Origin: Candidatus Beckwithbacteria bacterium
GTDB lineage: Bacteria > Patescibacteriota > Microgenomatia > UBA1400 > CG1-02-47-37
Assembly (NCBI GenBank): GCA_043826085.1
Contig: JBDRQW010000012.1
Coordinates: 1-32,972, forward strand
DNA length: 32,972 nucleotides
Reading direction: 5' to 3'
Shown: positions 1-32,972 of the stretch, piece after piece
Layout of the letters: each line of letters begins with the position of its first letter
Position numbering within the stretch: the first letter of the stretch is position 1
Notes under the pieces: model-generated
The model's input: only the letters and a program-made list of their open reading frames with translations
Databases searched by the model: none
Told to the model about the DNA's origin: nothing
Position numbers and translations under genes: made by a program

Positions 1-342
1 AATGATCTTGACCAACTTCTTAGTCAAGCCATCAAAGAAAAAATTCCTTCCAATTTTGAAGTTAGTCAAAATAGCGAAGTTGAAGTAGCCCCGGCTACTT
101 TAAATAAAGACAACACTGCCACTATTGAAGTTGCTTTCAAGGCAAAACTAATTCCAAAGATTGATTTTACTGACATCAAAAATAACCTAAAAGGAAAGTA
201 TCCAAACATTATCCAAGATTATTTAGCCACTTTACCAAGTTTTATCAAAGCCGATATTATTATTACTCCAAACTTGCCGGAGAAACTGAAAACCCTACCT
301 CGTATCACCAAAAATATTTTAATCGAACTCAAAATAAAATAA
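1..342 (+). CDS. 3' end of a conserved CPR protein (probably the 'baseplate J/gp47-like' family usually found upstream of ruvX-mltG); partial
   Basis: Frame 1 is open from base 1 to TAA at 340-342 (...ADIIITPNLPEKLKTLPRITKNILIELKIK*). The family call is from recalled gene context and C-terminal pattern only. Confidence 0.55.
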   Translation, partial: NDLDQLLSQAIKEKIPSNFEVSQNSEVEVAPATLNKDNTATIEVAFKAKLIPKIDFTDIKNNLKGKYPNIIQDYLATLPSFIKADIIITPNLPEKLKTLPRITKNILIELKIK

Positions 343-350
343 TCTAAAAT

Positions 351-1148
351 ATGAGTGTTGTCTATATTAAAGCCCCGATTCCAGATCCAAGAGTAACTGC
401 TCAAAATCAAAAACGCCTTCTTTTTTTCTTTAATTTAAAAAAATTAATTCCCACCATCATGATCACCGTTGGCGCTTCCCTTCTAATTTCTGTCGGCTAC
501 CCAATTGTTTCTTACGAACTAACCTTAACAAAAGATACCAAACGAACTCGATTTATCAGTCCGGTTCCAAAAGAATCTATTGCAGAATCAAAAGGTATAT
601 TAAGCCCAACCTCTCCTAATAATCCTCAAGTTTTAGCAGTTCAAACCCAGAATCAAGGTGCAACCGTTAACTACTCAAATATCAATAGCTGGTTTAATTT
701 TTCAAAACCTCAAATTTTTCTTTCTCCATCAAGAATTACTCACTACACTATAAGCATTCCCAGATTAAAAATTAGTAACGCCACTGTCACTATTGGTGGC
801 GACGACCTTGACGCCAGCTTAATTCATTATGGTGGCACTGCTTATCCGGGAGAAGCCGGCAACTCAGTTATTTTTGGTCATTCTGTTTTGCCTCAGTTTT
901 ACAATCCAAACTCTTATCGTTCAATTTTTTCTTTAATTCCTACCTTAGATAATGGCGATGAAATCTTTATCAGTTACGACGGCATTTCTTATAAGTATAT
1001 AGTTTATGATTACTACGAAGTAGCTCCGGATGAAGTTGATATTTTAGAACAACGTTACAATCAAAAAGAATTAACTTTAGTTACTTGCACTCCTCCCGGA
1101 ACTTACTGGCGTCGTGGCATAATTAAAGCCAGACTAAAAGAGATATGA
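351..1148 (+). CDS. Sortase family transpeptidase
   Basis: N-terminal TM segment, GNSVIFGHS (catalytic His), LTLVTCTPPG (catalytic Cys) and a downstream Arg. Confidence 0.92.
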   Translation: MSVVYIKAPIPDPRVTAQNQKRLLFFFNLKKLIPTIMITVGASLLISVGYPIVSYELTLTKDTKRTRFISPVPKESIAESKGILSPTSPNNPQVLAVQTQNQGATVNYSNINSWFNFSKPQIFLSPSRITHYTISIPRLKISNATVTIGGDDLDASLIHYGGTAYPGEAGNSVIFGHSVLPQFYNPNSYRSIFSLIPTLDNGDEIFISYDGISYKYIVYDYYEVAPDEVDILEQRYNQKELTLVTCTPPGTYWRRGIIKARLKEI

Positions 1149-1534
1149 ATCACCTTGGCATTGATTTTGGTTTAAAAAACATTGGCTTAAGTTTGGCCGA
1201 AGGTCCTTTAGCCTCTCCCTTAACCCAGAATTTTTATACTTCAGATGAAAAGATGTTTCAGTTTCTACTTCAATTAATTAAAGAGCACGAAATTGAAGTT
1301 TTAGTTATCGGTATCTCTGAAGGAAAATTAGCCACAAAAATAAAAATATTTGGAACCAGACTTAGTCAACTAACCAACCTTCCCGTCCACTATCAAGACG
1401 AGACTTTATCCAGTTACGAAGCCAAAATTAAGATGATCCAAGCTCATGCTCCCCAAAAAAAACGAAGGCTTGATCACAAAATTGCCGCTACAATAATTCT
1501 TCAATCTTATCTTGATGACTTGACCAATCACTGA
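1145..1534 (+). CDS. ruvX: RuvX/YqgF pre-16S rRNA nuclease (Holliday junction resolvase-like)
   Basis: LGIDFGLKNIGLS, QDETLSS and DHKIAATIILQSYLD motifs. Confidence 0.9.
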   Translation: MNHLGIDFGLKNIGLSLAEGPLASPLTQNFYTSDEKMFQFLLQLIKEHEIEVLVIGISEGKLATKIKIFGTRLSQLTNLPVHYQDETLSSYEAKIKMIQAHAPQKKRRLDHKIAATIILQSYLDDLTNH

Positions 1535-1540
1535 TATGAT
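1512..1540 (+). promoter_or_regulatory. Putative sigma70 promoter for the 66-aa ORF and mltG
   Basis: TTGATG-17 bp-TATGAT with an upstream TG; AAGGAG RBS at 1563-1568. Confidence 0.45.
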
Positions 1541-1575
1541 AAACTTATTAATGATCATTATAAAGGAGACTATAT

Positions 1576-1776
1576 ATGTTTAAAAACGTTATTGCACCTG
1601 TCCAAGCTTGGTTGCTTTCTCGTGGTCAATGTGTTGGTTGTGGCCAATCTTTAAAAGATGGCAAATCAACAAAATTAAATAATCAAAGAGAAAAAATTTC
1701 ATGTAAGTGTGGTCGTATCTTTGTTTATGAGTTAAAAACCAAAAAGTATCGCCGAGCCTTATTTGAAGAAGTTTAA
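1576..1776 (+). CDS. Small zinc-ribbon-like hypothetical protein (66 aa)
   Basis: CVGC...CKCG motifs and a good RBS. Confidence 0.75.
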   Translation: MFKNVIAPVQAWLLSRGQCVGCGQSLKDGKSTKLNNQREKISCKCGRIFVYELKTKKYRRALFEEV

Positions 1777-1780
1777 AGCA

Positions 1781-2716
1781 ATGTTTAAAAAATTTATTTC
1801 CCTTGGATTATTATTTTTGACAATTATTTTAATTACATGTTTTACTTGGTATCAATGGGTGATCAGACCCATTAACCCAAAAATAATTGACCCTCAAGTT
1901 TTTGTTATTCCTCAAGGTCAAGCCACCGGTACTATTGCTAAACGCTTAAAACAAGCCAACCTAATCAAATCAGATATTGCTTTTAAATTGCTCGTAGATC
2001 AAAAAAACTACTCAAATAAACTTCAAGCCGGAGACTTTAGATTGACCCCATCTATGGATCTTGAAACCATTATTGAATCTCTAACTCACGGTAGTTTGGA
2101 TTATTGGATAACTTTCCCGGAAGGCTTAAGAGTCGAACAAATTGCTGAATTATTATCAGAAAAAACTTCCAATTTTTCAAAAACTGAATTTATTGTGGCC
2201 GGAAAACCTTACGAAGGTCGGCTTTTCCCGGATACCTATTTAATTCCTGAAACCGCCTCTACTCAAGATATTGTCAATCTTTTAGTTGATACCTTTAATC
2301 AAAAAAGTCCAACGCAAGACGAAACCTTAATTATTCTAGCTAGTTTAATTGAAAGAGAAGCTAAGCATCAAGAAGATAGGCCAATAGTAGCCAGTGTTCT
2401 ACATAATCGCCTTGACATTAACATGCCTCTTCAGATAGATGCCACCGTTCAATATGTCTTAGGTAAACAAGGGGAATGGTGGCCAAATAACTTAACTTTT
2501 GAAGATTTAAAAACTCTTTCTCCTTATAATACCTATCAAAATGCCAGTTTACCCCCTGGACCAATCGCTAACCCGGGTTTAAATGCTCTAAAAGCCGCTG
2601 TCAATCCAGATACCACTGATTATTTATATTATATCTCCGATGAAAACGGCTACAATCATTATGCCAAAAATTTAGAAGGTCACAATGCCAATATTAAAAA
2701 ATATCTTTCCCCTTGA
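1781..2716 (+). CDS. mltG: Endolytic transglycosylase MltG
   Basis: N-terminal TM; TFPEG, EGRLFPDTY, LASLIERE, LQIDATVQY, SPYNTY and LPPGPIANPG motifs. ATG 1781 is preferred over TTG 1763. Confidence 0.95.
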   Translation: MFKKFISLGLLFLTIILITCFTWYQWVIRPINPKIIDPQVFVIPQGQATGTIAKRLKQANLIKSDIAFKLLVDQKNYSNKLQAGDFRLTPSMDLETIIESLTHGSLDYWITFPEGLRVEQIAELLSEKTSNFSKTEFIVAGKPYEGRLFPDTYLIPETASTQDIVNLLVDTFNQKSPTQDETLIILASLIEREAKHQEDRPIVASVLHNRLDINMPLQIDATVQYVLGKQGEWWPNNLTFEDLKTLSPYNTYQNASLPPGPIANPGLNALKAAVNPDTTDYLYYISDENGYNHYAKNLEGHNANIKKYLSP

Positions 2717-2740
2717 CTTTCCCTAGTAATCTGTTAGTAT
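2713..2740 (+). promoter_or_regulatory. Putative rpoBC promoter
   Basis: TTGACT-16 bp-TAGTAT with extended -10 TG at 2732-2733. Confidence 0.55.
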
Positions 2741-2750
2741 ACTCTAATCG

Positions 2751-2774
2751 TAGCCTGTTATCAGGCTAGCTTTT
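2751..2774 (+). terminator. Hairpin with short T tract (mltG terminator or first leader hairpin of rpoB)
   Basis: TAGCCTG-TTAT-CAGGCTA followed by GCTTTT. Confidence 0.4.
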
Positions 2775-2878
2775 GTTCGTCCATTTCTTAATTACACTTT
2801 TTATCAAAAAGTCATTAAAGGAAAAAAGTGATTTACATTTATAACCTTAACATTTTTATTTAGTTTTTAAATTCAAAC

Positions 2879-2912
2879 AAACGGGTTAGTCACCCGTTTT
2901 TTCTGTTTTTTT
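2879..2912 (+). terminator. Terminator/attenuator-like hairpin immediately upstream of rpoB
   Basis: AAACGGGT-TAGTC-ACCCGTTT followed by TTTCTGTTTTTTT. Confidence 0.6.
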
Positions 2913-2917
2913 AAGTC

Positions 2918-5900
2918 ATGTCAAAAAAATCTAAACGAATCAATTGGAAAACCCAACCAAAAAACCTTCCGGAGCTTGATCTCCTTAAGGTTCAAAAAGA
3001 ATCTTACCAATGGTTCATGTCCAAAGGTATCACTGAAGCTATTAAAAGTATTTCTCCAATTAACGATTTTACCGGTAAAAATTGGCAACTAGAATTTGAT
3101 GACCATTTAGTTGGGGTTTCCAAAAGATCTCCAGAAGTTGCTAAAGAAAAAGGTTTAACTTACGACGTACCCATAAGGGTTAAAGCCAAATTAACCAATC
3201 TTCAAACCGGAGAGACCACTAAGCAAGAAGTTTTTTTGGGTGACATTCCTCAAATGACTAATATTGGCACTTTTATTATCAACGGTATCGAAAGAGCAGT
3301 TGTAAGTCAACTCGTTCGTTCACCGGGAGTATTTTTTTCCGGCACCATGGACCCGTCCACCGGTCGCAATCTTTACCAAGCAGAATTAAGACCATTAAGA
3401 GGTTCGTGGCTTGAAATAAATATTTCTAGATACAATACCATCACCGTTAAAATCGACAAACACCGAAAAATATCAGCTACCACCCTTCTTCGAGCAATTC
3501 AACCAACTACAGACGAAGAAATTATCAACCTTTTTAAGGATGTAGATACCGATCAAAAACACCCTTTTATCTTTTCAACTCTAGAAAAAGATCCTACTAA
3601 AACCCACGAAGAAGCTTTAATCGAAATTTACCAAAAAATGAGACCTGGTGAGCCAGCAATTATCGAAAATGCCAAAGACCTACTTCATAAAATGTTTTTC
3701 GATCCTCGTCGCTACGATCTTGGTGACGTTGGCCGTTATAAACTTAACCGACGTTTAAAGTTAGATGTTCCCGCTGACACCAGCGTTCTGACAAGAGATG
3801 ACATCATTGCCTCTATAAAGTACCTAATTGCCCTTCAAAACGGTCAAGGTAAGGTCGACGACATCGACTCTCTTTCTAACCGAAGGGTAAGACGAGTGGG
3901 TGAGTTAGTTGCCACCACTTCTTTCAGACTTGGTTTACTACGATTAGAGAGGTCAATTAGAGAAAAAATGAGTCTTTCAAAGGCAGATATTGAAATTACA
4001 CCCAGCTTATTGGTTAATCCTCGACCGGTTATTGCCGCTGTTTCAGACTTTTTTAGAAGAAATCGCTTATCTACTATTCTAGATCAAACCAATCCTTTGG
4101 CTGAAATTGACAATTTAAGAAGACTTTCAGTTATGGGTCCAGGTGGAGTTACCAGGGAAAGAGCTAGTTTCTCCATGCGTGATATCAATGCTAGTCAGTA
4201 TGGTCGTATCTGTCCAGTTAGATCTCCAGAGGGACCTAACATCGGCCTAGTTACTTACCTTGCTCTATATGCTCGCGTTAATCCCTTTGGGTTTTTAGAA
4301 ACACCTTACAGAAAAGTAATCAAGGAAATCAAAGAGACAAAAACAAATATTAAAGTTACTGATGAAATTGTTTACTTGTCTTCAGATGAAGAAGAAAATC
4401 ACTACATTACTCACGCCGAAATTAATTTAGATAAAAATGGATACATAGTAGATCAATGGATTCCAGCTCGTTATCAAACAGAGTATATCGAAGTTAATAG
4501 TAAGCAAATTGAATTTGCTGATGTTGTTCCTCACCAAGTGGTTGGTACTTCAGCATCCTTAATTCCTTTTATAGCCCATGATGAAGCTAATCGTGCCCTC
4601 ATGGGCACACACATGCAATGTCAGGCAGTGCCTTTAGTTAAACCAGACTCTCCAATTGTTGGTACTGGAATGGAAAAAATAGTAGCTCAAGCCATGAATC
4701 GAGTTATTAAATCACTAACTTTTGGAATAGTAACTTACGTTGATTCAAAAGAGGTTATAATTAAATCATCTAGCAAAGATATTAAAAATATTACAGAAAC
4801 TCTTCCAAATTTTGTATCTATTTCCAAAAACGAACTTCATTATCAAATTTCCAAGTTTTTAAGAACCACTCAGTCTACTTGTTACTCTCAGACACCTTTA
4901 GTTTCTGTTGGAGATAAGGTAAAAGAGGGAGACTTAATTATTGATGGCCCTGCTTGTGACAATGGAGAGTTATCTTTAGGTCAAAATTTAATTATTGCTT
5001 ATATGAGTTTCGAAGGCTTGGATTATGAAGACGCTATTATTATTTCAGATCGTTTAGTTAAAGAAGACATTTTAACCTCCATAATGATAAACGAATACGA
5101 AGCTAAAGTAATGGATACCAAATTGGGAGCAGAAGAGCTAACCAGAGATATTCCCAATGTTGGTGAGACCGAGCTAGCTAATCTTGGAGAGGATGGTATT
5201 GTTGTTGTAGGTTCACAAGTAGAGCCAAACGATATTTTAATTGGTAAAATTGCCCCCAAAGGCGAAACTGAGCTTACCGCAGAAGAAAGATTACTAAGAG
5301 CTATCTTTGGAGAAAAAGCTCGTGAAGTCCGAGACACCTCCCTTAGAGTTCCTCACGGAGAAGCCGGTACTGTGATTAATATTAAAACTTTCGATCGCGA
5401 AAAAGGTGATGAACTTGACCCTGGAGTCATTAAAAAAGTAAAAGTTCAAGTTGCTCAAATGAGGAAAATCCTAACTGGAGATAAATTAGCCGGTCGCCAT
5501 GGAAACAAGGGAGTTATCTCAAAAATAATTCCAACAGCTGACATGCCCTACTTTGAAGATGGCACTCCGGTTGACATTATCATTTCTTCATTATCAGTTC
5601 TGGCTCGTATGAATTTAGGCCAACTTTTAGAAGCTCAGCTAGCTTGGGCTACAAAAAAATTAGGATATAAAGTTGCCCTTCCGGTTTTTGAGCATGTCAA
5701 AGAAGAAGTTGTTCAAAAAGAATTGGAAAAAGCCAATCTTCCCATAGACGGAAAAGTTAAGCTTTTTGATGGTCGTACCGGTGAAGCCTTCGAGGAGAAA
5801 GTTGCCGTTGGTGTTGCTTATATTCTTAAACTGATTCACATGGTCGAAGATAAAATCCACGCTCGTTCAACTGGTCCATATTCTCTAGTTACTCAACAAC

Positions 5901-6195
5901 CTTTAGGGGGTAAGGCTCAAATGGGAGGTCAGCGTTTAGGGGAAATGGAGGTTTGGGCTTTAGAAGCGCATCGGGCCGCTCACACTCTTCAAGAAATGTT
6001 AACCATAAAATCAGATGACGTTGTTGGTAGAGCCAAAGCCTTTGAAGCTATTGTTAAGAGCCTTGATATTCCCGAGGCCACTGTTCCAGAGTCTTTCAGG
6101 GTTTTAGTTAAAGAGTTAAACAGTTTAAGTTTAAATATCATTCCTGGAGCAGTTATTGATGACCTTAAAGAAGATGAAGATAATGATTTAGACAT

Positions 6196-6199
<4 letters not shown>
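2918..6199 (+). CDS. rpoB: RNA polymerase beta subunit
   Basis: [30 protein letters not shown] and [15 protein letters not shown] motifs. Confidence 0.99.
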
Positions 6200-9876
<3,677 letters not shown>

Positions 9877-9880
9877 TTAT

Positions 9881-10366
9881 ATGCCAACCATTAACCAACT
9901 TGTTAAAAACAAAAGAAGATCTAAGCCAAAAAGAATCAAGGCCACTGCTTTAAGAAAATCGCTTAATTTAATAACCAGAAGAATAACTCCCACCACCAAT
10001 CCCCAAAAAAGAGGTGTCTGCACTGTTGTTAAAACCATGACTCCGAAAAAACCAAATTCCGCACTTCGTAAAGTTGCCAGAGTCAGGTTAAGTAACAAAC
10101 AAGAAGTTACCGCTTATATTCCGGGAGAAGGTCATGATTTGGCCGAACACTCTATTGTTTTAGTTAGGGGAGGTCGTGTTAAAGATTTACCTGGTGTAAA
10201 ATACCATATTATTAGAGGAAAATATGACTCATCCGGAGTAGAAAATCGAAAATCTTCAAGATCAAAATATGGTACCAAATCAAGTGGTGTCGCTACAGTC
10301 GTTACAGGTTCATCTGCTGATAAGCCTACAGATGATAAACCGACAGAGGACAAGAAAGTAGAATAA
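9881..10366 (+). CDS. rpsL: 30S ribosomal protein S12 with C-terminal extension
   Basis: [18 protein letters not shown] and [10 protein letters not shown]. Confidence 0.99.
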
Positions 10367-10371
10367 TCATT

Positions 10372-10851
10372 ATGCCAAGAACAGGAAGAGTAAATAAACG
10401 AATTACCAAACCAGACCCGGTTTATGATAATAAATTGGTTGCTAAAATAATCAACAAAATTATGTATAGTGGCAAAAAATCAATTGCCCAAAAACATGTC
10501 TACCAAGCTCTAGATCTCGTCAAAGAACAAACCAAAGAAGATCCAATTATTGCCTTACGCCAAGCCATTGATAATGCCAAACCAACTATGGAAGTTAGAT
10601 CCAGAAGAGTTGGTGGTGCTTCCTATCAAGTTCCTATGCCTGTTAGGGGAGAAAGAAGAGAATCTTTGGCCATTCGTTGGATTATTGATGCCGCCAGAAA
10701 AAGACCAAACTCTCAATATCATCACTTTTACCAAAAACTGGCCGCTGAACTTACCGATGCCCTAAAAAATCAAGGTGGTGCAGTTGACAAAAAAACTCAA
10801 GCTCACAAAGTCGCCGAATCCAACAAAGCCTTCTCCCACTTCCGCTGGTAG
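10372..10851 (+). CDS. rpsG: 30S ribosomal protein S7
   Basis: SRRVGGASYQVP and NKAFSHFRW. Confidence 0.99.
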   Translation: MPRTGRVNKRITKPDPVYDNKLVAKIINKIMYSGKKSIAQKHVYQALDLVKEQTKEDPIIALRQAIDNAKPTMEVRSRRVGGASYQVPMPVRGERRESLAIRWIIDAARKRPNSQYHHFYQKLAAELTDALKNQGGAVDKKTQAHKVAESNKAFSHFRW

Positions 10852-10882
10852 TACCTTCAGGGAGACTCCCTGAAGGTACTAC
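10848..10882. repeat. Family A REP-like palindrome, copy 1 (downstream flank of the transposase; overlaps the rpsG stop)
   Basis: Perfect 35-nt palindrome GTAGTACCTTCAGGGAG-A-CTCCCTGAAGGTACTAC. Confidence 0.95.
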
Positions 10883-11074
10883 AATTCAAATATCCAAAAC
10901 CACATTCTTAATTCTAATTATATCACTTTCATCAGTTTCTTCAACAAAATTCTTATAAGAATTTCTCGAGTTAATTTTAGAAAAATAGCTTAATATTTCA
11001 TCAGTATTTACCCATGACTGTTTAAATAAACCCAAGTAATTTGCATAACTAGAGTACCTATAATCCTCTAAAAA

Positions 11075-11099
11075 ACCTTCAGGGAGTCTCCCTGAAGGT
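11075..11099. repeat. Family A palindrome, copy 2 (in-frame inside the transposase; PSGRLPEG)
   Basis: ACCTTCAGGGAG-T-CTCCCTGAAGGT. Confidence 0.95.
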
Positions 11100-11378
11100 G
11101 CAAGATCAGTAGGATTTCTATGAATATATTTTGATAAATAAATATATTGCTCTTCAGAAGTAATTTCAACAGCCTTATACGTTCCTTGAAATAATGGTCC
11201 AACTCTTTTATATTTCCGATTAAAATACATAGAATACTTAGTTGCCAAAGAGCGCATAAAATAATTCATTGACATTTCCTCTTTTTGGAAAATGAATAGA
11301 TGAAAATGGTTGGGCATTAAACAATAAGCCATCAATTTTATTGTTTCGGCATGGTTCTTCAACTGTCGAGATGGAGCT

Positions 11379-11403
11379 ACCTTCAGGGAGTCTCCCTGTA
11401 GGT
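11379..11403. repeat. Family A palindrome, copy 3 (in-frame inside the transposase; LQGDSLKV)
   Basis: ACCTTCAGGGAG-T-CTCCCTGTAGGT (one mismatch). Confidence 0.93.
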
Positions 11404-11573
11404 CGAGTGTCTTTGGTAAGGATAAATATAACTTTAAATATCCTAAAAAAGTTTTGTAATCATCAACGGTCTTAAAAATATCACCCTTTGCCACTCCACG
11501 ATTATATATATGATAATATGTATTTTCTTTGTATTCCTTCAACGAATTCTTTGGAGGCATAAATTTAGTATAC

Positions 11574-11598
11574 ACCTTCAGGGAGTCTCCCTGAAGGT
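11574..11598. repeat. Family A palindrome, copy 4 (upstream flank of the transposase)
   Basis: ACCTTCAGGGAG-T-CTCCCTGAAGGT. Confidence 0.95.
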
Positions 11599-11609
11599 TC
11601 AATATTATT

Positions 11610-11638
11610 TTGCTTTTCTCTCCAAGAAATATTAAACT
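11610..11638 (+). promoter_or_regulatory. Putative promoter giving a leaderless mRNA for the 11645 gene
   Basis: TTGCTT-17 bp-TAAACT ending 6 nt before the ATG. Confidence 0.5.
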
Positions 11639-11644
11639 TAGTTA

Positions 11645-12574
11645 ATGACAAACAATCCTTTACCGGAACCTGTTATTCCGTCTTCAGTTTTACCTCAATC
11701 AATTCCATCATTAACTTCTCAGGCTTCACCAATCCTTCCCCGGAAAAAATCCTTCAAATGGCTCACCGTTTTAATTATTCTTATCCTTCTCACCTCCACC
11801 GCCATCTTCGCCTACCAATACTTTCAACTAAAACAGATAACCCCTCAACCTCAAACCACCCCAACTCCCTTAACCATCATTAACCCTTCTCCCTCTCTCG
11901 ATCCGACCGCCGATTGGAAAACATATACTTCTTCAAAATATACATTTAAATACCCAAGTGAATGGATTGTGGATGAAAAATGTACAAAATTAGGACACCC
12001 CGCTAGTAATCCATGTGCATATTCATCTGATTATCATCCTATCACTAAAAAGATTGAGCCAGGGGAGGGCGGTATTGATACTGTAACTGAATACAACATT
12101 GGAACTCTCCTCAGTGTTGATTTAATAGATGACATTACTTACGACTCTGTTGGTTTTTGTTCACCAGGAGGCCCTTTGTCAATATATAATTGCCATGAAA
12201 AAATAATCAACGGAAATAGATATGTTACAAGAGAAATAGGAACTTATTTTTATAATACAACAGTCATTAATGTTTGGTTATTAATGGATAATAATGCAGT
12301 CGTAGATTTAAACTTTTTCTTTTCAAAAGCAAATAAAATCAATGACCTGAAAATTTTCGACCTCATCCTTTCCACCTTTAAGTTTATAGAATCATCTGAA
12401 AAAGAAGTCATTGGCATTCAAACTTCTGTATGTTGTTCATGCCCAACCAAAATTCCCCCATCTCTTCTTAACACAAGCGGCTGGGTTTTATATGAAAAAG
12501 GCAAAAATTACTCTATTTATTTACCAAAAATATGTGATAGAGTTGATTGTCAGCCTTGTCCCCCAACTTTATAG
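11645..12574 (+). CDS. Membrane-anchored hypothetical protein (Microgenomates PsbP-like 'WKTY...FDxILSTFKF' type) with a Cys-rich tail
   Basis: Pro-rich N-terminus, single TM helix, PT linker, DPTADWKTY and FDLILSTFKF motifs, C-terminal CCSC...C...CQPCPP. Confidence 0.75.
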   Translation: MTNNPLPEPVIPSSVLPQSIPSLTSQASPILPRKKSFKWLTVLIILILLTSTAIFAYQYFQLKQITPQPQTTPTPLTIINPSPSLDPTADWKTYTSSKYTFKYPSEWIVDEKCTKLGHPASNPCAYSSDYHPITKKIEPGEGGIDTVTEYNIGTLLSVDLIDDITYDSVGFCSPGGPLSIYNCHEKIINGNRYVTREIGTYFYNTTVINVWLLMDNNAVVDLNFFFSKANKINDLKIFDLILSTFKFIESSEKEVIGIQTSVCCSCPTKIPPSLLNTSGWVLYEKGKNYSIYLPKICDRVDCQPCPPTL

Positions 12575-12593
12575 ATAAAAAATTCACTTTTAC

Positions 12594-12617
12594 ACCTACA
12601 AGGATCATCCCTGTAGG
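12594..12617. repeat. Degenerate family A-like palindrome at the right edge of the rpsG-fusA insertion
   Basis: ACCTACAAGGAT-C-ATCCCTGTAGG; same stem length and the CCCTGTAGG arm of copy 3. Confidence 0.65.
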
Positions 12618-12621
12618 CCTC

Positions 12622-12650
12622 TAGACAAACAACCTTTTTTCTCATATAAT
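12622..12650 (+). promoter_or_regulatory. Putative sigma70 promoter for fusA
   Basis: TAGACA-17 bp-TATAAT. Confidence 0.7.
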
Positions 12651-12675
12651 ACCCCTATTAATTTATTAAACTATT

Positions 12676-12712
12676 TTCACAAAGCAGTCGCTTCTTGTGA
12701 AGCGATTTTTTT
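12676..12712 (+). promoter_or_regulatory. Attenuator-like fusA leader
   Basis: TCGCTTC-TTGT-GAAGCGA plus T7; competing pairing of TTCACAA (12676-12682) with TTGTGAA (12695-12701). Confidence 0.5.
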
Positions 12713-12720
12713 ATTGTTTT

Positions 12721-14877
12721 ATGGCAGATAAACAATCAGACACCAAATCAAAACAAAACTTACCTCTTGATAAAATCAGGAATATCGGTATTATCGCCCA
12801 CATTGATGCCGGCAAAACCACTACCACCGAGCGTATTTTGTTTTACACCGGCAAATCATACAAAATGGGTAATATCGACGACGGCGATACTCAAATGGAC
12901 TGGATGGAACAGGAAAAAGAGCGTGGCATTACTATCATGTCAGCCGCCACCACTGCCTTCTGGACTCCCACCATACCCGGGGCAGTCGATCAAGTTGAAC
13001 ATAGAATTAACATTATCGACACTCCCGGACATGTAGATTTTACCGCCGAAGTTGAAAGATCTCTTAGAGTTTTAGACGGAGGTATCACAGTTCTAGATGC
13101 CGAAGAAGGTGTTCAGTCTCAATCCGAAACTGTTTGGCATCAGGCCAATAAATATAATGTTCCCCGTCTTTGTTTTGTTAATAAAATGGACAAACTGGGG
13201 GCCGACTTTTTAGCTACCGTTAATGACATCAAAGAAAGACTTGGAGCCAACCCGGTCATTATGACTCTTCCAATTGGTGCCGAAAATTCTTTCAAGGGAG
13301 TTGTTTTGCTTCTTGACCAAAAAGCCTTAGTCTGGGAATCAGACGAAACTGGCGCTAAGTATGAAGAAGTTGATATTCCGGAAGACATGAAAGACGAAGT
13401 CAAAAAATACCGAAATCTTCTCATCGAGCAAATTAGCGAACACGACGATAAACTCCTAGAAAAATTTCTTGAAGGAGAAGAACCAACCCTGGATGAACTC
13501 AAGAAAGTCCTAAGAAAAGCCACTCTGGCTTACAAAGTGGTTCCGGTTTTTGCCGGCTCTTCTCTAAGAAACAAAGGGGTTCAACCTTTACTTGACGCAG
13601 TGGTTGAGTATCTCCCCAGTCCGATCGACATCAAAGACGTCAAGGGCATTAATCCAAAAACCGAAAAAGAAGAAGTTAGGCCAAATACCAAAGAAGCTCC
13701 TTTCTCAGCCTTAGCCTTCAAAGTTCAAACCGACCCTCACGTTGGCCGTCTCACTTACATTCGTGTTTATTCGGGCACTCTTCAATCAGGTAGTTATGCC
13801 ACCAACTCCACCAAAGGAGAAAAAGAGCGAGTCGGTCGACTTCTTTTAATGCACGCTAATACCAGAGAAGAGATTGACCAAGCCTCTGCCGGTGAAATCG
13901 TCGCCGTGGTCGGACTTAAAAAAACCACTACCGGAGACACTCTTTGTGACGCCAATAACCCCATAGTTCTTGAGGGAATTACCTTCACTGATCCGGTTAT
14001 CTCTCTTTCTATCGAACCAAAAACCAAAGCCGATCAAGAAAAAATGGGCTATGCTTTAAACAGACTTTCAGAAGAAGATCCAACCTTCACTATCAAAAGC
14101 AATCCCGAAACCGGCCAAACCATTATTTCCGGCATGGGCGAACTTCACTTAGAAATTTTAGTTGATCGCATGAAAAGAGAGTTTAGTGTCGAAGCTAATA
14201 CCGGCCAACCTCAAGTTGCTTATAAAGAAACTATTAAAAAGAATGCTCAAGCAGAAGGCAAGTACATTAAACAATCAGGTGGTCGTGGTCAATACGGTCA
14301 CTGTTTACTAAGAATTGAACCAAAAGCAGCCGGCGAGGGTTTTGAGTTTGTTTCAGAAGTAGTTGGCGGTCGTATCCCCAAAGAATTTATTCCGGCCATT
14401 GGCAAAGGTGTCAAAGAAGCTTTAGAAAACGGTTGCATAGCCGGTTATCCTTTAGTTGATGTCAAAGTCATTGTTTACGATGGCTCTTATCATGATGTTG
14501 ACTCTTCAGAAATTGCCTTTAAAATTGCCGGTTCTATAGCTGTTCAAGCCGCCGTCAAATTAGCCAATCCGATTTTGTTGGAACCAATCATGAAGGTTGA
14601 AGTTTCTACTCCGGAAGAATTTATGGGAGAAATTATTGGGGATTTATCTGCCAAAAGAGCTCAAATTCAAGGTACTGCCAACCGAGGTAAAATTACCATT
14701 ATTACCGCCTTAGTTCCTCTGGCTGAGCTAACTCAATACGTCACGATTTTAAGGTCAATGACTCAAGGTAGAGCCAGTTTTTATATGGAACCATCTCATT
14801 ACGAAGAAGTTCCACAAAACATCACCGAAATTATCATAAAAAAGCAAAATCCATCCACCTCAGAAAAAAAGGATTGA
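12721..14877 (+). CDS. fusA: Elongation factor G
   Basis: [24 protein letters not shown] and [14 protein letters not shown] 12721 is preferred. Confidence 0.99.
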
Positions 14878-14939
14878 TTATGGTAAAATATAAAATGCTA
14901 GAAAAATAAATTACTAGCTATTAAATAAAAGGAGGCCTT

Positions 14940-16118
14940 ATGGCAACATTTACAAGAACTAAACCCCATTTAAACGTCGGGACCATTGGTCACGTCGATC
15001 ACGGTAAGACAACTTTGTCTGCCGCTATTACTCAATACTTGGCAAAGACAAACCAAGCCCAAGCTTTAAAATTTGACGAGATTGATAAATCTCCGGAAGA
15101 AAAAGAGCGTGGTATTACTATTTCTATTACTCACTTAGAGTATGAAACAGACAATCGTCATTATGCTCATATTGATTGTCCGGGTCACAAAGACTACATT
15201 AAAAATATGATCACCGGTGCCGCTCAAATGGACGGTGCTATTTTAGTTGTAGCCGCTACTGATGGCCCTATGCCTCAGACCAGAGAACATCTTCTCTTAG
15301 CCAAACAAGTTAATGTTCCGGCTTTGGTAGTTTACCTTAACAAAGTTGATATGGTAGATGACAAGGAAATGGTTGATTTAGTTGAAGAGGAAATTAGAGA
15401 ACTCTTGACTAAGTACGAATTTCCAGGCAAAGATGTGCCAATAATTAGAGGCAGTGCTTTAAAAGCCTTAGAAGGTGACGCTGAAGCTGAAAAATCCATT
15501 CAAGAGCTTATGAAAGCTCTAGATGAATACATTCCGGCTCCAAAAAGAGAATTGGATAAACCATTTCTTATGGCTGTTGAAGACGTCTTTTCTATCAAAG
15601 GTAGAGGCACAGTCGTTACCGGTAGAATTGACCGGGGTAAAATTAAAATTGGTGAGGAAGTCGAAATTATCGGTCTTAAAGCCACCAGAAAAACCACCGT
15701 TACCGGAGTCGAAATGTTTAGAAAACAACTTGAAGACGGTCAAGCCGGTGACAATGTTGGTATTTTGCTTCGCGGAGTAGAGAAAGATGACGTCGAAAGA
15801 GGCCAAGTTCTTGCTAAGCCGGGATCACTTAAAGCCAGCACCGAGTTTGAGGCCGAAGTTTATATTCTTTCAAAAGAAGAAGGCGGTCGTCACACTCCAT
15901 TCTTTTCTGGTTACAAACCTCAGTTTTATATCAGAACCACTGATGTAACCGGAGATGTTACCTTACCAGAAGGGGTTGAGATGGTTATGCCGGGAGACAA
16001 CGCTAAGATGATTGCCAAACTCATCCAGCCGGTTGCCCTGGAAGAAGGACTTCGTTTCGCTGTTCGCGAAGGCGGTCTGACTGTAGGAGCCGGTGTCATT
16101 ACAAAAATTATTAAATAA
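14940..16118 (+). CDS. tuf: Elongation factor Tu
   Basis: [14 protein letters not shown] and EEGGRHTPF; AGGAGG RBS. Confidence 0.99.
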
Positions 16119-16136
16119 TTTTTTAAAATTCAATAA

Positions 16137-16173
16137 CACTCCCGGAGTGAAAGAAGTTCACACTCCGGGAGTG
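16137..16173. repeat. Family B inverted doublet (intergenic, tuf-rpsJ)
   Basis: CACTCCCGGAGTG-AAAGAAGTTCA-CACTCCGGGAGTG, identical to 32020-32056. Confidence 0.95.
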
Positions 16174-16197
16174 GTTAATAAAGAACCTTATCTTCTT

Positions 16198-16506
16198 ATG
16201 TCAAAAAGTAGAATTAGAATCAGATTAAAATCTTATGATCATCGGATCATAGATGAGTGTTGCCAAAAAATACTTGATACCGCTCTTTCAACAGGAGCTA
16301 AAGTCATTGGCCCCATTCCTTTACCAACCAGAAGAAAGCTGGTTTGTGTTACCACCAGCCCTCACGCAGATAAAGATGCCAGAGAGCACTTTCAGTTATT
16401 AACCCATAAAAGACTTGTAGATATCATTGATTCTACAGATAAAACTATCGATAGTTTAATGCACTTGGAATTGCCCGCCGGAGTTGGTATTGAAATTCGA
16501 ATGTAA
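16198..16506 (+). CDS. rpsJ: 30S ribosomal protein S10
   Basis: RIRIRLKSYDHR, GPIPLPT and LELPAGV. The start is ATG 16198. Confidence 0.98.
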   Translation: MSKSRIRIRLKSYDHRIIDECCQKILDTALSTGAKVIGPIPLPTRRKLVCVTTSPHADKDAREHFQLLTHKRLVDIIDSTDKTIDSLMHLELPAGVGIEIRM

Positions 16507-16512
16507 AGTTTC

Positions 16513-17253
16513 ATGATTAACACATTTTTTGCTACCAAACTAAAAACTGCCCAAGCCTTTGATGATAAAGGCAATCGTTTGGTAGTCACCAAAATAAAGT
16601 CTACCCCTTTAACTGTTACTCAAATAAAATCTGTTGAAAAAGATGGTTATTGGTCAATTCAATGTGCTTTTGGGAGAAAATCAAAAAAATCTTTATCAAA
16701 ACCACTTTTAGGACATCTTAAAGCATCGACCAAAGGCCGATCGTCCTCTGGACGAAAACTGAAAACCGCCCCTAAATTTATCAGGGAAATTAGAATTTTA
16801 AAAGAACCAACTTTAAAAGTAGGCGATCAAATCAAAGCTTCAGATGTTTTAAAAGCCGGTGACAAAGTAAAAGTTGTCGGTATTTCAAAAGGTAGAGGTT
16901 TTGCCGGAGTTATGAAGCGTTGGGGTTTCAAGGGTGGTCCAAGAACTCACGGCCAGTCAGATAGACCAAGATCTATAGGTTCTATTGGTCAAGGAACAGA
17001 CCCCGGTCGTGTTTGGAAAGGTAAAAAAATGCCGGGTAGATTTGGCACAGACAGAATTACTGTCAAAAACCTTCGAGTTTTAGAAGTTAATGACCAAGAT
17101 AATCTCATTAGTATCAAGGGTACGGTTCCAAGTTTTAATACTGCCCTTCTTGAAATCACCAAAATCAAAGAAGCTCCTACTTCCACTCCCGGAGTGAAAC
17201 CTGCCTGCGCAGGCAGGGAAGTTCCCACTCCGGGAGTGTCCAAAACAAAATAA
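16513..17253 (+). CDS. rplC: 50S ribosomal protein L3 with an internal and a C-terminal repeat-derived segment
   Basis: SKGRGFAGVMKRWGF and PGRVWKGKKMPG. Confidence 0.98.
   Translation: MINTFFATKLKTAQAFDDKGNRLVVTKIKSTPLTVTQIKSVEKDGYWSIQCAFGRKSKKSLSKPLLGHLKASTKGRSSSGRKLKTAPKFIREIRILKEPTLKVGDQIKASDVLKAGDKVKVVGISKGRGFAGVMKRWGFKGGPRTHGQSDRPRSIGSIGQGTDPGRVWKGKKMPGRFGTDRITVKNLRVLEVNDQDNLISIKGTVPSFNTALLEITKIKEAPTSTPGVKPACAGREVPTPGVSKTK
16726..16755. repeat. Family F double-hairpin 30-nt in-frame insertion in rplC (STKGRSSSGR)
   Basis: TCGACC-AAA-GGCCGA followed by TCGTCC-TCT-GGACGA; single copy in the window. Confidence 0.7.
17184..17238. repeat. Family B doublet with nested 18-nt family G palindrome, in-frame in the rplC tail
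   Basis: CACTCCCGGAGTG-AAA-[CCTGCCTGCGCAGGCAGG]-GAAGTTCC-CACTCCGGGAGTG, identical to 25137-25191. Confidence 0.96.
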
Positions 17254-17256
17254 CCT

Positions 17257-17883
17257 ATGCCATCAATAGATATTTACAACACCACTACCAAAAAGACTAC
17301 AAAAATTAATCTTAAAAAAGAGATTTTTGAGGCTAAAATTAACCAGCCTTTAATGGCTCAAGCCGTCAAAGTTTATTTATCTAATCAACGTCAAGCCCCT
17401 GCCAGAACTAAATCAAGAGGAGAAGTCAAAGTCACCAAACAAAAAGTTTGGCGTCAAAAAGGTACCGGCCGAGCCCGTCACGGTAGTAGAAATGCCCCTA
17501 TCTTTGTTGGCGGAGCCAAAGCCCACGGTCCCACCGGTGAGCAAAATTATAAACTAAATCTATCCAAGAAAATGAAACGCGCCAGTTTATTTAGTGCTCT
17601 TACCAAACAATTAAAAGACAAAAAAATCATGGCTATAACCGGCCTGGAAAAACTTACTCCTAAAACTAAAAAATTCAACTTAATATTTACCAAACTCACA
17701 AAAACCCCTAAAAAAATCCTTCTCGTCACCAATCTTTCGTCTATAAAAAGAGCCACTAATAACTTACCTTACATTAATTCAGCCACTGCCAAAAACTTAA
17801 CCACCTATCACACTTTAAACGCCAATAAAATCATCTTTACCAAAGAGTCTTTAAAAGCCCTAGAGGAGCATTATGTCTTTTGA
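17257..17883 (+). CDS. rplD: 50S ribosomal protein L4
   Basis: WRQKGTGRARHGS. Confidence 0.98.
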   Translation: MPSIDIYNTTTKKTTKINLKKEIFEAKINQPLMAQAVKVYLSNQRQAPARTKSRGEVKVTKQKVWRQKGTGRARHGSRNAPIFVGGAKAHGPTGEQNYKLNLSKKMKRASLFSALTKQLKDKKIMAITGLEKLTPKTKKFNLIFTKLTKTPKKILLVTNLSSIKRATNNLPYINSATAKNLTTYHTLNANKIIFTKESLKALEEHYVF

Positions 17884-18316
17884 TGTTATTTTAATAAAAC
17901 CATCCATCACTGAAAAATCCTTTAAATTAGCTCAAAGTGGTCAGTTTACCTTTTTTGTAAAAAAGTCTGCCAGTAAACATGCCATTGCTCACGCTATTGA
18001 AGAATTATTTAAAGTCAATGTTATCAAAGTCAGAACCGTCAAAAAAGCCGGTAAAGTTAAAAGGTCTGGCAAAAGCAAAATCGCCAAAAAGTATTCAGAT
18101 CAAAAAAAGGCGATTGTTACCTTAAAACCGGGTCAGATGATCGAGTACTTTAAATTACCGGAAGAAAAACGTAAAGCTCAGAGAACTCAGAAAAAATCAG
18201 TTTCCTCAGTGTTGCAGAAATCTCAGAGTTCCACTCCGGGAGTGTTAAAAAAACAGTCTAAACCTAGCCTTCTTGGTAAACTAAAAAAAATAACTAAGAG
18301 GACTCAAGATAAGTAA
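17873..18316 (+). CDS. rplW: 50S ribosomal protein L23 with an extension of about 50 aa
   Basis: [15 protein letters not shown] and operon position. Confidence 0.96.
18177..18244 (+). repeat. Degenerate ~9-nt CTCAG tandem array plus a single family B unit in the rplW tail
   Basis: (C)TCAG at 18177, 18186, 18196, 18205, 18213 (TGCAG) and 18222; CACTCCGGGAGTG at 18232-18244. Confidence 0.75.
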
Positions 18317-18318
18317 AT

Positions 18319-19143
18319 ATGGCAATTAGAACTTATAAACCAACCACCCCGGGCAGGCGTCATCGACGAGACATTATTTGTGATGAAATCACCGCCACCA
18401 AGCCGGAAAAAAGTCTTACTAAAGTAATTAACTACAAGGCCGGTAGAAACAGTACTGGTAAAATTTCTGTTAGGCATCAAGGTGGCCGTCACAAAAGACA
18501 ATATCGTATTATTGACTTTAAACGAGATAAAAGAGACATTCCGGCCAAGGTAGCTACTATTGAATATGATCCAAACAGAAGCGCTAATATTGCTTTACTT
18601 CACTATGTAGATGGCGCTAAAAGATATATTTTAGCGCCCAAGGGTTTAAAAATAAATCAACCTATCATGTCAGGCGAAAAAGCTTCGATTAAACCCGGTA
18701 ACGCTTGTCCTTTAAAAGTTATTCCGGTCGGTAGTTTAATCCATAATCTCGAGATCACTCCGGGCAAAGGTGGTCAGATGGTTAGGTCAGCCGGAACTGC
18801 CGCCACTCTTCAAGGTAAAGACAAAAAAGCTATTATCAAACTCCCTTCCGGAGAAGTCCGTTTAATTTCTTTAGCATGTTATGCTACAATCGGCGAGGTT
18901 GGAAACCAAGACGTTAAAAACATTAAGCTTGGCAAGGCTGGAAGAAAACGCCACATGGGAGTTAGACCCACTGTTCGTGGAGTAGCCCAACATCCGGCTT
19001 CTCACCCTCATGGTGGAGGTGAAGGTCGAAGCGGTATTGGAATGCCGTCTCCTTTAAGTCCTTGGGGTAAAAAGACTCTTGGTAAAAAGACCAGAAGAGC
19101 AAGAAAATACTCAACCAAATTTATTATTAAAAAAAGAAAGTAA
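18319..19143 (+). CDS. rplB: 50S ribosomal protein L2
   Basis: [18 protein letters not shown] and HPHGGGEG. Confidence 0.99.
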
Positions 19144-19148
19144 AAATC

Positions 19149-19186
19149 AAGGTTACGAACTCGAACTTCTTAAAGTTCGTAACCTT
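19149..19186. repeat. Family C hairpin repeat (intergenic, rplB-rpsS)
   Basis: AAGGTTACGAACT-CGAACTTCTTAA-AGTTCGTAACCTT. Confidence 0.95.
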
Positions 19187-19194
19187 AACAATTT

Positions 19195-19479
19195 ATGTCA
19201 AGATCAAGCAAAAAAGGACCATACGTAGACGAAAGATTGGTCAAAAAAATCGAAAAGATGAAGGCTGATGGCAAAAAAGAGGCCATCAAGACTTGGTCTA
19301 GAGCCAGTCAAATCTCTCCGGATTTTGTTGGGCATACTTTTCTTGTCCACAATGGCAATAAATTTTTAGAAGTTTTTGTAAACGAAGCCATGGTTGGCCA
19401 CCGTTTAGGAGAATTTTCTCCAACCCGTACCTTTAGGGGTCACGGAAAAATGGTCAAGAGAACCGTTACTAAGACTTAA
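19195..19479 (+). CDS. rpsS: 30S ribosomal protein S19
   Basis: [10 protein letters not shown] and [12 protein letters not shown]. Confidence 0.99.
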
Positions 19480-19481
19480 AT

Positions 19482-19940
19482 ATGATCAAAGCCGAAGCAA
19501 AATTTATCAGAACCAGCCCAAGAAAACTTAGGCTAGTGGCCGATCTGGTTAGAAACATGAGTTTAGCCGAAGCCATAAGTACCTTAACTCATCTTAGAAA
19601 AAGGTCGGTTACTCCACTTTTAAAAACTCTAAAGCAAGCCACCGCCAACGCTGTTAATAATCTAAATTTAAGCAAAGACTCTCTTCAAATTCAATCAATT
19701 GAAGTGAACGAGGGAGCCACTTACAAACGTTGGAATCCGGTTTCCCGCGGTCGGGCTCACTCAATTTTAAAAAGAACCAGTCATATAAAAGTACTTTTAA
19801 AGTCGAACAATTCCGAAAAAGGTGACACCTTGACAGGAGACGCGAGAGAATCTCGAGTCGGGACGGCGAAGCCGGAAGGTGTCACCTTATCGGAAAAGAC
19901 TTCCACTCCCACTCCGGGAGTGATAAAAGGGAAGAAATAA
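19482..19940 (+). CDS. rplV: 50S ribosomal protein L22 with a repeat-derived tail
   Basis: SPRKLRLVADL and KRTSHI. Confidence 0.98.
   Translation: MIKAEAKFIRTSPRKLRLVADLVRNMSLAEAISTLTHLRKRSVTPLLKTLKQATANAVNNLNLSKDSLQIQSIEVNEGATYKRWNPVSRGRAHSILKRTSHIKVLLKSNNSEKGDTLTGDARESRVGTAKPEGVTLSEKTSTPTPGVIKGKK
19819..19888. repeat. Family D 70-nt inverted doublet, in-frame in rplV
   Basis: AAGGTGACACCTT...AAGGTGTCACCTT with two internal hairpins; 69/70 identical to 32091-32160. Confidence 0.96.
19910..19922. repeat. Single family B unit in the rplV tail (TPGV)
   Basis: CACTCCGGGAGTG. Confidence 0.9.
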
Positions 19941-19941
19941 T

Positions 19942-20598
19942 ATGGGACAAAAAGTACATCCAAAATCATTTAGAATAGGCCCTCTTTACACTTGGTCCAG
20001 TAATTGGTTTGCCACGAAAAAAGACTATCAAAAGTTTTTACTGGAAGATATTCAATTAAGAAAGTTTTTGTTTAGTAAACTTGAACTTGCGGGTATTACC
20101 GAAGTAAAAATCGAGCGTTCCATCAATACTATAAAGTTTATTCTTCATGTCTCTAGACCGGGTGTGGTTATTGGTCGCGGTGGTTCAGGCATTGAAGAAC
20201 TAAAAAAGATTTTATTTAATAAACTAAAATTTAATAAACAAACAAACAAAGCTCCAAAATTCGAACTCGAGGTAGTTGAAGTCAAAAAGCCGGATTTATC
20301 AGCTAGGTTAATTGGTCTAAGAATTGCCGATCAAATGTTAAAACGTTACCCTCATAGAAGAGCTATTTCTCAGGCTTTAGAAAGAGCCATGACTGGCGGA
20401 GCTAAGGGTGTAAAAATTGTTTTAGCCGGTCGTATCAATGGAGCCGAAATTGGTAGAACTGAAAAGTATTCAAAAGGCAGTGTTCCTTTGAGTACTATAA
20501 GATCAGACATTGATTACTTTGAAAAACCGGCTTTAACTAAGTTTGGTTATGTTGGTATTAAAGTATGGGTATATAAAGGAGAATTAAATATAGTTTAA
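19942..20598 (+). CDS. rpsC: 30S ribosomal protein S3
   Basis: MGQKVHP, RPGVVIGRGG and GIKVWVYKGE. Confidence 0.99.
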   Translation: MGQKVHPKSFRIGPLYTWSSNWFATKKDYQKFLLEDIQLRKFLFSKLELAGITEVKIERSINTIKFILHVSRPGVVIGRGGSGIEELKKILFNKLKFNKQTNKAPKFELEVVEVKKPDLSARLIGLRIADQMLKRYPHRRAISQALERAMTGGAKGVKIVLAGRINGAEIGRTEKYSKGSVPLSTIRSDIDYFEKPALTKFGYVGIKVWVYKGELNIV

Positions 20599-20637
20599 GG
20601 TTCGGAACTAGAACTTCTTAAAGTTCACGAACCTTAA
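20595..20637. repeat. Family C variant overlapping the rpsC stop
   Basis: TTAAGGTTCGGAACT-AGAACTTCTTAA-AGTTCACGAACCTTAA. Confidence 0.9.
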
Positions 20638-20646
20638 TTTTACATT

Positions 20647-21054
20647 ATGTTACAACCAAAAAGAATGAAATACCGCAAGCATTTTCGAGGTTCTATGAAG
20701 GGCAATGCTAATGTTGGCTCAAAAGTCTCTTTTGGCGAGTATGGCTTAAAGGCACAAGGTAGAGGTTGGATGACCAATAGGCAAATTGAGGCCGCTAGAA
20801 AAACTATCAGCCATCATACTAAAAGAGCCGGAAAACTCTGGATTAGAGTTTTCCCGGATAAAACCTACACTAAAAAAGCCGCCGGTGTTCGCATGGGTGG
20901 TGGCAAAGGAGAAATCGAAGGCTATGTTTGTGTTATTAAACCCGGTCGTGTTATCTTTGAGTTGGCTGGAGTAGATGAAAGCATTGCTCGCGAATCATTT
21001 AGGTTAGCTACTCAAAAGTTACCTATGAAAACCAAATTTGTAACCAAAATCTGA
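20647..21054 (+). CDS. rplP: 50S ribosomal protein L16
   Basis: [11 protein letters not shown] and VRMGGGKG. Confidence 0.99.
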
Positions 21055-21055
21055 T

Positions 21056-21253
21056 ATGAATCAAAAAGATAAACAAGCTCTTCAAGCTAAAACTACCAAA
21101 GAATTAACAGCCGATCTTTTAAAGTTAAAAAAAGATTTGGTTGATCAAAAATTAAAATTAAAAACCGGTTCTTTAAAAGATACCTCGAGTCTTAAAAAAA
21201 CTCGTTATCAAATAAACATAAGGTTACGAACTTTAAGAAGTTCGAGTTCGTAA
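21056..21253 (+). CDS. rpmC: 50S ribosomal protein L29 (C-terminus encoded by a repeat)
   Basis: 65-aa basic helical protein between rplP and rpsQ. Confidence 0.9.
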   Translation: MNQKDKQALQAKTTKELTADLLKLKKDLVDQKLKLKTGSLKDTSSLKKTRYQINIRLRTLRSSSS

Positions 21254-21257
21254 CCTT
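21220..21257. repeat. Family C copy in reverse orientation encoding the last residues and stop of rpmC
   Basis: AAGGTTACGAACT-TTAAGAAGTTCG-AGTTCGTAACCTT, the exact reverse complement of 19149-19186. Confidence 0.95.
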
Positions 21258-21264
21258 CACCACT

Positions 21265-21495
21265 ATGAAAAAACAACTAACCGCCACTGTTATCAGTGCC
21301 AAAATGCAAAAAACAGTCAAAGTTCAAGTAATTCGAAAATGGGCTCACCCTGTCTACAAAAAAATCATCACCAAGAAAAAAAACTACTTAGTTCACAATG
21401 AAAAACTTGATTTAAAACCAGGTGATAAAGTTATTATTGAAGAAACTAAACCCATTAGCAAGAAAAAAACTTGGCAGATTGAGAGTAAGGTATGA
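21265..21495 (+). CDS. rpsQ: 30S ribosomal protein S17
   Basis: KMQKTV, HPVYKK and [11 protein letters not shown]. Confidence 0.97.
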
Positions 21496-21866
21496 TTCAA
21501 CTAAGATCAACCTTAAAAGTCGCTGATAATTCCGGAGGTAAAAAACTACGGGTTATCTTGGTCCATGGTGGTTCAAAAAAACGTTTTGGTCACATTGGAG
21601 ATATTGTTACTGCTTCTGTTATTCAAGCTCACCCTCACGCTCAAGTTAAATCAGGTGAAGTTGTCAAAGCAGTCATAGTTAGAACCAGAAAAGAAACTGC
21701 CAGAAAAGATGGTTCTTATGTTCGTTTTGATGACAATGCCGCTGTTATTTTAGAAAATGTTAAAAATAAAGAGCCAAAAGGCACCAGAATTTTTGGGCCG
21801 GTGGCTCGAGAAATTAAAGAGTTTGGCTACAACAAAATTGCCTCTCAGGCTCCAGAGGTTTTATGA
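21492..21866 (+). CDS. rplN: 50S ribosomal protein L14
   Basis: VADNSG and [11 protein letters not shown]. Confidence 0.99.
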
Positions 21867-22168
21867 AATTAAAAGTAAATGACACCATCAAAGTAACTCT
21901 TGGTAAAGATAGGGGTAAAACCGGCAAGATCGAAAAAATTTTTCCAAAGAAAAACATGGTTCAAGTTCCGGGTATCAATGTCTATAAAAAGCATCTCAAA
22001 GCTCAGGGCGAATCCAAACCCGGTGGTATTATTGATTTGGTTAAACCTATGTATGTTTCAAAAGTTGCCTTAATTTGCCCAAAGTGTCAAAAAATCACTA
22101 GGGTGGGTTATCAAGGTCAAGGTAAAAAGAAAGTTAGAATTTGTAAAAAATGCAAGGCTATTCTATGA
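21863..22168 (+). CDS. rplX: 50S ribosomal protein L24
   Basis: [11 protein letters not shown] motif; two CxxC motifs. Confidence 0.97.
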
Positions 22169-22707
22169 ACCGTCTAAAAGAAAAATACCAAAAAGAAATA
22201 ATCAAAACTCTAAAAAAAGAGTTTAAACTAACTAACGACTTAGCAGTTCCAAAAGTTACCAAAATAGTCATTAATGTTGGTTTAAAAGAAGGTGCCGGAG
22301 ACAAAGGTATAGTCAAAAAAGTTTCCGATTATATCAGTTTAATTGCCGGTCAAAAAGCTATTATTACCAGAGCCAGGGTAGCTGAAGCCGCCTTTAAAAC
22401 TAGAAAAGACGATCCCATTGGAGTTAAAGTTACTTTAAGAAACAAAAGAATGTATGAGTTTTTAGATAAATTTATTTCTATTGTTCTTCCAAGAGTTAGA
22501 GATTTCCAAGGAGTATCCAGAAAATCTTTCGACGGTCGTGGCAATTATTCAATCGGTTTAAATGATCAAACTGTTTTTCAAGAGGTAGATTATGATACAA
22601 TCGACACTGTTCGAGGATTACAAATAAATTTTGTTACTAATACTAATAACGACAAACTAGCTTTAAGATTATTAAAACTCTTAGGTATGCCTTATGTCAA
22701 AAGTTAA
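22165..22707 (+). CDS. rplE: 50S ribosomal protein L5
   Basis: MNRLKEKY and LPRVRDFQG; the ATG overlaps the rplX stop. Confidence 0.98.
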
Positions 22708-22879
22708 ATACTTTGAAAAACAAAAAAGAAAACCAAAGTTTCCTTCAAGACAAAAAAACCGTTGTCAACTTTGTGGTCGACCTAGAGCCTATATTAGACT
22801 CTTTGGTGTTTGTAGGTTATGTTTTAGAAAATTAGCCCAAAAAGGTGAATTACCCGGAGTTACCAAAGCCAGTTGGTAA
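22694..22879 (+). CDS. rpsZ: 30S ribosomal protein S14 type Z (zinc-binding)
   Basis: RCQLCGRPR...CRLCFR...PGVTKASW. Confidence 0.97.
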
Positions 22880-22885
22880 ATTAAT

Positions 22886-23278
22886 ATGCTATCAGATCCT
22901 ATTGCAGACTTGTTAACCAGAATTAGAAACGCCAAATTGGTTAATCATAAAAAGGTTTCTATTCCACATTCAATCTTAAAAGAAAATATTGTAAAAATTT
23001 TAAAAATCAAAGGCTATATTAAAGATTATATGACAGAAGGTAAAGTTCCTCAGAAAATCTTAAAAATCAATTTAAAGTATCGCCATAAAATCTCAGCCAT
23101 TAATCAAATAATAAGAATTTCCAAACCCGGAGTCAGAATTTACGCTAATTTCTCAGAACTTTCAAAATTAATGAGAGGCAGGGGCACTGTTATTCTTTCA
23201 ACTTCAAAAGGTGTTATGACTGCTCAAGATGCAAAAAAAAATAATTTAGGAGGAGAAGTTCTTTTAAAGGTAAGCTAA
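22886..23278 (+). CDS. rpsH: 30S ribosomal protein S8
   Basis: DPIADLLTRIRNA and STSKGVMT. Confidence 0.98.
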   Translation: MLSDPIADLLTRIRNAKLVNHKKVSIPHSILKENIVKILKIKGYIKDYMTEGKVPQKILKINLKYRHKISAINQIIRISKPGVRIYANFSELSKLMRGRGTVILSTSKGVMTAQDAKKNNLGGEVLLKVS

Positions 23279-23279
23279 T

Positions 23280-23828
23280 ATGTCTAGAATCGGCAAACAA
23301 CCAGTCATTATTCCAAAAGAAGTCACCCTGGAAATAAAAAATGATCTCATGACTGTTTCTTCAAAAGGAAATATTTTAACTCAAACTATTCCGGCAGGAA
23401 TTGAGGTTACCCTTAAAGATAATCTAGCTACTGTTACTGTAAAAAATTCTTCAAATCAAACCAAGGCTTATCATGGTTTGGTTAGAAGCTTGCTTTTTAA
23501 TATGGTTGAGGGGGTTACCAAAGGTTACTCTAAAACTTTAGTTTTGGAAGGCACCGGTTTTAGAGTCGAAGCCAAAGACAAAGGCATTGAGCTATCACTT
23601 GGTTTTTCTCACCCGGTTATTTATCAAGCTCCGGAATCCATTAAAATAGAAGTTAAAGATAATAAAACCATTATAATATCAGGAGCAGACAAACAACTGG
23701 TTGGTCAAGTGGCCGCTAAAATAAGAGAATATAAAAAACCGGATTCTTATAAAGGCAAAGGAGTTAGATATCAAGGCGAAGTTGTTAAATTAAAACCGGG
23801 TAAATCCGCAAAAGCGGCTGAAGCTTAA
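23280..23828 (+). CDS. rplF: 50S ribosomal protein L6
   Basis: [15 protein letters not shown] and YKGKGVRY. Confidence 0.98.
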
Positions 23829-23830
23829 AT

Positions 23831-24148
23831 ATGATTAATAGATACAAAGATTTAAAAACTAAAAGAAAAATCAGAACCAGAGCCACTTTAACTACCAATA
23901 AAGATAGGCCGCGGCTAACAGTTTTTAGAAGTAACAAATTTATTTATGCTCAAATTATAGATGACATTAAAGGTATTACTCTAGTCAGTGCTACTGCCAA
24001 AAAAGCCACTGATTTAGGTGTTGCTATCGCCAAAAAAGCCAAACTTAAAAAAATTAATAAAGTAGTTTTTGATCGTGGTTCTTACAAGTATCACGGCCGT
24101 GTCAAAGCTCTAGCCGAGGCCGCCAGAAAAACCGGTTTAAAATTTTAA
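23831..24148 (+). CDS. rplR: 50S ribosomal protein L18 (short form)
   Basis: [10 protein letters not shown] and [13 protein letters not shown]. Confidence 0.97.
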
Positions 24149-24154
24149 TATAAT

Positions 24155-24661
24155 ATGATGCAACCACCACAAAAAAATCAAAGAAATCAAGGTAGATATC
24201 AACAGGATAAAGAATTTGACGAAAAAGTTATTCAAGTCAATCGTGTTTCCAAAAAAACTAAGGGTGGTAACCAAATCGGTTTTTCTGTTCTCATGGTTAT
24301 TGGCGATAAAAAAGGTCGGGTTGGAGTTGGTCTGGGTAAAGCCAAGGACGTTCTCTCCTCAATCAAAAAAGGTATTAAAAAAGCCAAAAAAAATCTTATC
24401 ACTGTGCCCATGAGAAAAGACACTATTCCTCATGATATTCTTGTCAAATTTGGTGCCGCTAAAGTTATGCTTAAGCCGGCTCCTAAAGGTAGTGGTATTA
24501 TTGCCGGAGGAGCTGTTCGATCAGTTATGGAAGCCGCCGGAGTTAAAAATGTTTCCAGCAAAGTCCTTGGAACCAGAAACAAGGCCTCAAATGTTTACTG
24601 TACAATCAAAGCATTAAAACAACTTCAAAAATATACTGAGCTAACAAAGGAGAAAAAATGA
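24155..24661 (+). CDS. rpsE: 30S ribosomal protein S5
   Basis: RVSKKTKGG and GSGIIAGG. Confidence 0.98.
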   Translation: MMQPPQKNQRNQGRYQQDKEFDEKVIQVNRVSKKTKGGNQIGFSVLMVIGDKKGRVGVGLGKAKDVLSSIKKGIKKAKKNLITVPMRKDTIPHDILVKFGAAKVMLKPAPKGSGIIAGGAVRSVMEAAGVKNVSSKVLGTRNKASNVYCTIKALKQLQKYTELTKEKK

Positions 24662-25200
24662 CTTTAAATACACTTACAAAAACAAAAGATAAATCAAAAA
24701 AAAGAGTTGGTCGCGGTTATGGTTCAGGTAAAGGTGGTCACACTTCCGGTCGTGGTGCCAAAGGCCAAAAAGCCAGAAGTAAGGTGCCACTTTATTTTGA
24801 AGGTACCCCAATGAGAAAAAGTTTAATAAGGAGAATTCCTATGTTACGTGGAAAATTAAAAAACAAACCGGTTGGTATCAAACCCATAATTATAAATCTA
24901 AAACACTTGGTGACTTTTAAAAAAGATCAAACAGTATCTGTCGAAACTTTAATCAAAAATAAAGTATTGCCGGCAAATGCCAAGGGTTTACCAGTCAAAA
25001 TTTTGGGAGATGGTGACCTTAAGGTAGCTTTAACAGTTACTTTACCTACTTCAAAATCCGCCGCCAAAAAAATTAAAAAAGCTGGCGGTAAAATAATATC
25101 TCCCACTCCCGGAGTGAAGAAAAAACCAAAAACTCCCACTCCCGGAGTGAAACCTGCCTGCGCAGGCAGGGAAGTTCCCACTCCGGGAGTGATTAAATGA
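24658..25200 (+). CDS. rplO: 50S ribosomal protein L15 with a repeat-derived tail
   Basis: [11 protein letters not shown] and VKILGDG. Confidence 0.98.
25104..25191. repeat. Family B single unit (25104-25116) plus doublet with nested 18-nt palindrome (25137-25191) in the rplO tail
   Basis: Encodes TPGV...[18 protein letters not shown]. Confidence 0.96.
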
Positions 25201-26471
25201 ATCTCCAACCAATTTTAAATATATTTAAAATTAAAGACTTAAGAAAAAAGATTTTAATTACCCTTTTTATCTTTGTTATTTTTCGTTTTATCGCCCACAT
25301 TCCGGTTCCCGGAGTTGACGTTAATGCTCTAAAACAACTTTTTGGCGGAAATCAACTTTTAGGGTTGCTTGATATTTTTTCCGGTGGAACTTTAGCCAAC
25401 TTTTCGGTTATGGCTTTAGGTTTAGGACCCTACATCAACGCCTCAATTGTTTTCAATCTACTTACTATTATCTTTCCAAAATTAGAAGAAATCAGTAAAG
25501 AGGGCGAGTATGGTCGAGAAAAAATCAATCAATGGACTAGAATGTTATCTATTCCCTTGGCCGCCATTCAAAGCATCGGCATGGTCGCTTTACTTAAAAA
25601 TCAACAAATCATCAACTTATCAAACCCCTTATTTAGTCTTAGTACGGTAATTACTATGGTTGCCGGCACAGTTTTACTAATGTGGTTGGGTGAACTTCTT
25701 ACCGAGTATGGCATTGGCAATGGCATTTCTTTGCTCATTTTTGCCGGTATTGTTGGTCGTTTGCCCGTCTCTTTACTTCAAACCTCTTCAATCAGTCAAA
25801 CCCTAAACTTTGTTAGTATTATTACTTTTGCTATTTTAGGCTTGTTGGTAATTTCAGGCATTATTTATGTCAATGAAGCCACTCGTCAAATAAAAGTTCG
25901 TTATGCCAGAAGAGTCAGTGGTCGGACTCAACCCGGCCAATCAACCCACCTACCATTAAGAGTCAATCAAGCCGGAGTTATTCCTATCATTTTTGCTGTT
26001 TCCCTGGTTTTAATGCCATCAGTTTTGGGTAATTTTTTAACCGGAGTCAGTAATCCAAAAATAGTTGCTTTTGCCACTAATTTAGTTAATATTTTTGATC
26101 CCAACAAAGTTCCTTACCATGTTATCTATTTACTTCTGGTAATTGCCTTTACTTATTTTTATACTGCGGTTACTTTTAATCCGGATAAAATTTCAGAAGA
26201 TATTAAAAAATATGGTGGTTTTATTCCCGGTATCAGGCCCGGTAAACCTACCGCTGATTATCTGTCTTATGTTTTAAACAGAATTACTTTGGCTGGTGCT
26301 TTATTTTTAGGTCTAATTGCCATTCTCCCTTCCATTGCCAGTTATTTAACCGGTATCACCACTCTCACTATTGGCGGTACCGGTATTTTAATCGTTGTTT
26401 CTGTTATTCTGGAAACTAGTAAAAACTTTGAATCTCAATTAATTATGCGAAACTACGACAGTTTCCTATAA
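25197..26471 (+). CDS. secY: Preprotein translocase SecY
   Basis: Multi-TM protein; [20 protein letters not shown] and FIPGIRPG. Confidence 0.99.
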
Positions 26472-26472
26472 A

Positions 26473-27048
26473 ATGTTTATAATCTTTTACGGGCCGGAAG
26501 GCTCAGGCAAATCAACTCAAGCTAAAATGTTAGCCGAAAAACTCGGTGTTCCTTATTTAGGTTCAGGGGATTTAGTTAGAAAATACGCTGCCGAGGATAA
26601 GGGTATTATGGGCGACGCTTGCCGAGATGTTTTTAAAACCGGCCACTACTTGGCTGACTCGGAAATATTTGTTTTATGGAAAGATCGTTTAAAGGAAGAC
26701 GATGTTCAAGATGGTTTTGTTATCGATGGTTTTCCCAGAAACCACACTCAAGCTTTATTTTTAGCTGACAAACTGGATAAATACAAAAAAACCGTTAACT
26801 TTGTTTTTTATCTTAATATTTCTCAACCGGAATCTATTAAACGTTTGCTTAATAGAGGTCGAAAAAGCCCGGATGGTTCGCTTCATGATTCAGAAGAAAA
26901 AATAAAATCAAGACTAAATATCTATCAAAAACAAGAAGCCGACGTCTTAAAGTTTTATCAAGAAAACAAGTTACTAAAAACCATCAACGGTGAACAGTCC
27001 ATAGAAGCCATTCACCAAGATGTTCTAAAGGTGGTTAATAATGGCTAA
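26473..27048 (+). CDS. adk: Adenylate kinase (short LID)
   Basis: GPEGSGKSTQA, DGFPR and position after secY. Confidence 0.9.
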   Translation: MFIIFYGPEGSGKSTQAKMLAEKLGVPYLGSGDLVRKYAAEDKGIMGDACRDVFKTGHYLADSEIFVLWKDRLKEDDVQDGFVIDGFPRNHTQALFLADKLDKYKKTVNFVFYLNISQPESIKRLLNRGRKSPDGSLHDSEEKIKSRLNIYQKQEADVLKFYQENKLLKTINGEQSIEAIHQDVLKVVNNG

Positions 27049-27613
27049 TAAAAAAATCGTCATTGCCATAGTTGGTATGGCCGGTAGTGGCAAGTCAATT
27101 AGTTGTGCTCACTTTAAGAGTCTTGGCTACCCGATTTTAAGGTTTGGCGATCAAACAGACATTGGTTTAAAAGAATTAGGTCTTTCTTTAATTGAAGCTA
27201 ATGAGAAAAAATATCGGGAAGATTTGAGAAAAAATTATGGTATGAAAGCTTACGCCGTAAAAATAGAGCCACGCATTATAAAGGCCTTTAAAAAATCAGA
27301 CATAGTTTTTTTAGATGGGCTTTATTCTTGGGAAGAATATACTTATTTAAAAAGCAAGTTTAGTAATTTTTTTCTTATTTGTATTTATGCTCGTCCGGCT
27401 GTTCGTTATCAACGCTTAGTTAAACGTTTAATTCGTCCTTTAACAAAAAAAGATGCCCATCAACGTGATATTGCCGAATTAGTCAATCTTCACAAAGGCG
27501 GACCAATTGCCATGGCTGATTTTTTAATTAAAAACAACAAACAAACCAAAAAGCTCTTCGACAAACTCACCGACACCCTCACCCTAATTAAAAATCACGC
27601 TCCAGGAGCGTGA
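27041..27613 (+). CDS. P-loop nucleotide kinase, archaeal-like dephospho-CoA kinase/UPF0200-type
   Basis: VGMAGSGKS P-loop, DGLYSWEE, RD..E and IAMADFLIKN motifs. Confidence 0.7.
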   Translation: MANKKIVIAIVGMAGSGKSISCAHFKSLGYPILRFGDQTDIGLKELGLSLIEANEKKYREDLRKNYGMKAYAVKIEPRIIKAFKKSDIVFLDGLYSWEEYTYLKSKFSNFFLICIYARPAVRYQRLVKRLIRPLTKKDAHQRDIAELVNLHKGGPIAMADFLIKNNKQTKKLFDKLTDTLTLIKNHAPGA

Positions 27614-27614
27614 T
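27594..27614. repeat. Family B variant palindrome supplying the kinase stop and the putative map GTG start
   Basis: Perfect ATCACGCTCC-A-GGAGCGTGAT. Confidence 0.85.
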
Positions 27615-28362
27615 AGAGGTAACTATGAATAAAATCAATTTAATGGCAGAAGGTGGAGCTAAGTTACACCAAATAAAAGAAGATTTAAAAAAAATTTCCA
27701 AACCTGGAGTCAGGTTAAGCGAAATTGAGGCTAAAGCCCAAACTTTAATTAAAAAAGCCGGTGGTAAACCTAGTTTTGCTATGGTCCCGGGCTACTCTTG
27801 GGCCACCTGTATTAATCTTAATGAAGGTTTGGTTCATGGCATTCCCGATGATAAACAATTAAAACTGGGCGACCTTGTTTCTATAGATGTTGGCATTTTC
27901 TATAAAGGTTTTCACACAGATTCGTGCATTAGTTTTATTGTTGGCAATCTAACTGATTATCCCAAAAAGCAAGAATTTTTAGAAACCGGTCAACAAGCCT
28001 TAGATTTAGCTATAAAACAAGCTAAAATAGGCAACCATATTGGTCATATTTCAAAAATAATACAAGAGATTATCGAAGCCAAAGGCTATAATGTTTCTAG
28101 AAATTTTACCGGTCACGGTATCAGTACTGTTCTTCATGAACAACCAATGATTCCTTGTTTTCTAGAAGGGGAAATCAAAAACACTCCTGCTATTACCAAA
28201 AATCAAACTTTGGCTATCGAAGTTATTTATATGGCTGGCAACTCAGATACCATCACTGATAAAAAAGACAACTGGACTGTAGTCACCAAAGATAATCAAA
28301 TAGCCGGCATAGTCGAGCACACTATTGCAGTGACAGGGTCTGACCCTGTCATCCTTACTTAA
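27610..28362 (+). CDS. map: Methionine aminopeptidase type I
   Basis: VHGIP, DVG...HTD, GHGI...LHEQP, AIE and EHTIAVT motifs. The start may be ATG 27625. Confidence 0.96.
   Translation: MIEVTMNKINLMAEGGAKLHQIKEDLKKISKPGVRLSEIEAKAQTLIKKAGGKPSFAMVPGYSWATCINLNEGLVHGIPDDKQLKLGDLVSIDVGIFYKGFHTDSCISFIVGNLTDYPKKQEFLETGQQALDLAIKQAKIGNHIGHISKIIQEIIEAKGYNVSRNFTGHGISTVLHEQPMIPCFLEGEIKNTPAITKNQTLAIEVIYMAGNSDTITDKKDNWTVVTKDNQIAGIVEHTIAVTGSDPVILT
28331..28351. repeat. Family E palindrome in-frame in the map C-terminus (TGSDPV)
   Basis: Perfect TGACAGGGTC-T-GACCCTGTCA. Confidence 0.85.
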
Positions 28363-28367
28363 AGATA

Positions 28368-28396
28368 TAGAAAAATTATTAATTATCTGATATAAT
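28368..28396 (+). promoter_or_regulatory. Putative infA promoter (very short leader)
   Basis: TAGAAA-17 bp-TATAAT with extended TG, ending 10 nt before the ATG. Confidence 0.6.
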
Positions 28397-28406
28397 ACTT
28401 ACAACA

Positions 28407-28628
28407 ATGAGTCAGAAAGACATCATAGAAATAGAAGGTGTAGTCGTTGAGAATCTTCCCAATGCCACTTTTAAAGTAAAAGTTGACAACTCAGACAAAA
28501 CCATTTTTTGTCATTTAGGTGGTAAGATGCGAATGTATAGGATTCGCGTTCTTCCGGGAGATAAAGTTAAGGTAGAACAATCTCCTTACGATGAAACCAA
28601 AGGTCGAATCGTTTACAGATTAAAATAA
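28407..28628 (+). CDS. infA: Translation initiation factor IF-1
   Basis: LPNATFKV and [16 protein letters not shown]. Confidence 0.98.
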
Positions 28629-28636
28629 TTAACAAC

Positions 28637-28677
28637 CTCAAAACCTGCTAAAAACTACTTGGTTTTGAGATTTTTTT
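28637..28677 (+). promoter_or_regulatory. Hairpin plus T tract directly before rpmJ
   Basis: CTCAAAACC...GGTTTTGAG then ATTTTTTT-ATG. Confidence 0.45.
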
Positions 28678-28791
28678 ATGAAAGTACAAGCGTCAGTTAA
28701 AAAAAGATGCATCAAATGCAAAATAGTCCGTCGTAAGGGGAAGGTCTATGTTATATGTGAAAACCCTCGCCATAAACAGCGTCAAGGATAA
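28678..28791 (+). CDS. rpmJ: 50S ribosomal protein L36 (37 aa; below the ORF-track cutoff)
   Basis: [37 protein letters not shown]. Confidence 0.98.
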
Positions 28792-28793
28792 TT

Positions 28794-29189
28794 ATGCCAA
28801 GAATTTCCGGTATTGATTTACCACAAAACAAAAAAACAGGAATAGCCTTAACTTACATTTATGGTGTTGGCCGAGACAATGCCAAAGACATCTTAAAGTT
28901 AGCTAACGTCGACCCGGATAAAAGAGCTAAAGATTTAACCTCAGATGAAGTGGTTAGAATCCAAAAATCACTGGAAACTTTTCCCATAGAAGGTTCTCTA
29001 AGAAAAATCATTACTGAAAATATTAAAAGGTTAAGGCAAATTGGCACTTACAGAGGTATGCGTCATGCCGCCAAGTTACCGGCTCGAGGTCAAAGAACCA
29101 GACACAATGCCAGAACCAGGCGTGGTCGAAGAATGACAGTAGGATCCTTAAAAAAAGAGGATGCTGCTAAAATTGATACAAAGAAATAA
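28794..29189 (+). CDS. rpsM: 30S ribosomal protein S13
   Basis: ALTYIYGVG and RGQRTRHNARTR. Confidence 0.99.
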   Translation: MPRISGIDLPQNKKTGIALTYIYGVGRDNAKDILKLANVDPDKRAKDLTSDEVVRIQKSLETFPIEGSLRKIITENIKRLRQIGTYRGMRHAAKLPARGQRTRHNARTRRGRRMTVGSLKKEDAAKIDTKK

Positions 29190-29194
29190 CATAA

Positions 29195-29230
29195 AGGTTA
29201 CGAACTCGAACTTCTTAAAGTTCGTAACCT
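29195..29230. repeat. Family C hairpin repeat (intergenic, rpsM-rpsK)
   Basis: AGGTTACGAACT-CGAACTTCTTAA-AGTTCGTAACCT, identical to the core of 19149-19186. Confidence 0.95.
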
Positions 29231-29238
29231 GAACATTT

Positions 29239-29619
29239 ATGAAAAATAACAAACCCACCACCTCAACCACTCAAATAACTTCCGGTAAAATTTTTATTAC
29301 CGCTACATTTAATAATACTTTGATTTCTATTACAGATATCAAAGGCAATGTTATTTGTTGGGGTTCAACCGGAGCTTCAGGTTTTAAAGGCTCAAGAAAG
29401 TCAACCCCTTATGCGGCTACTACCGCTATTGAAACAGCCATTAATAAAGCCAAAGACCGTGGTCTATCTACAGTTCAGATTTTTATCAAAGGACCGGGCT
29501 CTGGTCGTGATGCCATCCTTGGCGTTGTTAGATCAAGTGGATTAAAAGTTACTAAAATATCAGACATCACTCCCATTCCTCACAATGGTTGTCGTCCTAA
29601 AAAAAGGCGAAGAGGTTAA
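29239..29619 (+). CDS. rpsK: 30S ribosomal protein S11
   Basis: [18 protein letters not shown] and PIPHNGCRP. Confidence 0.99.
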
Positions 29620-29624
29620 ATAAT

Positions 29625-30239
29625 ATGGCAAAAATTTCAACCAAAAGAGGTAAGTTAGTCAGAAAATTTCAAGAAAATATTTTTGGAAATCCAAAATTTG
29701 ATAAACTTCTTGCCAAAAAACCTCATCCACCGGGGTTTCATGGCAAAAAATTAAGAAGAAGACTTTCAGACTATGGTTCTCAATTAAAAGAAAAACAAAA
29801 ATTAAAAACCGCCTACGGTGTTTTAGAAAGACAATTTAGAAGATATTATAAGGTGGCCAGAAAAACTCAAACCGCTACCGGAGAAAAATTATTGCAAATT
29901 TTAGAGTCACGTTTAGATAATTTGGTTTACAGAGCTGGTTTTGCTTCTACCAGACCGGCTGCTCGTCAGCTGGTTTCTCACGGGCATATAGAGATTGATG
30001 GTAAAAAAGTTAACATTCCTTCATACTTAGTTAAAATCGGTCAAGTTATTAGTTTAGACAAAAAGGGTCAAAAAATTCCTGACATAGTTGCTCTTCTTGC
30101 TAAAGCCAAAAAAGATTTAATTATTCCAAAGTGGCTAACCAGAAAAGCAATTGCCGCTAAACTTGAAAGATTGCCAGAACGCGATGAAATCGATATTAAT
30201 ATTCAAGAGCAACTCATAGTTGAGTTCTACTCAAGATAA
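29625..30239 (+). CDS. rpsD: 30S ribosomal protein S4
   Basis: QLKEKQK, LESRLDN, ARQLVSHGH and IVEFYSR. Confidence 0.99.
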   Translation: MAKISTKRGKLVRKFQENIFGNPKFDKLLAKKPHPPGFHGKKLRRRLSDYGSQLKEKQKLKTAYGVLERQFRRYYKVARKTQTATGEKLLQILESRLDNLVYRAGFASTRPAARQLVSHGHIEIDGKKVNIPSYLVKIGQVISLDKKGQKIPDIVALLAKAKKDLIIPKWLTRKAIAAKLERLPERDEIDINIQEQLIVEFYSR

Positions 30240-30252
30240 AGGAGATTATCTT

Positions 30253-31170
30253 ATGATCAAACCAAACTTTAAAACCACTGTCATCGCCGAGACAGACGAC
30301 TTCGGCAAGTTTGAACTAACCCCTCTGGAAAAAGGTTACGGCCAAACCATTGGCAATGCCTTGCGCCGTGTTTTATTATCAAGCTTATCAGGGGCCGCCA
30401 TCGCCAAAGTCTCAATTGAAGGAGTTAATCATCAATTTACTACTTTATCAGGAGTCAAAGAAGATATTGTCGAGTTACTTTTAAATTTAAAACAAGTTAG
30501 GTTAAGCTACAAAGGTGAAAAGCCGGTTGAGTTAAGTTTAAACGCTGTTGGTCCGGGAGAAATTAAAGCCGGAGATATTAAACTTCCCGCTAATGTAAAA
30601 ATTGCCAATAAAGACTTGGTTTTAGCCACTCTTTCAGACAAAAACTCAAAGTTAGATGCTAAACTCTTAGTCGAAACCGGTCATGGTTACTTACCGGCCA
30701 GAAATCGTCAGGCCAGTAAACTCGGCCAAATGATTTTAGATGCTTCATTTTCCCCGGTTACCAGAGTTAACTATCAAGTAGAAGTTACTCGCGTTGGTAG
30801 AAAAATCGACTTGGATAAACTGGTCATGGAAATCTATACAGACGGTACTATCAAGCCATCAAAAGCATTAGAGCAAGCCGCTTCTATTCTAATTTCTTCA
30901 TTTACTCAAATCGTTGACCCGACTTTTGAGGTTAAGTTAGAAGAAGATATAGAAGAAGAAGATGACAATGAATCTCTAAGATTATCAGTCGAGGAATTGG
31001 ATTTACCGACCCGTATTGCTAATGCCTTACGCAATGGCGGTTACTCAACTGTTAAAGAACTGTCCAAAGCCACTCGTTCAGACATCACCAAAGTCAAAAA
31101 CTTGGGAGGTAAGTCAATTGATATTATCATTGATAAACTGAAAGAAAAAGACGTTATCATTAAAAAGTAA
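30253..31170 (+). CDS. rpoA: RNA polymerase alpha subunit
   Basis: PLEKGYGQTIGNALRRVLL and alpha-CTD; AAGGAG RBS before ATG 30253. Confidence 0.99.
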   Translation: MIKPNFKTTVIAETDDFGKFELTPLEKGYGQTIGNALRRVLLSSLSGAAIAKVSIEGVNHQFTTLSGVKEDIVELLLNLKQVRLSYKGEKPVELSLNAVGPGEIKAGDIKLPANVKIANKDLVLATLSDKNSKLDAKLLVETGHGYLPARNRQASKLGQMILDASFSPVTRVNYQVEVTRVGRKIDLDKLVMEIYTDGTIKPSKALEQAASILISSFTQIVDPTFEVKLEEDIEEEDDNESLRLSVEELDLPTRIANALRNGGYSTVKELSKATRSDITKVKNLGGKSIDIIIDKLKEKDVIIKK

Positions 31171-31172
31171 TT

Positions 31173-31598
31173 ATGAAACATAGAATGAAAGGTAAAAAAC
31201 TTGGTAGAAATATCAAGCAAAGAAAAGCTTTGTTTAAAAGTTTGATTACTAACTTAATTTTTAAGCAACAGATCAAAACAACTGAGGCCAAAGCCAAAGC
31301 CATTAAGCCATTAATCGATAAATTAATGACCAAAGCTAAGCAGGGCTCTCTTTCCTATCGTCGTCAAGTTATTGGTTTTCTATCTCACCAAAAAGCCGCC
31401 AATCACCTCTTTGATGTTGTTGCTCCTCAAACTAAAAAAAGAACCTCTGGTTTTACTCGAGTAGTTCGATTAGGCCAAAGAAAGGGTGATAATACCATGA
31501 TGGCCAAAATCGAATTTGTTGACAAGAAGTCCGTTGGTTCCGAACTTTCAGCGACCCGCAACGAAGTGAAGGGTAGTTCGGAACCTTCTAAAAAATAA
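31173..31598 (+). CDS. rplQ: 50S ribosomal protein L17 with a repeat-derived tail
   Basis: IKTTEAKAK, GFTRV and RKGD. Confidence 0.98.
   Translation: MKHRMKGKKLGRNIKQRKALFKSLITNLIFKQQIKTTEAKAKAIKPLIDKLMTKAKQGSLSYRRQVIGFLSHQKAANHLFDVVAPQTKKRTSGFTRVVRLGQRKGDNTMMAKIEFVDKKSVGSELSATRNEVKGSSEPSKK
31536..31585. repeat. Family C-like arms enclosing a different cargo, in-frame in the rplQ tail
   Basis: GGTTCCGAACT-TTCAGCGACCCGCAACGAAGTGAAGGGT-AGTTCGGAACC. Confidence 0.85.
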
Positions 31599-31600
31599 CT

Positions 31601-32212
31601 ATGAACACCTACGCCACCAAACAATCAGATATAAAAAGAGCTTGGCATCTTATTGATGTTAAAGACAAAGTATTGGGTAGAATATCTACAGTTATTGCCC
31701 AAAAGTTAATTGGCAAAACAAAACCTTATTTTACGTCTCACCTTGACTGTGGCGACTACGTGGTAGTTATCAACAGTAATTTAGTCAAAGTCACCGGTAG
31801 AAAAAAAACCGATAAAATCTACTCCCACCATACCAATTACCCCAGTGGTTTAAGACAAATTCCTTTTGATCGTCAATTGAAAAAAGACTCCAGAAGAATC
31901 ATCGTCAGAGCCGTCTCCAACATGTTACCAAAAAATAAGTTAAGAGCTCCAAGGCTAAAAAGATTAAAAGTATTCAAAGCAGACGATCATATTTATCAAG
32001 ATAAACTTTCAAAGGCAGTCACTCCCGGAGTGAAAGAAGTTCACACTCCGGGAGTGATTAGTTCCAAGCCTTCTCTTAAAAAAGTGAAAAAAGGTGACAC
32101 CTTAACAGGAGACGCGAGAGAATCTCGAGTCGGGACGGCGAAGCCGGAAGGTGTCACCTTGAAGAAACCCAAAAAAGTATTAAAACAAACTAAAACCAAG
32201 AAAGAAAATTAA
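31601..32212 (+). CDS. rplM: 50S ribosomal protein L13 with a repeat-derived tail of about 65 aa
   Basis: WHLID, DCGDYVVVIN and MLPKNKL. Confidence 0.98.
   Translation: MNTYATKQSDIKRAWHLIDVKDKVLGRISTVIAQKLIGKTKPYFTSHLDCGDYVVVINSNLVKVTGRKKTDKIYSHHTNYPSGLRQIPFDRQLKKDSRRIIVRAVSNMLPKNKLRAPRLKRLKVFKADDHIYQDKLSKAVTPGVKEVHTPGVISSKPSLKKVKKGDTLTGDARESRVGTAKPEGVTLKKPKKVLKQTKTKKEN
32020..32056. repeat. Family B doublet in-frame in rplM (TPGVKEVHTPGV)
   Basis: Identical to 16137-16173. Confidence 0.96.
32091..32160. repeat. Family D doublet in-frame in rplM
   Basis: 69/70 identical to 19819-19888. Confidence 0.96.
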
Positions 32213-32213
32213 T

Positions 32214-32612
32214 ATGCCACCAAAATATATTTACGCTACCGGTCGAAGAAAAAGAGCCATTGCTCGGGTCAGATTATTTACCGGCAAAGGCGAACACCAG
32301 GTCAACGATATGCCGGTTGCAAAATATTTTCCGGGCGCTGTTAATCTCGGTCTATTTTTAGAACCATTTAAAATTTGTGATGTTCAAGAAAAATATCACG
32401 TTACTATCAAAGTACTCGGTTCCGGTAAATCAAGCCAGCTAGACGCCGCTATTCATGGAATAGCTAGAACTCTAATTAAAGTTAATCAAGAAAAATTTAA
32501 ATCTTTACTTAGAAAAAAAGGTTTAGTCACTCGCGACCCCAGAAAACGAGAACGACGCAAAGCCGGTATGGGTGGCTCCGCCCGTCGCCAACGCCAATCC
32601 CCCAAACGCTAA
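32214..32612 (+). CDS. rpsI: 30S ribosomal protein S9
   Basis: ATGRRKRAIARV and TRDPRKRERRK. Confidence 0.99.
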   Translation: MPPKYIYATGRRKRAIARVRLFTGKGEHQVNDMPVAKYFPGAVNLGLFLEPFKICDVQEKYHVTIKVLGSGKSSQLDAAIHGIARTLIKVNQEKFKSLLRKKGLVTRDPRKRERRKAGMGGSARRQRQSPKR

Positions 32613-32636
32613 CCTTCAGGGTTTATCCTTGCAGGC
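32612..32636. repeat. Degenerate family A-like palindrome abutting the rpsI stop
   Basis: ACCTTCAGGGTTTATCCTTGCAGGC; the first 10 nt are identical to family A. Confidence 0.6.
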
Positions 32637-32676
32637 AACATTTACTTTCTAAAATCGTTATGTTATTATAATAACG

Positions 32677-32972
32677 ATGCAAAAAACTATTAAAAACATT
32701 TTTCGTAGAAAAAAGTTATTACCATTCTTTACCTTATTTTTTCTAGTTTTACTTCTTCCCCTCACTGTTTACTTAGCTATTCATCAAGTTAGAACCCGAT
32801 CACAAGCATCTAATAATGAATCATTTGTCAAATGTAATAATATAAAAATTTTCCCAAATAAAAACATTTATACTCCCGGAGAAACAGTACAAATTGTTGT
32901 AACAGCAATAAATGATGTAAACAATATTGTAGTTAATTGGATTCCCAGCTCAAGAAATCTTATTCAAAAACC
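32677..32972 (+). CDS. Exported/membrane-anchored hypothetical protein, 5' part (runs off the window)
   Basis: MQKTIKNIFRRKKLLPFFTLFFLVLLLPLTVYLAIHQVRTRSQA...; the frame is open to the window end. Putative promoter TTTACT-17-TATTAT at 32641-32669. Confidence 0.75.
   Translation, partial: MQKTIKNIFRRKKLLPFFTLFFLVLLLPLTVYLAIHQVRTRSQASNNESFVKCNNIKIFPNKNIYTPGETVQIVVTAINDVNNIVVNWIPSSRNLIQK

What the first reader, a model, noticed from the sequence alone, without database searches (positions are those of the whole stretch)
10848..11598. RAYT transposase carries its own REP twice inside its coding sequence, in two different frames
Seen: the 25-nt palindrome ACCTTCAGGGAG(A/T)CTCCCTGAAGGT flanks the gene on both sides, with the central base showing inverted orientation. 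It also occurs twice within the ORF, read as LQGDSLKV and PSGRLPEG. Both internal copies fall between conserved blocks (before the HUH motif, and between YIHRNP and YRYSSY), leaving catalytic motifs intact. Copy 1 begins with GTAG, the tetranucleotide of classical GTAG-type REPs, though the other copies lack it. Inference: this is a self-targeting enzyme and shows that the element tolerates or favours frame-preserving insertion.
Basis: partly seen in the sequence, partly recalled or inferred. Interest (0 to 1): 0.8.

Follow-up and report, generated by a model that had tools for sequence, protein, structure and literature searches.

The report
RAYT gene carrying its own hairpins
A hairpin-cutting transposase gene of a tiny groundwater bacterium carries its own DNA hairpin on both sides and twice, in frame, inside two floppy loops of its coding sequence; this is real, but the layout has already been published for a related enzyme group.

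Summary
The 25-nt palindrome occurs four times at this locus (0 expected): both flanks, codons 54-61 (one mismatch) and codons 155-162 of a 224-aa Y1-HUH (RAYT-like) gene on the minus strand.

Of 30 related genes with a perfect flanking palindrome, 24 carry that same palindrome inside the coding sequence (2 mismatches or fewer). Only 45 of 1410 non-own pairs do.

Both sites are low-confidence surface loops. The positions and frames of the inserts differ between lineages, so the loops were colonised repeatedly.

The genome holds about 19 RAYT paralogues, each with its own hairpin. About half of the dispersed copies sit in frame in long ORFs, among them pheT, cysS, miaA, mutM, secA and recJ.

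Two truncated RAYT copies in other genomes start exactly at the site-1 hairpin, so the internal copies behave as element ends.

In-frame REPs inside tnpA_REP genes were published by Quentin et al. 2018 for subclass 2.4. This protein has subclass-2.1-like motifs, and its inserts lie outside the HuH-Y interval. This scan also noted the same layout before on other CPR DNA.

Verdict: a new variant of a known kind, of moderate interest.

The parts
10848..10882 (.). 3'-flank REP. It is a 35-nt extended palindrome (GTAG...CTAC 'double foot') with a 25-nt core at 10853-10877. It fills the 34-nt gap between the convergent rpsG and RAYT genes and includes the rpsG TAG stop codon (10849-10851).
10886..11560 (-). 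RAYT-like Y1-HUH transposase CDS: 224 aa plus a TGA stop at 10886-10888, with the ATG at 11558-11560. HUH (NHFH) is at 11300-11311 and the catalytic Tyr145 of YIHRNP at 11126-11128.
11075..11099 (-). Internal REP at site 2, an exact 25-nt copy read as PSGRLPEG (residues 155-162). It lies in the loop after the Tyr helix (pLDDT below 50). On the sense strand it is followed by TTTTT.
11379..11403 (-). Internal REP at site 1, a 25-nt copy with one mismatch read as LQGDSLKV (residues 54-61). It lies in the loop between helix 32-46 and strand 74-81 (pLDDT 52-67), before the HUH motif.
11574..11598 (.). 5'-flank REP, an exact 25-nt copy that ends 13 nt before the ATG.
11567..11574 (-). Extended -10-like box TGTATACT (sense strand), 6 nt before the ATG. 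A similar box (TATACT, TATAGT or TATAAT, mostly after TG) is visible in most of the 48 RAYT genes printed; this was judged by eye and not counted.
   Evidence: The consensus scan did not call it, because that scan also needs a -35 hexamer.

Best explanation
This is a compact REPtron of a Patescibacteria-specific RAYT lineage. Its order is: hairpin, -10-like box, RAYT gene, hairpin.

SHOWN:
- The cognate 21-25-nt hairpin also lies twice inside the gene, in frame, in two poorly ordered surface loops. Both loops are outside the HUH-to-Tyr catalytic interval.
- Each paralogue or homologue carries its own hairpin variant at these loops.
- The exact position and frame of the inserts differ between lineages.
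- The same hairpins sit in frame in housekeeping genes.
- Truncated RAYT copies break at the site-1 hairpin.

INFERRED mechanism:
- The RAYT, or a REP-directed process that depends on it, acts mainly in cis or locally. It inserts or rewrites its hairpin at nearby DNA and at existing hairpin sites.
- Selection then keeps only copies that are stop-free, add whole codons and fall in tolerant loops. Two such loops exist in the RAYT itself, so they are hit and refreshed again and again.
- On this reading the internal copies are tolerated by-products that stay competent as element ends. They are not parts the protein needs.
For: Identity of the gene:
- Pfam Y1_Tnp E 7e-11.
- The AlphaFold model (pLDDT 76) matches 4er8_A best, E 2.4e-4, TM 0.64 on the target.
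- HUH and Y---NP are invariant in 25 homologues.

Covariation:
- In the own genome, 8 of 14 paralogues with a flanking palindrome hold it inside the CDS at 0-1 mismatch, and a ninth at 3 mismatches. All off-diagonal distances are 4 or more.
- Over 48 genes from this and other genomes, 24 of 30 own pairs match at 2 mismatches or fewer, against 45 of 1410 non-own pairs.

Repeated events rather than one ancient insert:
- In clade A the palindrome is at a fixed column, read LQGxSLK.
- In clade B it lies 12-15 residues further along the same loop.
- Site 2 shows at least three layouts: the PSGxxxEG frame, the YKDxPRR frame, and one that starts directly at the NP motif (locus L005).

Tolerant loops: site 1 has pLDDT 52-67 and site 2 is below 50.

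Local enrichment: 4 of 14 family copies lie within 750 bp of a 1.05-Mb genome.

The same process acts elsewhere:
- 65 of 120 non-RAYT hits lie in ORFs of 120 aa or more. The hosts include PheT, CysS, MiaA, MutM, SecA and RecJ by Pfam.
- pheT shows a clean 21-nt insertion relative to the same-genus genome G048.
- A 21-nt second palindrome is nested inside the mutM REP of G068.
- Orthologous sites in cysS, miaA, mutM and the rpsG 3' end carry different REP variants in different genomes.

Internal copies act as ends: the RAYT copies in L071 and L072 begin at residues 51 and 54, exactly at the site-1 hairpin, with unrelated DNA upstream.

Not an assembly artefact: a contig from an independent run (X3) covers 10700-11520 with one difference and no indel.
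Against: - No biochemical result exists. Cis preference is an inference borrowed from other bacterial transposases, not shown for Y1 enzymes.
- In clade A the site-1 palindrome is nearly universal (24 of 25 aligned homologues) and keeps one column and one frame. That looks more like maintenance than chance re-insertion.
- 5 of 14 own paralogues with flanking palindromes have no internal copy. The GC filter dropped one of these (C118), so that count would be 24 of 31 with it.
- Contigs from four runs showed no excision or indel at the hairpins. Contigs cannot show rare variants.
- In the SufC-like ATPase the hairpin covers a native conserved motif (Pfam ABC_tran positions 1-8). That points to rewriting of similar sequence rather than plain insertion, by a mechanism I cannot specify.
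Confidence: 0.6

Rival explanations
1. The internal hairpins are selected cis-regulatory elements. The RAYT binds them in its own ssDNA or mRNA, or they attenuate transcription or translation, so the enzyme limits its own production. Covariation is then kept by selection for recognition.
For: - The site-1 palindrome is present in 24 of 25 homologues at one column and one frame.
- 17 of 30 genes have zero mismatches between internal and flank copies, although the proteins are only 33-78% identical.
- The 5' copy abuts a conserved -10-like box, where binding could repress the promoter.
- The site-2 copy here is followed by TTTTT, which looks like a terminator.
Against: - The same in-place covariation is seen in cysS, miaA, mutM and after rpsG, where RAYT autoregulation has no role.
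- Orientation of the asymmetric loop is inconsistent between genes.
- Positions and frames differ between lineages.
- 5 of 14 own paralogues lack internal copies.
- The printed sequences of other paralogues show no T-run after site 2. This was not tested systematically.
Confidence: 0.2
2. Each loop received one ancient insertion. Internal and flanking copies have since co-evolved by ordinary point mutation with compensatory changes, and nothing targets the gene today.
For: - Clade-A site 1 keeps one column and frame across genomes of the order.
- Arm changes are compensatory, for example CTTCAG/CTGAAG against CTGCAG/CTGCAG.
Against: - Independent point mutation cannot produce identical 21-25-mers at four places per gene in 17 of 30 genes.
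- It also cannot produce the same family-specific loop at many unlinked loci.
- There are at least two layouts at site 1 and three at site 2.
- Fresh events are visible: the 21-nt pheT insertion and the nested palindrome in mutM.
Confidence: 0.1
3. The peptides encoded by the hairpin (LQGDSLKV, PSGRLPEG) are what is selected, for example as part of hairpin recognition. The DNA palindrome is secondary.
For: The LQGxSLK peptide is conserved in 24 of 25 homologues.
Against: - The two sites read the same DNA in different frames.
- Clade B encodes unrelated peptides (FQVRNLE, FKVPNFK, VKVPNLN) from its own palindromes.
- Both loops have low model confidence.
- By my rough estimate, not computed, codon choice alone would make this peptide palindromic in fewer than 1 in 10,000 cases.
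Confidence: 0.04
4. The repeats are an assembly or chimera artefact at palindromes.
For: Contigs of run X4 break near 11053-11125 and 11475-11546, next to the hairpins.
Against: - A contig of run X3, from another study, spans 10700-11520 with one difference.
- The same layout recurs in 17 loci from other genomes.
Confidence: 0.01

Closest known systems
   Same: Cognate REPs flank the gene and also lie inside it without breaking the frame. They sit in a variable peripheral region away from the catalytic site. A 'double foot' GT[AG]G...C[TC]AC form exists, as in the 3' copy here.
   Different: [quoted passage not shown] The key motifs there are WQ and YIxNNP, and the HuH-Y spacing has a median of 88 aa.
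- Here the inserts lie before HuH and after Y. The motifs are NHFH, FQ, YIHRNP and SS, and the spacing is 58 aa.
- That motif set matches the second variant given for subclass 2.1 in Table 1 of the paper. For that subclass the paper reports no REP-like sequences nearby.
- Most copies here have no GTAG.
REPtrons: RAYT/TnpA_REP genes flanked by inverted REPs (Nunvar 2010, PMC2817692, passages; E. coli TnpA_REP structure 4ER8; Corneloup 2021, PMC8266576, abstract and section 29)
   Same: A Y1-HUH enzyme bracketed by its own hairpins, with the same hairpin family dispersed in the genome. Enzyme and REP co-evolve; Nunvar 2013 (PMC3686654) also reports different REP classes at syntenic RAYTs.
   Different: - Published RAYT groups average 1.3-1.8 copies per replicon (Bertels 2017, PMC5581495, passage). 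This 1.05-Mb genome has 19 tblastn hits.
- The families are small here, 5-18 copies each.
- The protein scores 40.8 bits on NCBIfam REP_Tyr_transpos, below the cut-off of 80.
Intragenic REPs and Rickettsia palindromic elements (Di Nocera et al. 2013, PMC3733652; passages read)
   Same: Palindromic repeats are read through in frame in housekeeping genes, including tRNA synthetases and repair genes, presumably in tolerant loops.
   Different: - The units here are single 21-27-nt hairpins, not GTAG- or CGTC-tagged.
- They come from more than ten families, each tied to its own RAYT paralogue.
- The RAYT genes themselves are hosts.
IS200/IS605 TnpA elements (fold matches 2a6o, 2xma and others)
   Same: The HUH-Y1 fold, subterminal hairpins at both ends and a compact one-gene unit.
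   Different: The Y---NP motif of class 2 replaces Y---Q. There are no near-identical copies: the paralogues are 33-61% identical. The hairpins are also dispersed on their own.

Membership tests
Y1 HUH transposase superfamily (Pfam PF01797) | HUH motif, catalytic Tyr and a profile match above the curated cut-off | tested here: met
   NHFH at residues 84-87 and Y145. Pfam score 42.7 bits against a cut-off of 23. Both motifs are invariant in 25 homologues. Fold matches to 4er8, 2a6o and 2xma.
RAYT / TnpA_REP (class 2 of Quentin 2018) | Y---NP signature | tested here: met
   YIHRNP, with Y145, N149 and P150 invariant. The signature is as stated in PMC6006769.
RAYT / TnpA_REP (class 2 of Quentin 2018) | Gene flanked by REPs, with the same REP dispersed in the genome | tested here: met
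   Flank copies at 10853-10877 and 11574-11598, with opposite central bases. There are 14 family copies in the genome.
RAYT / TnpA_REP (class 2 of Quentin 2018) | NCBIfam equivalog NF047646 at or above its cut-off | tested here: not met
   40.8 bits against a cut-off of 80. The protein is a distant relative of the curated RAYT set.
Canonical GTAG-type REP | 5' GT[AG]G tetranucleotide at the foot of the hairpin | tested here: not met
   Only the 3'-flank copy has GTAG...CTAC. The three other locus copies and the 10 dispersed copies lack it (flanks).
TnpA_REP subclass 2.4 | WQ and YIxNNP motifs, a variable insert between HuH and Y, and HuH-Y spacing around 88 aa | tested here: not met
   The protein has FQ (residues 124-125) and YIHRNP, and the spacing is 58 aa. 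No palindrome lies between HuH and Y. The comparison is with Table 1 of PMC6006769 by motifs only, not by phylogeny.
TnpA_REP subclass 2.1 (Bertels group 1; TIRYT-like) | NH[YF]H, FQ, Y[IV]HLNP, a proximal SS motif, and a C-terminal HTH-like extension | tested here: inconclusive
   NHFH, FQ, YIHRNP (R where the motif has L) and YSSY fit. Pfam calls no HTH domain in the 60-aa C-terminal part. No tree with reference members was built.
Active REP nuclease/transposase | Binding, cleavage and strand transfer of the cognate single-stranded REP | not testable with these tools
   This needs purified protein and oligonucleotides.

The most novel reading that the evidence does not exclude
Hairpin sites in these genomes are old, but the hairpin sequences at them are young. 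On this reading the RAYT rewrites existing hairpin sites in place, using the copies at its own locus as master templates. The copies embedded in its coding sequence then ensure that enzyme and substrate are always inherited, duplicated and diverged together. This would explain three things: why orthologous sites in cysS, miaA, mutM and after rpsG hold a different REP variant in each genome; why a native ABC-ATPase motif has become a REP; and why 19 private RAYT-REP pairs coexist in about 1 Mb. It would also be a first sequence-level handle on how REPs spread, which the Corneloup 2021 abstract calls 'poorly understood'.
Probability: 0.25. Interest if true: 0.75.

Novelty: new variant of a known kind. 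Interest (0 to 1): 0.45.

Why it matters
How REPs spread is still unsettled (Corneloup 2021, abstract and section 29). This lineage offers many natural replicates in tiny genomes: 19 private enzyme-hairpin pairs in one genome, internal copies that track the flanks, truncated genes that break at the internal hairpin, one hairpin nested inside another, and in-place turnover at orthologous sites. Together these could show whether RAYTs act in cis, whether hairpins are targets as well as cargo, and how essential proteins tolerate 7-8 extra residues. For annotation, the finding warns that conserved-looking peptides such as LQGxSLKV in CPR proteins are footprints of mobile DNA.

Tried and rejected
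- A profile search of solved structures by sequence found nothing at E 0.01 or better. The fold search was needed instead.
- Laying contigs of four runs showed no indel or joint at any hairpin. The three joints listed (11149>11279, 11158>11305, 11207>11300) have short sides, were found at 85% likeness and do not touch the hairpins, so I take them as paralogues from other organisms.
- The RNA run X9 gives one clean 151-nt contig (11225-11371). DNA carry-over cannot be excluded, so this does not show transcription.
- I considered that the mobile unit is always 21 nt. One search does not support this: the conserved, paired flanks extend to 23-27 nt in several families, and the inner 21 nt are conserved by the way the copies were collected. 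Only three occupied-versus-empty comparisons show 21-nt steps.
- The sigma-70 scan called no promoter upstream of the ATG.
- Locus L070, a third truncated copy, is masked by N at the junction and cannot be read. A fourth partial copy (G020:C132) is cut by a contig end.
- Searches for CPR/Patescibacteria RAYT literature found nothing relevant.
- Supplements are closed. They may list cases like this one: Quentin 2018 Fig. S10, and Di Nocera 2013 Additional files 3 and 4.
- No structure-based mapping of the two loops onto the DNA-binding face of 4ER8 was done.

Full report
OBSERVATION

The 25-nt palindrome ACCTTCAGGGAG[A/T]CTCCCTGAAGGT occurs four times between 10853 and 11598. Three copies are exact and one has a single mismatch. 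None of 100 dinucleotide-preserving shuffles of the window had any match.

The minus-strand ORF reads the two inner copies as LQGDSLKV and PSGRLPEG. Homologues start at MP[AP]KN, so the gene runs from the ATG at 11560 to the TGA at 10886-10888 (224 aa). The copy at 11574-11598 is therefore a 5' flank.

The 3' copy is the core of a 35-nt palindrome, GTAGTACC...GGTACTAC (10848-10882). It folds at -16.4 kcal/mol as ssDNA. It fills the whole gap to the convergent rpsG gene and contains the rpsG TAG stop codon.

WHAT THE GENE IS

- Pfam gives Y1_Tnp (PF01797), E 7e-11.
- NCBIfam REP_Tyr_transpos scores 40.8 bits, below its cut-off of 80.
- An AlphaFold model built from 25 homologues (mean pLDDT 76.3) matches 4er8_A best. 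That entry is E. coli TnpA_REP bound to a REP hairpin (E 2.4e-4). IS608 and ISDra2 TnpA follow.
- N84-H85-x-H87 and Y145-x-x-x-N149-P150 are invariant in the alignment.
- A protein search returned 7,717 relatives at E 0.001 or better. Where the sources give names, they are transposase, or RayT, of Patescibacteria or Candidatus Beckwithbacteria.
- In a sample of 201 genomes of the same order, 74 have a match at E 1e-20 or better, many with several copies.

The window's own genome (1.05 Mb, 129 contigs, 36% GC) has 19 tblastn hits to this protein at 33-61% identity. One hit is cut by a contig end.

A scan for perfect palindromes shows that each paralogue has its own palindrome. The palindromes are unrelated in sequence between the more distant paralogues. 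The same variant sits both in the flanks and inside the coding sequence. Examples:
- ACCTTCAAGGTTGGACCTTGAAGGT appears four times at the gene on contig C39.
- TTCCAGGTACGGAACCTGGAA appears three times at C78.
- TGACAGGGTC[A/T]GACCCTGTCA appears three times at C15.

I compared each flank 21-mer with every coding sequence. The own-gene distance is 0-1 for 8 of 14 paralogues, 3 for one and 8-9 for five. No off-diagonal distance is below 4.

I then added 29 genes from other genomes. Of 30 genes with a perfect flank palindrome, 24 hold it inside at 2 mismatches or fewer, and 17 of those hold it at 0. Only 45 of 1410 non-own pairs reach 2 mismatches or fewer. The GC filter in that script dropped the C118 flank palindrome, which has no internal match. 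With it the count would be 24 of 31.

The loop peptides change with the palindrome: LQGPTLK, LRGQSSQ, LRGSTPK, FQVRNLE, VKVPNLN.

WHERE THE COPIES LIE

- Site 1 is in the coil between helix 32-46 and strand 74-81. Ten-residue pLDDT means there are 52 and 67.
- Site 2 is in residues 151-165, all below pLDDT 50, after the helix that carries Tyr145.
- Both sites lie outside the HUH-to-Tyr interval.

The alignment of all 48 genes shows more than one layout per loop:
- In the clade containing this gene, the site-1 palindrome keeps one column and one frame, with its centre on the second base of a codon.
- In a second clade the palindrome lies 12-15 residues further along the same loop.
- Site 2 occurs in the PSGxxxEG frame, in the YKDxPRR frame, and once directly at the NP motif.
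- This gene has four extra residues (FLED) after its site-2 copy. That looks like the remnant of an older right arm (LEG in relatives). This last point is my inference.

Orientation of asymmetric loops is not consistent between genes.

One DNA element read in different frames, orientations and positions argues against selection on the peptide. It also argues for repeated events.

THE SAME ELEMENTS IN OTHER GENES

I searched the genome with 17 family motifs. Of 120 hits away from RAYT genes, 65 lie in open frames of 120 aa or more. A few hits are counted under two related motifs.

For family A there are 14 copies: 4 at the RAYT, 9 in long ORFs and 1 elsewhere. They are read as LQG[DV]SLK or [PT]S[GR][RS]LPE. 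None is read in the frame that would give TGA.

Pfam confirms the hosts as PheT, CysS, MiaA, MutM, an ABC ATPase, RecJ (which carries two families) and SecA. In this window, methionine aminopeptidase carries another family's copy at 28331-28351.

Comparison with five genomes of the same family gives the following:
- pheT has a clean 21-nt insertion relative to G048.
- cysS, miaA and mutM carry a palindrome at the same site in several genomes, but with a different variant in each.
- In mutM of G068, a 21-nt segment with a second palindrome is nested inside the first.
- In the ABC ATPase the palindrome coincides with the native ILxGVSLxV motif (Pfam ABC_tran positions 1-8).

After rpsG, G068 has a solo hairpin followed by fusA. 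G048 has a hairpin plus a RAYT that is 60% identical, at the same place.

INTERNAL COPIES AS ENDS

One search listed four partial matches. I read three of them.
- In G060 (L071) and G153 (L072), RAYT homology begins at residues 51 and 54, exactly at the site-1 palindrome. The DNA upstream is unrelated and there is no start codon.
- The third (L070) is masked by N at the junction.
- The fourth is cut by a contig end.

This is the product expected from a deletion or a joining event between the 5' flank copy and the site-1 copy.

EXPRESSION SIGNALS

In most of the 48 genes (by eye; not counted), a -10-like box such as TGnTATACT lies 6-8 nt before the ATG, with the 5' hairpin directly upstream. 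This suggests a leaderless or very short-leader mRNA and a hairpin at the spacer/-35 position. That is my inference; the consensus scan did not call it. The same scan flags the site-2 hairpin plus TTTTT as terminator-like.

INDEPENDENCE FROM ASSEMBLY

A contig of run X3, from a different study, covers 10700-11520 with one difference and no indel. Contigs of run X4 break beside the hairpins, as assemblers do at repeats.

LITERATURE

- Quentin et al. [quoted passage not shown] They add that some members of subclasses 2.7/2.8 carry a REP insertion. Table 1 of that paper gives NH[IFV]H, WQ and YIxNNP for subclass 2.4. For subclass 2.1 it gives NH[YF]H, FQ, Y[IV]HLNP and SS, with 'no' REP.
- The present protein has NHFH, FQ, YIHRNP and YSSY, with 58 aa between HuH and Y. 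By motifs it is 2.1-like, not 2.4. I built no tree to confirm this.
- Di Nocera et al. 2013 (PMC3733652) describe intragenic REPs in several species.
- Bertels et al. 2017 (PMC5581495) report 1.3-1.8 RAYT copies per replicon.
- Nunvar et al. 2013 (PMC3686654) report different REP classes at syntenic RAYTs.
- Searches found no paper on RAYTs or in-frame palindromes in Patescibacteria.
- Supplementary files could not be opened.
- Earlier notes of this scan record the same layout in other CPR genomes, and in-frame REPs elsewhere in this genome. One of those notes led me to the 2018 paper, which I then read myself.

READING

What is shown:
- This is a REPtron whose cognate hairpin also occupies two tolerant loops of the enzyme's own gene.
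- The internal copies covary with the flanks across paralogues and genomes.
- The layouts are multiple and independent.
- The same hairpins lie in frame in essential genes.
- Truncated genes break at the internal hairpin.

What is inferred: the enzyme, or a process that depends on it, acts mostly locally and at existing hairpin sites, and selection keeps only stop-free, codon-preserving copies in tolerant loops. I put 0.6 on this reading, 0.2 on a selected autoregulatory role, and 0.1 on pure vertical co-evolution. The peptide-function and artefact readings get very little.

VERDICT

The phenomenon is published for another subclass. This is a new variant: a different subclass by motifs, different loops, extreme paralogue number and in-place turnover.

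Noticed in passing
window 11561-11574 (sense strand GGTGTATACTAAATTT-ATG) and the same place in loci L002-L030 and the own-genome paralogues: A -10-like box (TATACT, TATAGT or TATAAT, mostly after TG) lies 6-8 nt before the ATG in most of the 48 RAYT genes printed (by eye; not counted), with the 5' hairpin directly upstream. This suggests leaderless transcripts and a hairpin at the spacer/-35 position.
   Followed up: partly
window 11065-11099, minus strand: The site-2 hairpin is followed by TTTTT on the sense strand, so an intrinsic-terminator-like site lies inside the coding sequence. Whether paralogues share this was not tested systematically.
   Followed up: no
window 28331-28351: An exact copy of the palindrome that belongs to a different RAYT paralogue (on contig C15) lies in frame, read VTGSDPV, at the C-terminal end of the methionine aminopeptidase gene (27610-28362; Pfam Peptidase_M24).
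   Followed up: partly
whole genome G000: There are 19 tblastn hits to the RAYT in 1.05 Mb, at 33-61% identity, each with a private palindrome family of about 5-18 copies. Published RAYT groups average 1.3-1.8 copies per replicon.
   Followed up: partly
G000 contigs C2, C46, C70, C113, C4, C48 (loci L031-L034, L039, L040): PheT, CysS, MiaA, MutM, SecA and RecJ carry REP hairpins in frame. RecJ carries two different families.
   Followed up: yes
G000 C65:5258-5278 (L035) and G068 (L056): In a SufC-like ABC ATPase the hairpin coincides with the native N-terminal ABC motif ILxGVSLxV (Pfam ABC_tran positions 1-8). This looks like native sequence rewritten into a REP rather than an insertion.
   Followed up: partly
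L051 (G068 mutM): A 21-nt segment holding a second palindrome (CCCCGATCAAATCGGGG) is nested inside the REP at the mutM site.
   Followed up: partly
L065 (G068) and L066 (G048), 3' end of rpsG: G068 has a solo hairpin with a partial arm duplication and then fusA, with no RAYT. G048 has a hairpin plus a RAYT only 60% identical to this one, at the same place. Each genome has its own hairpin variant there.
   Followed up: partly
L071 (G060:C4) and L072 (G153:C6): These RAYT remnants begin exactly at the site-1 hairpin, with unrelated upstream DNA and no start codon.
   Followed up: yes
window 32614: A copy of the palindrome family of the RAYT on contig C123 lies outside any long ORF.
   Followed up: no
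window 11645-12574: The divergent neighbour encodes a 309-aa protein with an N-terminal membrane anchor and a Cys-rich C-terminal part. It has no Pfam family. A similar protein lies near rpsG in G036.
   Followed up: no

Follow-up and report, generated by a model that had tools for sequence, protein, structure and literature searches.

Palindromic repeats among the ribosomal protein genes

The window analysed here, a 32,972-nucleotide stretch from a groundwater bacterium with a Patescibacteria-type genome (1.05 Mb, ~92% coding, 129 contigs), contains a ribosomal region in which 18 palindromic repeat sites of at least eight families lie between positions 16,137 and 32,635. An earlier sequence-only reading had put the count at about 15 sites and at least six families; every repeat it named is present where it was placed. 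Our total comprises 15 repeated intervals from position 16136 onward and three single 13-mers, at 18232, 19910 and 25104. Five sites are intergenic and 13 are coding and in frame, in the genes for L3 (tail and internal loop), L23, L22, L29, L15, L17, L13, methionine aminopeptidase (MetAP) and a small kinase, as had been proposed from the translations. With one exception, the copies in the window occupy gene ends or spacers. Unless stated otherwise, the elements of the ribosomal region are on the forward strand.

The TPGV family is built from a 13-mer. Its REPIN-like doublet, two inverted 13-mers around an 11-nt spacer, occurs at 16,137–16,173 between an EF-Tu-like gene and S10 (hairpin −15.1 kcal/mol, z −6.5), and the same 37 nt recur without a difference at 32,020–32,056 in the L13 tail. 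The former copy is assigned to the spacer because the ATG at 16,198 is the start of S10 orthologues. A composite doublet, with CCTGCCTGCGCAGGCAGG nested in the spacer, forms part of the C-terminal tail of L3 (17,184–17,238) and, as the same 55-mer, of L15 (25,137–25,191); the surrounding 60-nt stretches (17,179–17,238 and 25,132–25,191) match at 98% and encode a common 18-residue peptide. Single 13-mers lie in the tails of L23 (18,232–18,244), L22 (19,910–19,922) and L15 (25,104–25,116, from a 13-mer search).

Repeat matching further yielded a 73-nt element with inverted ends AAGGTGWCACCTT, present in the tails of L22 (19,816–19,888) and L13 (32,088–32,160); the copies match at 99% and encode KGDTLTGDARESRVGTAKPEGVTL in open reading frames (ORFs) with L22 and L13 Pfam domains. 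Thus both pairs of unrelated proteins said to share identical peptides do so. A hairpin of 38–39 nt (AAGGTTACGAAC..GTTCGTAACCTT) is intergenic between L2 and S19 (19,149–19,187) and between S13 and S11 (29,194–29,232), with a diverged member between S3 and L16 (20,597–20,626). The exact reverse complement of the first copy, on the reverse strand at 21,219–21,257, stands, judged by comparison with relatives, in place of the final ~10 native codons at the end of L29 (RLRTLRSSSS) and gives this gene its TAA stop. The AAA_18 kinase-like gene likewise draws its final residues (HAPGA) and its TGA stop from the REP ATCACGCTCCAGGAGCGTGAT (27,593–27,614). The REP TGACAGGGTCTGACCCTGTCA (28,329–28,351) lies inside the MetAP C-terminus (VTGSDPV), a 56-nt element with inverted ends GGTTCCGAAC/GTTCGGAACC (31,534–31,589) encodes the L17 tail (GSELSATRNEVKGSSEPS), and the repeat catalogue places one more REP, without assigned orientation, just 3′ of the S9 stop (32,611–32,635).

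In each coding case, the Pfam domain ends upstream of the repeat: at residue 197 of 246 in L3, 91 of 147 in L23, 107 of 152 in L22, 146 of 180 in L15, 116 of 141 in L17 and 130 of 203 in L13. No stop codon precedes the repeat in the ORF translation of any coding copy. The L3 gene also holds an in-frame insertion of 27 nt (16,730–16,758; 9 residues within STKGRSSSGR, about residues 72–81), which forms a weak hairpin (z −2.3) and was absent from the earlier list of sites.

Genome-wide spread and RAYT-like genes

The elements range from 13-nt hairpins through doublets of 37–55 nt, which fold as one long hairpin, to elements of 56–73 nt with palindromic ends. Hairpins containing GC with stems of at least 8 bp number 357 in the genome and 49 in one block-shuffled genome. 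All eight elements tested fold as single-stranded DNA hairpins, with z-scores between −2.3 and −7.1. Six of them outperformed all 200 of their shuffles, and the remaining two were matched or bettered by 2 and 6 of 200. When the TPGV 13-mer pattern was reversed as a control, it had no match in 31 genomes. The repeats exceed chance and are true dispersed palindromic DNA elements of the REP/REPIN type.

The genome carries at least 20 families of this kind; 199 copies in 20 families were classified as wholly inside ORFs (117), straddling gene ends (25) or intergenic (57), the last being an enrichment over the ~7.5% of non-coding DNA. More than half of the intragenic copies (69 of 117) are over 30 codons from both gene ends, and the last decile of genes is enriched (28 of 117); since the gene model was home-made and used the longest starts, some of the "N-terminal" intragenic copies are actually upstream of the true start. 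Non-ribosomal hosts include TsaD, CysRS, PheRS-beta, RecJ, MurT and P-type ATPases, and, with the TPGV family set aside, the ribosomal region carries 4 copies, where 4.7 would be expected on a per-gene basis. The phenomenon is genome-wide and not ribosome-specific.

The frame and orientation in which an element is read vary from gene to gene: the 73-nt element matches the genome at 8 places, 7 of them in ORFs and in three different readings, and the L17-tail element uses several frames and both orientations. Matching thus occurs at the level of DNA and, with the intergenic copies, bears out the proposal that the mobile unit is DNA. Frame use is skewed, which points to selection on the reading frame. 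The TPGV frame is used by 23 of 25 intragenic 13-mers, even though the 13-mer has no stop in any of its three frames, and other families keep to one or two of the three (e.g., 6/6 and 6/7). Together, open frames and skewed frame use suggest that the repeats are translated into protein. Copies of the TPGV family are clustered, with 11, 8 and 5 of 30 on contigs C12, C61 and C8, respectively. Six near-identical doublets and five near-identical composites, spread over different contigs, show that each form has been multiplied intact. Around element copies we saw neither a target-site duplication nor a shared target motif.

We found 18 genes for RAYT-like HUH transposases in the genome, diverged but intact: all have Pfam matches above cut-off, are free of stops and carry the HUH and Tyr motifs. 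Sixteen are flanked by a palindrome of their own, ~30–90 nt upstream and/or at or just past the stop codon. Their closest relatives are in records labelled Patescibacteria or Microgenomates, and the number of such genes is unusually high both in this genome and in its kin. One of them lies in the window on the reverse strand (10,886–11,560; 224 residues from the ATG), between S7-like and EF-G-like genes. It matches Pfam Y1_Tnp (8.5e-11, above cut-off), its HUH and YIHxNP motifs align with those of the 17 paralogues, and its NCBIfam REP_Tyr_transpos score of 40.8 bits is under the 80-bit cut-off. Copies of REP family A (ACCTTCAGGGAGWCTCCCTGAAGGT) lie at its 3′ flank (10,853–10,877, in a longer palindrome with a GTAG head), at its 5′ flank (11,574–11,598) and in frame within it at 11,379–11,403 (site 1, one mismatch, peptide LQGDSLKV) and 11,075–11,099 (site 2, APSGRLPEG). 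An intergenic REP of a separate family (CCTACAAGGATCATCCCTGTAGG type; 12,592–12,618) has 13 other genomic matches.

The MetAP palindrome flanks a RAYT on contig C15 and represents the only ribosomal-region family with a cognate RAYT. None of the 18 RAYTs lies within 400 nt of a copy of the TPGV 13-mer, CCTGCCTGCGCAGGCAGG, the 73-nt element, the 38-nt GGTTACGAAC hairpin, the L17-tail element or the kinase-end REP, and a relative with 32 TPGV copies has two RAYT matches only, neither TPGV-flanked. The sequence-only reading of a RAYT-driven system in a CPR bacterium thus stands as regards the transposases and their lineage; the ribosomal protein families have no adjacent RAYT and are only putatively RAYT-driven.

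Empty and differently filled sites in related genomes

In genomes of the same genus and family, we found sites that are empty and gene ends that are occupied by another element, as would be expected of recent spread. L13 measures 203 residues here, compared with 141 and 142 in relatives G001 and G003 and 139–144 in four more distant ones; the doublet is missing from all of these and present at the same site in G002. L22 has 152 residues compared with 121 in G001, which lacks the 73-nt element at this site, and G001, G002 and G003 all show a clean gap of 9 residues opposite the L3 loop insertion. At the end of the L17 gene, G001 has no element, G002 a TPGV doublet and this genome a different element, and L15 of G001 bears the 73-nt element instead. 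With copies 98–100% identical and empty sites in congeneric genomes, the claim of recent spread is sustained, and several ribosomal protein tails appear to be recent acquisitions.

The MetAP peptide VTGSDPV equals in length VTKNGPV of G002 and G003, so that the palindrome is a replacement rather than an insertion, with 21 native nucleotides replaced by 21, of which 11 are shared (counted by eye from the alignment); simple insertion does not account for this. The L13 doublets of this genome (G000) and G002 are identical at 35 of 37 positions, compared with 76% identity of the L13 core DNA, and are conserved far better than the flanking third-codon positions. Independent insertions at the same site, gene conversion or constraint must therefore be invoked.

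Origin of the repeats and relation to known systems

Selfish spread of REP/REPIN-like elements, filtered by selection and with RAYT mobilisation in trans, best explains these observations, with a probability of roughly 0.78. RAYTs would move the families found in ribosomal proteins in trans, and, with almost no intergenic space, new copies would land in or beside genes. The survivors would be stop-free, frame-keeping copies in tolerant places, mostly last codons and surface loops, which the ribosome would read through to add an extra peptide. The tails, probably near-neutral, are thus likely to be present in the mature proteins, as by-products of spread and selection rather than as a dedicated ribosome-modifying system.

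Alternatively, the hairpins might be kept for structural roles, in RNA or DNA, at the boundaries between genes in long operons, protecting mRNA 3′ ends, serving as processing sites, tuning translation coupling or attenuating transcription, with the peptides arising incidentally for want of intergenic room. The enrichment of copies in spacers and in the last tenth of genes, the placement of the window copies, the two stop codons provided by elements and the conservation of the L13 doublet all agree with such roles, and REPs 3′ of ORFs are described, in part of PMC3733652, as plausibly transcribed RNA elements. However, most intragenic copies lie deep inside genes, close relatives run the same operon with empty sites, one gene end holds different families in different species, and contig-only data reveal no transcript ends. 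We consider this explanation, which overlaps with selfish spread, possible though doubtful.

The families in ribosomal proteins might also have spread without RAYTs, through gene conversion or microhomology-mediated recombination between copies, or through hairpin-induced template switching during replication. The lack of an adjacent RAYT here, the lack of the palindrome beside the two RAYT matches of the TPGV-rich relative, the 21-for-21 exchange in MetAP, the clustering of TPGV copies and the lack of visible target duplication would all be compatible with this route. Yet HUH-Y1 transposition, as in IS200/IS605, leaves no target duplication either, and both the multiplication of doublet and composite as whole units and the RAYT richness of this genome and its kin make RAYT-free spread unlikely. 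It is very improbable that the inserts are missing from the mature proteins through ribosome hopping, for which mitochondrial byp elements and T4 gene 60 are precedents, or through cutting or termination of mRNA at the hairpin: strong hairpins do occur within coding sequence, but all 13 coding copies of the window keep the frame free of stops, the L3 insert is exactly 27 nt, skipped sequence should not show a strong frame skew, and the downstream genes of the operon still need transcription.

The stretch is present in runs of four studies. Contigs from three other studies (X2, X3 and X4) run across the short copies at 18232 (all three), 19910 and 27593 (X2 and X3), 31534 (X3) and 28329, and enter the long copies from unique sequence at the same junctions. 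As expected of k-mer assemblies, no listed contig bridges a long repeat, and the internal sequence at each such site therefore rests on the original assembly; the X10 RNA contigs cover unique stretches only, bridging no repeat. Mis-joining of repeats into the ribosomal operon by assembly or binning, to which the 129 contigs and the breaking of Logan contigs at every long repeat might point, can be dismissed, because these independent contigs reach the same junctions from both sides or bridge them, the same kinds of element occupy the same operon in related genomes, and frames are open through every copy.

Among known systems, mitochondrial byp and GC-cluster elements are mobile GC-rich hairpins within essential coding sequences, as are the elements described here; those elements disrupt the reading frame and the ribosome bypasses them, whereas ours keep the frame and show frame selection. 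The nearest counterparts are Rickettsia palindromic elements (RPEs) and intragenic REPs. RPEs, as described in parts of three papers, occur in many copies in frame in unrelated, apparently functional genes, and the portions consulted contain no mention of them in ribosomal proteins (PMC10969869, PMC3767692, PMC3733652). The likeness, as drawn from description, lies in palindromic repeats that preserve the frame in a small genome. RPEs are longer (~100–150 bp, compared with 13–73 nt) and belong to Rickettsiales, and the ~20 families and 18 RAYT-like genes of this Patescibacteria-type genome set it further apart.

According to part of Di Nocera et al. 2013 (PMC3733652), GTAG/CGTC REPs are mostly intergenic, with singles and dimers also wholly within ORFs, where they contribute 20–30 residues and occasionally as many as 82; these intragenic copies cluster in genes for DNA repair and replication, REP ends sometimes provide stop codons, and REPtrons are family-specific. 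RAYT-associated REPs, described in the earlier reading as normally extragenic, are thus not exclusively so. Our elements are similar in their intragenic copies and supplied stops; they differ in being mostly intragenic and, as far as the text of that paper goes, in having seven ribosomal proteins among their hosts, and the main ribosomal protein family lacks a GTAG or CGTC head. In the REPIN-RAYT systems of Pseudomonas and Escherichia (PMC5581495; see also PMC8049555), a pair of inverted REPs folds into a single long hairpin that is copied as a whole, and every REPIN family is associated with a RAYT gene that has REPs of that family on its flanks. REPINs are described as extragenic, whereas most copies here are coding, and the RAYTs here score under the NCBIfam equivalog cut-off. 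RAYT groups are reported to have 1.3–1.8 members per replicon, "typically one copy per genome" (PMC5581495), compared with 18 in the 1.05 Mb of this genome.

Palindromic repeats in the ribosomal gene cluster

The Candidatus Beckwithbacteria genome under study (G000) amounts to 1.05 Mb in 129 contigs with 36.5% GC, and its S10-spc-alpha ribosomal gene cluster, recognized by gene order, Pfam matches and alignment to relatives, occupies the plus strand of the window, one entire contig (C12, 32,972 bp), from 16.1 kb onward. Pfam confirmed L3, L23, L22, L29, L15, L17, L13, a Peptidase_M24 methionine aminopeptidase (MetAP), an AAA_18 kinase-like protein and adenylate kinase, while S10, L4, L2, S19, S3, L16 and the other unscanned genes owe their names only to gene order and alignment to relatives. 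An unbiased comparison of the contig with the whole genome yielded 15 repeated intervals between 16,136 and 32,635; together with lone 13-mers outside these intervals at 18232, 19910 and 25104, the ribosomal region contains 18 sites belonging to at least 8 families, with 13 sites lying in uninterrupted ORFs and 5 being intergenic. All repeats named in the sequence-only reading were recovered at their positions by the repeat finder: a 73-nt element at 19816 and 32088 (99% identity), a 60-nt stretch at 17179 and 25132 (98% identity), an identical 37-nt doublet, consisting of two inverted 13-mers, at 16137 and 32020, and a 39-nt hairpin at 19149, which is found as its exact reverse complement at 21219 and again at 29194.

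The coding sites comprise the tail and an internal loop of L3, the tails of L23 and L17, two sites in each of the tails of L22, L15 and L13, the ends of L29 and of the kinase, and the C-terminus of MetAP. In every ribosomal protein concerned, the Pfam domain boundary precedes the repeat and no true stop was found ahead of it, in keeping with the earlier claim that the palindromes are read as parts of these proteins. Folding predicts the elements to form strong hairpins as single-stranded DNA; the 37-nt doublet and a 55-nt composite doublet, which has a second palindrome in its spacer, each fold as a single hairpin (−15.1 and −22.5 kcal/mol, respectively), with 0 of 200 shuffles equal in either case. 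An AlphaFold2 model of L13 from an 8-sequence alignment had a mean pLDDT of 39.9, the conserved domain included, and is uninformative on the tail.

Assembly error was considered as an alternative. The stretch is present in sequencing runs of four studies, which were used as Logan contigs that break at any repeated 31-mer. Contigs from three runs of other studies enter the long repeats from unique flanks on both sides, at the positions that the window predicts, and run right across the short ones (18232, 19910, 20597, 27593, 28329 and 31534). No contig among the listed records bridges a long copy, and none in the runs examined contradicts a junction. Since independently obtained contigs reach or bridge the predicted junctions, the repeats are not products of misassembly. 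Contigs from an RNA run cover only unique parts of the operon, do not bridge the repeats and are silent on the expression of the tails.

We compared the operon across eight relatives, namely two congeners (G001 and G002), five members of the same family (G003, G004, G007, G009 and G011) and one genome from another family of the order (G023). The protein cores align end to end across relatives, the tails do not, and related genomes contain empty sites, in line with the recent spread proposed from the sequence. L13 measures 203 aa in G000, 141 in G001, 142 in G003 and 139–144 in G007, G009, G011 and G023; L22 measures 152 aa in G000 versus 121 in G001; and the internal site of L3 corresponds to a clean gap of 9 aa (27 nt) in G001, G002 and G003. 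Which element occupies a given gene end can vary with the species, as is the case for L17 and L15. The end of L17 is empty in G001, carries a doublet of the TPGV family (named after the peptide most often read from its 13-mer) in G002 and a GGTTCCGAAC-ended element in G000, and L15 of G001 holds the 73-nt element found in L22 and L13 of G000. In L29, the hairpin follows the native C-terminus in G001 and stands in place of approximately 10 native codons in G000, where it also supplies the stop.

Two further cases bear on how the elements arrive or are maintained. In MetAP, VTKNGPV of G002 and G003 contrasts with VTGSDPV, of equal length, in G000 and G001, and the latter is encoded by a perfect 21-nt palindrome (window 28329–28351) that replaces 21 native nucleotides, which looks like conversion rather than insertion. 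The doublet in L13 occurs at the same site in G002, where it is identical to the G000 copy at 35 of 37 positions, whereas the L13 core DNA of the two genomes is 76% identical overall and 56% at third positions. The doublet being more alike than the core, it was inserted twice, homogenised or constrained.

Genome-wide distribution and reading frame

When scanned strictly for hairpins with stems of 8 bp or more and no fewer than 3 G/C in the arm, G000 gave 357, versus 49 in one shuffled genome. Repeat families were defined from these hairpins, clustering of k-mers with k=11 being too noisy, and 20 families of 4–30 copies each, 199 copies in total, resulted under the strict criterion with the 13-mer family added. 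Against a gene model of our own (1188 genes, 92.5% coding), 117 of the 199 copies lie wholly in ORFs, 25 span gene ends and 57 are intergenic. Coding copies are thus common throughout the genome, as the sequence-only reading had supposed for the ribosomal genes, although spacers, with 29% of the copies versus approximately 7.5% of the DNA, are over-represented. More than half of the intragenic copies (69) lie over 30 codons from both gene ends, and 28 fall in the final tenth of their genes, where copies are over-represented.

The ten hosts of deep copies that we scanned include TsaD, CysRS, PheRS-beta, RecJ, MurT, two pieces of P-type ATPases and radical-SAM proteins. The TsaD gene (C8:4861–6231) encodes 456 aa and contains two composite TPGV doublets and an element of the L17-tail type, with a hairpin at its end; its Pfam match is broken into three stretches by the inserted elements. 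A 1380-aa ORF on another contig (C1:205–4350) begins with MerR/HTH domains, contains an intein splicing domain (aa 826–924) and carries four palindromes from different families.

The ribosomal region holds 15 strict copies versus 5.3 expected per gene (P 4e-4). This enrichment exists because of the TPGV family only, 11 of whose 30 copies lie on the window contig; when this family is left out, 4 copies remain versus 4.7 expected. The ribosomal region was therefore rejected as a general hot spot, and a ribosome-specific or adaptive role found no support.

All three frames of the TPGV 13-mer are open, yet TPGV is read in 23 of 25 intragenic copies and, by hand count, in 7 of 8 lone copies. Other families likewise use one or two of the three frames (6 of 6, 6 of 7 and 8 plus 6 of 14 copies), and the longer elements are read in several frames and orientations among genes, giving unrelated peptides. 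The latter observation upheld the claim that the mobile unit is DNA, and the frame data as a whole fit spread at the DNA level followed by a filter at the protein level. In translational bypass, an insert disrupts the frame or contains stops and is passed over; in G000 the frames are kept, stops are absent and frame use is skewed, which speaks against the inserts being skipped.

The doublet (6 copies) and the composite with its nested palindrome (5 copies) have each multiplied as a unit, which fits a REPIN-like replicative unit. Neither a target-site duplication nor a common target was found around the 11 doublets, 3 copies of the 73-nt element and 11 hairpins. The elements thus have the inverted ends of a MITE without its target-site duplication; the lack of duplication is compatible with HUH-Y1 chemistry and proves nothing. 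Among 30 relatives, the TPGV 13-mer occurs 32 times in G011, 8 times in G029 and 7 times in G002, one to three times in seven genomes and not at all in twenty. This distribution is patchy, with G011, a member of another genus, close to the 30 copies of G000 and the closest congener, G001, holding only 2.

RAYT genes and their palindromes

The window encodes a Y1_Tnp (RAYT) ORF, recognized by Pfam, at 10,886–11,560 on the minus strand, with S7-like and EF-G-like genes on either side; a 25-nt palindrome is found on both of its flanks and in two in-frame copies inside it. In the str operon, the space between these two genes (10886–12574) accommodates, besides the RAYT with its opposite orientation, a 309-aa ORF without a Pfam match (11645–12571). 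Elsewhere in the window, Pfam identified a sortase-domain protein (351–1148) and a YceG-like protein (1763–2716) upstream of large polymerase-like genes.

G000 has 18 such RAYT genes, all intact and, apart from the window copy itself, 31–64% identical to it. The paralogues score above the Pfam cut-off and share the invariant motifs C-x-M-x-N-H-x-H and Y-I-H (HUH and Tyr). For the 4 of the 18 that were scanned, the sole NCBIfam match is NF047646 (REP-associated tyrosine transposase), at 25.7–46 bits against a cut-off of 80, and a PDB search with a profile of the RAYT alignment returned only weak matches, to an IS200/IS605-type transposase (E 0.008). A GC-containing palindrome flanks 16 of the 18 genes, approximately 30–90 nt upstream and/or at or just past the stop; judged by sequence, this arrangement is the layout of a REPtron. 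RAYT matches number 16 in G002, 11 in G001, mostly 4–9 in genomes of the same family and mostly 0–4, with a maximum of 6, in other families of the order. The best named-record matches of the RAYT proteins come from metagenome-assembled genomes labelled Patescibacteria, Daviesbacteria, Woesebacteria, Levybacteria, Saccharibacteria and others, with some record titles bearing labels that seem mis-assigned.

RAYTs with cognate palindrome families were found for family A (the window RAYT), the MetAP-type palindrome (a RAYT on contig C15) and the AAGGTT-CGT-AACCTT family (one on C44). At the 3' flank of the window RAYT, GTAG..CTAC extends the palindrome, and the TPGV 13-mer has no GTAG/CGTC head, an observation that applies to these cases only. 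The MetAP palindrome is the only family of the ribosomal region with a cognate RAYT; the TPGV, CCTGCCTGCGCAGGCAGG, 73-nt, hairpin, L17-tail and kinase-end families lie near none of the G000 RAYTs, and no TPGV-flanked RAYT was seen in G000, by eye among the G002 matches listed, or beside either of two RAYT genes detected in G011. The proposal of a RAYT-driven system agrees with the number of RAYTs and their flanking palindromes, but the link from RAYTs to the families in the ribosomal proteins is weak. RAYTs are plausible drivers and abundant, but they are not tied to these families.

The flanking palindrome of a RAYT lies in frame inside the gene itself in 10 of the 18 G000 cases versus 2 of 306 mismatched pairs. 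These internal palindromes sit immediately ahead of the HUH strand (site 1), immediately past YIHxNP (site 2) or at both of these aligned positions. Among named Patescibacteria RAYT loci, the pattern recurs in 21 of 78 versus 24 of 6006 mismatched pairs; read by position, site 1 accounts for 7 of the 21 and site 2 for 9, the remaining 5 probably being upstream copies within an over-long ORF. The peptide of the MetAP palindrome recurs at site 2 of the C15 RAYT. Paralogues without a recognizable palindrome have a segment of like length at the same position, indicating that the site is old and that its sequence tracks the family. The internal copies match their own flanks perfectly despite the divergence of the paralogues, which would imply active homogenisation or selection of the internal copies and suggests either homogenisation or self-recognition. 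Self-recognition might mean autoregulation, or that the transposase is loaded in cis on the gene encoding it. No description of such RAYT-internal cognate palindromes was found in the portions of the literature examined, and they offer a testable handle on how RAYTs and REP families are matched.

Interpretation and relation to known systems

Collectively, the comparative and frame data indicate that the elements are mobile-type palindromes, which are most probably translated and form recently acquired tails and loops on essential proteins. The observation first made for this region is confirmed and its interpretation upheld in part, the link of RAYTs to the families concerned being weak. A broader reading would join these observations into a RAYT/REPIN system adapted to the lack of intergenic space, with "codable" palindromes, self-recognition by RAYTs and a continuing supply of peptides; we regard it as tentative, with roughly three chances in ten of being right. 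Codable palindromes would be stop-free with one benign frame favoured, as for TPGV, and could colonise coding sequence, including that of the most conserved proteins of the cell. Should this broader reading hold, essential proteins would keep acquiring new peptides from the system.

Phylogenies of uncultivated bacteria rest on ribosomal proteins, the yardstick of conservation. In G000 and its congeners, selfish DNA appears to have led seven of them to gain or swap tails of 5–60 residues between species of one genus, which suggests that mobile hairpins can reshape essential proteins quickly in the smallest bacterial genomes. The filled and empty sites form a natural series on what the ribosome tolerates. 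A warning also follows: in these lineages, such repeats affect how genes are called, how marker genes align and how contiguous assemblies are.

Hundreds of REP copies are found in Pseudomonas, in comparison with which the copy numbers in G000 are modest. The G000 elements share with REPs and REPINs a stable hairpin, inverted doublets that form a longer hairpin and many dispersed copies, but not the extragenic location, most of their copies lying in ORFs. Members of RAYT groups are given as 1.3–1.8 per replicon in PMC5581495, and unlike genomes with one or few RAYTs, G000 has 18. No report linking RAYTs or REPs with Patescibacteria was found in the literature searched; the present data would extend the RAYT/REPIN system to this group, with unusually many paralogues.

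In-frame palindromic inserts are described as the hallmark of Rickettsia RPEs in PMC10969869 and PMC3767692. Like RPEs, the G000 elements are inserted in frame in functional ORFs, but their length of 13–73 nt sets them apart from RPEs of about 100–150 bp. Together with RPEs, the closest precedent is the intragenic REP singles and dimers, encoding 20–30 residues, that the main text of PMC3733652 reports from several bacteria, most of them in Opitutus terrae and R. conorii and frequently within repair genes. From these known systems, G000 is set apart by its lineage, by how many RAYT paralogues and families it holds in approximately 1 Mb, by the predominance of coding copies and by the small size of the elements, and, as compared with the main text of that paper, by intragenic hosts that include seven ribosomal proteins.

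Follow-up and report, generated by a model that had tools for sequence, protein, structure and literature searches.

A repeated palindrome encodes the C-terminal end of ribosomal protein L29, with its stop codon, in a Candidatus Beckwithbacteria genome

How does a repeated palindrome come to encode the end of a ribosomal protein, and is the protein served by it, indifferent to it or ruined? The question is raised by rpmC, the gene of L29, in the tiny genome of a groundwater Candidatus Beckwithbacteria bacterium. A first-pass annotation, made from the letters alone, had proposed that an exact reverse-orientation copy of a repeat (family C) encodes RLRTLRSSSS and the stop codon of a 65-aa L29, that the repeat replaced the native terminus rather than extending it, and that its RLRTL mimics the RVKTL of the usual terminal motif (ARVKTLL in E. 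coli), a case of exaptation. We followed up these proposals in the 32,972-nt stretch that carries the gene (hereafter the window), which is contig C12 of assembly G000 (1.05 Mb, 129 contigs, 96.9% completeness, 36.5% G+C), in the rest of that genome and in its relatives, in particular the sister genome G001 and the congener G002.

The 3' end of rpmC

The features concerned, with positions in the window, are the following.

21056..21253, forward strand: rpmC (ribosomal protein uL29), a 65-aa ORF that ends TRYQINIRLRTLRSSSS before its stop; PF00831
21214..21219, forward strand: left junction, AAACAT; in a MAFFT alignment with the sister G001, 27 nt are absent between 21213 and 21214
21220..21257, forward strand: 38-nt REP/REPIN-like palindrome of family C, encoding RLRTLRSSSS and the rpmC stop
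21251..21253, forward strand: rpmC stop codon TAA, within the 3' arm of the hairpin
21258..21264, forward strand: right flank, CACCACT, whose first three bases, CAC, are common to the rpmC copy of G001 and to a variant contig from X2/X3
21265..21495, forward strand: rpsQ (S17), PF00366; its start codon lies 8 nt (7 intervening bases) past the hairpin foot
19149..19186, reverse strand: exact copy, between rplB and rpsS
29194..29231, reverse strand: copy with 1 mismatch, between rpsM and rpsK
20597..20635, reverse strand: diverged copy in the gap from rpsC to rplP, overlapping the rpsC stop TAA by two bases (the first two of the copy, the last two of the codon)

The gene stands in perfect synteny in the S10-spc operon, starting 1 nt after rplP (L16) and followed by rpsQ. 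Residues 1-53 of its product are native, and residues 54/56-65 as well as the stop are derived from the repeat. The palindrome reads AAGGTTACGAAC-TTTAAGAAGTTCGA-GTTCGTAACCTT, with a middle part of 14 nt, and contains codons 56-65 and the TAA. It is the exact reverse complement of 19149-19186, which bears out the first-pass annotation as to the nature of the repeat and the peptide that it encodes. The AAACAT to its left resembles the (A)ACAT flank of other family C copies. The true left end of the element is probably at 21214/21215, 5-6 nt before the palindrome, since a 43-nt blastn match (21215-21257) relates it to a copy in G002 and since copies elsewhere have (A)ACAT directly before AAGG; N54 and I55 of L29 may then be repeat-derived too.

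A search of the genome with PF00831 gave a single match, rpmC, which is therefore the sole L29 gene found. This match (28.2 bits, for a cut-off of 24.5) covered profile positions 3-47 of 57 and ended at residue 53, as compared with positions 3-56 (40.9 bits) in G002 and 3-57 (35.9 bits) in G001; the full-length uL29 domain, including the C-terminal end of helix 2, was thus not matched by Pfam in the G000 protein. The native part appears to be under constraint: dN/dS over codons 1-53 was 0.16-0.23 relative to G001 and G002, and the protein retains all 8 invariant columns of the family alignment.

Both junctions of the palindrome were found with 0 differences in public (Logan) contigs. The left one was bridged by X1 record 1 (20900-21248) and X2 record 10 (21184-21248), the right one by X1 record 8 (21229-21500) and X4 record 28 (21229-21423). 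X1 is possibly the source sample; X2 and X4 belong to other studies. The 38-nt repeat was not spanned in full by any one record, nor was rpmC through rpsQ, and no RNA run was among those listed as holding the stretch. One X2 contig ended exactly at 21213, the deletion junction, which may hint at a coexisting allele. An X2/X3 contig identical to rpsQ carried a different subtype arm (...GAAAGTTCCGAACCTTCAC...) before the ATG.

When the window was scanned with the 38-mer at up to 3 mismatches, three matches were obtained (itself, 19149-19186 and 29194-29231), and none of 100 shuffled sequences gave any. The rpmC palindrome is predicted to fold, as RNA, into a 14-bp stem in which 21220-21233 pairs with 21244-21257 (-18.7 kcal/mol, z = -6.2), a stability equalled in 0 of 200 shuffles. 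All 4 copies in the window were predicted to fold stably (-16.7 to -18.7 kcal/mol, z from -5.2 to -6.5).

The repeat family and the RAYT-like genes

The 38-mer was present in 13 copies in the whole genome at up to 3 mismatches (reversed control, 0). A search of 14 genomes of the family with the arm pattern GGTTMCGAAC-N10-18-GTTCGKAACC gave 31 sites in G000, 9 in G001, 12 in G002, 2 in each of two genomes from a different genus and none in the remaining 9. The core 12-mer GTTCGTAACCTT occurred 76 times in G000, for 0.14 expected, and its C/G variant 41 times. We considered whether the exchange of A..T for C..G in the arms reflected structural covariation and rejected this, as it was better explained by two subfamilies, each matching a different RAYT-like gene. 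Copies were present in both orientations, and the conservation of their sequence reached into the loop.

To place the copies relative to genes, we used ORFs of 60 aa or more, a crude filter applied without a gene caller. On this basis, 10 of the 13 strict copies overlapped the stop of an ORF or sat at most 7 nt past it, and 6 of the 13 overlapped an ORF end. Two of them (in rpmC and rnpA) covered the last 34 nt of the ORF and agreed in orientation and reading frame, so that both proteins end RLRTLRSSSS; a third ORF, on contig C26, ended with the peptide of the other orientation, RLRTRTS. In the wider family, 18 of 39 copies lay wholly within ORFs of at least 60 aa according to the same crude filter. 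In the rnpA-yidD-yidC-jag-rnhA cluster (locus L044, C20:2566-4659), a family C copy was found at four successive gene junctions; rnpA ends there in the repeat peptide, and the stop codons of three other genes (TAG/TAA) come from the edge of the element.

The junctions occupied in the ribosomal operon differed among G000, G001 and G002. In G002 (locus L031), the rpsC/rplP, rplX/rplE and rplE/rpsN junctions contained decayed or internally deleted remnants of family C (e.g., CCTAAGGTTACGAACTTAATT), indicating that copies are lost as well as gained. At the secY/adk junction of G001 (locus L032, reverse complement, 11269-11341), copies were nested (AAGGTTC..[full copy]..CCGAACCTT), one family C copy being inserted within another, diverged one. 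The differences in occupancy and the nested and decayed copies are indirect signs that family C may be mobile. A 58-nt repeat (86% identical), made of CACTCCCGGAGTG...CACTCCGGGAGTG, was observed at 16137-16194, between tuf and rpsJ, and at 32020-32077, within the tail of L13; family C-type copies take its place at the tuf/rpsJ junction of G001 and G002.

G000 has 18 proteins that match Y1_Tnp (PF01797) above the Pfam cut-off, besides one weak match. All 18 have the HUH motif and 15 the YIHxNP motif. Their pairwise identity (153 pairs) was 71% at most, with a median of 40%, which indicates that they are distinct paralogs rather than copies of one insertion sequence. The three of the 18 that were scored with the NCBIfam model REP_Tyr_transpos (NF047646) reached 46, 25.7 and 40.6 bits, below its cut-off of 80.

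Most of the 18 genes had a palindrome of their own beside the ORF, inside it or both. The C44 gene had CAAGGTTCGTAACCTTGAG upstream, inside and downstream of the ORF, and the C61 gene had ATGTTAAGGTTCCGAACCTTAACAT, the C/G variant, with AACAT flanks. In these short palindromes, the arm of family C recurs as its A/T variant (C44) and its C/G variant (C61), and the 12-nt core is shared; the arms of family C are inverted copies of the core seen in the short REPs beside the C44 gene. The 38-nt doublet flanked none of the RAYT-like genes of G000; the 12-nt core alone did, at two of the 18. Family C is probably a miniature hairpin element of the REP/REPIN kind, which occupies gene boundaries in this Patescibacteria genus and is associated with Y1 (HUH) transposase genes of the RAYT type, and the palindrome in rpmC would be one of its copies; we consider this probable as part of the explanation developed below. 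Mobilisation would presumably be by a Y1 HUH enzyme rather than by a DDE transposase.

The window itself contains a RAYT-like Y1 ORF at 10886-11602 on the reverse strand (238 aa by its longest start; PF01797, 43.5 bits), with a palindrome family of its own, ACCTTCAGGGAG(A/T)CTCCCTGAAGGT, at 10852-10876, 11074-11098, 11378-11402 and 11573-11597, i.e., just downstream of the ORF, inside it and near its start. A cognate palindrome within the coding sequence was observed in many of the 18 genes (C44, C61, C78, C95, C102, C39, C12, C66), at a similar site ahead of the HUH motif (nt ~190-230, aa ~63-75). It is translated in frame there, for example into KVRNLE (C44) or VKVPNLN (C61). We know of no earlier description of a cognate palindrome inside a RAYT-like coding sequence.

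Origin of the L29 end

L29 proteins from 15 relatives were compared, each 3' end being inspected. In G002, L29 also has 65 aa; it is element-free, ends TRYQIALIKTIIQSKAK, and its gene finishes 2 nt before the rpsQ ATG. In G001, it has 74 aa and consists of a complete native end to which the tail of the element is appended (TRYQIALIKTLMGEKS-RLRTLRSSSS). Relative to G001, the G000 gene is short of exactly 27 nt between ...TATCAAAT and the element in the MAFFT alignment. These three forms support the idea that the repeat replaced rather than extended the native end in G000. Three further close L29 proteins (63, 65 and 67 aa) had native ends. The L29 closest by N-terminal identity (P0002, 84%) ends natively, which counts against the history set out below. 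One protein of 64 aa (P0005, ending ...IAFIKLRLGTLI) may have another repeat-derived tail, which is a guess; scans for its gene gave G002 and a distant genome among genome contigs and, in metagenomes, one G002-type locus (L041) with a native end. Across the family, L29 lengths ranged from 48 to 74 aa, and some proteins ended just 6-8 residues after QI.

The simplest history is an insertion followed by the 27-nt loss. Before G000 and G001 separated, a family C copy would have inserted at the stop codon of rpmC, and translation would then have continued 33 nt into the element, to an in-frame TAA, yielding the 74-aa form still present in G001. On the way to G000, 27 nt at the left junction would have been lost in frame, with a few changes, and with them the codons for ALIKTLMGE(KS); residues 54/56-65 and the stop would since have come from the element, and the protein would have returned to 65 aa. 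The new tail would be basic, predicted helical and tolerated without being specially shaped for L29, and the hairpin would be kept near-invariant by the dynamics of the repeat family (transposase recognition, re-insertion or conversion). A single insertion is favoured by the flanks, which are 84% identical between G000 and G001 (75-78% between either and G002), and by the orientation, frame and right-flank CAC that both rpmC copies share; CAC follows 2 of the 117 listed occurrences of the core 12-mer, 41 of which are the C/G variant. That the tail is tolerated rather than designed is indicated by the presence of the same tail in rnpA, by its unremarkable similarity to the native motif of the genus (P = 0.09; see below) and by the 48-74 aa range of L29 ends. 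Judging from these comparisons, we regard insertion at the stop in the common ancestor, 27-nt loss in G000 and a tolerated replacement by selfish DNA as the probable explanation.

Two observations complicate this history. The six bases to the left of the element (AAACAT in G000, GAAATC in G001) differ at 4 of 6 positions, so that a single clean deletion is insufficient to explain everything. Furthermore, the two rpmC elements differ at 1 of 38 positions, while the dS of rpmC is 0.48 and about 13 differences would be expected under neutral descent. Neutral descent from one insertion is thereby excluded, and conversion, re-insertion or selection is needed.

The 27-nt loss may itself have been selected, RLRTL standing in for the end of helix 2 (R-[IV]-K-T-[VL]) and the repeat being functional in L29. 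We searched solved L29 chains with phmmer and found that ...ryqiNIRLRTL aligned with ...rrdi-ARVKTV and rqsi-ARIKTV. The BLOSUM62 score of IRLRTL against ARVKTV/ARIKTV was matched by 0.3% of 200,000 random 12-mers from long ORFs of G000 (offsets 0-2), i.e., P ~0.003 for a comparison chosen post hoc, which leaves room for selection on the tail. Helix modelling, which had been put forward as a check, agreed with a helical end: AlphaFold2, run with an 11-sequence alignment, predicted a helix over residues 44-64, with a mean pLDDT of ~90 for residues 51-60 and 69 for residues 61-65. The return of this sole L29 to 65 aa would also fit an adaptive replacement. On the other hand, the alignment requires a 1-residue insertion after the invariant I53, and the Pfam match, which ends at that residue, has dropped from 36-41 to 28 bits. 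The native motif of the genus (A-[LV]-I-[KN]-T-[IL]) contains no arginine, and the similarity of the tail to the native heptad was reached by 9.2% of random 12-mers (P ~0.09) and by 8.7% of 2127 peptides read from other hairpins. Moreover, some L29 proteins of the family stop no more than 6-8 residues beyond QI.

In G001, this peptide is an addition behind the native end. In rnpA, it has taken the place of an unrelated terminus, and the tail, with a partial duplication of the arm, reads LRLRRLRTLRSSSS as against ITLNEKNSSQNN in G002; the length of the RNase P protein is preserved there as well (117 aa in G000, 116 aa in G002). It follows that the element, when read in that frame, fixes the sequence of the tail. 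To judge from these sequences, the peptide is dictated by the element and not shaped for L29, and selection could at most have favoured the deletion. Neither the mimicry of RVKTL by RLRTL nor the exaptation proposed earlier was thus established, and exaptation by mimicry is on balance unlikely.

Slightly less likely still, though a rival to be reckoned with, is an independent insertion, in which the element entered rpmC at codon 54, apart from the G001 event, and the stranded native 3' end was then deleted. The G000 copy equals the family consensus, suggesting a recent event, and to its left stands AACAT, as in the longer flank seen elsewhere in the family, where G001 has GAAATC. Sites in the operon turn over quickly, and the X2/X3 contig carries another subtype at the rpmC/rpsQ junction. 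This history would, however, have to account for an orientation, a frame and a rare CAC right flank identical to those of G001, and it requires an insertion and a deletion ending at the same base.

An RNA-level function, in which the hairpin is kept for mRNA stabilisation, for ribosome pausing at the rpmC stop or for coupling to rpsQ, with the tail as a by-product, seems improbable to us. The stability of the hairpin, its near-invariance between species despite a dS of 0.48 and the location of copies just past stop codons are all in its favour. Against it, each of the three congeners has its own set of occupied junctions, G002 contains decaying copies, both orientations are found, and the loop is conserved too, as expected for transposase recognition and not for a generic hairpin. 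No T-run was found 3' of the rpmC hairpin, where the next bases are CACCACTATG and rpsQ starts 8 nt on, and Rfam gave no match at E up to 1 over window positions 18900-21700. A conserved regulatory role of the hairpin at this site is therefore unlikely, given the lack of a T-run and of an Rfam match, the variable occupancy and the half-copies of G002. An intrinsic terminator was ruled out, the sequence being without a T-run.

That rpmC is a damaged pseudogene or an assembly artefact is very improbable: the last 10 positions of the PF00831 profile are lost, repeats break k-mer contigs and L29 is dispensable in E. coli, but the ORF is intact and perfectly syntenic, it is the sole copy in a 96.9% complete genome and has a dN/dS of ~0.2, which speaks against a pseudogene with an intact copy elsewhere, and both junctions are present in runs of other studies, where the public contigs agree with the 3' end of the assembly.

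Other repeat-coded tails and known systems

Repeats also encode the ends of other ribosomal proteins in the window. A 73-nt repeat (99% identical) is in frame in the C-terminal extensions of L22 (rplV, 19816-19888) and L13 (rplM, 32088-32160), where it encodes ...GDARESRVGTAKPEGVTL; in G001, it was found in L15 instead. L22 has 152 aa, versus 121 in G001, and L13 has 203 aa, versus 141. The last ~25 residues of L3 (rplC, 17179-17238) and L15 (rplO, 25132-25191; also 25090-25151) are formed by a 60-nt repeat (98% identical) composed of the palindromes CACTCCCGGAGTG and CCTGCCTGCGCAGGCAGG; in G002, tails of the TPGV type were found on L17 and L13. At the 3' end of rplQ (31546-31587), the module TTTCAGCG.CC.GCAACGAAGTGAAGGGTA + GTTCGGAACCTT, which is present on at least 7 other contigs, lies in the C-terminal tail of L17. 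In all, six ribosomal proteins in the window (L3, L22, L29, L15, L17 and L13), and the RNase P protein elsewhere in the genome, have repeat-coded ends. It is conceivable, though we think it unlikely, that REP-like hairpins are, in this Patescibacteria lineage, a regular source of C-terminal modules for the translation machinery, L29 being the case that has gone furthest, with a basic helix functionally replacing the end of helix 2. If this were true, a population still segregating the older rpmC allele would make the takeover observable in nature.

The L29 genes form a natural series of three steps: no element, element appended, element replacing native codons. This series suggests that, in a minimal genome, the 3' end of a ribosomal protein gene that is universal and present once can be rewritten by selfish hairpin DNA and the gene survive. 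The case also suggests that systems of the REP/RAYT type, which have mostly been described in Proteobacteria, can be both abundant in an ultra-small CPR genome and, as here, unusually intrusive, being read as protein tails. These findings bear on the origin of lineage-specific extensions of ribosomal proteins, and on annotation, as repeat-coded tails and stops are easily taken for errors. A new molecular mechanism is not demonstrated by the L29 case. In the literature searched, we found no paper on REP/RAYT in Patescibacteria/CPR or on a repeat-derived L29 terminus.

In E. coli, REP hairpins reportedly lie close to stop codons, as Liang, Rudd and Deutscher are said to have described in 2015. 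The rpmC palindrome would resemble them as a stable hairpin at or next to a stop, which could, by analogy, slow terminating ribosomes; it would differ from them in that its stop lies inside the 3' arm and its arms would themselves be translated.

The arrangement in G000 resembles the REP/REPIN-RAYT systems described by Bertels and Rainey (PMC3337134) in its short hairpin palindromes, present in many copies and mostly at gene boundaries, in its HUH/Y transposase genes, which are distinct from one another, occur once each and mostly have a palindrome of their own beside or inside the ORF, and in the combination of variable occupancy between close relatives with a highly conserved sequence. It departs from them in several ways. 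Family C measures 38-43 nt, compared with ~89 bp for the Pseudomonas REPIN in that paper (PMC3337134), and G000 has 18 RAYT-like genes in 1 Mb, whereas RAYTs are stated elsewhere to be "typically one copy per genome" (10.1101/119735). The three proteins scored fall under the NCBIfam RAYT cut-off, many family C copies appear to lie inside ORFs and to be translated instead of being extragenic, and the cognate palindrome also lies within the transposase ORFs.

Bacterial MITEs, as reviewed in PMC10969869, would be like family C in being mobile without a transposase of their own, in favouring the 3' ends of genes and in sometimes becoming fused in frame; unlike in MITEs, terminal inverted repeats with a consistent target-site duplication are not demonstrated for family C. 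The Rickettsia palindromic elements (RPEs), according to the same review (PMC10969869), are likewise selfish palindromes read in frame in housekeeping proteins of a reduced genome, the gene surviving. They are, however, ~150 bp long (100-150), form internal added loops and belong to an alphaproteobacterium, whereas family C is 38-43 nt long and terminal, and it supplies the C-terminus and the stop of L29, replacing native residues. Family C thus works like an RPE, as a translated selfish palindrome, and is not a member of that group, from which it is set apart by its size and its terminal position.
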